Assembly: GCA_001179505.1 (NCBI GenBank)
Contig: CDMY01000748.1
Location: 186,001 to 250,000 of the forward strand
Length of the DNA stretch: 64,000 bases
Origin: Vitrella brassicaformis CCMP3155
Lineage: Eukaryota; Protista; Chromerida
Direction of reading: 5' to 3'
Part shown: piece after piece, positions 1-64,000 of the stretch
Position numbering within the stretch: the stretch's first letter is position 1
Layout: each line of letters begins with the position of its first letter
Program-made: the position numbers and the translations under genes
The notes under the pieces: generated by a model
The model's input: the letters and a program-made list of their open reading frames with translations, nothing else
Databases searched by the model: none
What the model was told of the DNA's origin: nothing

Positions 1-144
1 GGCCATATAGGCAGACAGACCGACCATCAGACAGACAAAAAGGCGTCTTGGGGTCTTACAGGTCTCATGGACAAACGAAATCAAACGAACGTCACATTGG
101 CTATGGCAGGCCTGGCTCATGGATCATGGATAAAGCCATCACAT

Positions 145-730
145 CACCTCACGTCCATCGGTCGCCGACAGATACAGCGACGACACCACAGACAATGCAC
201 TCACACACACATCGATGTGTGGGTGGATGTGTGCAGCAGCAAAGGCACACACACCGACACAGATGGCCAATGCGCGCACACTGACACCCTATAGCAACTC
301 GAGCAGGGGCATGCAGCAGAATAAACCGACGCAGCAGCTGGCCACAAATCCAGACATCGCTGCCGGACGGTCTCACCGCCGCAAAGGCACTCACAGCGGA
401 CGCACCAGGGGGCAGTGCTCACAGGATGGCCACCAGCCTATACTCGAGGTAAGCCTCCTTTCCACTGTAGGTCAGTCTGGCCGGCGCGATGACCCGCCGC
501 ACCTCACCCACACGCATGTCAGTGAAGGTCTCCTGGACCCACTCAGCAACAAAGTCAGACACACAACGCACCAGCCCACGGTATCCATATCTCTTGTCTT
601 GGCCGTCGAAGTCGTCAGCCCACGCGACCTCGTCGATCTCGACGTCCTGGTTCTGTGTCGGTTTGGGCCCATTGCCCGGCCGCACCACTTGATGAAACAC
701 ACCCGACGGCGACCGAGTGAACACATCGCC
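145..730 (-). repeat. Segmental duplication partner of about 35012-35600 (FKBP terminal exon plus 3' flank)
   Basis: Shared blocks such as gagatacagcgac, aatgcactcacac..atcgatgtgtg, caactc.agcaggg.catgcag and gcagtgctcacaggatggccaccagcct occur at both loci in the same orientation. Confidence 0.8.
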
Positions 731-1138
731 GCCGCCGCCATGGCCGGCTGCTATGGTTGGTGATGAGACCTCCTGACGCCGCAGTGTGGCGCCATTGCCA
801 TTGGCCACACCCACACTGACACACAGACACACAGGCACACAGACACACAGCCCCAATGAGAGCCCACCGTCTGTGTGTCTGTGCAGCACCTACGTCTCAT
901 TCGGCAGCACTCCCTTTGGCAGCAGCGACTCGCGGCCGCTCCTGTCCTTGCTGTAGAAGTTGACGCTCGTGCGGCAGATGTCCAGCGGCAAATAGATGCG
1001 CTTCTTGGGGCGGTCGGGGACCAATGCGTTGAGCTCGTAGAAGTACTCGCCCGGCTGGGCAGGGTCCTCCAGCACATTGCGACTGAACTCCAGCACACCG
1101 ACGTCCACCAGTCTGTCACTCATTGCGCCTGCACACAC
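419..1138 (-). CDS. FKBP-like domain protein; 3' exons only, 5' end unresolved
   Basis: Terminal exon reads SPSGVFHQVVRPGNGPKP...ADDFDG...EWVQETFTDMRVGEVRRVIAP...YLEYRLVAIL*, an FKBP_C-like pattern. It joins an upstream exon (about 892-1130, DRLVDVGVLEF...PNE) through a phase-2 intron (AC|GTAGGT ... GTCAG|T). Confidence 0.7.
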
Positions 1139-1574
1139 ACACCGACAGTGTAAGAACCAAATGACCTGGCGAGTCTGTCTGTTTCTGCTGCTTGGCTGTG
1201 TCAGTGTTTGCTCTTGTTTGCGTACCTGTGTGCCGCTGGCCGGTCCACGGGCTTGGTTGGTGCTGTGGATGGATGACGTTTGTCAGATGAACGGTGCTGC
1301 CTGCCCAAACACCACACAGACGCACACTGGTGAAGCTGCTGGCTCAGATCTACATATTTGCTTGTCGTCCGAGGCTCTCTGACCCACCTCGCGCTGCAAC
1401 GAACGAACGAACGAACGAACGCTGCAAAAAGCCGATCGGCGAGGGAATGCGAGCTTAGCATGGGAGGAACTCTCCTCTCCCGCGGAGCCCAGAGAGGCCT
1501 GAAGGTTTCCTGTCTTCAGACCTGACAGATCTGTGCCTTTGTCGTACCAACAGGCGACACCAACCACACGAGTG

Positions 1575-2832
1575 ATGCAAAGATTCGCCGCCCTGGTCGT
1601 CGTGATGATGGCCCTCGTCTGCACTGTGACGTCGGACATCAACAGAGAAGGTAGACACTCGTCTGTCCAGCAGCCTGCTTCCACTCAGTGCCTTCACTCT
1701 TACTTGTGTGTGTGCTGCGGTCTCTCTGGCGTGCTGCAGGCGGATCAGCTGAGGCTGCCTACGAGAGAAGTGGTGCCCCTGCCGACGGAAATAGCAGCCT
1801 GCAAGGTGCGCAAGTGTGCACTGCACGATTCTATGTCATGGAGGGGGTGTGTGTGTGGGTGTTTGTCAGAGGGCCCGGGCGGCGTGAGCACTCCCCTTGC
1901 TCCATTGGGGGGTGGCTCGGCCGGTGTGGAGAACAACAGCGGGTCACTTTGCATGCCAGGGACCCCTGGCTGCGGCATGCCCTCGGCTTCCGGTGAGGCG
2001 TCAGCCGGCACCCTTGTCGTTGACGGCAATGCGATTGAGCCTGAGACGGAAGTGACGGCCGATGGCAGCCCACTTGACGAGGCTGGTGCGGCAAATGGCG
2101 GTATGTCACTCACTCCCGTCACGGACGGTCCGACTTGTTGGCGTGCATGATGTGTGTGGTGTGTGCGTGTGTGCCAGGGAGTCGTTTGCGGAGACTTGTG
2201 GAGGCCGGCGGCGACCAGACCACACCGCCGCCCGTGGACGATGCGGGTACGACGCACCGTACTTTCGACGAGAAGGACAGGCGATTATGTGTGTCGGGAT
2301 TTGCCCTTGTCCTTGTCCGTGTGTGGTGTGGTGTGGTGTATGGGCGCCGTTGTAGGGTGGCGGGAGCGCCTAAAAGGATATAAAGAAAAAATTAAAGGCC
2401 CCCTTAACAGAGACGGCAATGCCATTGAGCCTGAAAATGAACTGATGGCGGATGGCAGCCCACTTGAGGACAACGGCGGCGCGGCCACTCATGGTGTGTC
2501 ACTCACTCCCTCGGGTGATGGAGGGTCGAAACTGCTAGGGGTGTTTGATGTGTGTGTGTTGTGTGCGTGTGTGCCAGAGAGTCGTTTGAGGAGACTTTGG
2601 AGGCGGCTATTCCTGGACCTGGAAGATATCCAACATAGCGGTAATTAGGAAGAAGGCAAGCGCGCTCACGAGTCTATGTATCGCCCTTGTCTGTGTATGC
2701 GCGCCATCAGCCGGCCCCCTTGTTAAAGACGGCAATGCGATTGAGCCTGAGACGGAGCTGACGGCTGATGGCAGCCCATTTAACGAAGACAGCTCTGGTG
2801 ACACCAGCGGTCGCATGTGCGGACTCAATTAA
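1575..2832 (+). CDS. Secreted low-complexity protein with three DGNAIEPExExxADGSP repeats
   Basis: Signal-like MQRFAALVVVMMALVCTVTS. Repeat units start at about 2022, 2412 and 2728. Two homologous introns (gt.tgtcactcactccc...gtgtgtgccag) are each followed by an SRLRRL exon start. Confidence 0.55.
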
Positions 2833-4000
2833 GTAGGGCAGCTTCTATACTCCGCGCTGGCTGTAGTTTCGTTACTACTGGGAGGCCGTTGTTTTGGGGT
2901 GAGTGAGGCCAGCTCGTGTGTGTGTTGTGTTAATAGTTGTCTGTCAACCAGACGGACGGCGAGGCACAGACAGGCGGATGGCCCCTGTAGTAGTGTGTGT
3001 GTGTGTGTGTGTGTGAAGATAGTCCATATGTGTCGATAGAGGCCCGTGATGGGGCGGTGTGCACCTGACACGACCGACCGACAGGGAGGTCGACTGCAGG
3101 CAGGTGCACTTTCTTTCGGGCTGAGTGGGGGTGGGGTGCGTGGAACTGCACGCACGTTCATACGGCACTTTTGCTGACAAACACCGAGATGGGTTCAATC
3201 TTCATCTCGTGGTGCCTATCATCCCTTCACACGTGCCCGCCAGCAGGGTGGTCGAACCTGTGCCGGCGAGAGAGAGAAAGGGAAGCCCTTTTCATCTGTC
3301 TGTCTGTCTGTCTGTGTCTCTTGTGTATGGTGTTCACTCTCTTTCCCGCTTATCTCTTCCCGTCTGTGGTGGGTGGCGCGTCTGCCGCTGATTCACTGAG
3401 CCAGGTGCCGCCCGTCACACGGGGGCAACACACACAAATGACACGGGGAGGGAGGGAGGGAGGGAAGCGCTGTCAGCTGGACCAACTGTGTGGAGTTGAT
3501 TCGCTTTGGTTCCGTGCTGTTGTGTGCTTTCGTCAAGTGCCGTTGTCTCCTGAGTGCTCATCGAGTCGCATCTCGTCCCGATGAGCAGTCGGCAGACACC
3601 CGGCGTGTGACGAGAGCATACAGCACATTGGGGAACCGAATCGTCGTATGGATGCAGTGAGGGTGGTGGTGGTGGTGAATGGATGTGACAGGGGGCAAGA
3701 AGGGATGCATTGCGGCCATTCGACTCAATGTGTGAAAAGACTCCCTTCAGAACACACGATGGAGAGTTGCACATCGGAACTCTGACAATTGAGTTCTCAA
3801 GACCACACACAGCAGAAAGATGAGCGTTAATGGGACACATACAGCCAGACGACCGCACTAACCACTTCCCTCTCTCCCTCTCTTCCTCATTCCCTCCCTT
3901 CTGCTTGCGCAAACACAAAAAGCGTGACTTATGCAGGCCGCTGCACTTCGGAAAATCAGCTGGCTCAGGGTGTTTCGTTGGACAACCGCGTGCACCGAAC

Positions 4001-4085
4001 TTGCTGTGGTGACTGCATGTGCGGTGGTCACGAGGGCCCGATGTTTGAACTCTCGCGACCGCCGTCCATGCAGTCACCGCAGCAA
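4001..4085 (+). ncRNA. Intergenic pre-miRNA-like hairpin (candidate only)
   Basis: 4001-4035 pairs with 4085-4051: 29 Watson-Crick pairs, 4 G-U pairs, 2 mismatches and a 15-nt loop (counted by hand). Expression unknown. Confidence 0.35.
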
Positions 4086-4256
4086 CACCGGCGGCACACG
4101 GCTGTGTTCTCATGAATGGGAGTGGAAGCAGCACGACACACACAACGACACGACACACGTGTACTCAGAATGAGTGAGCTATGCACACAGCAGGCCGCCA
4201 ATGTACCCACCACTGAATCTGACTGTACAATCAACACATCTCTGCACGGGCCTCAC

Positions 4257-5407
4257 TCAGGAAAAGACCTCGGCCGTTTCTGGTGCTTGCGCTGGCGGCT
4301 TGGACACGTCATAGCACCCACGTGGCATGCCCTCCGACTGCTCCAGGTACAGGCAGTACCACAGCAGCGCATTGATGTTCTCAGGCACATCCATGCCCAT
4401 CTCCTGCACACAGACACACACACACACACACACAGCGGCAATGGATTGGTGCGACGAATGCCACGGTTCTGCTCACCTTGTTTTCCCGCCACACATCAGC
4501 GAAGGAATCGGTTGTGTACTTGAGCCTGTAAGCGCCAGCCAATTCGCCCGTTCTGTCCTGACCTGACACACACACACACACATGCAGAGACCCACAGACA
4601 GACAGATGGCCAATGCGGCAATGGACAGGCCACTTCCCATTGACTCAGTGCTGACCGTGGCCGCAGTGGAAGTACAGCACGCGGGAGACCCCCGCTGGGT
4701 TCACCTTGTGCAGCAGCTCGTGCAGCGATGTCACCTTCTTGTTCAGGTGGTCCACCTGCCACTCAGGCAGACTCGATGCTAATCGATTTCGCTCCTGACA
4801 ACGAAGGGACACACACAGATGAGCTATGCGGCTCTCCTGAGCGTGTTGCATCGGTCACTCACTGCTTCAGGCAGGCTGTAAGGGCGCTTCTCGTCTCCTT
4901 TGAGAGGCCACTCGTGCAGCTTGCCAACCTCGGGGTTCTCGCTGAAAAAGTCTTGCTCCAGCTCAAGTGCCGCCGACTCCCCCTGCACCCACCGTACATC
5001 CGCGACACATGCAGCCCATCCATCTTATTTGCGCACCTCTCCGTTGCTCGGCAGCAGAAGTGAGAAGACCCACAGCTCGAAGCTGGCGTCGAGGATGAGC
5101 GACTGCTCCCTCGCCCGGCTGTAGAGGTACTCGTACAGCACCGACCAGGCGAACTGCTCGTGGCCGTCGCTCCCTCTCCGCTGCGGCTGGTTGCCGCGGA
5201 AGAGGAAATGCCCGGTGGTGCTGTTGTGGTCAAGCAGACGGACGCGCGCATCTGCAGGCGAGATGGCGGATGGATGGATGGATGAGAGCAGTCCTTTCAT
5301 CCGTGTTTGTGAGTCTATATCATTCGCTCACAGTTGAGATCTTCGACGGAGGCGCTGACGCTGACCAGCAGTGCGACAACCACGCTCGCAAACAAGATCC
5401 ACATCAT
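4257..5407 (-). CDS. Signal-peptide-bearing PTP/DSP-superfamily (CX5R) phosphatase
   Basis: Spliced product: MMWILFASVVVALLVSVSASVEDLN-Y-ARVRLLDHNSTTGHFLFRGNQP...EQDFFSENPEVGKLHEWPLKG...VLYFHCGHG|QDRTGELAGAY...NALLWYCLYL...EVFS*. The P-loop HCxxGxDRTG is split by a phase-1 intron near 4565-4650. Confidence 0.8.
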
Positions 5408-6050
5408 CGCTTCTTTCACCTCTCCTACTCTCCATTGCGAGCCTCTGTGCGATCCGCACCGGGACCGTGCTCGTATCCATTGCTTGTGGCCATTGGAGCG
5501 CTCCCTGGGACGCAACCAAACCTCCTTTGGGCCGTATGCTGGAAAAAATTCATCGCGAACCGTGAAAAGTTCGTCCCCCAAGAGGCATCAGTGTGGCCTG
5601 GTGCTCGCCTTGGGCCTCACTTGAAGACACCATCCCGACGCTATCGAAGACACGTATGCCAGCAAACTGGTCAAAATGGCTATGCGGACGAATGCATGTG
5701 TGTGCGTGTGGATCGAAGCACGGGAGAGGTCGAGGGAGAAGACGGGCGGGCGACACTGTCTATGATGCATGCAGCCAGCATGCAGGCTGGGCCACCCGTG
5801 GGGTGTGAAGATGATAGTGGAGATACACCAGCTTCCGCTTTTGGCCACCGAGAGCCTCGGCGAGAGGGAAGAAAAGTGACCCCCAAACGTACGGATGGCG
5901 AATGGGATGCATACTGTCTTCACCTGGCGTGGGCTTCTGTCTGTGGACTCTGCAAGGCACAGAGAAGTCGGAGAACTGCAACCCCGCGTGGAGGGGGACG
6001 CTCCCCTAACCCCCAACCCCCGGCCTCCCCCCCAGCCTCCCTCCCAGCCC

Positions 6051-6350
6051 NNNNNNNNNNNNNNNNNNNNNNNNNNNNNNNNNNNNNNNNNNNNNNNNNN
6101 NNNNNNNNNNNNNNNNNNNNNNNNNNNNNNNNNNNNNNNNNNNNNNNNNNNNNNNNNNNNNNNNNNNNNNNNNNNNNNNNNNNNNNNNNNNNNNNNNNNN
6201 NNNNNNNNNNNNNNNNNNNNNNNNNNNNNNNNNNNNNNNNNNNNNNNNNNNNNNNNNNNNNNNNNNNNNNNNNNNNNNNNNNNNNNNNNNNNNNNNNNNN
6301 NNNNNNNNNNNNNNNNNNNNNNNNNNNNNNNNNNNNNNNNNNNNNNNNNN
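6051..6350. other. Assembly gap (300 N)
   Basis: N run flanked on both sides by ccccagcctccctcccagccc, consistent with a collapsed tandem repeat. Confidence 0.99.
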
Positions 6351-7259
6351 CCCCAGCCTCCCTCCCAGCCCACAGCATACGGACATAATTGAAAGGTTTT
6401 GGTCCACGTTCATCAATATCTGCGCGATTGCCTCGTCATCGCAAGACCCCGGACGACAGACACAGCCTTTGTTGGCACAAGCAGCTGGAGGAGCCAATGA
6501 TGAATTGATCTGTCAGCCGCGGTTTGGCCATGCGGCAAGGTATGAATCTGTCATTTGTGTCAGAAACAGAGGGAGCCGATGAGAGGTAAGTACACAAGGT
6601 ACGCCTCGATGCAGCCTCGCATTCATTGAATCTGCTTCGTGTGAACGCAGGCGATACCGTCAGTGTGGGCCTTCCCACAATCACGTGTCTTTGTCTTCAG
6701 TGCATGACCGCCTATCACTATGGGCCTCCCCACAGTCGTGTGTACGCAAACCCACTCTGTCTCTTCAGTGTGCGGAGTGTCTGCCATGTGGATGTGTGTT
6801 GTGCATGGAGAGAGAATTGATGTATGTCCCTGACCCACTGCAGAGGCAATGGCTCCCCACCTCTTCTTTACCTAGTCTTAAACCATGCACAAGATCCATC
6901 GCTTTACGCTTCTGCCACGGGTCTTGTCTGCTCGAAACGCTGACAGTCTTTCCTGCGCAGACGCATCTACGCGAATCCGAAGCCAACAAACTCAGCCACT
7001 CAACCACTCAACCACTCATTCTCTGAACACTGCCCTGTACAAACCTTCAGAACATGCAGAAAAGTCCCAGTCCTTTCTTCGGCTGACCTCTCCCGAACTC
7101 ATGGCACGTGTCTCTGGCCGCGATCCACTCGCAAGCTTGCAACTTCCCCCCTGAAGATCTTCCTCTCCTTACGCTCTCTACTCACCCGAGGCAGCAGCGC
7201 AGAGCAGAGACTCGCGCGCTCGTGGTCCACATCAGTGCACGAAGCGAGACGCACCTGAG

Positions 7260-8542
7260 ATGACGCCTCTCGTGCTCGTGGCCCTTTTGCTGGGGATCGG
7301 CTATGCAGGGGGGAGGCACCTCGGCACCCGCCCTGCCATCAGCGGCTTCCAGGCGCTGCAGATGCCCAAGATCACTCACGCCAGTCTCGAGGAGGGCCAG
7401 CTCGTGCGCAGGATGGCAGAGCAGGCTCGGGCCACCGCAACACAGGCAACACGTAAGCCCACACACTGGGGCAAGCCATGAGGGAGGAGGACGTGAGAGA
7501 GGGGGGTCGTGCTGTGGGTGTGTTTGTGGCTCCAGCTCCCACCAGGCCGGCGATTCCGACGATTCCGGCGAGTCGAAAGACCGACAGGGCGATGGGTCTC
7601 TTCGAGGGATGCGCTGTGTACTATGGTATGTATGCTGGGGACAAGGTGCACATCCGATGCACATGGCGTCTGTGTGCTGGTCAGATGCCAACGACTGCTA
7701 CCAGCTCGAGGTGGGCAACAAGCGTCGCCCCATCCCAGCAGCCAACTGGCCCGACATCAAGCGATTTGCCGACGTCAACATAGTGGCGGGCGTGCCGCAA
7801 ATCAGGTGAGGAGGACTGAGTGGATACCAGCCATCAGTCCAAGTGCCGATCAACTCTCTGTCTGTCAATCGTTGGCATGGCAGTGTGGCCGCCGAGATCA
7901 CCTCGCCCGCCAGCAAGGAGGCAGTGGGTCTCTTCGATGGTCAGTCTGTGCACCTCGACCACAAGGGAGGGTATCTGGTGGAGCTCGGTGACGAGTGGCG
8001 GCCCATTCGCGAGGAACACTGGCCTGACGTCAAGATGTTCACCGACGTCGACATCGCCAAGATCCGGCAGGAAATGTACGCGCCCACAAACGCACCTACG
8101 CACTCATTCTCCTGCTCACCACCACAGAGATATCTCTGTCTCGCCGTTTCCTTTCAGTCTGGGTGGTTCTGGCGGGGAGGGTCCCGACCTCACCTTCGTC
8201 CGCGCGCCCTCGTCTGGCATGCTCTTCCAGCTAGTGACTCCAGGGACGGGCGCGTCGCCTTCTCGCGGCGATGCGGTGAAGTTCAACGCCAGGGAGTGGC
8301 GCCGCGGCTTCGCCGGCGAGCCGGGAACCGAACTCGACAACGAGTGGAAGGACGAGAGACTCGAGTCTGATCAGCCGCTCGTCTTCAGTACCAACGAAAA
8401 GGGCGAGAGGCGCGCCATCTCGAGCGACTTTTTCCACGAGATTCTCTGGTCGATGAGAGTGGGGGAGACGAGGCGCGTGATCAGGCTACCGAAGTTCGGG
8501 TACACGGCTTACTACGAGCTCGAGCTGCTCAAGATAGAGTAA
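7260..8542 (+). CDS. Signal peptide + two copies of an unnamed ~45-aa module + FKBP-like domain
   Basis: MTPLVLVALLLGIGYAG leader; modules GLFEGCAVYYG|DANDCYQLEVGNKRRPI..WPDIKRF and VGLFDGQSVHLDHKGGYLVELGDEWRPI..WPDVKMF; terminal exon SSGMLFQLVTPGTGASP...SMRVGETRRVI...YYELELLKIE*. Intron phases are consistent. Confidence 0.75.
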
Positions 8543-8698
8543 CTGCACTGACTCACTCAACCACTCACTCACTCAACCATCCAACCACATGCATATCACC
8601 ACCAACACCAACTGAGCTGCTCTTGCCTGCCATGCCCATATGTCTCCCTGTGTGCCTGCCTGCCTGTCTGGCTGATGTGACCTCAATTGCACGGATGC

Positions 8699-8998
8699 NN
8701 NNNNNNNNNNNNNNNNNNNNNNNNNNNNNNNNNNNNNNNNNNNNNNNNNNNNNNNNNNNNNNNNNNNNNNNNNNNNNNNNNNNNNNNNNNNNNNNNNNNN
8801 NNNNNNNNNNNNNNNNNNNNNNNNNNNNNNNNNNNNNNNNNNNNNNNNNNNNNNNNNNNNNNNNNNNNNNNNNNNNNNNNNNNNNNNNNNNNNNNNNNNN
8901 NNNNNNNNNNNNNNNNNNNNNNNNNNNNNNNNNNNNNNNNNNNNNNNNNNNNNNNNNNNNNNNNNNNNNNNNNNNNNNNNNNNNNNNNNNNNNNNNNN
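8699..8998. other. Assembly gap (300 N)
   Basis: N run. It probably hides the equivalent of 10421-10887, including the ATG of the next gene. Confidence 0.99.
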
Positions 8999-10169
8999 CG
9001 GCTTTGACGCTGGATCTGGTGTTGACGATGGTGTCTTCGGCGGCGATGGGTCATGCAGGGGGTCTTACGCTCCCTTGCACCAGCTTCCAGGTGCTTCAGA
9101 TGCCCAAGATCACTCACACGAGCCACAAGCAGCTGCTGGGATCAAGGAAGAGACCATCTCGTAAGCACAGCTTGAGGATGATGGAGGGAAGCGCAGAGGA
9201 TGCCCACATGAGGAGTGGAGTGCGCCCGTGTGTCCGTGTGTTGGTGCAGGTGCGGCTCTCGCGATGGCCGGGACGGACAGGGCGATTGGCCTCTTGCATG
9301 GCCACCCGGTGTACTTCGACAGTGCGGACGGCTATCAGGTTGATGTGGACGGCAGGCGCCGGCCGGTTCCGAGCTGGCTGCACATCCGCAGAGTCGGCGA
9401 CGTGCAGGTCGAAGGGGCTGCTGGTCTGCCGCAAATCAGGTACTAGAGGCATTGACCCTTTCCAGGGATGCTTCACCCGCTGTGCATCTGTTGTCTGTCT
9501 GTGGTCATTCTGGCTGCATGCGTCAGTGCGAGCACCCAGGTGGTTTATCCAGCGAGCGATGAAGCTGTGGGTCTCTTCCAGGGCCGCCCCGCCCACGTCG
9601 ATGAGAAGGGAGGCTTCCTTGTCAGTGTCGATGGCGAGTGGCGGCCCGTTAGGAAAGACGACTGGCCAGACGTCATCAGATTCACCGATGTGGACGTCAC
9701 CACGCTCGAAGAACGGTGCGCACGCAGAGATGAGGCAACAACACGCTTTTTCTGCCGTTTCACTGCCTTAGTCGCTACTTGTGTTGGTCGCATCAGGCTG
9801 GACTGTACGATTGGGAGACTCCAAGACGACAGAACATTCATTCGGCTTGGGCGGTTCCTCTATCAGGTGGTGAGACGCGGCACAGGTGTCTGCCCGGCCA
9901 CGGGCGACACTGTAAGGTACAGAAGGACGCTTTTTGACTACGGATTTCCACCCGACAGAGGCAGCAAGAAGCTGAGAGATTATGAAGCGACCCTCGAGTA
10001 TGGCAAAGCGTCCCTGTACGGCTTCGAGCATGATATGCTGTGGTCCTTCGAGCACGATATGCTGTGGTCGATGAGGGTTGGCGAAGTCCGGCGCGTCATC
10101 AGACCAATGAGTGGCTCGAACAAGACTTATTGGGAGCTGGAGCTGATCGAAATAATAGAGCAGAAGTGA
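8999..10169 (+). CDS. Paralog 2: leader + two modules + FKBP-like domain (start lies in gap)
   Basis: Same exon layout as 7260-8542 and near-identical to 10884 onward. FKBP exon FLYQVVRRGTGVCP...SMRVGEVRRVI...YWELELIEIIEQK*. Confidence 0.7.
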
Positions 10170-10883
10170 GCGAGGCATTGTGCTGTGCTGGGCTGGGCTG
10201 GGCTGTGCTGGGGGCTGGGCTTGGCTTACTACAGCTCGAGCTGCTCAAGATAGAGTAACTGCACTGACTCACTCAACCACTCACTCAGTCGACCATCCAA
10301 CCACATGCATATCACCACTACCACTAACACCAACTGAGCTGCTCTTCCCTCACATGCCCATATGTCTGCCTATGTGCCTGCCTGCCTGTCTGGCTGATGT
10401 GACCCCAATTGCACGGATGCGTGTGTGACTGACTGACGAGAGGAGTGCTTTTTGATGGCATTTTAGCCCTGGTACTGGTCTGATTGGCTGTGTGTCAGAC
10501 AGTGAGTTTTCGCCTGTCAGCATGAGACGAATTCGTGACGTGACTTTGCTGCTGCATATGGGGGGCAGAGAGAAGGGCAAGAGAGAGACCGCTTGCTTCT
10601 TTGACGAGAGGAGGGAGGGAGGGACAACCCAATCGACTGTGTGGGATTCCCTTCACCGTCTGTGTGTACTGGTGCATCTGTTACTTTGGTGTGTGTCAGT
10701 TTCCATCACAAAACAGATCGACTCGACCAACTGCAATCCACAAGTGATGAAGCGACGAATGCATCATTGTCACTTCTGGCGCCCTTCTCCTTCTACAATC
10801 TGCCTGCGAGCTTCGCACAATGCCAGGCACAACACTCCTGGCTCTGAAGGGCTAGTGGCAAGGAATCCAAGGCTGGATCAGAC

Positions 10884-12133
10884 ATGACGGCTTTGACGCT
10901 GGATCTGGTGTTGACGATGGTGTCTTCGGCGGCGATGGGTCATGCAGGGGGTCTTACGCTCCCTTGCACCGGCTTCCAGATGCTTCAGATGCCCAAGATC
11001 ACTCACACGAGCCACAAGCAGCTGCTGGGATCAAGGAAGAGACCATCTCGTAAGCACAGCTTGAGGATGATGGAGGGAAGCGCAGAGGATGCCTACGTGA
11101 GGAGTGGAGTGCTGCGCCTGTGTGTCCGTGTGTTGGTGCAGGTGTGGCTCCCGCGATGGCCGGGACGGACAGGGCGATTGGCCTCTTGCATGGCCTTTCG
11201 GTGTACTTCGACAGAGTGGACGGCTACCAGGTTGATGTGGAGGATGGTCGACGGCGGCCTGTTTCGAGCTGGCAGCACATCCGCAGACTCGGCGACGTGC
11301 AGGCCAAAGGGGCCGCTGGTCTGCCGCAAGTCAGGTACTGAAGAGGTGCACGGACACATGGATTGGTTGATTTTTTGTCCCCCAACGCGTCGCAGTGTCG
11401 TGTGTGTCCGTCTTTTGTGGGTGCATGCGTCAGTGCGGGCACCAAGATCATCTATCCAGCAAGCGATGAAGCTGTGGGTCTCTTCCAGGGCCGCCCCGCC
11501 CACGTCGATGAGAAGGGAGGCTTCATTGTCAATGTCGATGGCGAGTGGCGGCCCGTCAGGAAAGACGATTGGCCAGACGTCCATCAGGTTCACCGACTTG
11601 GACATGACCAACATACGCGGAGAGCTGTAAGTACACAGACATGAGGCAACAACTCTTCTTTTTTTTTTCTCCATCTATACTCGTTCCTTGCATGTGTCGT
11701 TGGTCGCATCAGGCCGGGCAGTGCGAAAGCCATATTCCAAGGCGACAGCACATTCATTCGGCGTGGGCGGTTTCTCTACCAGGTGGTGAGACGCGGCACA
11801 GGTGTCTGCCCGACCACTGGCGACACTGTCAAGTACAAAATGGCGGAATTTGTTGACGGATTCCGAGGCGACAGAGGCAGCAGATTGTACGTCAAATTCG
11901 AATCGAGCTTCGAGGATGGCGACCAGTCCTCGGGAGGCTTCGAGCGTGACATGCTGTGGTCGATGAGGGTTGGCGAAGTGCGGCACGTCATCGATTCAAT
12001 GAGTAGTGGCTCGGACACGACTTATTTCGAGCTGGAGCTGATCGAAATAATGGAGCAAGGTTTAGTAATATCACACTCTGACAGACTGAGCTGTTGTGCT
12101 GTGCTGTGCTGTGCTGCGAGTGAGTTTTGCTGA
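10884..12133 (+). pseudogene. Paralog 3 with a +1 frameshift in the second module (or a sequencing error)
   Basis: gacgtCCatcagg at 11576-11588 versus gacgtCatcaga in paralog 2. The downstream FKBP exon (QVVRRGTGVCP...SMRVGEVRHVI...YFELELIEI) is intact. Confidence 0.6.
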
Positions 12134-12269
12134 TTGCTTTCTGCTCGCTTCCCTGGTCGCAGGATGGGCTGCGCGGGTGTCTAGGCAGTAGGTTCAGTTT
12201 CTTCATCAAATTGGTGTTGGACGGGTGTCATTCATTTTGCAAACACAAAGGTCGACGGTGAAGGAGTTG

Positions 12270-14800
12270 TGTGTGTGATGATGGGGCGGGTACACATATC
12301 GATTCAACTCACGTGTGCCGGTGTGTGGACGTCTCTTATGTCATCTGTCTGTCCGCCAGTCCGTCAGTCGGTCGGCAAAGAGACGAACGAGTGCGCACAA
12401 GCGAAAAAGAGAGCCATCCGTTCTTCCATCCATCCATGAGAGCGCACACACCCATCACACACAACCTAAACCAACCAAGAAGGATACACACAGCCAATCC
12501 ACACACACACACACACACACACACATGCGCCCCGCCCCATTCACTCACCCTCATCAGTCAGTGGCGTCTTGGTGTTGGTGCAACACATGCAGTGCCAAGT
12601 GCAGGTCGCGCATCTGGACCTCAGCTGCCATCTGCTGCCCTTACCCACACCATTGGCCAGGCCGGGCAAGGCGAGCACATGGCACAGGAGCTAGACACGC
12701 AAACCCACACAGCACAGCGCAGCACGCGTCAGCAGGGCTGAGGTTAGATAAGATGGTAGTGAGTGCCTCTCGCTCTAAACCAGCCGCAAGAGCCACTGCA
12801 CGCCACTCACAGCCAGCCAGAGGGATACACACACACAACACAGCACACCACAGCATACCACATCACACAGCATATCGCACAGGGACATCGCAGGTTGACC
12901 AAAACACACCGAAAAACACGACAGCCAGCCAGACAAACAGACAGCCAGACAGACAGGCAGACAGACGACACGAATGAACCGACAGGAGCAAACGAAACGG
13001 ACTCGCACGCCACTCCCCACAGCATAAACGAACGAACACCGGTTCTCTCTTTCTCTGTGTCTGTTCCTCTCTCTCTCCGTCTCTCTCTCGCTCTCTGTCT
13101 CAGTGGTGTGCCCCCAGCACCTCCGCTCGCTCTTGCACCCGCACTCTGTTTGTCAGGACACAAGAGAGAAAGGGAGGCAGGGAGGCAATCAGATGGGCAG
13201 GCAATTGGGTAGACAGGCGGGCAAAAAAGGTGGCGTGACGTACACACACAGAGATGTGGATATGTATCGGTGAGGCTGGTCTGCTCATCCATCCATCCAT
13301 CCGCTCGCTCACCTCCTGTGCTGCCTTGTGCTGCCTTGCCTTGTGTGACGTTGACGTGCGTGTCTGTCAGTGAGTGAGTGAGTGACCAAACAAGTAGGTG
13401 CCAGTGGAGTCAGTGAGTCAGTAGCAGATAGAGTAGGAGGTGAAAACCTATCCACACATACTCACACACATACACACACACATGAACCCCACTACACGAC
13501 ACGACATAGACCACACCACACGCCCTGACTGACTGACCACACACCGCCCGCCCCTTGGCTCTCTCAGCTCACTTACATCCTTGCACATGTATACCTATAT
13601 ATCGGCCGATACTTGTGCGGACAGACAGGCGGGCAGGCAGGCAGGCAGCTGAGGGAGAGAGGGAGCAGACGAGACGGCCGTGTGAGGGTGGTGTGGTGTG
13701 GGTGTGAAGCGTCGGCGTCGTGCTGACAGACAGACGGACAGACGGAGAAGAGTATGGTATGGTATATATGTACACAGACAGGCAGGTAGGCAGGCAGGCA
13801 GGCAGGCGCAGCATCAGTCGACTGACCCACCCACCCACCCAACCACACACACACGCACACACACACTCAGCAGCCACTCAGACAGACAGACAGACAGTAG
13901 TTACAAATAGAGAGAACCAATCACTCACTCACTAAGTTAGTTAGTGGCACACACGCACACACGCTCACTTGACAAACCAATCCAGCGCTTCGCTTTCTCT
14001 ATCCCTCCCTCTCCCTCTCTCTCCCACTCCCAGATGTCGCTCCCAGATGTCGCTCGCTCGCATCCCGTTCCCCTTCCCCACCCTCTCACCACACGCGCAT
14101 CGCCGACCGACCCAAGCCACCACCCGCCCCCTCTCTGTCTGCAAGCACTCATAGTTTTTCACACCACCCTCCTGATTGCCGCACCCATACAGACAGGAGA
14201 CGAAAAACGAGGCGTACACACGGGGGCGGGGTGGTTGTTGTTGTGTGTCTGTAGACAGCCATGCCGAATCTCGTCTTGCCACACCGCCTCACTCACCTCA
14301 CCTCATCTCACCGCTACCCCCTAAAATTCTCAAAATTGTCGGTCGACAGCCGTCCGTGCAGAGATACAGACATATGGACACATCACATCCACGTGTGTGA
14401 GTGAGGGTAGGTGGACGGAGAGGGTGGGGTGGGGTGGGAGGCGATATATACGTGTGTGTGTGAGAGAGAGAGAGAGTGAGAGAGGGAGTGGAGAGGGGGA
14501 GAGAGAGCGAGGGAGAGAGCAACCACCCCGTCATCCAGCCGTCCGATCGATCAGCCGTAGCGAGCGTCCTCTTGCCAGGAAGCGTCACACCAACACACAC
14601 AGACACACACAGAGAGAGAGGGAGCACAGCACTCGTCCGCACACGCACACCAACAGGTAGGTATACATATACACACATCCGCAACCACACCCCATGAACA
14701 AACAAGAACAAGTATACAGAGGGCAGACAGACAGACAGACAGACACCCACCCCCCCTCCAGCTCCCATCCCTATCTCCCCGCCATCTATGTGTAAGTATA
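12270..14800. repeat. Microsatellite-dense intergenic region
   Basis: Runs of (AC)n, (CAGA)n, (GGCA)n, (CATC)n, (GAGT)n and (GA)n. The ORFs here are translations of simple repeats. Confidence 0.8.
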
Positions 14801-15004
14801 CACCGCCCGTTCAGTACTTCATTCGGTAGACCATTCTTCCATCCATCCATCCATCGGTGTGCCGCTTTTCTCATTCGCCCTCCATCCTTTGTCAATACAG
14901 ACAGACTGACAGACAGAGAGGGGGGGAGGGAGAAAAAAGCACGGCCATCCATCCATCCACCCACCCACCAGACAAAGAAGAGAAAAAGAGGGACAGATCT
15001 GCCC

Positions 15005-17532
15005 TCACTCCCTCCCACTCCCTCCTCCCCCTCCCTGCTTGCGTCTCTTCCTCGTGGTGGTCGTGGTGGTTGTGGTGGTCGTGGTCGTTGTGTTTGTGGT
15101 GCTGCTGCCATGGTTGATGCCTCTGAGTGGCACGCACGGCGGCGCTGACGGCTCGACTGACGCGCAGGGCCACACGAACGACCACAGCAGTGTGAGCAAC
15201 ATCTGCACGTACGCCAGCAGACGGGCCCACACGCCCACACCCACACCCACACCCACGGCGGCATCGATGTCCGCCACCGCCACCGTCTCCTGCTGCTGCT
15301 GCTGTTTCTGTTTGTCGCTCTCCGTCGCTTCGTCGCCACTGACGCGCTCACTGCTCGGCACTGCGGCACAACCACTCACTGCAGCAGCAGCAGCTGACGC
15401 CTTTTGCTTCTTCTTGTTGCGCGCTCGCCGTTTCTTGGCCCGTTTGCTGTCCTCCTGCTGCTGCAGCAGCTGCTGCTGCTGCTGCTTCTGGTGGTGCCTT
15501 GGGTGGTGCGGGGCCTCCTTGCTGCTGTCCTTGCTGCTGGTGGTGTTGTCCTGGTGGTGCTGGATGTGGCTGTGTGTGTGGATGTGGGCGTGGCTGTCGA
15601 GCATCAGGGATGGAGGGCGGATGGAGGGCGTGGGCGTGAGGGTGGAGTGGGTGAAGGGTGACTCGCCGCTCTCCATCTTGGGGTTCACCTCCTGCAGATC
15701 AAGATCAGATCGACACACAGTGGTGAGGTGTCTTGTGGTGGGTGCTGGCTGTGTGTGTGTGTCGACCAACGAGCGAGCGTACCTTGTTGATTTTGATGAC
15801 CGGTGACTCGTCGCCAGCCTCCCAGGACTCGCCGGCGCCGGCGTCATCAAGTGCCCGCTGCAGAGACCCCAACAGCAGGGACGACAGCAGACGGGGAGAA
15901 GACGGAGGGGACGAATCGGCCTGGATGCATCACACAGACAGACAGACAGACAGAGAGGGAAGGAGATGGAGTGCGTGTGTGTGTGTGTAAGGGAGAGAGG
16001 GGGTGGGAGGGTGGATGCGGTGCTTACGTCTTCCTCCCTCCTGGGGTCTTTGATGACGACCTCATTGTCGCTCTCCACCTCACACACATCCTTATCCTTG
16101 CCAACACCCTCCTGCACACACACAGAACACACAGAGGCCATTCATTCAGTCAGTCGGGGTGCACACAGGCATCCTTGTGTGTCAGTGCGTGTGTGTGTGA
16201 AGATACCTACCTGAGCCATCATGGCGGACGACGCCTGCTCCAGCCCCCAGCCGAAGGAGGGCGAGGGCGGCGTCGGCTGAGACGAAGATGACAGGGGCAA
16301 AGCGGCCAGGCGGGACTGAACACAAAACCACACGCAAGATGGCCAGATGGGTGGTGAGTGTGTATCTGCTGGTGGTGGTGGTGCATACCAGTTCTAGCTC
16401 CTCCTGCTCCCGCTTGGCCTCCTCCATCTGCGTCAGCCTCTCAATCTCAGCGCAACGAAGAGACTCACGCTGACACACACACGCACACACACATACACAA
16501 GCATCCACAGGCATCCACATGCAGCTTTGGTGGAGGTTTGTCTTACGCGCAGGTCTGCGAGGTGTTCGCTGAGCTCCCACTCGTTCAGAGAAGAGCTTGG
16601 AGCCTCCTGCACATGAATCTGTCAGACAGGGAGAACCGAACCAACGACACCAACACAACACAGACATATAGTGAGCATCAAATCGATGGCTATCTGCTGC
16701 ATACACACATGCATGGGGCTGTCTGTCTCTTCTCGGTCTCGCACTTACCCGGACGTTGCCCTGGTAGCCCTTGGTGAACACCCTCCCTCGATGGGAGTGC
16801 TGCCCGCGGTGCTGCTGCTGCTGCTGCTGGTGGTAGTAGTGGTGCGGATTCGCCCAGCCGTGATAGTACCTGCCGCACATGCACACACACACACACACAG
16901 ACAGGCATGCACATTGGACGACACACGTCCTGCCTCCCTCCCTCCCTCCCTCCCTTGAGTCAGTCGACTTACCCTCCTCCCCGGCCTCTCCCACGGAAGC
17001 CTCTCCCCCTCCCCTGCCGCCCATAGCCTCCGTAGCCGCCGCCATATGGGTGCTGATACTGGTGCTGATACCCACAGCCATACCCATACCCATACCCACT
17101 GCCGCCATGACCACCGCCATACCCATACCCACTGCTGCCTTGCCCTTGCCGCACGGCAGCCGGCGGCGGGGTGATCACACGCACCTTGTCCACCACCCCC
17201 TGAGGAGGATGCTGCGGCTCGTAGTGATGCTCGTAAGGCTGCTGCTCGTGATGCTGCTGCTGACGCTGCTGATGCTCGTCCTGCGTGTGGTCGCCGCCCT
17301 GTTGCTGCAGTTGCTGCAGCTGCTGGTGTGGCTGCGGTTGCGCATATCGGTGGTCGTCTGGCAGGGGGGGTGGCGGCCACTGGAAGGTGTCACACGAGTC
17401 GCCAGCTCCAGCGACTCCAGCGACACACGGATCTTGCCCCTCGAGCTGGTCGTATGCGTGTGGCTGGTGCTGGTTGTCGGAGGGGAACCACTGAGGGAGC
17501 GGAGCGTTGTAGTAGCCAAAGGGGTCCTCCAT
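15005..17532 (-). CDS. Hypothetical low-complexity protein (Q/H/G/Y-rich, RG motifs, C-terminal hydrophobic segment)
   Basis: Exons MEDPFGYY..., GYGGYGRQGRGRGFRGRGRGG, RESLRCAEIERLTQMEEAKREQEELEL, KRAKKRRARNKKKQK and VWARLLAYVQMLLTLLWSFVW, separated by GT-AG introns. Confidence 0.5.
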
Positions 17533-17900
17533 CGCCCGTCCTCTCTGTCAATCCAATCAACGCCTCTCTGCCTCACATCATCACAGGTCTGCCTCTTGGC
17601 TTTGTCGCATTCGCTCTACCCCTCTGCGAGCTACTAGTGACTAAGCTCGCACTCTCTTTGTGGGCGATGGGGGGCATGCGTCTCACGTCTGAGGCTTAGC
17701 TCAGCTCTCTAAGTCGACAGCAGTGCTCTGGGGCCTTTGCAGCGCCTAGAAAGCTCCCCTGAAACGAACTTGGAGGCCTCCCTCCCTCTGTGACAGAGAG
17801 GGGGAGGGCGTAAAGGCGTCAGCAGTCAGCAGCAGCAGCGTCACGGCCGCCGCGGCCCGGCATCTAGCAGCAGAGGAGACGAGCGGGAGCGTCATTGACC

Positions 17901-18298
17901 ATGTCGTCGGCCATCAACCAGATCAAGTCGTCTATTCAGACGGCGGTGCGGAGTGAGGACGCCTTCAGCGGCGAGAAGGGCAACCTCGCCTCGAGGGTGC
18001 AGCTCCTCACGTCAGCTTGTTGCAAGCGAGAGGACAGGACTCACACACACGAGCCTGCCTGGCGATTCATTGACTGACTGCAATGTGTGTGTGTGTGTGT
18101 GTGTTGATCACTCAGGACTGAGGGCACTCGGAGTGCGGTTGAGTATGTGATATCGCTCATCAAGAACAAGGGCGAGCTCGTGTCCACCAAGATCATGGCC
18201 ATTCGGGTGGGTGGGGGACGCGCAGCGCAGCGCAGCGCAGGCGTCAGTCTGTCTGCCGAATGATGTGTGTGAAGGTCTGAGGTGGTGTGTGTAACTTC

Positions 18299-18330
<32 letters not shown>

Positions 18331-21300
18331 CAGGTGTTGGATCACCTCATGGGGGCGCGCGACAAGCTGGCGACGGCCGTGGCGGAAAAGTGCGGGCGAG
18401 ATGAATGGATGGATGGATGGATCCGCGCGGCCGATCTCTGTGTGTATCTTGTGTGTGTGTGTGTGTCTGTGTGTGTGTGTGTAGGCTGCGTTTCTTCTCT
18501 GACATCTTGCGCAAGAGCAAGGAGAAGACGCCCTCCAAGAGAAGACCCGAGTTCTTCCCCACCACCACTAGGTCAGTCAGGTCGAGGTCGTCCAGAGAGA
18601 GCCAGCCATCTATCTATGTGTGTCTGTGTGTGTCTGTGTGTGTGGACTGGCTGACACATTCACTTCCCGATTGCACCACCCACTCACTCACTCTGTAATT
18701 GGTGTTGGTGTGTGCAGCATGGTGGACGTCGAGGACTTTGTCGGCTGTGTGGCCGAGTTCATCGGTATGCAGGTGTTCATCTGTGTGTGTGTGCCTGTGT
18801 GTGTGAGACTGCCCTTTGTGTGTATGTGTGTGTGTGTGTGTGTGTTTCCATTCTTTAGAGAAGTGGGCCCGTCAGTACGCCGCGCGGCCCGACAAGCTGC
18901 GCGAGTTCACCACCACGCGAGACAAACTCAAAAAAGAAGGTTTGGCGCTCGACCCACACACACAACAGATGCCCTCACTGACCTGAGGTATGTATGTGTG
19001 TTTGTGTGTGTGTGTGTGTGTGTGCAGGTGTCAGCTTCCCGCAGTCACAGGACTTCCACCACCTGGTAAACAGCAGCACCAGCACCGACACACGCACACA
19101 CGCACAGCCTTGACGACGTGCGTCGAATGACTGAATGAATGCAGTCGTCCCGCCCCGGCGGCTCGTCGCCGTCTAACGCACCACCCCCACCGCCACCCCC
19201 ACCAATGGGTACCCACCCCCCACCCCCCCAAAGCACCGCACACATATCACTGGTGTGGCTTTGCTGTGCAGACGACGACCACTCCCGTGATCGTGATCGT
19301 CGCGACAGTGGTGGTGGTGGGGACGCCTCGCGCCGGTCGTCCGACCGGCGTATGTCGCGGACCGATTTGGACATCGCACTGACCATGGCTGTGGACCTCA
19401 AGGAGGCCATACAGGACGGTAGGCGCACGTGCAGATGGACACCATGGAGGGATGGATGGATGGAGCCAGGGCAGGGAGGTGGAAGCATGGGTGTGTGTGT
19501 GTGTGGATGTGTGTGGGCGCATCGCATGGCAGATCGCCACAGCGACCGGACGCGCGACCTGCTGGAGAAGTGCCAGAAGTAAAGAGCCGCCACACAGACA
19601 CACACACACACACACAGACACACAGAGAGAGAGAGAGAGAGCGATGTGTGTGTATGTGTCTGTGCATGTGTGTGGGTGTAGGGAGTTGTCATTTTGGGAG
19701 GGCCGCGCGAGCGACGCGGCAGACAACGACCGCATGGACGAATTTGAGGTGAGTGAATTGAGCAACCAAACACCCCTTCAGACACGTCTATGTGCGCACG
19801 ATCAATCAGGACATCGCTGACGTGACCCACAAGCTGGGCGAGGCCATCGCCGCCTATGACAAGGAGCCTGCTCCATCGGTGAGTGTGTGGCTGGGGGGGN
19901 NNNNNNNNNNNNNNNNNNNNNNNNNNNNNNNNNNNNNNNNNNNNNNNNNNNNNNNNNNNNNNNNNNNNNNNNNNNNNNNNNNNNNNNNNNNNNNNNNNNN
20001 NNNNNNNNNNNNNNNNNNNNNNNNNNNNNNNNNNNNNNNNNNNNNNNNNNNNNNNNNNNNNNNNNNNNNNNNNNNNNNNNNNNNNNNNNNNNNNNNNNNN
20101 NNNNNNNNNNNNNNNNNNNNNNNNNNNNNNNNNNNNNNNNNNNNNNNNNNNNNNNNNNNNNNNNNNNNNNNNNNNNNNNNNNNNNNNNNNNNNNNNNNNG
20201 GGGGGCTGGGGATGGAGCATCATGCACACACACAACAGCCATGCCATGCACCTGTGTCCGTGTGTGTGTGTGGGGGCCCTCTCCAGGAGGGCAAGTCGGA
20301 GCGTCCTGCTGGTGGTAAGAAGGAGAAGGGCGAGAAGAAGGGCGGCACCAAGAGGAGCAAGAGCCCCAAGGAGAGGAAGGAAAAGAAAGACAGGTACCCC
20401 CACCCCAGACCCACACCGCACACCCAACTCGCCCCGACACACACACACACACAGAGAGAGAGAGCAGACATACACAGACGCCAACAGACAACAGACATAT
20501 CGACTCTGTGTGTTTGTGTGTGTGTGTGTGACGATATCAGAGACCGCGAGCAGGAGGACCAGCCCGACTACCTCACTGGCGACCAGCCGGACCCCTCATC
20601 GTCGCCCCTCTCCCTCGCCGGCCCATCCGAGAAGGGCAAAAAGAAGAAACGACGCGACAGCACGCCGGCCAGCCACGCCAGCGACGCGGCACCGGACAAG
20701 AAGTAAGTACGTCTGCTGCGTCGACAGTGGAGTGGACAGACACAGAGATAGATACTGGTGTGTTTGTTTGTGTGTGTGTGTGTGTGTGTTTGTATGTGTG
20801 TGTGGGCGTAGGGGTGGAGAGGGTGACGAGTTTGTAGGGGTGTCCTCCTCTGGTGTGGGGCTGGATGAGGACCCCTTCACACGGTCCATGACGCCCGCCT
20901 TCGGTCAGTCGGTCCACCCACCACTCACCACTCGCCACACCCTCACCCACACCCACACCCACCTCAATTTTCCCATATGTGTGTGTGTGTGTGTGTGTGT
21001 GCTGCAGGTGACTCAGTCCAGCCGGCGGCCATGTCGTCCCCTGTCCCATGGACAGAGGCGTCGTTCACCTTCCAAACCGCTCCCGCCCTGGGGGCCGGCG
21101 CAGCAGGCGGGCAGCCCATCGCTGGCAGTGGTCAGTGTCCTACCCTGCCCCTCCACACACTGGTGTGTCATCCATGTGTGTGTGTGTGTGTCTTGTGGTG
21201 CGTGTCAGAGGGTGAGCCGTCCTTCGGTGGGTTTCAGTCGGCTGGCGCGAGTGTGCCCAATCTGACTGAGCTGCCGCCAATGGCGCCGCACGCAAGCCCC

Positions 21301-21864
21301 TCTCTCTCTCACGTGAGCACACACGCATGGACACACACACAGCCGTCCACCCACCATACCTCCGTGTTTGCAAAACAGGCGCCCGACACAGTGCCTCCCG
21401 ACCAGCAGCAGCAGCAGCAACCACCAGGCGGCCCCATGGCCAGTCCAGGCATGTACCTCACCGGTAAGCCATCACCTAGCCACCCCCTCCCCACCACACA
21501 CACACACACAGATGACTGGATGGACGGCTTGATGTGTGTGTGTGTGTGTGTGCATTGCGTGCAGGTCCGCCGAGCGTGGCGTCGTTGGTGCGGAGTGAGG
21601 CGGCTGCGGGTCAGCAGGCGGCCATGGTGCGGCAGATGCAGATGGCCCTCAAAAACAAGGACGGGGAGATCGAGGTGGGTGGGTCAGTCAGTCAGTCAGG
21701 GGGCAGGGCATGGCATGGCGACACTGTTATTGTGTGAGAGTGTTGCTGGATGGCTGTGTGGCTGTGTGTGTGTGTGTCGGTGCAGGGGCTGCAGAACCAG
21801 ATTGACAACCTGCAAGTGGAGATGCAAAAGAAGGACACTCAGAAGTACACACACACACACACAC

Positions 21865-21897
<33 letters not shown>

Positions 21898-24800
21898 GGG
21901 GCTGCATCCGTGTGTGTGTGTGTGTGTGGTGTGTGTCACCTGTCGTCTTTCAGCCAGCAGCTGGTGATCCAGCTCACACTTGCAAGCGCCAAGATACGGT
22001 GAGTGAGTCCGTCAGCACCGGACACACACACATCCATCCATCCATCCATGTGTGTGGTGTGTGGTCTGTGTGTGTGACGCGGTGGTCATTGCAGGCAGCT
22101 GGACCCCCTGCGCGACAAAGTGGCCGACCTCACCGACAAGCTAAACGACGTAATTGACCACCGCACACACCCACACCGACACCCCGCACAGACACACACA
22201 GAGGTGGTGCATCTCTCTCTCTCTCTCTCCCTCTCCCTGTGGGTGTCCATGTGCTGTGTGTGTGTGTGTGTATAGTCAAAGGGTCGGTGTGAGGAGCTGT
22301 CCGATAGGCTGCACAGGTGCAGCACGCAGCTGCGGGAAACCATGAGGGACAAATCACAGGTACACACACATGCCATTCATTCAGTCATTCTTTGATTTGG
22401 CTGTCCGATCGGTCTCTCTCTGTCGGTCAGGTCGAGACGGAGCTGTCTGACAAGGAAGCGCTGCTCTCGGACACCAGACAGCGGCTATTCCACGTACACA
22501 CACACACAGACACACACTGTGACCTATATCAACCAACACTCGTGTCGCTGCCTGATTGCCTGCCTGCAGGAGCGCCAGCGATGCGCCCAGCTTACCGCAG
22601 ATATCGAGGGTGCCTCTCCCTCCTCCACACACACACACACACACGTGTCTCCTCCCTGATCCCTCCATGTATGTGTGTGTGTGTGTGTGTGATGCAGCGA
22701 TGGGTCGGCTGCACGGTTCCCTGCAGGAGCGGCTGCAGACGGCCACGGCATCGCAGCAGCACACCGAGACGCAGCTCGCACAACTCAAGTACATCTTCGA
22801 CACCACGGTGAGACACACACACACACACACGTCTCACACACACAGGTCTCACAGACCCACAAGACACAGACAGACGGCCGCACCTGTTGGTTTGGTTTGT
22901 GGCTGGCAGGATGGCCTGCACATCCCTCCCGCCCTGGTGGCCCCGCCATCCCCACCACAACACAGGTACACCCACACACATACACAGAGATCGCCTCCTC
23001 TCTCTCTATTTCTCAACATGTGCCTCCTCCTTGTGTGTGCTGTGTCCCTTCCTGTGTGGTCAGCGGTGCGTTCATGTCCAACCCGTTCCCCTCTCGCGTG
23101 TCGTCGATGGCCTCGTCCACGATGCTGCGCGTCGGCAAAGGGGACGAGCTGGAGCGCACACTCGTGTAAGCCAAAGACAGAGACAGAGACAGAGAGAGGT
23201 GGACCGATGTGTGTGTGTGTGGTGTGTGTGGTGGTGGTTTGCAGGTCTGGTCGTAGCAGCAGCAGTGGTGGCGGTGGTGTGGTGCAGGAGAGAGAGCAGA
23301 GGATGCTGCACTTTGTAAGACAGGGAGGACAATGCACCAGCCCACCCACCCCTATGCATCCCATTGGTTGTGCTTTGGCTGCCTACAGGCATCGGCTCGC
23401 GTGACTCCGCAAGACGATGGTACACACACACGTACAATGGTTGACCACCATCTACCTTGTGTGTGTGGTGTTTTGTGTGTGTGTGTGTGTGTGTGCAGCT
23501 GACGAGAGCAAGGCCAAGCGGCGCTACTTCTCCGCCACGCCCAACGACGTCTGGAACTCCACACCCACTGGTGCACACACATATAACCGAACCGACCCAC
23601 ACATCGCTTCATCCACCATGGCTGTGTGTGTGCGTGTGTGTGTGTGTGTGTGTGTGCAGTGGAGGTGTCCTTGGGCAGCGACCCGATGTCCGTCAAGCAG
23701 CTGGCTCTCTACCGCAACCTCCTTCTCGCCAGACAGGGGCTGCTTTACGAAGACAAGAGCATCGAGGTGAGCACACACCACACCCACAGCCACAAAAGGT
23801 GCATGTGTGTGATGTTGTGATGTCTGGTGTGTGGGTGCGATCAATGTTCGCCCCCCCCCACACACACACACGGACACACAGGTATACTTTGCGGTTGACG
23901 TGAACGCATGTGAGAGGCGGGGGGAGTTCGAGCTGCTCATCGAGAACAGGTGTGGTGTGTGGTGTCAGACGACGGACGGACGGACCTGCACCGATGCACC
24001 GTGTGTGTGTCCGTCCGTGTGTGTGTGTGTGTCAGGGGCCGTGTGCTGATCCCCCAGATGGACGTCAAAGTCGCCAAACAAGCCAACAGAGGACGTGCGC
24101 GCACACCAGAGGGCAGACAGAGCACGGATCTGCACACACAGCCAGAGGTCTCTATGTCTGTATGCGCGCGTGTGTGTGTGTACGTCAGTGTCGGTGCGTC
24201 TGGCCCCTTTGCCCGGTGGTGCCGAGAGCGGACTGCGGCCACAGCAGAGACAAAGTCAAAGGGGAAGGTGCGCAGACACACACACACACCCACACACACA
24301 CAGACTCACACACACACTGTGTGTGAACGTCTATCGACCAAGGGATGTGTGTGTGGTTGCCTTTGTTAGTTTGGATGTGTCCCAGCCGTTCGATGACACC
24401 CCCGTGCTGGAGCTGACCTACCTGTGAGCCTTCCACACACATCCAGACACAGACACGGACACACCAACACACGGGCACATGCAGGTCTGCATGTCTGTGC
24501 TGTGTGCTGTGTGGTGTGGTGTGATGTGTGCAGCTCCGCCGACAACTGCCGTCACGTGATCCCACTGAGACTGCCTCTGCCAATGGGTACGTGTGAACGT
24601 GTGAATACACCGAACGAACCAAATGATTCTGTGTGTGTGTGTGTATATATCAGTTGTGTTCATGGATCCCGTCACGATGGGCCCCTCCGACTTCTTCGAC
24701 AGATGGGACACACACGAATACGAAATGGGCGAACTCGCCGTACGTCTCCTCGCCACACAGCCGCACTCACACACACACTCTTGTGGATGGATGGATGGAT

Positions 24801-25543
24801 GTGCGAGCGATCGTCCGTGTGTCTGTGTGTCTGTGTGTGTGTGCGCCTCAGTTTGTGTTTCCTCTCCGGGCGATCTTCCACGCGGTTGGCGGCTTTTACT
24901 ACCTCACCAAATGTGTCAGCATGGGGGGCGCATTCAGCTGCCTCCCGGTCAGTCAGTCAGTCCTTGCAGCGCATCAAGGCATGAAGGCGCACCACATCGG
25001 CATGTCTCTCTCTCTCTGTGTGTGTGACTTGTCTGGTGTGCAGGCTTTGGACTCCTCTCCGCAGAATGTCGTGGCTGCGGGCAAGTTCGGTGGGACGGAG
25101 TGTCTGGTGCGGGTGGAGCAGGGCAGAGGCCACCACATGCAGAGCAAAGGGCGGGTGGCCATCCGGTCGCCGTCATACGTCATCAACAGAGCACTCAAGG
25201 CAAGCAAGCTGCAGCTGACACACACGCAGAACAAACACCCAACAGACAACGCGTGACTTGTGTGTGTGTGTGTGTGTGTGTGTGTCTGTGTGGTCAGAAT
25301 GTGTTTTTGGACATGTTGGCTGAGGTCGGTGTGGAGGACCCTCTCGACAGACTCATCGAAGTCACCGAGAAGGAGAGACCAAGAAACACCAGAAGGTGCG
25401 CAAATCCAGCCGCTTGCCGATGAGGGCGTCTGCCCATGTGTGTGTGTATGTGCAGCTTTGCGTCGTACGAGTCGAACCATCCCTTGACGACCTCTGTGCG
25501 GGGCGGAGACGCCGGCGCCGGCAGGGAGAAGAGGGCCAAATGA
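17901..25543 (+). CDS. VHS - GAT-like - coiled coil - alpha-adaptin ear (appendage) protein
   Basis: VHS end IEKWARQY...TRDKLKKEG|VSFP; GAT-like DLLEKCQK|ELSFWEGR...DIADVTHKLGEAIAAYDK; heptad exons at 21.6-22.8 kb; ear LLARQGLLYEDKSIE...QPFDDTPVLELTY...LRLPLP...MDPVTMGPSDFFDRW...LDSSPQNVVAAG...CLVRVE...VAIRS. More than 25 small exons. Confidence 0.8.
19900..20199. other. Assembly gap (300 N) inside an intron
   Basis: N run after donor cg|gtgagt, flanked by G-rich sequence on both sides. Confidence 0.99.
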
Positions 25544-26176
25544 GCGCAGCGCATCCAGCTGTGAGGAATGGAGGGGGCGATGAAGCGGAACCATGTCTCA
25601 CCAGGGCAGGCTGAGGGGCTGAGTGGCACGTGTCCATGATGCGCTACGAAACATCGGTCTGAGCATTCGCTGCTGGAGAATTCACCAAGTTTATTCCGTC
25701 TTCATCTGTGGGCATCACTGCGTGATTCCTTCCTCCTTGTGCGAACACGTATTGATTGAATGAAATAATAAAGGCCATGGTTCGTCATCACACAACACAC
25801 GCGAGGGGCTCACCTTCTCTCACTCAGATGCAGACACACATAAATCACTCACCACACAAATCACGTGCACTGCTGACATGAAAGCTTCATCGCACGGCCC
25901 GTCCGTCGATCGGTCGCCGAGAGATATCTATGACAGCGGCTCCACACCACACCACGACTCACACACGCAATGACATCCACGAATTCATAGCTAGATACAG
26001 GAGAAGACACTCGATAAGAATCACGCAACGGGCAGCACGTAGAGGCAGCGAAAGGGACGCAAATGGGAAGAGCAGCAGACCAGTGCAGTGACGCTCGTCA
26101 CAGTCGAGAATGCCCGCCGACATGCACAGTGACGCTCTCAACCACCACACACAGTGTCCCTCTGCCAGTCACTCAC

Positions 26177-28782
26177 TCACTCCTCGCCCACCCCCTCCTG
26201 CCCGTCCGCAACGGCGAGCACGCTGGCCATCGACGCAAGCACACGTGCAGGGTTGTTCGTCTTGTAGTTCTGCAGCACCTCGTACGCCATGCCGATCTCC
26301 TGGAAGCGCTGAGTGTCTCCGCCCCTGTCCGGGTGGTAGATCTTCGCCAACACGCGATACTTGCGCCGGACCTCGTCGAAGCTGGCGTCAGGGTGGACGC
26401 AGAAGATCTCGTCAGCGATCTGCTTGGCCCTCTCCATCGCCTTCATCCACTCCTCGCGCAGCTTGGCCATCGCCTGCTCGATCTTGTCGATCTTCTCCTC
26501 TTTGGTCAACGGCACCAAGGCCTCGGCAAGGCTGCTCGTCAGACCATAATGGCAGTCGACAGACCCGCAGGCAATGCTAGCGGCCAAGACCCCGAGGCCG
26601 ACCAATGGGGCGAAGGGGCCGCTGACGGGGATGAAGGCAGCACAGCTGATGCCCAGGTTCACCGCAGTGCTCGCAGTGGTGCCAAATGCTTGCCGGCTGC
26701 ACTGCCTCCACGTCAGGTCTCCCTTCCAGCAGGTTCTGTACGCCACATCCCACATTATGGACACCACTCCACACCCCACCATGGCGATCACGCCGGTCGA
26801 CTGGGAGAGGCCCTTGAAAGCCTCGGCAGCGACTGTCGCCTCCTGGAGGGCGTATTTGGCTGCCTGCTTCTGCAGTAGGCGAGAACCGACGTGGCAGCCT
26901 CCGCCCCATAGCGCCCCAATCCCAGCGCCTTTTGCAGTGTCCGCAGCCACCAGCAGCCCAACCTCCTCCCACTTCCACTCGGGCATCTCGGCCAGCTCTC
27001 CGCGTCTGTATGCCTCCTGCCCCTGCTTGTGCTGCAGGTACCGGCTGCCGAGGGACATGGCACCACTCACAGCCCCCCCGACCACAGCGGCCGTGCGTGC
27101 CGCTCGCATAGCCCCTCCTGTGACGCTCTGGTTCGCCTGCAGCTTCAGCTCTTGCCTCCGCTGCATTGCCTGCCACTGCTCCTCGGACAATTTGAGCAGG
27201 CCGTTGATCTCGTCTCGTGTGGGGTTCCCGCTTGAGACCTCTCCATGCTCGAGCTTGTCGCTGCTGTTTGCTGTAGCCTCAGACACTTTCCCCTTGCGAG
27301 TCACATCGGTCTGCACGTTCTTCAGATGGTCTTGAGGGACGACGTAGTCGATATCGCCAGGGGTGGTCTGAAGCAGCTCCTCCTGAAGGCAAACAGACAC
27401 ACAGAGACGAAAGAGGAGTGACATGCGGTACTGTATGTCCGCTATCTATGCATCTCTGCCCACCCGGACTCCTGGCGGCAGGTTTTTCATGTTCGTGAAT
27501 TTCTCCATGTAGCCCTTGAGGGTGTCAGCGTCGGAGTACTTGGCCTTGTGGCCTCGCACATGCCTCTTGGTTGCTGATGAGTTGGCGTACGCCTTGGTCT
27601 GGATGCGCTTGACAACCTGCTGCCCGACGGGAAGGCTCTTATCCACAATGATGATGTCCACGGGCCCGTTCCCCCCCAGACGAATCGCCTGCACGTCTTG
27701 ATTGCCCTTCATCTGCGCATTGTAGTTGAAGCTCGACGTCAGGTACTCCTCGTACTCAAAGCCGTGCCTCCCCTTTGTGTGGGCAGCCCATTGAGTGCGG
27801 ACGCCCTGAAAACTCTCGCGCATGTCCGCCACCTTTTCGTTGTAGCTGTCGGCTGCCTTGTTGTACTCTGCGATGTACTTGTTCTCGGCCGCGGTCCGGG
27901 TGTTGTTGAAGTCGATCCCGCCCTGCTCGACGCCAGTAGTTGTGCCGTGGGCAGCACCAAACACAGAGCTGGCGGAAGCCGAGGGTGTCGTGGATGGTGG
28001 AGGGCTCTCGTGCTCAGGTGGCGCTGACGAAGCGATGGGCAGCTGGCCAGGCTCCTCATTGTTGCTATCTGACCGACCAGCAGACAACACACACTCACAC
28101 ACGTGTGAGACTGACGAACACTGGACATCCATCCTCTCTGTTCACTTACACTACACTCACCCGCAGTGCCCTGGAGCGCCTTCTTCTCTTGCTGCTTCCG
28201 CTGGAGATTGACGTTGAGGTTGTTAGCCGTCGTGCGGGTGCCCCTGATCGCCTCTGTCAGGGCACCGTCGAGGTTGACACTACTGACGGTGTGCAGTCGG
28301 AAGGAGTCGCTGTAGACGAGTGCCTTGAGGTGAAGGCGCTCGTAGGGGCCGTGGCCGACGGTGTACGTGCACTCCCACGTCCTTGTGGAATCGCCACTCA
28401 CCGCCTTCCACAATATCTTGAGTCTCACAATCTCGCCACGCTCCACAGATGCCACGAAGCACGGCACACTCTCGACTTCCTTCTCTTTCCTCCTCCGCTC
28501 GATAAGGAACGTGGCAGCAACAACTAGGGCGACTGGAATGGAGAGTCTCATCTCAGATCTCTTTCCAGCCGTCGTCAGGTCGTATCTCCTCTCAATCAGA
28601 GCCATTCTGAGAGGGTCCTTTCTCCGGCACTTGCTCAGTCGATGAGTGGTGCTGCAAGAGCATCGCTCAATCTCCAGCTGCTCGTAAGAGGCTCCGCTGA
28701 AGGGCAGAGGGTTGCGGGGGTCGTGGCCCTTCTCCGCTGGGATGGAGTAGTTGTCACACGATATCTGGAGCTCGACTGACAT
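26177..28782 (-). CDS. Unknown N-terminal domain + PD-(D/E)xK-like domain + glycine-zipper/hydrophobic region + C-terminal DnaJ domain (3 exons)
   Basis: Exons 28782-~28163, ~28070-~27463 and ~27385-26177 join in frame (G|AT phase 1; CGG|GAG phase 0). Motifs: GFEYEEYL..FN...GPVDIII...RIQTKAY; VVGGAVSGA, GAGIGALWGGG; EVRRKYRVLAKIYHPDRGGDTQRFQEIGMAYEVL. Confidence 0.75.
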
Positions 28783-29168
28783 CGTCGCCGAAAGATTGTG
28801 ATAGATCTCGCCCTCTCATCCCACAGGACACCAAATCTGATGCACACGACTGACCTGTCAACCATTACGCGACACACGTGACGACAGAACAAACAGAGAT
28901 GAACGTGTTGATCTCGGACAGAGTCTGGGTGGCCGTGCTGTCATCTGACCTACCTGTTGTTTGTCGTTTCTTGACTCCGGGGGAGAGGGGGGGAGAAGGA
29001 AAGGCACGGCGGCGAGCCACAGAACGATCGCACGCCTTTCCCTTCAGAAAGCGAGGTTCCGCATCGTATGAGACCAGCCATAAGAGCTCCCACCTGTGGT
29101 CTGAAAGCATTCGATTCATCAACAACAGAGATCAAGCGACAAATCGGGCGTGTGTCGTGACTGTCGCT

Positions 29169-32100
29169 ATGGTCGTGTGGCTGTTTGCCGTCCTCCTGGT
29201 GCCCTGGGCGGCTGTCGATGGGTTTGTGCGGCCACCACTCACACCGCTGCAGCCGCAGATGCAGCCCACATCACGGCTGGATGGCTTCCACCGCATCAGC
29301 CGACTCAGAGGACGTCAGCCAACACCGACACACATACAGATCTCACGCTGCAGTGAACGTCACTCTGACTGTGTGTGTGTGTGTGTGTCTGTGTGTGTGT
29401 CTGTGTCTGTGTCTGTGTCTGTGTCTGTGTCTGTGTATCTGTGTAGGGCGGTGTGTTGCCGCCATGAGTGGAGAACCGGTTGGGCTGTTGGATGGTCAGT
29501 TCGTCCATGGGGATGGCAAAGGCGGTTATGAGTTGGTGGTCAATGGTCAGCGGTTGGCCATCAAGCCGTCGTTCCACTCGCACATCAAGTTCTGCATCGA
29601 ACCCGACAAGTGAGCGACCTGAAGACCCAGACACAGACAGGTGTGCTTCCACCCTCGACTTGGTGCTGGTGGTCAGGTCATCTGTCGGCACCGATAAAGG
29701 CCAAGAGAATAAGGAAGGCGATCAGCTACCAGCACCCGCACCAACCCCAGCAGCGAGACCAGCGGCAGATGAAGGGACGGCGGACAGCAAAGACAACGAC
29801 ACGACTGACGATGGCTTCGTCCAGCACCTTTCTGGCGCACTTCACAAGGTGGTGCGGCAGGGCAGTGGCAGAGTGCCGACGGCCAACGACACCGTCAAGT
29901 TCGACGAGATTGGGTGGTTTGATGACTTTCACGGCCAGGAGAAAGCCTTCGATGACCGTGGGTTCGAGTGGCGTGTGTCTGATCTGGCTGACTGGTGGCG
30001 TGAGGCGATACTGTCGATGCGCGAGGGGGAGGTGAGGCAGATCATACGGCCAGCCAGATATTCTGTCCGCTACCTTCAGCTGCGGTTGATCGGCATTATA
30101 AACGACGCGTGAGTAACACTGTCACACAGGCACATTTGCTTTCATCCCGACTTGGTGCTGGTGGTCAGGTCGGCTGTCGGCACCGATAAAGGCCAAGAGA
30201 ATAAGGAAGGCGATCAGCCACCACCACCCTCACCGACCCCAGCAGCGGGACCAGCAGCAGATGAAGGGGCGGCGGACAGCAGCGACAACACGGCCGACGA
30301 TGGCTCCGTCCAGCGCCCGTCTGGTGCACCTCACAAGGTGGTTCAGCAGGACAGCGGCAGAGTGCCCACAGCCGACCAGGCCGTCAGTGTGGGTGTGACC
30401 AATGGCAATGACGCCACACTGCGGCGTCAGGAGGTCTCATCGCCAACCACAGCAAGTGGCCAGGGCGGCGGCGATGTGTTTGCTCAGTCGTCGTTGGGTG
30501 TGTTTTATCAAGTGGTGCGGCAGGGCAGTGGACCCAAACCGACACGTAAGCAACGAGTCAAGATCGACTACATCGAGTGGACTGATGACTTCGACGGACA
30601 AGACAAGAGATGGGACAGGCGTGGGTGGGAGTACCCTGTGTATGCTGAGCGTAATGAGTGCATCCATGAGGCCCTCACTGACATGCGTGTGGGTGAGGTG
30701 CGGCGTATTGTGGTGCCGGCCGGGCTCAGCATCACTGGGAAGGAAGGCTTCGTCGAGATGCGGCTATTGGACATCTGGTGAGTCGAGCTCATCCACACAC
30801 GTGTGACGATTGGTGTGCGCCACGTCATTCACTTCGTGTGTGAGTGGTGCTCCTCCTCTCCCCTTCAATGTTCCCTTTGCCAGGACTCCTGTGGGCTTCA
30901 GACAGATGCCGTCTGGCGTCTACTTTCAGGTGGTGCAGCCGGGCAGTGGGCCAAAACCGACAGGTGACCAACGCGTCAAGTATGACTTCATCCAATGGGC
31001 TGACGACTTCGATGGAGATCCAGTACACGAGAAGCGTGGGGAGGTGGATTGCCCGTCCGACTGTGATGAGTGGGAGGAGGAGATGTGGACTGACATGCGT
31101 GTGGGTGAGGTGCGGCGTATTGTGACGCCGGCCGGGCTGATCAACAAATGGACGGAGGATTTCATCGAGTTGCGGCTTTTGGACATCCTGTGAGTCGGGG
31201 TACATTCACACATGTGTGAGGATTGGTGTGCGTCATGGCATTCACTTCGTGTGTGTGTGGGTGTTGCTCTTCCAGTCCTCTTCGGTATTTCTTTGCCAGG
31301 ACTCCTATTGGCCCCGAGCGGCCACCATCACCACCAGCAGCAGCAGCTACGACGGCGTCTAATAACGACAGCAGCCATGAAGGATTCACTCTGTATCCCT
31401 CTGGAACCTATCATCAAGTGGTCAAAGAGGGCAGTGGGCCCAAACCGACGCATGACCAGTGGGTCAAGTACGACGTCATCGGGTGGCACGACGACTTCGA
31501 CTTGCAAGAGAAGGAATTTGAGGAAGGTCGGTGGGAGTTGCGTGTGTCTGAGTGCACTGAGTGGGTCCAGGAGGTCGTCACTGACATGCGTGTGGGCGAG
31601 GTGCGTCGGGTCGTCGTGCCGGCCAGACTGAGTGTCACTGGCAAGGAGAGATATATCGAGTACAGGCTGGTGGACATCATGTGAGTCGGTACACATTCAC
31701 ACACGTGTGCGGACGTTGATGTGACTCGCGGCATTCACTTCGACTGTGCGTGGTGCTCTTTGCTTTTTTGCCAGGAATTCTGTCGGCCCCGACTGGCGAC
31801 CACCACCACCAGCAGCAGCTCCGACGGCACCTAAGAATGACAGTAGCCATGAAGGGGCGGCGGACAGCAAGGGCGACGACACGACTGACGATGGCTTCGT
31901 CCAGCGCCCGTCTGGCGCACTTCATAAGGTGGTGCGACAGGGTAGTGGCAGAGTGCCCACACTCCACGAGCGCGTCAGGTATGACGAGATTGGGTGGCGT
32001 GATGGATTCGACGGCCAGGAGAAAGCCTTCGATGACCGTGGGTTGGAGTGGCGTGTGTCTGGTGGGCCGATGAGTGAGTGAGGCGATACTCTCGATGCGC

Positions 32101-34063
32101 GAGGGCGAACTTAGGCGCCTCATTACGCGAGATGGGAAGTACATCGAGCTGCGGCTGATCGGCATTATCGACGAGGAGTGAGAAACATCCACAAAAGGCA
32201 CGGCATTCACTTCGTGTGTGGGTATTTCTTTCTCTCCTCTTTGGTATTTTCTTTACCAGCACTCCCGTCGGCTTCACAAAGATGCCTTCTGGCGCCTACT
32301 GTCGAGTGGTGCAGCCGGGCAGTGGGCCAAAACCGACAGGTGACCAACGCGTCAAGTATGACTTCATCCAATGGGCTGACGACTTCGATGGAGACAAAGT
32401 ATGGGAGAGGCGAGGGGAGGTGGATCGTCCGTCCGACTGTGATGGGTGGGAGGAGGAGATGTGGACTGACATGTGTGTGGGTGAGGTGCGGCGGGTCATC
32501 CTGTCGGGCTCATTGAGCACCACTGGGGAGGATGCTTACATCGAGATGCGGCTATTGGACATCCGGTGAGTCGGGGCACGTCCACACACGTGTGAGGATT
32601 TGTGTGCGTCACGGCTTCACTTGGTGTGTGTGGGTGTTGCTCCTCCTGTCCTATCCGGCATTTCTTTGCCAGGACTCCTGTCGGCCCCGAGCGGCCACTA
32701 CCACCACCAGCAGCAGCAGCTACGACGGCGCCTAATAATGACAGCAGCCATGAAGGATTCACTCTGTACCCCTCTGGAACCTATCATCAAGTCGTACAGC
32801 AGGGTAGTGGGCCCAAAGCGACGCGTGAGCAGAATGTCACGGTCGACATCATCGAGTGGCGTGATGACTTCGACGGACCAGACAAGAGATATGATCTCCA
32901 TGGGGTGGTAGGTCTTGTGTCTTCCTGGGCTGAGTGGGAGCAGGAGATCCTCACTGACATGCGTGTGGGTGAGGTGCGCCGCGTCCTCGTGCCGGGCAGA
33001 CAGGAGGAGAGATACCTCGAGTACAGGCTGGTGGACATCCGATGAGTCGGGCACATTCACACACGTGTGAGGATTGATGTGCGCCACGGGACTCATTCAT
33101 ATCTGCGCATTGCTCTTTGGTATTTTCTTGTCAGGAATTCTGTCGGTTCCGAGCGGCCACCACAACCACCACCGCCACCGTCAGCAGCAGCAGCACCGCC
33201 ACCACTAGCAAGAGAAGAAGCGGCGGCCAGCGATGGCAGCAGGAGGCGGTCGACGGGCGTGTTGTCTCGGGTGGTGCAGCAGGGCAGCGGTCCCACACCG
33301 ACCCGTGACCAGCACATAAAAGCCGACATTATCGAGTGGGCTGACGATTTTGACGGCCAGGACAAGAGAGGGGAGGGCAGTGGGCTGGAGTTTGGTCTGT
33401 CTGATGTACGTGAGTGGCTCCAAGAGATGTGGACTGACATGCGGGTGGGTGAGGTGCGGCGGGTCACCCTGCCGGCCGAGATGAGCACTACTGGCAAGGA
33501 TGCTTACGTCGAGATGCGGCTACTGGACATCACGTGAGTCGGGTTACATTCACACACGTGTGAGGATTGACGTGCGTCATGGCATTCACTTCGTGTGTGC
33601 GTGGTGCTCTTTGGTGTTGTCTTTGCCAGGACTCCTGTGGGCTTCGGCCGACCACCACCACCAGCAGCAGCACCTACGACGGCGCCCAATGATGACAGCA
33701 GCTATGAAGGATTCACTCTGTACCCCTCTGGAACCTATCATCAAGTGGTCAAGGAGGGCAGTGGGCCCAAACCGACGCATGAGCAGTGGGTCAAGTACGA
33801 CAGCATCGAGTGGCGTGATGACTTCGACGGACGAGACAAGATAGGCGAGACGCGTGGGGGGGTTTATCGTGTGTCTAGGTGTCTGGTTTTAGAGTGGTTC
33901 AACGAGATCATAACCGACATGCGTGTGGGTGAGGTGAGGCGGGTTTTTTGTCCCGGCGGAGGGGGGACAGGACACGTGCTTCGAAGAGTACAGGCTGCTG
34001 GCGATTTGTGATAGTGAGATTGAGTGTGAGAATGAAGGCATTGATCTTAGTGAATGTGCCTGA
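29169..34063 (+). CDS. Signal peptide + unnamed module + nine tandem FKBP-like exon cassettes (three carry lesions)
   Basis: Exons 29169-29313, 29447-29609, 29677-30108, 30169-30777, 30884-31189, 31300-31680, 31775-32177, 32260-32565, 32673-33041, 33135-33533 and 33630-~34011/34063. All cassette junctions are phase 2. Confidence 0.75.
29677..34011 (+). repeat. Tandem exon-intron repeat array with higher-order structure
   Basis: Cassettes 1 and 5 share TTDDGFVQ..SGALHKVVRQGSGRVPT; 3 and 6 share VVQPGSGPKPTGDQRVKYDFIQWADDFDGD; 4, 7 and 9 share GFTLYPSGTYHQVV. Most introns share gtgagtcgg..cacacgtgtg..ggcattcacttcg. Confidence 0.92.
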
Positions 34064-35282
34064 CTGACTGACTCGTCGATCGATCGGCAACAGCGGAGCT
34101 CGAGGGCGGGCAAAGAGAGTGACGCTGACGGGTGAATGCGTGGATGGATGCAGGAGCGTCTGTAGGTCGTTCTGGCCTTCCAGGTATCTGTTGATCTCTG
34201 CATGTCGTTGACTGACTGGCAATTGTCACTTCCGCAATGCTGGGCGCATCTGCTGGACGCTTGTGTGCAGATGTAGGCGATGGATGGACCGGTGTGTGTA
34301 GGGGCGTCAGACAGGTCTTCAGTGGGGCTGGGTGGTCGGATGGCGACGGGTTGAATTGTGATGTATGTGATAACGACCCAATTTGTCCGTTATGATGAGC
34401 ACAAACATCAGAGTCACCGAGTCATTTGCGTCAGTGTGAAACACAATACATAGACACACACGAGAACGACATGTCACATCGGTGGCCACAATGAATAAAC
34501 GCATAGGTGGCCTGAATGAATGAATGCATGAAGGCAGACAGCACTCACCACCTCCCACACACGCACTGCCGCGACACCCACGAGCAAAGAGCTCACAGGA
34601 TGACCACAAGCCGTGAGCTCACAGCACCCAATCCGCTCACGCAGAGAGGACACGTGAGAGAAAGACGCCAAGCAACCGGAGAGAGAAAAAGGCTCCAGCA
34701 TCAGACAGATGGCCTTGTCGTATGGCTGACCTCGCCCACTCATCTATACCACGCACACAAAAAACTCGCCCACGCCCTTCATCAAGACTGCATCGGATCA
34801 GACAGCCATGCATTCGCGTTGAATAAAAGCAGCCACACACACACATACACACACACCCACAGAGAGAGGGAGAGAGGGCGAGAGAGAGAGAGATGCCGGC
34901 ATTTCTGCTTCTTTTGATTGCACAGACACGAAGAAAACCGTCACAGTTTCTCAGCCGATGGATGCCAAAAAAGCCCCACTCCTCACTCGTCGATAAACGA
35001 ACACATGACATGACGTCCACCGGCCGCCGAGAGATACAGCGACTTCACCACACCCAATCAATGCACTCACACATCGATGTGTGTGTGGATGGACGTGAGT
35101 GGCAGCCAAGGCGCACACACTAAGACAGATGACCAGAGTTCCACGCCCCGCACCAACGCAACTCTAGCAGGGCCATGCAGTGGCAAACGCGGACAAGCTG
35201 CTTGCCATAAAAAATGAAACATGACTGCCGGATGGCGCCACCGCCGCAATGCACACACAGCAGACACACCAGGAGGCAGTGC

Positions 35283-36912
35283 TCACAGGATGGCCACCAG
35301 CCTGTACTCGATGTAAGCCTCCTTGCCAGTGACACTCAGTCTGGCTGGCAGGATGATCCGCCGCACCTCACCCACACGCATGTCAGTGAACACCTCCTGG
35401 GCCCACTCAGGTTGATCAGACACACGAGCCACCAGCCCACGCTCCTCCCCTCTCTTGCCTGGGCCGTCGAAGTCGTCACGCCACTCGATGACGTCGATCT
35501 TGACGCGCTGGTCACGTGTCGCTTTGGGTCCACTGACCGGCCGCACCACCTGATAGCGAATCCCCGATTGCATCTCAGTGAACACAGCGCCGCCGCCCCG
35601 GCCATGCGGAGAGCTGAGGAGAGGAAGAGAGAGAGCCAATCATGACCTGTACGATCACTCTTCTCATGGGCATCTCACCTTTGCGTGTCGACGCCGTACA
35701 TGGCGGCCGTCTTGTTGAAGGTCTCCTGTCTGGGCGCACTGTCCATTACGAGCGGCATTCGCACCCCGCCCATTAGCTTTGTGTCGGGCAGTGAGGCCGC
35801 GTGTCGTTTGCGGCGGTAGTGGTCCACCAGACGGCGGACGTGGTCGACGGGCACATCCTCAATGGGAGCCGGCCACCTGATGGGGGACAACACACCACAT
35901 CACGCATACATCCAGCCAGCCTGGTGCTGGTGTGTACTCTGTTGATGCTCACAGGTTGAATCTGTTGGTGAGAGCAATGTCGCCCATCACATCGAGGGTC
36001 GACTGAGTCGTCGAAACGGTCTGGCCACACACGTCGACAGACCGAATGGCATCGCCGCCACTCAAAGGCGCCAGGAAGGGCTTCACGGCCTGATAGACAG
36101 ACATACAGACGCAGCCATGGACAACCTTCAGTGCTTTGATTGACTGTGTCTCTCTCACCGTAATTTCCATCATCGTCTGGTCGTATGCGGCCTTCTTGGC
36201 CGCCCGCTCGCTGTCGAGGTCGTTCTTCTTTGCCACGAAAGTCTTGACGAAGCTCTCCACCTCCGCCACGACCCCTCTCAGTTCTGCCGGCAGCCCGTGC
36301 GATGCCACCGTCGGCTCTTCCGAGTGACCCTGTGCAGCCGAAGATGCGTCGGTGGATGGCTTGTCGATGGGCGAGAGGAGCACTGCTGTCCAGAAGTCAT
36401 GAAGGCCTGCACACAACCCACACACACACACACACACACACACGTCCACACACATGCAGGTGGACAAGAGGAGAAGGTTTGCATGCGCCCTAATTACCTT
36501 GGTAGTTTCTCGTCTTTGCCTCGTCCATCAGCCGGTCCACCGCACCCTGCCCGTCCAGGATGGCCTCCAGCATCGCGTCAAACGCACGCGGACACACATC
36601 GACGAACACGCGATTGTCTGCATCACGACCCAGCCGCCCATCCCATCTGCCACCGAACAGCACCGCCAGCAGTGTGCCCTCGACGCTCGTCAGGTGCTTG
36701 CGGCGCACAGACGAGTGGCTCCCGCCGACATTGACCTTAAGCAGGTCGTCGCCAGAGGCCGCCGATGGGTCTAAGGCGCCGTGGTCACTCAGCAGTTTGC
36801 CGATGTCATAAGAGGAGGCCATGTCAGCCCGCTCGGCCTCGAGGCGCTCCATCGGGCCGACTATCTGCCTGTCCAGCCGGCAGAGGGCCTCGTGGCGAGT
36901 GAAGGGCTCCAT
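35283..36912 (-). CDS. KCTD-type BTB - coil - degenerate BTB - FKBP-like protein (copy 1)
   Basis: LKVNVGG..VRRKHLTSVEGTLLAVLFGGRWDGRLGRDADNRVFVDVCP; RSVDVCGQTVSTTQSTL...HVRRLVDHYRRKR; terminal FKBP exon QSGIRYQVV...DMRVGEVRRII...YIEYRLVAIL*. Five exons. Confidence 0.8.
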
Positions 36913-37267
36913 GACAGCAGACCGACGAACGCTGAGACACAGAGCAGCAGACAGACAGACAAACGGCAGATGCACTCATCAGATCTTCTTGATCATAGCC
37001 TCTGTGTGTCACTCCTGAGCTCTCCTCTTACCTCATTTGGCTGTTCCCTCTCCTACTCCTACTTGAAGCTCGCACGCCGCTGAAACCGCTCTCTCGCTGT
37101 GTGTGATTCGCGGTGCTCCCTGAAACCGCTCGCCTGTGTGTGATTCGGAAGGCATCGCTGCACGTCAGGGGGTCGAGAGCGTCACCCAGGTGAGGCAGGA
37201 GAGAGATAGCAATCAATTACAAGCCAGATCTGTCATGCTTGTGTGGTTGACAGGCACATCAGTTACG

Positions 37268-38911
37268 ATGGATGCCGATTTCAGCGTCCCTGTGATGCAG
37301 CTTCAGCTGCAGGGGCCATTGATGGCCATCAGCGACGCCATCAGCCAGCTGCATGCCCAAATCCGCCAGGCTGACGAGGACGCCCAGCAAGAGAGGCAGA
37401 AGCACGGCGCATCGGACCCATCAGCAGCGTCGCCCGATGACGTGCTGATTCTCAATATCGGCGGCGATGACAGATGGCGGGTGAAGCGGCAGCACATGAC
37501 TCAAGGGGAGGGCGTGGAGGGCACTCTGCTGGCGACGCTGTTCTCGGGCTGCTGGGACGGCCGGCTGAGCAAAGACGACAAGCAGCGGGTGTTCATCGAT
37601 ATGTCCCCCTCAGCGTTTGAGACCATCCACACGGCCATATTGGACGCCGAGACGATGCGCAGCGCGGGTAAGGCGGCGTCGGTTGCCACGCTGCTCGAGG
37701 AGACATCCCAGCGGGACTGCACCGGTAAGGGCCATGAAGGCGGCAACACACTCATCCTGTCTTCTCACTTATCGTTTGGCTGCCGTGGTGTAGGTCCCCA
37801 TGGCTTCTGGATCAAGCTGCTGCTGTCGCCACTGGACAAGGCGGCCTCAGAGGCCACTTCCAGCGGCGTCACTGAGCCGCAGCCGGCCGCCACCAACAGC
37901 CCCGCTGCGAGTGACGACGCCGTCAAGCCTCTGCAGGCGAGGGTCGAGGCCATCATGAAGGCTTTCGCCAAGGAGAAGGCCCGGCTGGAGGCGCAGCTGA
38001 GGGCGGCCAACAAGCGACGCGACAATCTCGACAAGGAGATACAGGTGATGAGATGCGCCCAGAGGGAGAGGAGGGTTGTTGGTCTGATGCTGTGTGTGGT
38101 TCACAGGCCGTGAGTCCCTTCCTGCTGCCTCTGAGTGGCGACGATGACCCCATCAGGTCTGTCGACGTCTGCGGCCACGTCATAACGACCACTCAGTCGA
38201 CTGTCGATGAGATGAGTGACGAGCTGCGGAACAGATTCGACAGGTGAGCATCGACCCACCGAAGCCCTCACTGACAGCGATGCACACTCGAAGATGGCTG
38301 TGTGTATCCTCTCTGTGTGTCTTAGGTGGCCGCGGCCGGTTGAGGTGGTGCAGCCCGACCACATCGGCCGCATGGTCGATTACTACCGCCGCAAGCGACT
38401 CGGTGCGTCTGCCGCCGACATGGCTGCAGTGCTGAAGATGGACAAGCCCACCAAGCAGAGCGCCTTCGACATCAACGCGGCCATGTACGGCGTTGTCAAC
38501 ACAGACACACCCACCACACACGGCGCGCAGCAGACCAGGTACGCAGATGGAGAGCTGCGCAGGAAGGCTGACCTCGCCGTCTATCTCTCTGTCTTGTTCC
38601 CTTTGTGCAGTGGCGATGGCTTCATTGAGATGCCGTCTGGTAATCGGTATCGCATCGTCACGGAGGGCACCGGGGGGGTCCCCACAGCCAACGACCGCAT
38701 CAAGTACGACTACATTGCGTGGCGTGATGGATTCGACGGCCGGGAAAAAAGCATCGATAGCCGTGGGCGGGTGGGTCGTGTGTCTGATGCGGCTGAGTGG
38801 TGGCGTGAGGCGATGCTATCGATGCGGGAGGGGGAGACGAGGCAGACCATACGGCCAGCCAAATATCATTATGGCCGCTACGTTGAGCTGCGTTTGATCA
38901 GCATCGAGTAG
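37268..38911 (+). CDS. BTB - coil - degenerate BTB - FKBP-like protein (copy 2)
   Basis: LILNIGG...TLLATLFSGCWDGRLSKDDKQRVFIDMSP; RSVDVCGHVITTTQST...RMVDYYRRKR; PSGNRYRIVTEGTGGVP...SMREGETRQTI...YVELRLISIE*. Intron positions match copy 1. Confidence 0.8.
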
Positions 38912-39228
38912 GAGAGAGTCCACACACAAGTGGGCGGCTGTGTGTGTCACACACTCGTGTGTGCGGCCGGGGGCTCTTCCATCGTCGCCTGGCTGACAGT
39001 GTGCCTCGACTTTGAGCGATGGAGTGAAGGTCTTTTGCTTTTGTTAGCTGTATCAGTGCGCATGAGTGCATCTGTCGTGCAGTGTGCAGCGTGCGTGCTG
39101 GTCGACTGGTTGATAATGATCCGCTGATCGACTCACTCAGGATGATTTTGTGTGCCGTGTGTGCTTTTATTCAATCACATGCGTTGCGTTGCGTGCAGAC
39201 AGGCCAGCGATAGCAGCGAGGGTGTACA

Positions 39229-39264
<36 letters not shown>

Positions 39265-39864
39265 GCTCTCTTCACTCACTCAGACGGAAAAACAGCCAGC
39301 CACGCATCCATCACACAGACAGAAAGGGAAGATTGAGAAGGCGACAGACACCATTTATGAGTGGATTGTGGACTAGTGCATTTCACGGTCTCTGTCTCTG
39401 CTGCATCCCTTTGCAATGCATACCTTGCATCTATGAATGGAAAAAGACCGAGACAAAAAGAGAGAGAGAAAGGCAGACAGGCGACCTTTGCAAGACAAGA
39501 CAGTCAGAAAATGCCATGCACACACACCCACACGCAAAGAGAGAGAGGGAGAGAGAGAGACCCACACCGGCTTTTTTCACCGGTTGCCATCGACCACAGA
39601 GGTCATAGGCAACAAAAGATAGGCAACCCAGACACACACACACAGGCAGGCAGTAGGCAGACACACAGGCAGACAGGCAGAGGCCATGGGACCGATGAAT
39701 GGATGGATGAGTGGATGAAACCTTCGCTTGATGGACAAGACAGTCAAAAGAAGCCACGCATTCGTCAGCAACCACACACTGATTGCCTGCACACTCAACA
39801 TGGACCAAAATGGCCCGCCAATTACGGGTGTCCATCTCTCATGCGCTCATTCGATTACTGAGGC

Positions 39865-41542
39865 TCACAGGTAAGACAGCTGACCGTTCATGAAGGGCCA
39901 GCTGGTGGACGCCACCCCACTCATGCCATCGTCGGCAGGAAAGTGACCCACGAGGGTCCCGCCCCCCATCACTCCGCCATAGTGTTTGTCGCGTCTGTAC
40001 CGCACTGTGTACTGCAGCCGGTCGCCCTTGCGTAACATCGGCCCTTTGCCGTCATGGTAGTGACACTGGGTGATGCTGGTGACGTACCCCTCCTCATGGC
40101 CGGCCTTGTGGGGCGTGCAGCCGTAGATGGCCGTCATGTCGCAGCGCCAATCGATCCCAATACCGTCATCCGTGTCGCTGCTGTTGCTGCTGATGCCGGC
40201 AAGGACCGCGTCGATGGCCCCGATGTGCATATGGGCGCGCACGCCGATGAGATGGAAGTCCTCATTCACCAGCACAGTCGCCGTCTTGGTGTCGACACAC
40301 CTGTCGGCAATATCATCATGGCCACTGTCGCCAAGCCGCCGCTCCTTGATGGCCACTGCAAGATGGCTGGCTGATGGCTTCATGCATCCCTCTGCGGGGA
40401 AGACGTTCCACTCATGCCGTCCGCCGACGGCATCGATGATCATGTTGGCGCGGACCGGCCGCACAATGGGGCTGACACAGCCATACCGCACCGTGTATTT
40501 GACTCTGTAGTACTTGGGGGCGGGGCGGGCAAGAAAACCGCCCGGAGTGGGCGGACCGAAGACGGCATCTGGGTCGCTGTTGCAGTTGGGGCAGTGGTGG
40601 GGGTCATCGAAGGCATCTGTGCCGGTGGAGGTCACGAAGGGGTCGAGTGTCGTGCGGCAGTGGGCCTGTGGGACACACACAGACAGGCCAAGTGGTGAGA
40701 GTGGACACACGTGTGAGCGCAGGAGACTAACGCCATCTGGGCAGCAGTTGAAAGACCCATGCCGACCATCGGGGGCACATAGACACTGAAAGATACACAC
40801 ACACATCCCGCCATCTCACACACAAAAGGCCTGCAGGGGTCCCATTGATGCCATGTGTGTCTTACCTGAATGCACGCCGGCACGTTCGTGACGTTTTGCA
40901 GCATCAGCAGGTGCACGTTGAGCCACCACTTCTCCTTGCCGGCCGTCGTGAAGGCATAGGGAGCGGTGAGAGATACTATCGGAGTGCCTGCAGCCACACA
41001 CATGGGAGCACACACGAATGTGCCTTCACGTCTATCCATCCATCCCTCCATCCATCCATCCATTCATCCATCCATCCATCGGTGACCTCTGGTTTCGGCG
41101 CCGGTGCCCAGCTTCCCCACCAGCTCGTTGCCGGCATCAGGCGTCGTGTAGAACAGAAACCAATGATGCACGTACACCTCAAAAGGCACACGCACACACA
41201 AATCCATAGAGACCGCACTCATCGATGGGCGTACCTCGTCGAGTGGCACACTGACATTCCTGTCGTCCACAATCTCCCCCCACAGGCCTCTGATGGCCAT
41301 CGGCTGGTCGTCAGGCATCTCGACGGGCACGTCGAAGGGATCGGTGTTGAGGACGTCACCCGGAGAGAGCGGAAATGCGGTGCTGACGTAGGTGCTCTCC
41401 CTCTCATCGCTGTCGGCGACCTCAGTGGTGGTGTGGTGGCTGAATGAGAGACTGAAGCCCCCCCAGAGGCGGAGACGCCATCGAGGGCAGCGGAGGCGAC
41501 AGAGATGAGGCAGGCCAGAGAGGAAAGGCCCTCCAAAAACAT
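39865..41542 (-). CDS. SURNod19-like / copper type II monooxygenase-fold protein
   Basis: VPLDE|[57 protein letters not shown] and YGGVMG occur in the order typical of this family. The signal-like [18 protein letters not shown] is one base out of frame at a G7 run (41458-41464). Confidence 0.7.
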
Positions 41543-41920
41543 GGTCACCGTAGCTGTCAGGCAGAGGACAGCCGAGGCAGGTCGGCAGACAGCTGCACCT
41601 CTCTCTGTACGTAACGCCATGGTATCGTAAATGCTGATATTGAGATGGTTTCGCCGTCTTGTGAGTCATTATGTGGCCATGTACTGGTCGGCGTATTACA
41701 GGGCATCACGGTTACAGGCGAAATTAGCTTGTATTCATGAGTTCAATCTCTTCCCTCAATTTTGCGAGCTCACATATTCGAGCGACCAGGAAAGGAGTTG
41801 CCAAATGAGCTACTGTGGCCTGTTGTGTGTGCGTGTGGTCTGGTGTGGCATGTTGTGCTGGCCACGTGTCACATGCGAGGAGTCACACGGGCGGTTTCTG
41901 ACGAGCGATAGTGTGTCGCC

Positions 41921-44645
41921 ATGATGGATGGCTCGGAGGAGGATGATCCGTCGGGCCAGACCTCAGCATCTGGCACTATGATTAGCAAGGTGAGAGGGCA
42001 CCAACGGGGCGGAAGATGACCGGCGATTGAAAACAGGTTTGCTGCTGTGGTGTGTGTGGTTCGGTGCAGTTGTGTGCTGACGCTAGGGTGGTGCGCGATG
42101 GCCTTCAGCGGCTGCAGAGGGACGCACGGCAGAGCTGTGAGGCATTCCAACGAGAGGGCGACGTTCCTGCAGACTCGGTGGCGACGCTCCTGTCCCTCTC
42201 GGCTGCGTCCGCTCACGCGTCGGCTGCCGAGTCCTCCATTAGTGCGATGGTGGATGCCCTCAACAGAGCGGCGGCGTCACTCCCCCATCAGCCAGCGGAG
42301 GACATCGGTGCGTCTGCTGCCGCCGCCGCTGCTGTGGCCATGGAGGCGGCATCTGAAGAGCCCGGTGCTGAGGTATGGTGGACTGAAGAGGGATGAGTGC
42401 AGGGCGGTGTATGGCATTTGTGAGTTGTTCCTATGTTGCTGGCCGGTGCAGAGTAGTATGGTAGAGGAGGAGGCTGCCCGGACGCCATCGTTTCGCCTGA
42501 CCCACACGTCGGGGAGACCGCCGACCAACGATGGACCGGTGAGAGCAAGACAGGGAAGACCACTGAAAAACATGACCTGGTGCGACCTCTGTCTCTGGAT
42601 GTGGTTTGTGCAGCCCGCCCGTCGCCTCTCTCGCGATGAGCTGTCGGGTGTGTTCGGCTTCTACCAGCCATGGGAGCTGACCCCCGTCGCCCCCACGATC
42701 GGCAAGACCCTTGTCGGCTGGGCGGCCCAGCAGTACACCCACCTGACCATCGACGGGTCAGAGAGGGGCGGCGTGCATCAGCTGTGGGAGGGCATGCCGC
42801 TGGAGGTGGCATACCGGTGGGGCCGACGTGCCACCAACCTGGCCCACCTGCACCTCATATATCCTCGGGCTGCCAGCCTTTGGTGTCGTGGGATTTGGGT
42901 GGCGATTCTCGAGGGCAATGCAGCGGCTAGGAAGGCCACGAGGGAGAGGAGGGAGGAGGGGCAAGCCGAGGACGGGGCAGCGGCAGCGGCAGCAGCGGGG
43001 GCGTCCAGACAGGACGGCCCATCCGCCGCCTCATCCATCAAGGTCCTCAGCTTCGAGAAAGCCGTCGACGGAGAGCCGTATGCTGAGCTCAACGACGTCT
43101 CTGCCGACCCCCTGCCCCCCTTTCCCTCTCCCGTCGACCTGTCGGCCCTCGAGGAGGTCCATCGCATGCCTCACGGCTGTGCGGCCGTGCGCACGGGCGG
43201 TCGCGTGTGGCACACGCCATTAGTGCGGGTCATGACATTCGAGTCGGACGACGGTGATGATGAAGTGGAGGCGGCGAAGGAGTGGATGACGTCATGCGAG
43301 CATCTGGAGGTATTCGACGATGGCAATTCGTCGACCGTCGACAAGGTGCAGCTGCTGTCCGTGCCGCCCCCCGGCACTTCCCTCGCCCGCCTGCAGTCCA
43401 TCGGCACCCTCGGCAAACATGGATGGGATTTGTATGAGGGGAATGCCGATGCCATGCGGGATGTGCTGGCCAGCATGCGGGAGGCCCTTGTGAAGCGGGG
43501 CCCTCGGCAAACATGGATGGGATTTGTATGAGGGGAATGCCGATGCCATGCGGGATGCGCTGGCCGCCTTGCAGCTGGCCCTCTTGGAGCGGGGATGTCG
43601 CAGGTCCCTCAGCGAGCTGCCCATCGCGGTCGAGGGGAAGATCACGACCGGGCACAAGGGGGTGTTGCGTGAGCTGGCACGGCTATCGGAGGCAGTGCTG
43701 CAGCCACAAGCCCTCGACAAGCCGCAGTTCAAGATAGAACGCGAGGGCGAGATGGAGCTGGAGCTCATCGAGTGGATGGCCAATGAGAGCTCTCAGGTAG
43801 CAGACACACCATAGATGGCTGCACATTTATCCAATCACAACACAATCGTTGTCCCCAATGTGGTCTCTTTGCAGGTTCAGAAGCTCGTTCGTGAGTTTGC
43901 CGCTCTCGCTGGTGTAGTGTTGTACGAGAATGAGCTGACCGACGCCGCAGATACCGTATATTTCCCTCGCGCGACCATTTTCCGCTGTCCACCACGGCAC
44001 CTGTCGGCAGAGGTGATCGACGGCCTGGCCAGGACGGTCGCCAACAGCATGCCGCAGTGCCGCACCATCGAATTCGTGGACACAGAGACGCACCTTGACG
44101 CGGCGAAGAATGCTGTGGTGTTCCTGAAGGCGCTCAAGAGGCACATGGCCACAGGGGAGGGACAGGGGGGCAGTAGCAGCGGCAGTGAGGGGGAGAGGCG
44201 ACTGTCGGTGAAGATCGAGGTGTCGGCGGGTTGCATCTCAGATCGTAGCCGGCCGCTGCAGGGGTGGACGAGCCACGACCTGCCGGCCATCGACGACGTG
44301 CATCTCGATGTGAAGGGTAAACGGGAGTGGAATGGGCAGACCGACTGAGCAATTCCTCGCGTCACATTTGGCTGCCTGCATTGGTGTGGCTGTGCAGGCG
44401 GCTTGCCAGCTGGCGCGACGGAGGAGGTGCTCAACGGCTCGCTCATGGCGTCGCTCGCTGGCATCATGTCGCGACCCGGTGTGCGCAAGGCGTCCGCGTC
44501 GCTTCACCGCCCATCTCTCCGTCAGGGCGTGCGGCGGCTCTTCAACACGCAGCTGGCGGGGCTCAGCCTGCTGGGCGCACCGAACACCATCACCATGGGG
44601 CACCACATCTTCACCAGCACCATCACCGTTGCCAGACGCACATGA
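41921..44645 (+). CDS. Hypothetical protein with F-box-like segment, frame disrupted by an internal 94-nt duplication
   Basis: RLSRDELSGVFGFYQPWEL (F-box-like), a long exon to about 43790, then exons at 43875-44317 and 44399-44645. The 5' exon structure is uncertain. Confidence 0.5.
43407..43594 (+). repeat. 94-nt imperfect tandem duplication
   Basis: ccctcggcaaacatggatgggatttgtatgaggggaatgccgatgccatgcgggatg starts at both 43407 and 43501; the tails diverge. Confidence 0.95.
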
Positions 44646-46244
44646 TTGCTACACACCTACCGGTGAGAGTGGAATTGGCGTGACAGACAGAAAGAGCAGG
44701 TGTGGGCAGTGACCTGATCGGCTTCTGCGTGTGTGTGTGTGTTTGTCTTTAGGTAGCCGTAGATATTGACAGCCAGCTCCTCGGCTGATGGTTGGAGTGT
44801 TGGTGGCTGTGGGCGGGGCGGAGGGACACACAGCCGATGGGATCTAGCCGTTAATCGATGGACGGAGACTAGTGGATGGATGGACGAGTGTGTATGACTG
44901 ACGGCCGGAAACGAGATGAGTCCGTGTGCATGTGTGTGTCATTCTTGTGAATCCATGTCTATGTGTGTCGGGTCCGTCACTCAGCTGCTGGCCACCTGCA
45001 TACACGTCATCATCTCAGGCCAGGCCGATGTCAGAAGTGTCGGTTTCATCTAGGTGCCACACTTCAACCATCGAAAACAACGCGTGTGCACATACTGCCC
45101 CCCCTGTGGTCCCGTCAGACAGAGCAGGATTGAATGCCGACAAAGACATCCACGTGCAGGATTGAATGTCACACACGCGAACGGCCGGCAGACATTCACT
45201 GCACGTCAGCTACTGCGACCTAATGTAACCGTACCAACACAAGCAAGTACATAATGCTCTGTGACTGCCTATGTGGCTCTCCGCCCCTCAATGCAAAGAG
45301 GCACATGAAGACAGACAGTCGTCACCCACGGGAATCCAGTGCACGTCGAGCGACTGTACACGTCTATGCGTTAGTTGACGATATCTCAATGCATGCACAG
45401 GCGGCTGCGCAACAATTCAGCAAGAGACCAGTAACGTACCTACGTACGCCGATGGATGGACCAAACAGAGTGCAGAGCGTGCCGACTGCCTTCTCCCCCC
45501 CTCCCCTTCCCGTCGACTTTGCGGGTGCGTCCATGTGTTGTGGTCGATGAGAAGGCCGCCCGGCCCTCTCATGCGCCCAACCGCTGTAACTTCCCAGCCG
45601 ACACATGAATAGACAGACAGACCAGACTGACAAGACAGAGAAAAAAAACCCGTGCACCGTCTGAGACACCCCCATGCCCCCACGATTTTTTGGAGGCCCC
45701 CAGGGCTGTGAGAGTGTAAAAAGTTGGTGATGTTCAAGAACCGCTCAGAGTGCTGTGTAGGTGTGGATGCGTATTCCGGTAGATCACTCGTTGGCCAATG
45801 GAGAGTATCAGCTATAACGACAAATTTGACACAATGAAGGAAGAGCTCGAGGTCACAGCATCTGTGTGACACATGTATATATCATACACGGCCTCAAATC
45901 ATTCCGCGTCGCATCACAAAGCACACAAGTGGACTTGGGACAGCAGCACCGGCAGCAGCGTACACAGACAGGAAATTATGTACGGCTGCACGACAAAAGA
46001 TACATGACTCGGCTTGATACATGGATGCCACGTGGATGTGTGGCAGAGAGGATCCCCACCCTCACAGGCACCCAGGCACCCAGGCAGGCCACAAAAAGCA
46101 GCAGCAACATCCTACCTACCAGCCTCTCATTGCTGGCTGCATACATCGGTCAGCTGACATAGCTACGGAGAGAAAAAGCCTACCGGTGCCCACCACCCGC
46201 CGACCACCCTCTCTCTCTACAGTCTGTCTGGGCTCTGCCCATGC

Positions 46245-47938
46245 CTACTTGATGATTTTGAGCAGCCTGAGCTCTACGTATCCCGTCTTCTTGGATATCT
46301 TGCGGACCTCTGGGGGAACGATTAGGCGTCGCGTCTCGCCCACCTTCATGCTCGTCAAGGCCTCACGCGACCACCGCCCCAGCGTCGACACCTTCTTCTC
46401 CCACCCCCTGCAGACACAACACAAAACACGCACAAGACACAGCAATGCAGGCAAGCAGGCAGGTACGTATGACACAGGCTGGTTGGGTGTGGGTGGCTGC
46501 GTACTGGTAGTGGAATGCTTTTGTCTCGCTGTCGAATGAGTCTGCCCACTCGATGTAGTCGTACTGGATGTGGCTGTCGAGCTGCGGCTTGGGGCCGGTG
46601 CCCGCCGTCACGATCTCGTAGCGCACTCCCAGCGGGCTCTCCTCATACTTGACGCTATCCATGTGACACACACACACAGAGGGGAAAGATTCGACCATTT
46701 CTTCAATGGGTCTTTTCTTCGGGCGGCTGGCGTACCTGAGATCGACACCGTACATGGCGGCGGTTTTGTTGAAGAAGTCCTGCTTGGGGCCGTTGCCCAT
46801 CTTGAGCGGCACAGCCACGCAGCCCTGCAGACACTCGTCAGTGACGGCGGCGGCGTGTCGTTTGCGGCGGTGGTAGTCGACCAGTCGACGGATGTGCTCC
46901 TCCGACACGTCCTCAACGGCAGCGGGCCACCTGCAGACACACACAGCGACCAAAGGGGAAACGTCTGTTCCCCGCCCGCCTCGTGTGTGGTGTGTGTGGT
47001 GGTCACTTACAGTTGGAATCTACTTGCCAGTGCGACGTTGCCCATCTCAGTGAGTGTGGAGTCGGCCGTCATGATGACCTTGCCACACACCTCCACCGAG
47101 CGAATGGGATCGTCGCCACTGACGGGCTTCAGGAAGGCACTCACAGCCTAAAGAGCACACAGACACACAGACACACACTGACAAGGATCCTTCGCCCTGA
47201 TCCCTGCCCCTCTCTGCCCACCGTGACTTCCTTGATGAGGCCGTCGTACTGGTGCTTCTGTTGCTGCACCTCCTCGTCCACTTTGGCCTTCTCCGCCATG
47301 TAGCCCTTGAGGAACGACTCGACGGTCTTGCAGAACCCCCGCAGCTCATCCACGCCGCCGGCCGACACCGAGGGCGCCTCGTCGGTGCGGATGCGCTTGC
47401 GGGAGGGCTTCTCGATGGGCGACAGCAGCCGACGCACCCAGAAGTCATGAAGACCTGCACACACACAAAGAGGCAGAGGCACAGGCCGTCCACACACACC
47501 CATTGCCCTCTCGTTGCCGTGAGCACCTCTGTAGTTGCGGTTGGCCATCTCGGTCATGAGCAGGTCGACGGCCGCCTTGCCGCCCTCAAACAGCGTGTTG
47601 CGCACCTTCTCGAACGCCTCGGACTCCATGTCGATGAAAATGCGATTGTCTGCGTCGCGAATGAGCCGCCCGTCCCACCGGCCAGAGAACAGGGCCGCCA
47701 GCACAGTGCCCTTAATGCTGGTCAGGTGCTTGCGGCGGACACACGACTGACTCCCGCCGACATTCAGCAGCAGCAGGTCGTCGCCAGAGGCCGCCGATCC
47801 GTCAGATGCGCCATGCTGGGCCATCGCTTTGGTGATGTCGTAGGCGTTGTCCTTGCGCCGCTCATCAAGGGATTCGAGCAGCGCCACGACGTGGCGGTCG
47901 AGCTGCGACGTCGCATTGACGCGAGTGAGCGGCTCCAT
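46245..47938 (-). CDS. BTB - coil - degenerate BTB - FKBP-like protein (copy 3; extra intron inside the FKBP domain)
   Basis: LLLNVGG..VRRKHLTSIKGTVLAALFSGRWDGRLIRDADNRIFIDM; RRLVDYHRRKR; SPLGVRYEIVTAGTGPKP...YDYIEWADSFD...|GWEKK...SMKVGETRRLIVPP...YVELRLLKIIK*. Confidence 0.8.
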
Positions 47939-48243
47939 AGTCACAGGATGATAAACGCTGACACACACAGAGCAACAGACGACTGAGGGATGGATGGATG
48001 GATACCGGATGGATGACACATTGAATGGCTGCGTTTCTGACCTGAAGTGGTTGGTTGGTTGGTTGGTTGGTGGCTGGGGAATTGCCTTCGCTCGGCACCA
48101 TGAAGCTCGCAAAAGCTTCTGCCTCAAGTGCAATCAATTGAATTGGCGTTGTCACACAAGGTACACGAAGCTTGGAATGGCAAACAGCTGTCCGTTGATG
48201 CGCCTGCCGCTGTGTCTGTCGCAGATCTCGTCTGTGCTATCAG

Positions 48244-49494
48244 ATGAACGGCCTCATGCTCGCCCCCTACCCCCTCCCGCAGCGCTACACCATACCCAAG
48301 GATGTCTGCGGTATCTGCCGCTGCTCCCTCGCCCTCACCAGCGACTTGGCAAGACTCAAATGCGGCCATCTTCACTGCTGGCAGGTGGGCGAGACCGCTC
48401 GGGGAAGGGCTGTCTGCCTGGCTGATGAATACACGTGTGTCTGTCTTGTCGCTGTGTTGTTCTCGGAAGTGCGTCAAGGGGCTCCCGGGCTGTGCCGATG
48501 CCGACAGTTCCGCTGACAAGGGGATGGAGGACTACGGGCCGCTCTCATGCCCGACATGCCACAAGGTGACGCTCATATGAATGAACGCATGAACACACCT
48601 GCCCGTCAATGGTTGCCTGTCTGTCTGTCTGTCTGCCTTTTGTTGTCAGGGGTCGGAGCTCGTCGAGCGCATCCGCAAGCCCTCGGCCTCCTTGGTGCCC
48701 GACGTGTGTGGCGGGCCCTTCCGTGATGTGACCGTCACGGAGGCCGAAGGCACAGTCGCCGTGTGGAAGGCCAGCTACTACCTCCCCTTCTGTGTCAACC
48801 AAGAGGTGGTTGTCGGCTGGGGCGATCTCAACTTCGTCAACTGGAAGCTCGAGACGGCCCACATCGTGGCGAAGCTCACCCGCGACACGCTGGCTGTGAC
48901 CTGCAAGCGCCTCGCCGCCAGCCACAAGACGGCTGACGCCATTTTCGAGGCTTTGCGGTGGGATGCAGAGGCGGAGGCCTTCCGTGCTGGGCTGCGTGTC
49001 AAGGACGCCCTGGCGTCGGCGTGCCAAGACCAGATCAGGCGACTCGCGGGCAGAAAGCACAAGAAGAGGTAAGTCGTTCAGTCTGTCTGTCGCGGAGCTA
49101 GTGTGTGTGTCACTATCTATGGGTGTGTGTCAGGTCTGGTGCGTCGTTTGGCGAGGGGAGTTGTGTGTGGGTGTGTGGTGTGGTGGGCCGGCCGGAGTAT
49201 AACGGCCTTGAGGGCAAGGTGACCGCCATTCTGCCGCCCAACACACCGGACAACAAGAGTGACGTCACGCGGTGAGAGGGTGCACGCCTGACAGAAGACA
49301 CACATGGCAGGAAGGGATGGCAGAACTATGCACTCATGTCTGTTGTATGTGTGTTTAGGTATCATGTGTGTCTGTCATTGTGCGGCCAGTTGGTGTCTTT
49401 GCGTGCCGACAATCTTCGCGGCTCTGACACCCCTATGACGGACGCGAAGCTGATGGCCCACTGCTTCCGCACAATGAGCCTCGGCAAGAAGTGA
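48244..49494 (+). CDS. RING finger protein with C-terminal SH3/KOW-like motif
   Basis: CGIC...CGHLHCWQ|...CPTC; the last exons splice to GSCVWVCGVVGRPEYNGLEGKV...R|YHVCL..GQLVSLRADNL...KK*. Confidence 0.65.
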
Positions 49495-50373
49495 ACGGGT
49501 GGGTGACCCTATCGACCGACTTCTAACGAGTTGGACTGGGGTGCTCTCCTGTGCGGCGTGTCGAATCATTCAAGAGCACTGAATCAGGGGTGGGGGGTAT
49601 GACATGCAGGGAAGTGGTTTTTCTGTGTTCCCTGAATCTCGAATGTGTCCAATAACCTTCATTCACATGCCTAGTAGGACCAATTGCTGTCTGTGTCGTT
49701 TTTGCCATGCCCTGCTGCCGTGCCGTCGGGGTGCTTTATTCACATGGTGCTGCTGACATGACAAGTGCTCATGCGTCATGCCACTTGCTCCGACTGACGT
49801 GCGTCATGTGTACTGTGCATACCTTGGAAGGGACCTATATATAATTCCGCCAGGTACACATGTGATGTGCGAGAAGTGAGAGAGGGACTCAATCTTGGGG
49901 CTTTGTCTGTCTGTGCCATGGATGAAGGCAATTGGATTGAAAATGTCATTAACATTGTCGGCGAGAGTGTCATGAGCCTTCCACGCACGTGTACATCCAT
50001 GAGAGCACTGTCCATCCATCCACTCATGGGCACCTCCATCAATCCATCCATCCATGGTACACCTGACGAGCCCATCGGGCATCACACATGCACCGCCAGA
50101 AAAACAGGCACTTTCGGACAGATACGGCAGCCATCCCGTCACAGATAACACACAGAGAGAGAGGGAGAGACAGAGAGACTCGCATCCATCCGTCCATCCA
50201 TCCAGCCCATTGAGCAGCAATGCGTTGCAAACCGTTGTGTTGTGTCTCTTTTAGTATCTCTGTCTGGTGTTTGTCTGTTGCACCTCTGGGAAGTGTGATC
50301 ACCCGTGCCAGAATATCCCTCATGCATACGTGCGCATCCATTCATCCCTCCCTTGCTGTGTCTTGCGGATTGA

Positions 50374-50755
50374 TCAGATGAGAGGTCGGGGGCTCTTGTC
50401 GTTGTTGTCGATGCCGTTGCCATCCGCCGGCTTGATGAGTGCCAGCAGGTTGGCCGCCATCCTGCGACGCCACTGCTCCCGAAGCACGAAGGCCGGCATC
50501 GGCACGTTCTCCCTGCATGCGCACATCATTGCAAATGACATTGTCCGCTCCGTCTCTCTCCTCAGTTGCGTACGGGTGCGGCGAGCGCTTAAATTCTGGG
50601 CGGTACCAGCGCTTCGGGCGGCGCTCGTCGGGTATCGGGGGCTCGCCATAATCCATCACGTTGACGTTGAATGGCTCCCGGGCCTCCTCGTCGTTGAGGA
50701 GGCGGACGCCGGGAACCCACAGGGCCAGGCGGCTGCCGACCACACGAGTCGACAT
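50374..50755 (-). CDS. Small hypothetical protein (2 exons)
   Basis: MSTRVVGSRLALWVPGVRLL...KRSPH-P|ENVPMPAFVLREQWRRRM...PLI*, joined by CC|GTACGC...ATGCAG|G. No recognised domain. Confidence 0.4.
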
Positions 50756-50921
50756 GCGAACGATGCTGTGCGAGTTGATTTGCAATGAGATGGCTTTCTG
50801 AAAGTAATTGAGTCCGAAGTTGGTGGGGCTGGGGGCTGGGGTTTCAAACCCTCCAGGGCAGCTCGCCCGTCAAACTGAGGGGCGATGAGCAGATGGATTG
50901 AAGGAGGCTTTTGAGGCGAGA

Positions 50922-51744
50922 ATGCGGCGTAGATCGCGCTCCCGCGGTCGTCGGGACGCCTCTTTTCCTCCTCGTCATGACACCGGCGACAGTGACGCCT
51001 TGGAGGTTGCTGATGTGAGAGGACGGCAGCTGCGTGCCCTCAAGCATCGCAAGAAGCCCTCTGGCGACGCTGAGGGAGCCGATGGCGAGAAACAGGCAAA
51101 GGGCGGCGAGAGGGAGGGTAGCATCAAGGGCGGCAAGGGCGACAGTGTCGGAGACGACGGGCAGGGAGGGGGCGAGGGAGAACTCTGCAGTGTCTGCCAG
51201 GTGGGCGAGGAAGCTGGAGACACGATGAGGCGCACACACGTCGGGTGCAGTGAAAGATCATGCGCTGCATCAATGGCTGTGTGTCGTGGTGTCTGTCATG
51301 TGTGTCGACATCGTGTTGCAGCAAACACTTAGCGTGTGTGACGTGGGGAGTTTGGCGTGTGCGCATTCCTTCTGCTACCGGTGCATCCTCTCGTGGGCGC
51401 GTCGCGGCACCACCCAGTGCCCCGTCTGCCGCGCCACATTCGACAAGATCATCCGACACACACGCAACATGCACAAGATGCAGCTGCGACCCCGACAGGC
51501 ACCGGCACCCGCATCTGCATCTGCAGCGGCTTCGACGTCCGCATCGGCCAGTGCGGCCAGTGCCAGCGTGGCTGCGAGTGCGGCTGCGAGTGGGGGTGGA
51601 GGGCAGCAACAGCAGCAGTCATCGGAGTGGGTGGAGCAGGTCGTGTGTGTGGCTCAGCGGCTGCCGGCGCCGCCCCCCCTGCCCAACCCCATGCTGATGG
51701 GCTTCATCGAGGCCCTCAACCAGCAGGCCCTCAACCAGCACTAA
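50922..51744 (+). CDS. C3HC4 RING finger protein
   Basis: LCSVCQ|QTL...LACAHSFCYRCILSW...QCPVCRATF across a phase-0 intron (cag|gtgggc...ttgcag|caa). Confidence 0.8.
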
Positions 51745-52875
51745 CTCACTCACTCTCTAGAAAACGGGGACGGAGGGAGAGGGGAGAGAGAGGGGAGAGA
51801 GGTAGCGGCGTGCGTGTCATGGTGTGTATGTATGTATTGCATAAGTTTGCCCTCTGGACTTGCCTGCCTACCTGGATGGATGGATGGATGGATATCAGCG
51901 AGAAATGGTTATGCGAAGCGGCGTTTGCTTTGTTTGCCTTCGGTCCTGTCTTGTCATGGTCGTACGCATTTCGCACTGACCATCCTCGGTTGGTGTGAGA
52001 GACGTGCGGGCGCGACAAGAAGGAACGGCGGCAGACACAACCACGCCTCGGCTCGTCAGACAGACAGACAGCAGCAGTACTTACTGATTGGCATGGCAAT
52101 CACACGTACCGCACGATCGCCAGAAGTTTTGTCCTGCATAATACAGTACGGAGAGGAGCCCGGACGCTTTGAAATGATATGGTCTGTCTCTCTCTCTTTC
52201 GGGGTACTCGAGGGGGTGTTTTTGCAATGCATCTGGGTGGGATGGATGGATGGACGGTATGTCTGCAGAGAGAGGGGTATCCAGGTTGCATCGCTTTGTA
52301 CCGAATTGTGCACTCCTTCCTTCCCTTGGTCAAACCGGCTGGCTGGCTGACTGTTTGGCTGATGTGATTGATGTACATACGAAGAATGAAATGCGTGGGC
52401 CTGACTGACTGACTGAGTGGATGGATGGATGCATGGATGGATGGATGGAGGGTTGTCTGCGCGCCTGCCTGCCTGCCTGCCTGAGTTGCAATGACAAGAG
52501 ACGAGGTTGGTTTGAATGTTCCAGTTCGCCGAGTGTCTCTCTTTCTTCGGTCTCCTTGATCGTATTTCCATGTCCTCCTCTGACTGTGGCCTCAGCACTC
52601 TACACAGATGTGCTGGAGACCCAGTTTGAGAAGGCGATGCGCTGATACGTCGAGGAGGCTGGAGAGGAACAGTCGTGCGTGTGTGTGTGGACCGACACTA
52701 GCTCTCGATGAGACGCTGTCGATTGTGTGTTCGCTTATTGCATCTTTGACTGCTCATGCCACGCGCATTCACTGCCCATCAACTGAGGGTCTATACACAC
52801 AGACCAGCGAGCGCCACGAACGATGCCCCGCGCAACACAGCACATGACATGCGTCAACCCCCTAGCTAGCCTGCC

Positions 52876-55800
52876 TCATGTTGCACCACCCTGACTGTGC
52901 TTCGCCTCCCCCTTGCCAACACGCACACACAGCCACTCCGAGTCGGGCTTCCTCCGGTCCTCCACCATCGCAAACACACTCCCCCCATCAGCCAGTGCCT
53001 TGCCAAGCTTGGCCTGCAGGTCCCGCAGCTGGATGATGAACTTGGCCTCAGTGCAGTTGAGGAGATCCCGCAGCCTGAACCGCAGCAGCTCGGTGGATTG
53101 CCGTGGGGTGGAGGGTGCTCTGTGTTGCATCGTCTCGGCGAGTTGCGAGAGCCGTGCCAGCACCGACCGCTCCCAAGCTGGATCGCATAGAAGCTTGGGA
53201 TAGTGCAATACCTGATGACACACCCACCCACACCCACCCACCCACACACAGAGAGAGAGAGAGAGAGAGCGAGAGAGACAATGACCGTGTGTGTCTTCTG
53301 GGGTCAGGTGTGCTCACCTGTGTGGGCACGAGTAGGGTGGTCCTGAGCGTCTCCCTCAGGAAGCGCAGCCGATCGACGGCCGTCCGGCTGGGCAGCGTGA
53401 ACACCTCTGGCGCCTGACAGACAGACATGAATACATAGTCGCATCCATCAACCAACAAAAATGCCGTGTGCTGGTGTGGTATGGTGTGGTGTGGTGCCCC
53501 TGACCGTTTGTCTGAGTCTGTCGAGGTCGGCCCGTTTGAAGCCGAAACGAAGCAGCAGGCTCTCGTCGAGCAATGGCGGTGTCGGTGAGGATGAGTCATC
53601 AGTCGCTGAGACAGACGGCACAGCGTCACTCTCATCAGTCGCCTCCTGCCGATCTGCCGGCTCCTGCTGCAATGGGGCCTCGCGCGTGTCAACACTCTCT
53701 TGCGCCGCCGCTGCTGGTGCTGGTGCTGGTGGTGGGGGAGGTGGTGGTTGCCGTGGTACAGCTGTGCTCCTCTTGAACGCTTCAAACCTCCTCATAGTCG
53801 ACTTCGCCACCCCCTCGACAAAGGCGCTGTCAGTGCCGCCCACCAAGTCCATCAAAGGGATGTCACTCACGGGCGGCGGGGGCGGGGGCGACCCCTCGTT
53901 GGCATGCGTGTGCCTGAGGTGGTGGATGAAGGCCGCGCGGGGCAGCAGCCGCTGAGCGGGGTCCATCAGCAGCACTGCGGGGTAGGACAGCAGCTCGCTG
54001 AAGTCGGTGCGGGCCAGGCCGTCGGGTGACGTGTAGAAGGACAGGAATGACGCGACCTACACCAAGCGCGCGCAAAGACCTTGCTTGGTGTCTTGTCTCG
54101 GCCTGTCTCGTCTGCCCAGTTAGTGACCTCGTGTGGTTTCTTGAGGCTTTTAATCCGCGTCTGCTGCAGCAGCTGCTCCGCTATCTCGGCAGGCACCCCT
54201 GCACACGACGAATAGAGGGAGGCTCATGCTCAACTGGGGCGGGGCCCACCTACCCTACCTGCTTGTGTGAATGCCTCCTGCACACTTTCTAGCCCACGCG
54301 GCAGCGGCAGCAGCGGGGCGGCCGAGGAGTCAGTCTGCGCCACCACCTGCTGCACGATGTGTGCCGACCGCCGCTCCTCTGCTGCAGGCGGAATGGCGTC
54401 ATCCGGCCGCGAACGCACCAGCGGGTATGGCAGCTCTGCACACACACAGAGTCATCATTCACGCGCTCATCGACCGGACAGCCCTCTCACCTTGGCTGTC
54501 ATCGTCTCCGTGTGCAGATGAGGCGTCGTCAATGTCTGCCTCTGTCTCGCCCTCGCCGGAAGATGGCGTGGGTGCGGGTGTGGGCGGTGCCGATTGGACT
54601 CTCTTGTCGAAGTCGGTCCGCAGCTGCTGAATGACGGCGATGAGTCCGTCCAAGTTGAGCTGGCCGTCGGGGAGGATCATCGACTCACGGCCGGCGGCGG
54701 TGGCCTTGGCTTTGCCTCGGTTGCTGATACCCAAAGCCTACACTCACACACACATCCATCCATCCATGTGTGTGTGTGTTCGTCACTCTTACCTTTCTGA
54801 TGTCTTTGTAGAGCTCTTTCTTGTACTCGAGGATGTAATTCACCGGCACGCCCAGAATCTGGTGGCAGAAGATGCTGTCCGTCTGACAAACAACGGAAAC
54901 CACACAAGACACACACACACACACACACACAGCTGAGTGAGGGGAGGGAGGGAGGTCGGTGCTCTCTCGCCCCCGCACCCTACCCCACCCCGCCCCACCC
55001 ACCGTGCCGAAGACGTGCTCGTAGTCATGCCGCTGCAGCTCGACGCCATACAGCCTGATTGATTGGTGACGCACACACACAGCTGGGTCGGATCTTGTGC
55101 CAGTGGCGCAGCGCACCTGGCCATCTCGACACGCGGCACAAGAACGTTGATCATGTCCAGAGAGAAGAACCTGACACACAACACAACACAACACAACGCA
55201 ACACAACACAACACACTCGCGGCAGCCATTGCTCTGAATCCATCGCATTGCTCACCTTGGTGCTTCCAGCAGCTTGTACAGGCTCTGAATGGGCTGCCCC
55301 ATGCCGCCAAGGTGGAGGAAATAGAGCACTCGCGCACGGACGGTGCTGCTGTCCGACGCACACAGCTGCAGACAGACAGACAGACAGACAGACAGACAGG
55401 AGGGATGAATGTGTTGTGTTGTGTTGTGTGTCTGGAGCACTCACAGTCCCTACCGAGGGCGACATGGCCTTCAGCCGCTCAATGAACTGAGGCGGGGCCC
55501 CGACCTTACAGAACGAGCCAAGACCCAAACCAAAACACCAACACGCCCATCCATCCATCCATCCTTGCTGTGTGCGTGTGTGTAATGGCTGGGCTGGCTC
55601 ACCTCCTTGCTGTGCAGGAACTCCTCAACCGTCACGCCCTTGCCCTGCACGAAGCCGCCATCAGCACCAGACGCACTCGGCTCGCCCACATCAGCAGCAG
55701 CAGCAGCAGCAGCAGCGGCATCTATCTTCGGCACGTGCCCTACAAGAGGCGGCCCGCCACCCAGGCCGGGTGCTGGCGGTGCCTTCTGCCCATCTGTGTG

Positions 55801-56807
55801 GCCCGTTGGTGTTTCTCCCGCTGTGGCTGCTGTGGGTAAGGGAATGGGGGGCTCTTCCTCCACCTGAACACGGCAGAGAGAGAGAGAGAGAGAGGGAGGG
55901 AGAGGGAGAAAATGTGTGTGACAGGTCTGGTGAGTGTGGGTGGATGGGTGAGCGTCGGTGGCTGGGCTACTTACTTGTATGAGGTAGGTGAAGTCTTCTG
56001 TGGGAACGCCATCCTCCTGAAGCGACGTCACCCTCTCAGCAACCTCATCAACAGACAAGTACATCACACCTACACACACAAACATATACACACACACATA
56101 ACACACACACACACCTGCGTCAATACCCATCTATCTCTACCTGGGTTCTCCATGAGTGTCTGTTTCATCTGGTCGTCGGTCATGCCGCCCACAGTGGTCA
56201 GGTAGTGCACCACCTTGGGCGCCTCGGACACCCGGACACGGTCACTCAACACCGCGCTTCCTGTTGTAATATATGGCGGGCAGATACACACAGACACACA
56301 CAGAGGAAAACGATTGAGCGCATGCCGGTCGTGCGCTGGTTGGTAGCTTGTTCGCCCACCACACCGTGTTGTGAAAGCAGGTCTTCACACTCGGCGTGCG
56401 ACAGACCTAACAGACACACAGACAGACAGACAGACCACACAGGAGGAGAAACCATCAATCAACGCATTCATTTCATCTTGTCAGTCAGTGTGTAGTAGGG
56501 GTGTCTGTCCTCACTGACCGAATCTCCGCAGCAAGGCCAGCCTCTCCAGTATCCTTTCCGTAGTGTAGCACTCATCGCCACCCCCATCTGCAGATGCTCC
56601 CACACACTTTGACGCTGCCGCCCTCGCGTCACCGGCGAACCGGACGTCGCTGCGCACAGCCTGACGGCCAGATCTCTGCGCGCTAAGTGACGGCACCCAT
56701 CTCTGCAGCACTCTGCTCCAGGCGCGAGGCTGATCTGCCTGAAGCCGAAGCAGCGCGGACTTCATTGCCGGGTGCTGGAAACGGCTCAGGTGGACGTCTG
56801 CAGTCAC
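52876..56807 (-). CDS. mTERF-like organellar nucleic-acid-binding repeat protein
   Basis: Repeats resembling mTERF motifs: KVVHYLTTVGGMTDDQMKQTLMENP, VRARVLYFLHLGG...LYKLLEAP, FSLDMINVLVPRVE, DSIFCHQILG, ELLSYPAVLLMDPAQRLLPRAAFI, AVDRLRFLRETL, VLHYPKLL. The N-terminus is basic. Confidence 0.6.
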
Positions 56808-57187
56808 GTGGAGGCCTCCATCTTCGGGAGAGAATGGGAAAAGAGATCCGGGAGATCACTTCAAGCTCGCAGTGTTTTTCTGGCAAAGTCGAGTCGAGGC
56901 GTGGTCTCTCCTCCTTTGCCCGGCGCATCGGATTCTTGTTTTCTCGCTCCCTTCAACCGCCCGCCTGTCTCGCTTTCGTCTTCTCTGAACCGAAGCGGGC
57001 ACCCAACAGAAAGATCCGCCCTCGCTGCGTGCCCGCCCCTTCTGCCACACCCAAACCCACCACCGGCACAAGCAACAAGCTCAAGCCAGCCGGTTCGTTC
57101 CTCCATCCCTCTCCCTCTCTCTGTGCCATCCGCCCTTCAGTGACACCCGCACCGGTCCATCCACACAAACATCGCTGCATCAGCATC

Positions 57188-58503
57188 ATGGCGATGAGCG
57201 GCGGCCGTCAACAGAACCCTTTTGAGCTGCTGCAGGAGGAGCGCAAGATCATGCGGCAGAAGCAGAAGGCGCAGAAGCGCAAGGAGGAGGAGGAGAGGCG
57301 GCGGCAGCAGCTGGCCGAGAACGCCAAGAAGCCCTACGTCAGGGAGGCGGGCAAGAGCTGGGCGGACGTCAGCGACGACGACGACGACTTCTTTGACGGC
57401 GGTGGGAGAGGCGGTGGGCAGAGGGACGCATTCCACTCGCCCAAACACGGTGGGTAGCTACGGTCAGCCGCCCATTCACCCAACCAGCACTCCACACCAC
57501 CTGACCTCACCCCAGAGGCGACTGTATATGTGTGTGTGTGCAGGTGGTGGCAGGCCGGCTGCTGCCAAGGACGACGACCTGAGTGAGGAGGAGGACGAAG
57601 TGGACAACGATGACGAGTCGGATGAGGAGGCGCATGGCGAGGGAGGGTCGGTGGAGGCCTCCCCCGCACAGGCGCCCACCTCGCCGCCCGTCGCACCTAT
57701 GCCGTCGCCGCCAAAGACACAAGATGCACACGGTGAGAGAAGGGACAGGCAATGACACTGACGGAGTGCCTTTCTTTCATCCGCTGTAACTGTGTGTGTG
57801 GTCAGTGTCTGCGGGTGCGGTTGACGTGAGGAATTTGAGCAAGAAGGAGAGGCAGGAGCTCAAGAAGAAGGAGCTCGAGGAGCTGGACGCGCTACTCGCC
57901 GACATGGGACGTAAGCAAGCAGTCCACACACTTACCCACACACACACACGCATCGCCTTCACATCTGTATGGATGGATGTCCCTCTCCCTCTCCCTCCCT
58001 CTCCGTGTGTGTCAGTCAAGACGGCCGAAGAGCCCTCCCCCACGGCAGCAGACGAAGCGCAGCAGCAGCAGCCGTCCGCACCGGCCAACGGCCACACGCA
58101 GGACGCCTCCACCGCTGCCGACCAGGAGCCACCCGCTGCAGGGGTCGCAGCGGCCGACAAGAAGAAGAAAAAGAAAAAGAAGAAAGACAAAGAGGCCGAG
58201 GAGGGAGCCGACGCCGCAACAGCCCACAACGGGCACCCCTCCGTCGCAGAGAACGGGCAGGAGCCGCCGGCCACCACTGAGACCCAGCAGCAGCAGCAGC
58301 AGCAGGAGGCAGCTGAGGAGGGGGGTGCCACCGAGGGTGCTGCCGTCGACAAGGAGAAGGCGCTGGAGGCGCTCAAGCATCGGCTGGCGGCCGGCAAGAA
58401 AAAGGGTGGCGGCAAGGGCGTACAGAGTGCAGTGCTGGAGGAGGTCAAGAAGCGCAAGGAGGGCAAGAAGGAGAAGAAGGACAAGACATTCTTCGACCGA
58501 TAG
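57188..58503 (+). CDS. Charged low-complexity protein resembling a conserved uncharacterised eukaryotic family
   Basis: KSWADVSDDDDDFF and LSKKERQELKKKELEELDALLADMG motifs, K/E-rich tail, 4 exons. Confidence 0.65.
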
Positions 58504-60021
58504 ATAGACACATAGATACATAGCAGAGATGGACAGACGACACACGCACACACACATACTGACTGCAGACTGGGCCGGGGAGGGATGGAGGGAGGGCGGG
58601 GAGGGAGGGAGAGAGAGAGAGGAGGGATTGTATGTGGGATGGTGTTTTCAATTGCGGGCTGTCAGCTCAATGGATCGCGCGTACGTTGTGCGCGGCGTGT
58701 GGGTGGGCGGGTGGGTGGGTTGGATGTTGTTTCGACCGAGAGAGTGACTGAGAGAGTGGCTAACCTGACCGGGGGGCTGGTGGGGTGGGTGGGGAGTGTG
58801 CGCGTACCGTACCCTCTTTGTAGCTCTCCCTCTCCCCCCCCCCTCTCTCTCTCTCTCTCCCTGTGTGTCCGTGGGTGTGACTGTGTGAGTGTGTGGCTGG
58901 CTGGCTGGCGGTGAGGCTGCGCCCATTTGTATTGTATTGTGTGCGCTGCGCATGGCATGGCTGTCATCCATCCCGGCTGGCTGACTCACACGAGAGGGAC
59001 TCGCATCCCAGTGCCCCTGTTTTCAAGGGCGCGGCTTGGGGGGTCTCATCTCCCTGTCTGCCGGTCGCGGGGAGCGTCTGCCTGTTGAGCGCCATACCTA
59101 CGACACACAGACTCTGTGCCGGTGTTGGCTCATCAACAGCTCAGCTCCGGGACCTTTGCTGGGCGATGGTTGTCAGGTCAGCGGGGTGGAGTTGTTGCCG
59201 TGCCGCAACGGCCCTCATGGATTTTTCGACACACACACGCGTAGCGCAGCGTATGGAGCAGCAGACATCGTGACCATCACCTCACCCAGGGAGTGAAGTG
59301 CTGCTCTTCCCTTCTCTGTTTCTTTCTGTCTGTCTGTCTGTCTGTCTGTCTGACACTGTCTACGTGAGGGGTGGTGCGGTGCATTGATTGCATGGCAGGG
59401 AAAGGGAGGGGCGGGGCGCCCTGCAGATCCCAGGGCAGTCAGTCCACCGAGGGCTTCTGTCTATCTGTCTGTCTGTCTGTCTGTATGGTTAACTAGCTAA
59501 TTCACTTGGCTGGGGGGGGAACAAGAGGGAAGCGGTGCGTGGCGTGGTATGGTGGCTGTGGTGGCTTGGCTGGCGAGAGGTTTAAAGTCTCAATCAATAA
59601 ATGCCGCGATGGGTAGCTGGCCCGGCCCATGAGCCCGCGCTCTTTTTTGGACCGGCCGGACTCGAGCATGCGTGTGTGCACCTGCCTGCCTGTTCGTGTG
59701 GGCTTTGTATGCCCCGCCCCATGTGTGTGTGAGTGGTATGCAGAGCAGTGGCTTGGCTAACTCGTTGGGTGCAGTCAGTGAGGTAGGTGACCGAGGGAGG
59801 GGTGCCTCCCTCGGCTCGGCGCGTGTGTGCGCTTGTCGGCCGGCTCTCGACTGACTGGATCAAGTGTGCGCGTGTGTGTGTATGTAAGTCTCTTCGTGTC
59901 TTATTGCATGAGCATGACTGAAATCAATCAGTTGATTCGAGAATCTCACACAAAAATCAAACAAGTCTCCCACCCACACCACAAGACCTTTCTCCCTCCC
60001 TCTGCTCTCTCTCCCTCCCTC

Positions 60022-62603
60022 CTAGTAAATCGTGGAGACATCAGGGAAGACCCCGGTGACCTGTGGGCGGACCATCGGCCGCTTGCGGGCCCATCTGCTC
60101 ATTCGGTACTTGAGGTCCTCCTCATACACAGGCTGCTTGGGCACCTCGGGCTCCTCCAAATCCGGAAACTGAGACAGGATGTGGGTCAGCTGCGCGTCCT
60201 TCTGGTGCTCATCTAGCGTGTCCCAGTGACACCTGCACACAGAGGCGGGCGGCCATCCATCCATCCATTCATGAGCCAGACATCCAGGCAGCACAGGCGT
60301 GTTGTACCTGTGTATGGTGACGACATTGACCCCAAAGTGCTGCATGAGCCGCGTCTTGAGAGCGATCCACCCTGACGCCTTGGGTCGCCCCGGCCCCAAG
60401 GGCTGGTAGTAGTCATACTCCAAAGCCAGCTTCTTGTGCTTCAACAGATGGCCTGCGAACCAGCAGTGCTGCTCGTCAAACGGCCTGCCCGCGGAGCAGT
60501 TGATGAGGGCCCCGGGGACACGCAGACGGCGGAGTGCTTCGTCCACGTCTTTCTGGAGCTTCTCAGAGCCCTGCACACACACGCGCCGCGCCATGACGCG
60601 GGGGTGTGTGCGTGTGTGTGTGTATGTGTGTGTGTGTGTGTGTGTGTGGGTGTGTGGGTGTACCTGTGGCTGTGCGTGAAGGACGATCTTGTCGAGCCAC
60701 CGGAGATGCAGCCGCTGCTGGATCTCTATCGGCAAGGCCTGACCACAATATGTATGCACACAAGCATACAAAGACGTCGTCTGTGTGTCTGACTGACCCG
60801 TTTGATGGCGATCTCGCTCTTGGGCTTCTCCACATCGCAGCAGTAGAGCGTCTGCACCACACACCCCCACACACGCACGCACAGAGACGCTCCGACACGC
60901 GTGTCTCAGTGTGTGTGTGTGTGGCCTGACTTGGTAGAGGAAGAACTGGACCCATCCGCTCTCGTCGAGGTCGTCGCCAGCCTGCTCCACGGCATACTTC
61001 AGAAAATACGGCAGGGGCGTCATCTCAGCCGTTGGGCTGCAGATGCACACGAAAACGGTCAATAAACGTCTCTCTCTCTCTCTCTCTCTCTGTCTGTGTG
61101 TGTGTGTGTGTGTGTGCGTGTGTGCCTGTCGTAGGTGCCGTTGATGACGACTGCGAATGCCAGGGCGGCCCAGTCGAAGGCCGTGCCCTCCCCACCGTCA
61201 GGCAGCACGTAGTCACTCGGCTCGCGGCTATCCGGGCTGGCACCTACACAGCCACACTCACACACATATTCCCCTCCCTCTCTCTCCCTGTGTGTGAATG
61301 CTCTCTATCCTACCCTCTCTGAGCTGCGGCCACACGAACCTCCTGGCTGCCTCGATGACCAGCCGATCGACGAGGCCAGAGTAGTCGCGGGACAGATCAG
61401 AAACCGGGCCGAATGTGTTGGGGCCTTTGGTGTCGCCGATGCCGAGCAGAGACAGAGATAGGGCCATGGTAGAGAGCGCGGGCAGGGTCCACGACTGCAC
61501 ACACACACCAGGTACACACACAGACAAACAGAGAGAGAGAGAGAGAGAGGATCGAGTCATAGGATGGATGGATGGATGCGTGTGTGCGTACGCTCATGTG
61601 CTGTTCGACGAGGTCCAGTATGGCCGGCATCAGTTGCCAGCACCGGTACTCAACAGCAGCCATGGAATACAGAAGACGGGGCGCAAATTTGGCCTGATCG
61701 AAGAAGACAACACTCACTGACTGATGCACACGTGTCTATCGCCCGTGTGTGTGCGTGTACCCGTAGCTTGTGCCTTCGTTCGATGAGGTCAAACAGAAGC
61801 CACTTGAAGGACGGGATGGTGTGGATCAGCTGCTTGTCGCGGGTCGACCTGCACTCACACACAGTCATATCACGGCCTGTCCGGTGTGGCCATGTGGCAC
61901 AGTAGTCACCCACCAGAATGAGTTGAATCCGAATGTGTTGGCGAGGTGGTGGAAGCAGCGGACGAGGAAGGCGTATTGGGGGTGGTCCACCGTCTTCATG
62001 TACTCGCGGTAGATCCTACACACACACACACACAGAGAAAGAGAGAGTGTGTTGACGCGTTGATGCGTGTGAGTGTGTGTGCAGGGCTGCAATCACTTGA
62101 TGAGTGTCCTGGGGTTGCTGTGCGCCTTGTCCAGCTTCTTGTGGTAGTAAGATACGATGTCCTTCGGAGGTAGATTCTCAAACACCTGACACACACACAC
62201 ACACATACACTCACTCAGTCCCACGCATCCGTCTGCTCCGAGCATTGCAACAGTGCATTTCTCTGTGCGCACCGCACCTTGACTCTCCTGAGAGCCCTGG
62301 GCGCCAGTGCGTCGAGGTACAGCTTGTGCGTCATGCTCTGACTCGTCACCTGCGCCAACGACACGATGCCCCGACTCCTGCAGCCCAGCCAGCACAAAGT
62401 GAACGGCACACACATACACACGTGTGTATATAATGCATAGATCTGTACGTGCCGATGTGTATGTGCATGTGTGTGTGCGTGTGCGTGGATGAATGTGGTG
62501 TGGTGTGTGTTGCTGACTGACGCAGCGGGAGGAGCATCGGATGGGCGAGATGCTGAGGGCAGACGGGCAGATCTGAAGCTGCTCCCCATCGCAGCACCAA
62601 CAC
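60022..62603 (-). CDS. RAP-domain (FASTK/HPR-type) organellar RNA-binding protein
   Basis: C-terminal KLQKDVDEALRRL...KKLALEYDY...GWIALKTRLMQHFGVNVVTIHR|CHWDTL, preceded by many helical-repeat exons. Confidence 0.75.
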
Positions 62604-62649
62604 AGGGGCGCATCCTCCTACACGGGAAATAGCAGTGGGGGGATTGCAG

Positions 62650-62669
62650 TAGGGTTTTCCTTAGGGTTT
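62650..62669 (-). promoter_or_regulatory. Two telo-box-like motifs (AAACCCTA)
   Basis: tagggttt at 62650-62657 and 62662-62669, about 50-65 nt upstream of the inferred RAP gene ATG. Confidence 0.3.
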
Positions 62670-63412
62670 TTGCTTCTGTGTAACAGTGTTCTTTGCTTCG
62701 TTAAAGGACTGAGTCCATTCCAAACCTGACCCAGTCCGAAGTATGAGTAACATGACACTGAGACAGGTGCATGAAATCCCAAACCCACCCATCCACCCAC
62801 CCAGACGCACTTGACCCAACACGGCCTTGAGCCCAAGGTCCGCCAGGACAACACACACACGATGTACTTTACTTACTCCTGATGATGACTACCTCACCTG
62901 CCTTGCCTTACCGTACGCTACTGGCACGGCAGTGCCGCTCTACCTACCCTACCTGCCTACGCTCGAACGCACTCAGGACTTCACAGAAATGGACACATGT
63001 AGAGTGTAAGTCAAGAATGAAAGCACTGGATCAGGACCAAAAGCAAAACACATGAACCCCACACGTATCAACCACGGTTTGATAGACTTGCACCCTACCA
63101 GGGGATGCCGGCTCTCTTGATTGCATTATCAAGACCATCACCAAGCTGCCACCCACCCAACCAACCACCCAACCAACCACGTGCATACATACATACACGT
63201 CGATCCATCCATCCATCCATCCATCTACCTATGCCAAAAAGTCACGAACCCAAATGATCTATTTCAGCGAATAGCAACATGAAAGCAAACCGTCTCTTGC
63301 TCGTGTAGTCGGTTGTCGATTACATCCATATCACGGACACCCACAGGCACAGGCACAGGCACAGGCACATTCGACAGCGGGCACGCGACTGGCGCACACC
63401 AGACACGTGAAC

Positions 63413-63760
63413 TCATGTGCATCGGGGACTCACATGCCAGTTGCCGGATCCGTCCATGCTCTCTCGTCCACTCTCCGACCTCCGCTTCATGTTCAGATTC
63501 TCCCCGTCGCAGTTAAAGGTGTGGTCGCCCTCCCAAACCCCTCTGTCGACGAGGCTCTCCGCGTACCAGTACATGAAACCGGTATCGCCTGCGGCCTGGA
63601 GATCCTCGCCGCTCTCGACCAACTTAAACTCCTCACCGGGAGACGCGTCATGCCAGCGGCTGCAGACCCACTTGCCGGATGTCGACCTGTACCGGACCAC
63701 GACCTGTATGCGCTTATGGCAGTCGTTCCGGATGTAGATCTTCCTCGACTGCACACACAT
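63413..63760 (-). CDS. DUF1036-like domain exon; the gene continues toward and beyond the window end
   Basis: IYIRNDCHKRIQVVVRY...KWVCSRWHDASPGE...FMYWYAES....WEGDHTF matches my recollection of the DUF1036 pattern. The upstream exon has LPDLPR repeats at about 63875-63925. Confidence 0.5.
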   Translation of the reverse strand: MCVQSRKIYIRNDCHKRIQVVVRYRSTSGKWVCSRWHDASPGEEFKLVESGEDLQAAGDTGFMYWYAESLVDRGVWEGDHTFNCDGENLNMKRRSESGRESMDGSGNWHVSPRCT

Positions 63761-64000
63761 ACAGCATAACACAGAGAAAACAACAGGATCAGTCGAGTCG
63801 AAGGAAGGTGACTCGCGTCACACACACACACACACATCGCCGAATTCGTCGACTCTATCATCAATAACACTACCCACCTGTGGCGCGGAAGGCGCGGAAG
63901 GTCGGGAAGGCGCGGAAGGTCGGGAAGTTTGCGGCGGCCCCCCGGTCCCACCCCCACTCGACGGGCAGGAACCCTACACGGACAGACACACACACACACA

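What the first reader, a model, noticed from the sequence alone, without database searches (positions are those of the whole stretch)
419..47938. A phase-2 FKBP-fold exon used as a mobile module on several N-terminal chassis
Seen: 16 FKBP-like domains (about 419, 8160, 9800, 11712, nine at 29.7-34.0 kb, 35283, 38610, 46245). The exon carrying each is entered by a phase-2 intron, whether the preceding sequence is a BTB block, the unnamed module or another FKBP cassette (e.g. AC|..AG|T, AT|..AG|T, CG|..AG|G, AG|..AG|C). Established: shared intron phase is the signature of exon shuffling. Inference: a lineage-specific family is building variable binding proteins on the FKBP fold.
Basis: partly seen in the sequence, partly recalled or inferred. 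Interest (0 to 1): 0.8.

Follow-up and report, generated by a model that had tools for sequence, protein, structure and literature searches.

The report
Shuffled FKBP-like exon cassette family
The alga Vitrella brassicaformis has copied one small exon, encoding a stripped-down FKBP-fold domain, at least 150 times and attached it through the same kind of intron joint to unrelated gene heads, including ubiquitin-ligase parts. This is a clear case of exon shuffling outside animals.

Summary
The window is Vitrella brassicaformis CCMP3155 (G000:C748:186001-250000). It holds 16 FKBP-like domains plus one remnant, at the stated places. A family profile matches solved FKBPs (E 4e-6). An AlphaFold model (pLDDT 93.6) matches MIP/FKBP structures (TM 0.79).

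All 16 exons are entered by a phase-2 intron. RNA contigs and a transcript confirm six such joints. Across mapped gene models elsewhere in the genome, 39 of 41 entering introns are phase 2.

The heads are unrelated to each other: T1-type BTB, a new ~50-residue beta module, a third unnamed head, and elsewhere RING. Three tests contradict pure whole-gene duplication:
- The domain tree rejects one origin for the BTB-linked domains (AU p 6e-98).
- Head and domain trees reject each other.
- Synonymous distances of head and domain disagree about five-fold in both directions.

At least part of the exchange looks like gene conversion. In 56 of 71 exons the stop codon sits in the letters of a phase-2 splice donor, so the cassette can be terminal or stacked.

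Pocket residues are mostly lost. Pocket-equivalent positions evolve at dN/dS 1.39. Binding function is inferred, not shown.

All 34 named members are from Vitrella. The scan found this family before on another piece of this genome (s1-205476).

The parts
419..1123 (-). Gene with an unnamed head exon (1123-894), a phase-2 intron (893-816) and a terminal FKBP-like exon (815-422). Stop codon at 421-419, inside the letters CT|GTGAG.
   Evidence: Sequence read; HMM hit. A paralogous MMETSP transcript (P0014) has the same joint. An X6 RNA contig joins ..GAGAC to TGTGGG... The head has no Pfam match.
7260..8542 (+). Small gene: signal-peptide-like start, two copies of the ~50-residue beta module, and a terminal FKBP-like exon at 8158-8539. 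The exon is entered by phase-2 intron 8076-8157.
   Evidence: Exact mapping of annotated protein P0003; module HMM hits.
9001..10169 (+). Tandem paralogue of the gene at 7260; its start is lost in gap 8699-8998. FKBP-like exon 9797-10166, entered by phase-2 intron 9716-9796.
   Evidence: MMETSP transcript protein P0001 maps exactly for residues 57-305. Gap flanks examined.
10884..12133 (+). Third tandem paralogue. FKBP-like exon 11713-12130, entered by phase-2 intron 11627-11712. The second module exon appears frame-shifted.
   Evidence: P0004 mapping. The module HMM hit at 11459-11584 is in a different frame from the annotated exon.
29169..34011 (+). Array gene: signal-peptide-like exon, one beta-module exon (29447-29609), then nine FKBP-like cassette exons.

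Cassette exons:
- 29677-30108
- 30169-30777, which also carries the remnant at 30293-30400
- 30884-31189
- 31276-31680
- 31775-32177, frame-shifted
- 32260-32565
- 32673-33042
- 33135-33533
- 33630-34008

All introns between cassettes are phase 2.
   Evidence: P0006 and P0007 map exactly. Sequence read. X6 spliced contigs confirm four of the introns and join cassettes 3, 4 and 5 in one molecule.
35283..36933 (-). BTB(T1-type)-coil-second block-FKBP gene with intron phases 1, 0, 2, 2. Terminal FKBP-like exon 35613-35286, entered by phase-2 intron 35678-35614. The stop lies in CT|GTGAG.
   Evidence: P0156 maps exactly. Pfam BTB_2 scores 24.6 bits against a cut-off of 21.4.
37268..38911 (+). Head-to-head BTB-FKBP paralogue. 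Terminal FKBP-like exon 38611-38908, entered by phase-2 intron 38539-38610.
   Evidence: Sequence read. Head HMM hits on four exons. BTB_2 is sub-threshold at 14.6 bits.
46245..47938 (-). BTB-FKBP paralogue. Its FKBP-like domain is entered by phase-2 intron 46735-46655 and is split by an extra phase-2 intron (46504-46408). Domain exons are 46654-46505 and 46407-46248.
   Evidence: Sequence read; HMM hits in two frames; BTB_2 at 26.9 bits.

Best explanation
This is a Vitrella-specific family of exon cassettes. Each cassette encodes a ~100-residue degenerate FKBP-fold domain, usually with a short linker in front.

Shown:
- The exon begins after a phase-2 acceptor.
- It ends in letters that read either as a phase-2 GT(G/A)AG or GTAGG donor or, if not spliced, as one more codon plus a stop.
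- So it can close any reading frame that offers a phase-2 donor, and it can be stacked head to tail, as in the nine-cassette array.
- Copies sit behind unrelated heads: T1-type BTB with a coiled coil, RING, a new ~50-residue beta module, and another unnamed head.
- Domain history differs from head history.
- At least one exchange tract covers just the domain-coding part.

Inferred:
- The family spread by three routes: tandem gene duplication, tandem exon duplication, and exon-level exchange between clustered genes. The exchange would be gene conversion or ectopic recombination. New heads were perhaps first joined by splicing from an upstream phase-2 donor into a neighbour's cassette.
- The domain keeps its fold core but has lost most residues of the isomerase pocket.
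- One face of the sheet and the pocket-equivalent positions change at or above the neutral rate.
- The domain therefore most likely acts as a variable target-recognition module. In the BTB and RING proteins it would present targets to ubiquitin ligases.
For: Fold and homology.

Phase:
- 16 of 16 entering introns in the window are phase 2.
- 39 of 41 are phase 2 in 29 mapped gene models on 6 contigs (C748, C1000, C364, C485, C225, C373, C544 hold the mapped models).
- Only 21 of 50 other introns of the same genes are phase 2 (Fisher 3e-8).

RNA joints.

Unrelated heads: BTB_2, RING, module. The RING gene P0047 also has a phase-2 joint.

Stop within a latent donor: 56 of 71 exons (binomial 3e-11 even at p0 = 0.4).

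Trees:
- On the careful tree the BTB label needs 15 changes, and at least 5 are forced by well-supported branches. No bootstrap tree has one BTB clade.
- The AU test rejects one BTB clade (delta lnL 208, p 6e-98).
- Head and domain trees of 20 BTB genes reject each other (p 1e-65 and 6e-4).

Synonymous distances:
- P0155/P0161: head 0.084, domain 0.467.
- P0156/P0164: head 0.352, domain 0.073.

Identity crossings: P0162 shares 85% of its head with the gene at 37268 but only 48% of its domain. It shares 62-66% of its domain with genes whose heads are 43-46% identical.

Selection, from 27 independent pairs:
- dN/dS 0.89 overall.
- 1.39 (1.03-1.91) at 11 pocket-equivalent columns chosen beforehand.
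- 0.83 elsewhere.
- Core columns are invariant.
- Heads run at about 0.3-0.5.

Copy number and range: at least 150 genomic matches, almost all without stops. All 34 named members are from Vitrella.
Against: - Copies are related by descent, so the phase counts are not independent events.
- The domain alignment has only about 105 columns, and many forks are unresolved.
- The dissected exchange has its breakpoints inside the exon. That is gene conversion between resident copies rather than movement to a new gene.
- Some architectures rest on automatic gene models. Two models look wrong (P0015, P0046). The SET and HMG 'partners' are probably fused annotations or extensions of BTB genes.
- MMETSP transcripts P0001 and P0005 are chimeric between the two near-identical paralogues.
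- The overall dN/dS near 1 could partly reflect relaxed constraint. NG86 on mosaic sequences is crude.
- No binding, isomerase or ligase data exist.
- Only about half of the main cluster's DNA could be fetched.
Confidence: 0.8

Rival explanations
1. Mostly concerted evolution. Each head type acquired the cassette once, long ago. Later gene conversion among clustered FKBP-like exons scrambled the domain tree, so there are few true shuffling events.
For: - The P0162 exchange tract starts a few codons inside the exon and ends at the stop.
- P0156/P0164 domains are far younger (dS 0.073) than their heads (dS 0.352).
- Domain clades tend to follow genomic clusters, for example the well-supported clade of C1000 copies that mixes RING, module and BTB heads.
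Against: - It still needs at least three independent joinings to non-homologous heads.
- It does not explain the remnant at 30293-30400, where half a cassette is fused to the start of another exon type together with a fossil acceptor.
- Conversion is itself a form of exon-level mobility, so this refines rather than replaces the main reading.
Confidence: 0.3
2. Plain whole-gene duplication and divergence. The shared phase is simply inherited, and the domain merely evolves fast, so the trees disagree by noise.
For: - The three small genes at 7260-12133 are clear tandem whole-gene copies whose domains form one well-supported clade.
- The family lies in dense tandem clusters.
- The alignment is short.
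Against: - BTB, RING and the beta module are not homologous.
- AU tests reject congruence.
- Synonymous distances of head and domain differ about five-fold in both directions. Fast protein evolution cannot produce that.
Confidence: 0.05
3. Annotation or assembly artefact. Chimeric gene models or collapsed repeats create false head-cassette combinations.
For: - P0019 (SET plus a BTB gene) and P0061 (HMG tail) look like fused models.
- P0015 reads through an intron end.
- P0001 and P0005 are chimeric transcripts.
- There are three gaps in the window.
Against: - In the window, heads and cassettes are separated by introns of only 65-82 bases with good GT-AG sites, on uninterrupted sequence.
- RNA contigs and transcripts confirm the joints.
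- No gap touches a cassette.
- DNA runs from three studies carry the array.
Confidence: 0.04
4. Decaying cassettes. Most copies are drifting, functionless leftovers of a past burst, so the variability is neutral rather than adaptive.
For: - Overall dN/dS is 0.89.
- Cassette 5 of the array is frame-shifted.
- Cassette 7 has lost its donor G.
- The gene at 10884 has a shifted module exon.
Against: - About 140 of 150 genomic matches have no stop.
- Core columns never change, while neighbouring columns change in more than half of the pairs.
- Many members are found as transcripts.
Confidence: 0.1

Closest known systems
Exon shuffling of symmetric modules in animal extracellular proteins (Patthy's phase-compatibility rule; from my own knowledge)
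   Same: - One exon equals one folded module.
- Both exon borders have the same phase, so copies can be inserted or stacked without breaking the frame.
- The same module appears behind unrelated partners.
   Different: - The phase class here is 2-2, or 2 followed by a stop, instead of 1-1.
- The host is a photosynthetic alveolate.
- The module is an FKBP fold.
- It is normally the last exon, with its stop written into a latent donor.
- At least part of the exchange is conversion-like.
FKBP-type peptidyl-prolyl isomerases (Pfam PF00254), including inactive FK domains of multi-domain FKBPs
   Same: Same fold, with detectable sequence homology. Tandem FK domains also occur in known FKBPs.
   Different: - Single copies fall below the Pfam cut-off.
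- Only the Phe-Asp pair of the pocket is kept, in the alignment to chain 4dz3_A.
- The loop after the last conserved motif is short.
- Copy number is far higher, and the partners differ.
Expanded E3-ligase adaptor families with a fast-evolving recognition domain: BTB-MATH and F-box families of nematodes and plants, RING-B30.2 TRIM proteins, and KCTD proteins with a T1-type BTB (from my own knowledge)
   Same: - A BTB or RING scaffold followed by a C-terminal domain that is more variable than the scaffold.
- Tandem clusters.
- dN/dS above 1 at the presumed binding face.
   Different: - The recognition domain is an FKBP fold.
- Ligase function is not shown.
- The same cassette also sits on heads with no ligase link, and on signal-peptide-bearing proteins.
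Arrays of mutually exclusive cassette exons (Dscam type)
   Same: Tandem array of similar exons with conserved introns.
   Different: An RNA contig joins three consecutive cassettes. No GT-AG joint that skips a cassette was seen. The cassettes therefore appear to be included together.

Membership tests
FKBP-type PPIase domain (PF00254) | FKBP fold: an antiparallel sheet wrapped round a short helix | tested here: met
   The AlphaFold2 model has pLDDT 93.6, with five strands plus one helix. The top 50 Foldseek hits are almost all FKBP or Mip domains, at TM 0.69-0.80.
FKBP-type PPIase domain (PF00254) | Sequence scores above the Pfam gathering cut-off | tested here: not met
   Single copies score 12.5-17.8 bits against a cut-off of 21.1, or do not hit at all. 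Multi-cassette proteins carry a precomputed PF00254 label. The family profile reaches solved FKBPs at E 4e-6. The domains are homologous but divergent.
FKBP-type PPIase domain (PF00254) | Conserved pocket residues (Tyr26, Phe36, Asp37, Phe46, Val55, Ile56, Trp59, Tyr82 in FKBP12 numbering; numbering from my own knowledge) | tested here: not met
   In the profile alignment to chain 4dz3_A, only the Phe-Asp pair is conserved. A Trp lies one position off. The other equivalents are among the most variable columns.
FKBP-type PPIase domain (PF00254) | Isomerase activity or FK506/rapamycin binding | not testable with these tools
   This needs a biochemical assay.
Exon-shuffled module | Domain borders coincide with exon borders | tested here: met
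   15 of 16 window domains lie in one exon, with at most a short linker. One has an extra internal intron.
Exon-shuffled module | Same intron phase at both borders | tested here: met
   All internal cassettes are 2-2. 56 of 71 exons end in the letters of a phase-2 donor, even when terminal.
Exon-shuffled module | The same module joined to non-homologous partners | tested here: met
   BTB_2, RING, the beta module and the head at 1123-894. All are joined in phase 2.
Exon-shuffled module | Module phylogeny incongruent with host-gene phylogeny | tested here: met
   AU p 6e-98; reciprocal rejection of head and domain trees; discordant dS.
Exon-shuffled module | Recombination breakpoints in the flanking introns | tested here: not met
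   In the one case examined (P0162), similarity switches a few codons inside the exon and again at the stop.
E3-ligase adaptor family with a variable recognition domain | BTB or RING scaffold N-terminal to the variable domain | tested here: met
E3-ligase adaptor family with a variable recognition domain | Recognition domain evolves faster than the scaffold, with dN/dS above 1 at the binding face | tested here: met
   Domain dN/dS is 0.89 against about 0.3-0.5 for the heads. The pocket-equivalent columns give 1.39 (bootstrap 1.03-1.91). The method is crude and the lower bound is close to 1.
E3-ligase adaptor family with a variable recognition domain | Binds a cullin or E2 and promotes ubiquitination of bound targets | not testable with these tools
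   No complex prediction was attempted, and no target is known.
Mutually exclusive cassette array | One cassette chosen per transcript | tested here: not met
   One X6 contig contains cassettes 3, 4 and 5 spliced in series.

The most novel reading that the evidence does not exclude
Vitrella has built a large, fast-diversifying recognition repertoire on the former ligand pocket of the FKBP fold. The repertoire is wired to BTB and RING ubiquitin-ligase scaffolds and to secreted or organelle-targeted carriers. It is generated by a self-compatible phase-2 cassette whose stop codon doubles as a splice donor. This would be a protist counterpart of the TRIM and BTB-MATH type surveillance families, made by exon shuffling outside animals.
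Probability: 0.3. Interest if true: 0.85.

Novelty: new variant of a known kind. Interest (0 to 1): 0.7.

Why it matters
Exon shuffling by phase-compatible modules is textbook for animals (phase 1-1) but poorly documented in protists. This locus offers:
- A large case (at least 150 exons) with recent copies and many intermediates still visible.
- A different phase class.
- A simple structural reason for its mobility: the cassette carries its own stop inside a latent donor.

It also shows an enzyme fold being turned into what looks like a variable recognition domain attached to ubiquitin-ligase scaffolds. That claim can be tested directly by binding and ligase assays. It bears on how single-celled eukaryotes diversify recognition proteins. 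Finally, it warns that the 'peptidylprolyl isomerase' labels on these proteins in public databases are probably wrong in function.

Tried and rejected
- The look-up of encoding contigs for P0047, P0026 and P0019 found nothing, because records of the window's own genome are left out. I used the genome search instead.
Only alternate 10-kb pieces of contig C1000 and parts of C364, C485, C225 and C373 were available. The RING gene P0026 could not be mapped.
- SET as a direct partner is rejected. In P0019 the SET part precedes a complete BTB head and may be a fused model.
- JmjC/cupin plus FKBP (P0151), P0152 and P0138 are canonical FKBP_C proteins (90-113 bits) and not family members. They served as the outgroup. 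P0097 is not encoded in this genome.
- The HMG-box tail of P0061 has no counterpart downstream of the window's paralogue, and the linking stretch looks non-coding. It is left open.
- The ~50-residue module gave a confident small beta fold but no significant PDB match (best E 0.9, SH3-, FeoA- or Tudor-like) and no Pfam hit.
- Combinatorial or mutually exclusive splicing of the array has no support in the RNA contigs. The long 'skips' in that table lie in the repeated Pro/Ala linkers and lack GT-AG ends.
- Literature searches found no description of this family.
Exons were searched by reference, and the full-length proteins used were those returned by the tools.
- For the trees only, the two exon halves of the domain at 46251 and of the broken cassette at 31884 were placed in one row, with X at the break.


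Full report
WHAT AND WHERE

The window is Vitrella brassicaformis CCMP3155, G000:C748:186001-250000. Annotated proteins of that strain map to it at 100% identity.

The positions are:
- 425-733(-)
- 8207-8536
- 9834-10157
- 11750-12052
- Nine copies between 29804 and 33987
- 35289-35591(-)
- 38606-38905
- 46251-46647(-)
- The remnant at 30293-30400

IS IT AN FKBP FOLD?

- Single copies give only sub-threshold hits to Pfam FKBP_C (12.5-17.8 bits against a cut-off of 21.1). Apart from one weak YmiA-like match, FKBP_C is the only family hit.
- A profile of 14 copies reaches solved FKBP/Mip isomerases at E 4e-6 over positions 6-89 of 103.
- The AlphaFold2 model has pLDDT 93.6. Its Foldseek neighbours are almost all FKBP domains at TM up to 0.80 and about 20% identity.
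- In the alignment to chain 4dz3_A, only the Phe-Asp pair of the classical pocket is kept. The segment after the MRVGE motif is short.

The fold is therefore FKBP, but the enzyme pocket is probably dead.

ASSEMBLY GAPS, TESTED FIRST AS ASKED

- Gap 6051-6350 is intergenic, and its flanks overlap by 21 bases.
- Gap 8699-8998 lies between the stop of the gene ending at 8542 and exon 1 of the next gene. It removes that gene's first two codons.
- Gap 19900-20199 is in an unrelated gene.
- No FKBP-like exon, and none of their 5' introns, touches a gap.

INTRON PHASE

I mapped annotated and transcript proteins exactly onto the DNA, requiring GT/GC-AG introns that rebuild the protein.
- The intron in front of the FKBP-like exon is phase 2 in the genes at 7260, 9001 and 10884, for eight joints of the array, and in the BTB gene at 36933.
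- The joints at 815, 32260, 38611 and 46654 were read from the sequence, with frames fixed by HMM hits on both sides. All are phase 2.
- The extra intron inside the domain at 46504-46408 is also phase 2.
- The window total is 16 of 16.

Elsewhere in the genome, 29 mapped gene models give 39 of 41 entering introns in phase 2. The other introns of the same genes split 11, 18 and 21 over phases 0, 1 and 2 (Fisher 3e-8). The two exceptions are poor models. One of them reads through an intron end where its paralogues have the usual acceptor.

These counts are not independent events, because the exons are homologous.

RNA EVIDENCE

- Run X6 holds spliced contigs. They show introns 31190-31275, 31681-31774, 32567-32672 and 33534-33629 removed exactly as modelled.
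- One X6 contig carries cassettes 3, 4 and 5 in series.
- Another X6 contig joins the head exon of the 1123-type gene to its cassette.
- MMETSP transcript P0001 confirms 9716-9796.
- Runs X1-X3 keep the introns, so they are DNA. They show the array in independent read sets.

THE HEADS

- Three window genes have a T1-type BTB head followed by a coil and a second block. BTB_2 scores 24.6 and 26.9 bits; the third is sub-threshold but homologous.
- Four window genes carry a ~50-residue module with a VGLLDG...GGY signature. It occurs twice in each of the three small genes and once in the array gene.
- That module folds confidently as four strands plus a short helix. It has no Pfam match and no significant PDB match.
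- The gene at 1123 has a third head with no match at all.
- Elsewhere in the genome, RING-finger heads (P0047, P0026) carry the cassette. P0047 joins it in phase 2.
- Cassettes on different heads even share the same non-domain linker at the exon start.
- SET and HMG 'partners' are probably fused models.

IS IT MOBILE?

Domain tree against head labels:
- The tree has 109 domains, rooted on canonical FKBPs. BTB-linked domains need 15 changes of label, and at least 5 are forced by well-supported branches. No bootstrap tree shows one BTB clade.
- The AU test rejects one BTB clade (delta lnL 208, p 6e-98).
- One well-supported clade mixes BTB, RING and module heads.

Head tree against domain tree:
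- Among 20 BTB genes the two trees reject each other (p 1e-65 and 6e-4).
- P0162 shares 85% of its head with the window gene at 37268 but only 48% of its domain. It shares 62-66% of its domain with genes whose heads are 43-46% identical.

Synonymous distances disagree in both directions, so fast protein evolution cannot explain the conflict:
- P0155/P0161: head 0.084, domain 0.467.
- P0156/P0164: head 0.352, domain 0.073.

Breakpoints and footprints:
- In the P0162 case, DNA similarity switches a few codons inside the exon and again at the stop. That looks like gene conversion.
- A DNA-level footprint of a different kind lies in the array. At about 30383-30400, half a cassette runs straight into the start of another exon type, fossil acceptor included.

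WHY PHASE 2?

In 56 of 71 exons in the DNA I hold, the first stop after the domain follows a G. The letters therefore read XY|GTGAG, GTAAG or GTAGG (binomial 3e-11 at p0 = 0.4). Internal cassettes splice there. Terminal ones read one more codon and stop.

The exon is thus compatible with itself and with any phase-2 donor. This explains both the arrays and the ease of grafting.

SELECTION

Twenty-seven independent pairs of exons were compared:
- dN/dS is 0.89 overall.
- It is 1.39 (bootstrap 1.03-1.91) at 11 pocket-equivalent columns fixed beforehand.
- It is 0.83 elsewhere.
- Core columns never change.
- Alternate positions on two strands and the short loop change in about half of the pairs.
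- Heads run at about 0.3-0.5.

This fits a variable binding face, but the method is crude and no binding has been shown.

RANGE

- The genome has at least 150 matches, nearly all open, clustered on a few contigs.
- In a search of 1.84 billion representative proteins, true members score above about 53 bits per domain in the re-scan with my own HMM. Except for five close canonical relatives at 58-69 bits, which Pfam and the tree place outside the family, canonical FKBPs score below 50.
- All 34 members with a source name are from Vitrella.
- The papers I could search do not describe the family.
- The scan noted the same family on another piece of this genome and reached the same reading (s1-205476).

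VERDICT

1. Much of the swapping looks like conversion between resident copies.
2. The recognition role, and the link to ubiquitin ligases, is inferred only.

Noticed in passing
window 31884-32177: Cassette 5 of the array is 2 bases shorter than its relatives between the conserved GTGTCT and GAGGCGATAC stretches. The frame therefore breaks, with a stop at about 32079. The same letters stand in the DNA contigs and in the spliced RNA contig. The annotation splits the array into two proteins here (CEM32327 and CEM32328).
   Followed up: partly
window 30293-30400: The N-terminal third of a cassette runs in frame into the start of a different exon type, the linker exon of the gene at 815. The fossil acceptor letters (..gtcag|TGTGGG..) are retained. 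This is a footprint of a DNA-level join inside the array.
   Followed up: partly
window 33037-33045: Cassette 7 ends CGA TGA GTC. The donor G has become A, so the usual splice site is lost and the stop would be read. The annotated model uses an upstream donor at 33021, which removes the last strand. The terminal cassette of the sister array on C364 shows the same G-to-A change.
   Followed up: partly
window 7260-7340, 10884-10970, 29169-29240: The small genes and the array gene start with a hydrophobic, signal-peptide-like stretch. It is followed by Gly-Phe and a basic, hydroxyl-rich region, ahead of a Met that is the start codon in leaderless paralogues. This may be a secretory or plastid-targeting leader. 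It was not tested.
   Followed up: no
window 11459-11627: In the third small gene, the second beta-module exon loses its frame near 11585. The annotated protein reads this exon in another frame, and MMETSP transcript P0005 runs out of frame into the FKBP exon. It may be a pseudogene or a base-calling error.
   Followed up: partly
window 35283-38911: Two BTB-FKBP genes lie head to head with only about 330 bases between their start codons. Their heads are 40% identical and their cassettes belong to different domain clades.
   Followed up: partly
window 6030-6371: The two flanks of gap 6051-6350 end and begin with the same 21 bases of a C-rich repeat. The gap may be an unmerged overlap rather than missing sequence.
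   Followed up: partly
window 29447-29609 and 7884-8075: The exons of the unnamed ~50-residue module also use phase-2 donors, and one is a 2-2 exon. Phase 2 seems to be the common joint of the whole gene family, not only of the FKBP-like cassette.
   Followed up: partly

What the first reader, a model, noticed from the sequence alone, without database searches (positions are those of the whole stretch)
29169..34063. Nine-cassette FKBP-like exon array: a candidate combinatorial splicing/diversification locus
Seen: after a leader and module exon come nine exons, each encoding one FKBP-like domain plus a P/A-rich linker, all bounded by phase-2 sites. Seven of the eight internal cassettes have lengths divisible by 3 (432, 609, 306, 381, 306, 369, 399 nt). 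Introns are 60-110 nt and mostly paralogous. The type order A-B-C-D-A-C-D-E-D shows multi-cassette duplications. Established: symmetric exons can be skipped or swapped without frameshift. Inference: either a beads-on-a-string multi-domain receptor or a Dscam-like isoform generator with variable binding domains.
Basis: partly seen in the sequence, partly recalled or inferred. Interest (0 to 1): 0.85.

Follow-up and report, generated by a model that had tools for sequence, protein, structure and literature searches.

The report
Tandem FKBP-exon gene with broken tail

Summary
The nine-cassette array is real. It is in Vitrella brassicaformis CCMP3155 and is publicly split into CEM32327/CEM32328. 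Each cassette folds as an FKBP (Z 14.6) but keeps 0-3 of 9 core active-site residues. RNA contigs give only neighbour-to-neighbour joins (one direct, five inferred, three not seen); no skip from this locus was seen, so a Dscam-like generator is not supported, though contigs drop rare isoforms. Corrections: cassette 5 is frameshifted, stops at 32079-81 and is in the mRNA; cassette 7's donor is AT; cassette 4 starts at 31276; the last stop is 34011, not 34063. The likely product is a 788-aa protein with a plastid-type leader, one small beta module, four domains and no membrane anchor. Mechanism: all 21 stand-alone family copies end G-stop, a ready phase-2 donor, so tandem duplication chains them. 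Sister genes carry 1, 3, 4 and 5 units. Pocket residues are positively selected family-wide (omega 1.7), weakly in the array alone (p 0.08). The nearest intact relatives are algal FKBPs with thylakoid-lumen-type leaders. The scan has already found this family on other DNA many times.

The parts
29169..29313 (+). Leader exon (145 nt, phase-1 donor at 29314): signal peptide of about 18 aa, then a Phe-started, Arg-rich transit-peptide-like stretch
   Evidence: The same donor is spliced in a paralog's RNA contig (X7 record 25).
29447..29609 (+). Module exon: end of transit peptide plus a 48-aa beta-rich module shared by many family members; no Pfam or PDB match, weak SH3/KOW-like resemblance only
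   Evidence: pLDDT 91; best Z 3.8
29677..30108 (+). Cassette 1 (type A): P/A/D-rich linker + FKBP-fold domain; donor GTGAGT
   Evidence: join to cassette 2 inferred from the RNA contig end 30203
30169..30777 (+). Cassette 2 (type B), a chimera: 30174-30386 is a cut-off copy of cassette 1 (87%); 30383-30782 resembles the end-exon of the gene at 419-815 (85%), with its acceptor AG left at 30386-87
30884..31189 (+). Cassette 3 (type C)
   Evidence: join to cassette 4 inferred from X7 bin depth 3.81 = predicted
31276..31680 (+).
   Evidence: X5 record 12, X7 record 27, 0 mismatches
31775..32177 (+). Cassette 5 (type A), frameshifted by a 2-nt loss near 32065-32080; premature stop 32079-32081 ends the 788-aa product; included in the mRNA
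   Evidence: (RNA X7 record 27 and DNA X6 record 21, 0 gaps)
32260..32565 (+). Cassette 6 (type C); transcribed and spliced, downstream of the stop
   Evidence: (join to cassette 7, contig end 32779)
32673..33041 (+). Cassette 7 (type D); donor changed to ATGAGT while the TGA is kept. The public model uses a cryptic phase-2 donor at 33021, which removes most of the last strand
   Evidence: splicing out of this exon was not seen
33135..33533 (+). Cassette 8 (type E)
   Evidence: join to cassette 9, contig end 33733
33630..34011 (+). Cassette 9 (type D, last exon); +1 near 33947 and -1 near 34005 scramble the last strand; stop 34009-34011
   Evidence: (three runs, 0 gaps)
34012..34217 (+). Probable 3' untranslated region, continuous with cassette 9 in contigs of the RNA-like runs (lower bound)
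   Evidence: X5 record 15, X7 record 29

Best explanation
This is one gene that grew by tandem copying of the family's mobile END exon. Shown: that exon starts at a phase-2 acceptor and ends N-N-G + stop, so it already carries a phase-2 GT donor. Inferred: when a copy lands 60-110 nt downstream with its acceptor, the old stop (G|TGAG) is read as the donor and the domains are chained in frame; unequal crossing-over and exon import then change the number and order of units. Shown: the mRNA splices neighbour to neighbour and includes the frameshifted cassette 5. Inferred: this strain makes a 788-aa protein (leader, beta module, four whole domains, one stump), and cassettes 6-9 are transcribed but untranslated and decaying. 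Inferred: the protein goes to the plastid and works as a non-catalytic multivalent binder or chaperone-like scaffold, each domain's former PPIase pocket holding a different peptide or protein. Diversity is made in the DNA over evolutionary time, not by splicing.
For: Joins: c4>c5 seen directly; c1>c2, c6>c7 and c8>c9 because RNA contig ends equal the shared-30-mer breakpoints 30203, 32779 and 33733; c3>c4 and c5>c6 from bin-depth arithmetic. All 21 stand-alone copies with a stop have G before it, 12 as GTGAG. Donor lost but stop kept twice (c7; L003 cassette 4); stop lost but donor kept twice in the P0035 model. Sister genes with the same leader and module have 1, 3, 4 and 5 units, and L003 is a segmental duplicate with order A-C-(C/D)-E-D. 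All three lesions lie in cassettes 5-9, none in 1-4; L003 also breaks at its tail. FKBP fold: pLDDT 94, Z 14.6; 0-3 of 9 core residues kept, 40s bulge and 80s loop deleted. Family pocket omega 1.74 vs 0.46 elsewhere, p 3e-8; framework under purifying selection in the array (omega 0.36). Leader: Phe after the hydrophobic stretch, 7 K/R vs 1 D/E, no later membrane segment; PMC6668581 describes this Phe motif in chromerids. Nearest intact FKBPs share the WxDDF insert and have twin-Arg-type leaders.
Against: Only contigs were available, and they drop rare isoforms. Joins module>c1, c2>c3 and c7>c8 were not seen, and five of the six joins are inferred by arithmetic. No targeting predictor was run, and PMC6668581 says the Phe is less strict in Vitrella. 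Array-only positive selection is not significant (p 0.08-0.09; 0.008 without the loop), and recent duplicate pairs keep their pocket residues. Gene conversion can inflate omega. No ligand is known. A stop 96 nt before a donor would normally trigger decay of the mRNA.
Confidence: 0.62

Rival explanations
1. Dscam-like or combinatorial splicing: the symmetric cassettes are skipped or swapped in the RNA to give many isoforms; skipping cassette 5 would also restore the frame into cassettes 6-9.
For: All boundaries are phase 2 and seven lengths divide by 3. Cassettes 6-8 keep open frames and pN<pS against their closest copies. There is a second in-frame acceptor at cassette 4 (31299) and inside cassette 2 (30387).
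Against: All joins traced to this locus are adjacent, and one RNA contig runs unbroken c3>c4>c5. The only GT..AG skip listed (29609>30169) comes from a contig carrying the paralog P0035's letters. No transcript-derived skipped protein turned up. No docking/selector complement.
Confidence: 0.1
2. Regulated length switch: because each donor hides an in-frame stop, keeping any one intron ends the protein cleanly at a domain boundary, and the cell uses this to set how many domains are made.
For: The in-frame TGA is in all eight internal donors. Two GT>AT changes have made such clean ends permanent (c7, L003).
Against: No retained-intron contig from the RNA-like runs is listed. Bin depths fit spliced-out introns 2 and 5. 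GTGAG is simply the common donor, and a phase-2 GTGAG always reads TGA. P0035 lost the stop at two donors.
Confidence: 0.08
3. Runaway duplication by-product: the array is a transcribed but mostly useless product of an unstable, repeat-rich region, and the extra domains add nothing.
For: Three lesions in five tail cassettes; similar tail breaks in L003; fast copy-number change; weak array-only positive selection.
Against: Framework omega 0.36 in the array. Cassettes 1-4 are intact. Multi-unit versions exist at four loci with a conserved leader. The last cassette is intact in a wild relative (L001).
Confidence: 0.15
4. Secreted or surface multi-domain receptor.
For: N-terminal signal peptide; P/A-rich linkers; variable pockets.
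Against: No membrane segment or hydrophobic tail. A Phe-started basic stretch follows the signal in this gene and its sisters. The nearest intact FKBPs carry plastid-type leaders.
Confidence: 0.05

Closest known systems
FKBP-type PPIases (PF00254); Burkholderia/Legionella Mip, FKBP12
   Same: Same fold (Z 14.6, rmsd 2.2 A over 95 residues; profile E 3e-5).
   Different: Each domain scores below the Pfam cut-off, keeps 0-3 of 9 core residues, and lacks the 40s bulge and 80s loop. Here the pocket is the most variable part, not the most conserved.
Algal FKBPs with a WxDDF insert and twin-Arg-type leader (P0118 from the dinoflagellate Apocalathium, P0136, P0154, P0162)
   Same: Highest-scoring intact relatives (53-61 bits per domain vs 43 or less for others). 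They share the insert before the FDSS motif. Likely parent subfamily (no tree built).
   Different: They are single-domain with a full active site. The Vitrella copies are degenerate, multiplied and lack an evident twin-Arg lumen signal.
Multi-FKBP proteins (wheat FKBP73, FKBP52, FKBP65-type, planctomycete 4-6-domain FKBPs)
   Same: Tandem FKBP domains, some inactive (own knowledge; hits).
   Different: Here one exon is one domain, the unit is a former last exon, and the number varies from 1 to 9 between recent duplicates.
Dscam1 mutually exclusive exon clusters; protocadherin / mod(mdg4) / lola variable exons
   Same: Tandem paralogous exons of the same phase (own knowledge).
   Different: No one-of-n choice seen; neighbours are joined; no docking/selector pairing found.
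Exon shuffling of symmetric domain exons; birth-and-death tandem-domain genes (KRAB zinc-finger arrays, LRR receptors)
   Same: Works like these: unit duplication, unequal crossing-over, tail decay, fast-changing binding residues (own knowledge).
   Different: The unit is a terminal exon whose stop doubles as donor, the scaffold is an enzyme fold, and the likely site is the plastid.

Membership tests
FKBP-type PPIase | FKBP fold | tested here: met
FKBP-type PPIase | Pfam FKBP_C above cut-off per domain | tested here: not met
   at most 15.8 bits vs 21.1. Only the summed whole-protein score passes (39 bits).
FKBP-type PPIase | Conserved pocket (Y26, F36, D37, F46, V55, I56, W59, Y82, F99; R42, H87, I90/91 loops) | tested here: not met
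   0-3 of 9 kept, both loops deleted. Mapped by sequence alignment, not by coordinates.
FKBP-type PPIase | Isomerase activity / FK506 binding | not testable with these tools
   Needs an assay
Dscam-type exon cluster | Tandem paralogous same-phase exons | tested here: met
   one donor is AT and one exon is frameshifted
Dscam-type exon cluster | One-of-n (mutually exclusive) inclusion | tested here: not met
   Adjacent cassettes occur together in RNA contigs
Dscam-type exon cluster | Docking-site/selector RNA pairing | tested here: not met
   only a palindrome in the repeated intron and 17-22-nt, 77-88% matches at chance level
Dscam-type exon cluster | Minor skipped isoforms | tested here: inconclusive
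   Only contigs were served, and they drop rare variants
Complex-plastid-targeted protein | Signal peptide + Phe at +1 + basic, acid-poor transit peptide | tested here: met
   by hydropathy and composition only; motif as in PMC6668581; cleavage site judged by eye
Complex-plastid-targeted protein | Observed import or predictor score | not testable with these tools
   No SignalP/ASAFind here; not found under FKBP terms in the PMC6668581 supplements
Membrane receptor | Membrane span or anchor after the leader | tested here: not met
Diversifying recognition module | omega > 1 at binding face, < 1 on framework | tested here: inconclusive
   Met for 30 family copies; not significant for the nine cassettes alone (p 0.08)

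The most novel reading that the evidence does not exclude
A plastid-located, multivalent recognition protein built from pocket-diversified FKBP domains. Its valency is set by exons whose stop codon is also their splice donor, so that duplication adds a unit in frame and one base change or a kept intron trims the chain cleanly, possibly with minor skipping (such as 4>6) adding isoforms. It would be the organelle arm of a Vitrella-specific surveillance or immune-like repertoire.
Probability: 0.2. Interest if true: 0.8.

Novelty: new variant of a known kind. Interest (0 to 1): 0.48.

Why it matters
It shows step by step how a last exon becomes a repeatable internal exon: the stop codon is a ready splice donor, and gains and losses in both directions are visible among sister genes. 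It also places a fast-changing, probably non-catalytic FKBP scaffold in the plastid of a close photosynthetic relative of apicomplexans, where no such variable binder is described in the papers I could search. The public annotation splits one transcription unit into two 'peptidylprolyl isomerase' genes. It is not evidence for a new splicing-based diversity generator.

Tried and rejected
My own first idea, nine alternative last exons each ending at its TGA (note), was rejected as the main mode because donors 30109, 31681, 32566 and 33534 are used. Mis-assembly or sequencing error was rejected for the cassette-5 and cassette-9 frameshifts (DNA and RNA contigs, 0 gaps); the AT donor could not be checked. 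The long 'skips' have non-GT..AG ends, inserted letters or 20-37-nt sides and come from paralogs laid at 88% likeness. My first pocket map (from the Mip HMM alignment) misplaced F36/D37; it was redone from the closer algal FKBPs after I had seen the site list, so the first, blind enrichment (7/11 vs 10/87, p 3e-4) is the fairer one. The complement between the leader-exon end and cassette donors was rejected as chance: an 8-mer multiplied by the repeats, and also present in the one-domain sister gene. Module: no Pfam, PDB or Atlas hit. Papers: none on this family.
Full report
Source and layout. The window is from Vitrella brassicaformis CCMP3155. Two public proteins map exactly onto the finding: CEM32327.1 (788 aa, 29169-32078) and CEM32328.1 (470 aa, 32282-34008). 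The sequence shows a 145-nt leader exon, a 163-nt module exon and nine cassettes behind phase-2 acceptors. Internal lengths are 432, 609, 306, 381, 403, 306, 369 and 399 nt, and the introns are 60-110 nt.

Where the description fails. The donor after cassette 7 is ATGAGT. Cassette 5 has lost 2 nt and stops at 32079-32081. Cassette 9 has an extra base near 33947 and lacks one near 34005 against the matching locus of a wild relative, so it stops at 34009-34011 with a scrambled last strand; 34063 is a stop in another frame. Cassette 2 is a cut-off copy of cassette 1 (87%) joined to an end-exon like that of the gene at 419-815 (85%), acceptor remnant included.

RNA. Only assembled contigs were served, and run types are not on record. 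X5 and X7 behave as RNA (spliced) and X6 as DNA. One X7 contig joins 31276-31680 to 31775-32159 with no mismatch or gap. So the GTGAGT donor is used, cassette 4 starts at 31276, and the broken cassette 5 is in the message. Other RNA contigs stop matching exactly at donors 30109, 32566 and 33534. Their overhang lengths put their ends at 30203, 32779 and 33733, which are the points where 30-mers become shared with another copy, and two of them are also DNA contig ends. That gives c1>c2, c6>c7 and c8>c9. Bin depths fit c3>c4 (3.81 predicted and seen) and c5>c6 (implied 27.9 among neighbours of 28-31). Module>c1, c2>c3 and c7>c8 were not seen. The one listed GT..AG skip (29609>30169) is in a contig with the letters of the paralog P0035. 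Both frameshifts are in DNA and RNA contigs with 0 gaps. Contigs drop rare forms, so minor skipping stays open. No skipped transcript-derived protein appeared in the protein searches, and no docking/selector pairing was found.

How the array is built. In the window and seven fetched loci, all 21 stand-alone copies with a stop at the domain end have G just before it, 12 as GTGAG (the copies are related, so this is one inherited trait). The end exon is therefore already a 2-2 exon. A tandem copy with its acceptor turns the stop into a donor (inferred). Both reversals are seen: GT lost and TGA kept after c7 and after the fourth unit of CEM05786, whose fifth unit is then annotated as a separate gene; TGA lost and GT kept at two donors of the CEM05778 model. 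Sister genes with the same leader and module carry 1 (P0056), 3 (P0036), 4 (P0035) and 5 (L003) units. L003 is an 80-86% segmental duplicate of this region whose order A-C-(C/D)-E-D matches cassettes 5-9. An ENA metagenome contig (L001) matches the end of c8, c9 and 1 kb of flank. The flank is 90% identical at aligned bases, the last exon 79%, intact and of another type. It is probably the ortholog, but a close paralog is possible.

The domain. A model from 14 copies has pLDDT 94 and matches Mip/FKBP12 at Z 14.6. Single cassettes stay under the Pfam cut-off. The best-scoring intact FKBPs are algal proteins with a WxDDF insert that the Vitrella copies share, and with twin-Arg-type leaders. Against them the cassettes lack the 40s bulge and 80s loop and keep 0-3 of 9 core residues, so isomerase activity is unlikely (inferred). 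All strongly degenerate hits that I could name are Vitrella, fused to BTB, SET, RING, HMG or CBM20 fronts. My own codon models on 30 copies give M2a over M1a (LRT 145, omega 3.1 on 23% of sites). This holds in each half with its own tree, and selected sites are enriched at pocket positions (9/13 vs 8/85 on the revised map). For the nine cassettes alone the pocket omega is 1.39 (p 0.08) and the framework 0.36, and recent duplicates keep their pockets. Types diverged under selection; fresh copies are conserved.

Address and product. After an 18-aa hydrophobic start comes Phe and a 38-aa stretch with 7 K/R and 1 D/E, the same in two sisters; there is no later membrane segment. PMC6668581 reports Phe at +1 in chromerid plastid presequences, less strictly in Vitrella. 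The module folds as a small beta domain without a clear relative. The observed message encodes the leader, the module, four whole domains and a stump. All three lesions fall in cassettes 5-9, as expected if the tail is no longer translated. The message persists despite a stop 96 nt before a donor; decay of such messages is reported as inefficient in Plasmodium (PMC10449492, title and start of abstract only), which may or may not apply here.

Verdict. A real, transcribed tandem-domain gene, diversified in the DNA by duplication and exon import, with a broken tail in this strain. It works like a birth-and-death multi-domain binder; it is not a Dscam-type cluster by the tests available. The scan has already reported this FKBP-like family, its pocket variability and the stop-as-donor trait on other DNA. 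I retested these here. What this locus adds is the RNA join map, the tail decay, the copy-number series and the likely algal plastid parent. I found no paper on the family.

Noticed in passing
window 35283-36915 (-), 37234-38911 (+), about 46250-48130 (-): Three BTB-coil genes, each ending in one FKBP-like last exon (Pfam BTB_2 on 47141-48130).
   Followed up: partly
window 419-1121 (-): Two-exon gene with a different short N-terminal module and an FKBP-like last exon; this exon type is the source of the 3' part of cassette 2.
   Followed up: partly
window 7261-8542, 9000-10169, 10884-12100 (+): Three tandem genes with a signal + Phe-type leader, two copies of the beta module and one more distant FKBP-like domain; they flank assembly gaps (N runs 6051-6350, 8699-8998).
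   Followed up: partly
window 26177-28782 (-): Head-to-head neighbour, 387 nt from the array's ATG; it has a C-terminal DnaJ domain (E 1e-11) and glycine-rich hydrophobic stretches. Sister arrays have a different head-to-head neighbour (in L004 an FKBP-like gene).
   Followed up: no
window 39865-40806 (-): Stress up-regulated Nod19 (PF07712) gene, also present in the duplicated block L003/L004.
   Followed up: no
window 60022-61062 (-): ORF with four DUF6831 (PF20724) stretches, E 3e-62.
   Followed up: no
window 29013-44210 vs L003/L004 (CDMY01000364.1): A large segmental duplication at 79-89% identity, covering the array and its neighbours.
   Followed up: partly
L001:1555-1558: The metagenome contig switches from the array's 3' flank to the neighbouring BTB gene in the opposite orientation at a short shared word: either an inversion or a chimeric assembly.
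   Followed up: no
L006:6743-6788: The one-domain sister gene model (P0056) has a 44-nt gap inside the domain, which may hide a frameshift.
   Followed up: no
introns at 31681-31774, 32566-32672, 33042-33134, 33534-33629: Each holds the same short CA/TG palindrome near its 5' end, which accounts for most inverted repeats.
   Followed up: partly
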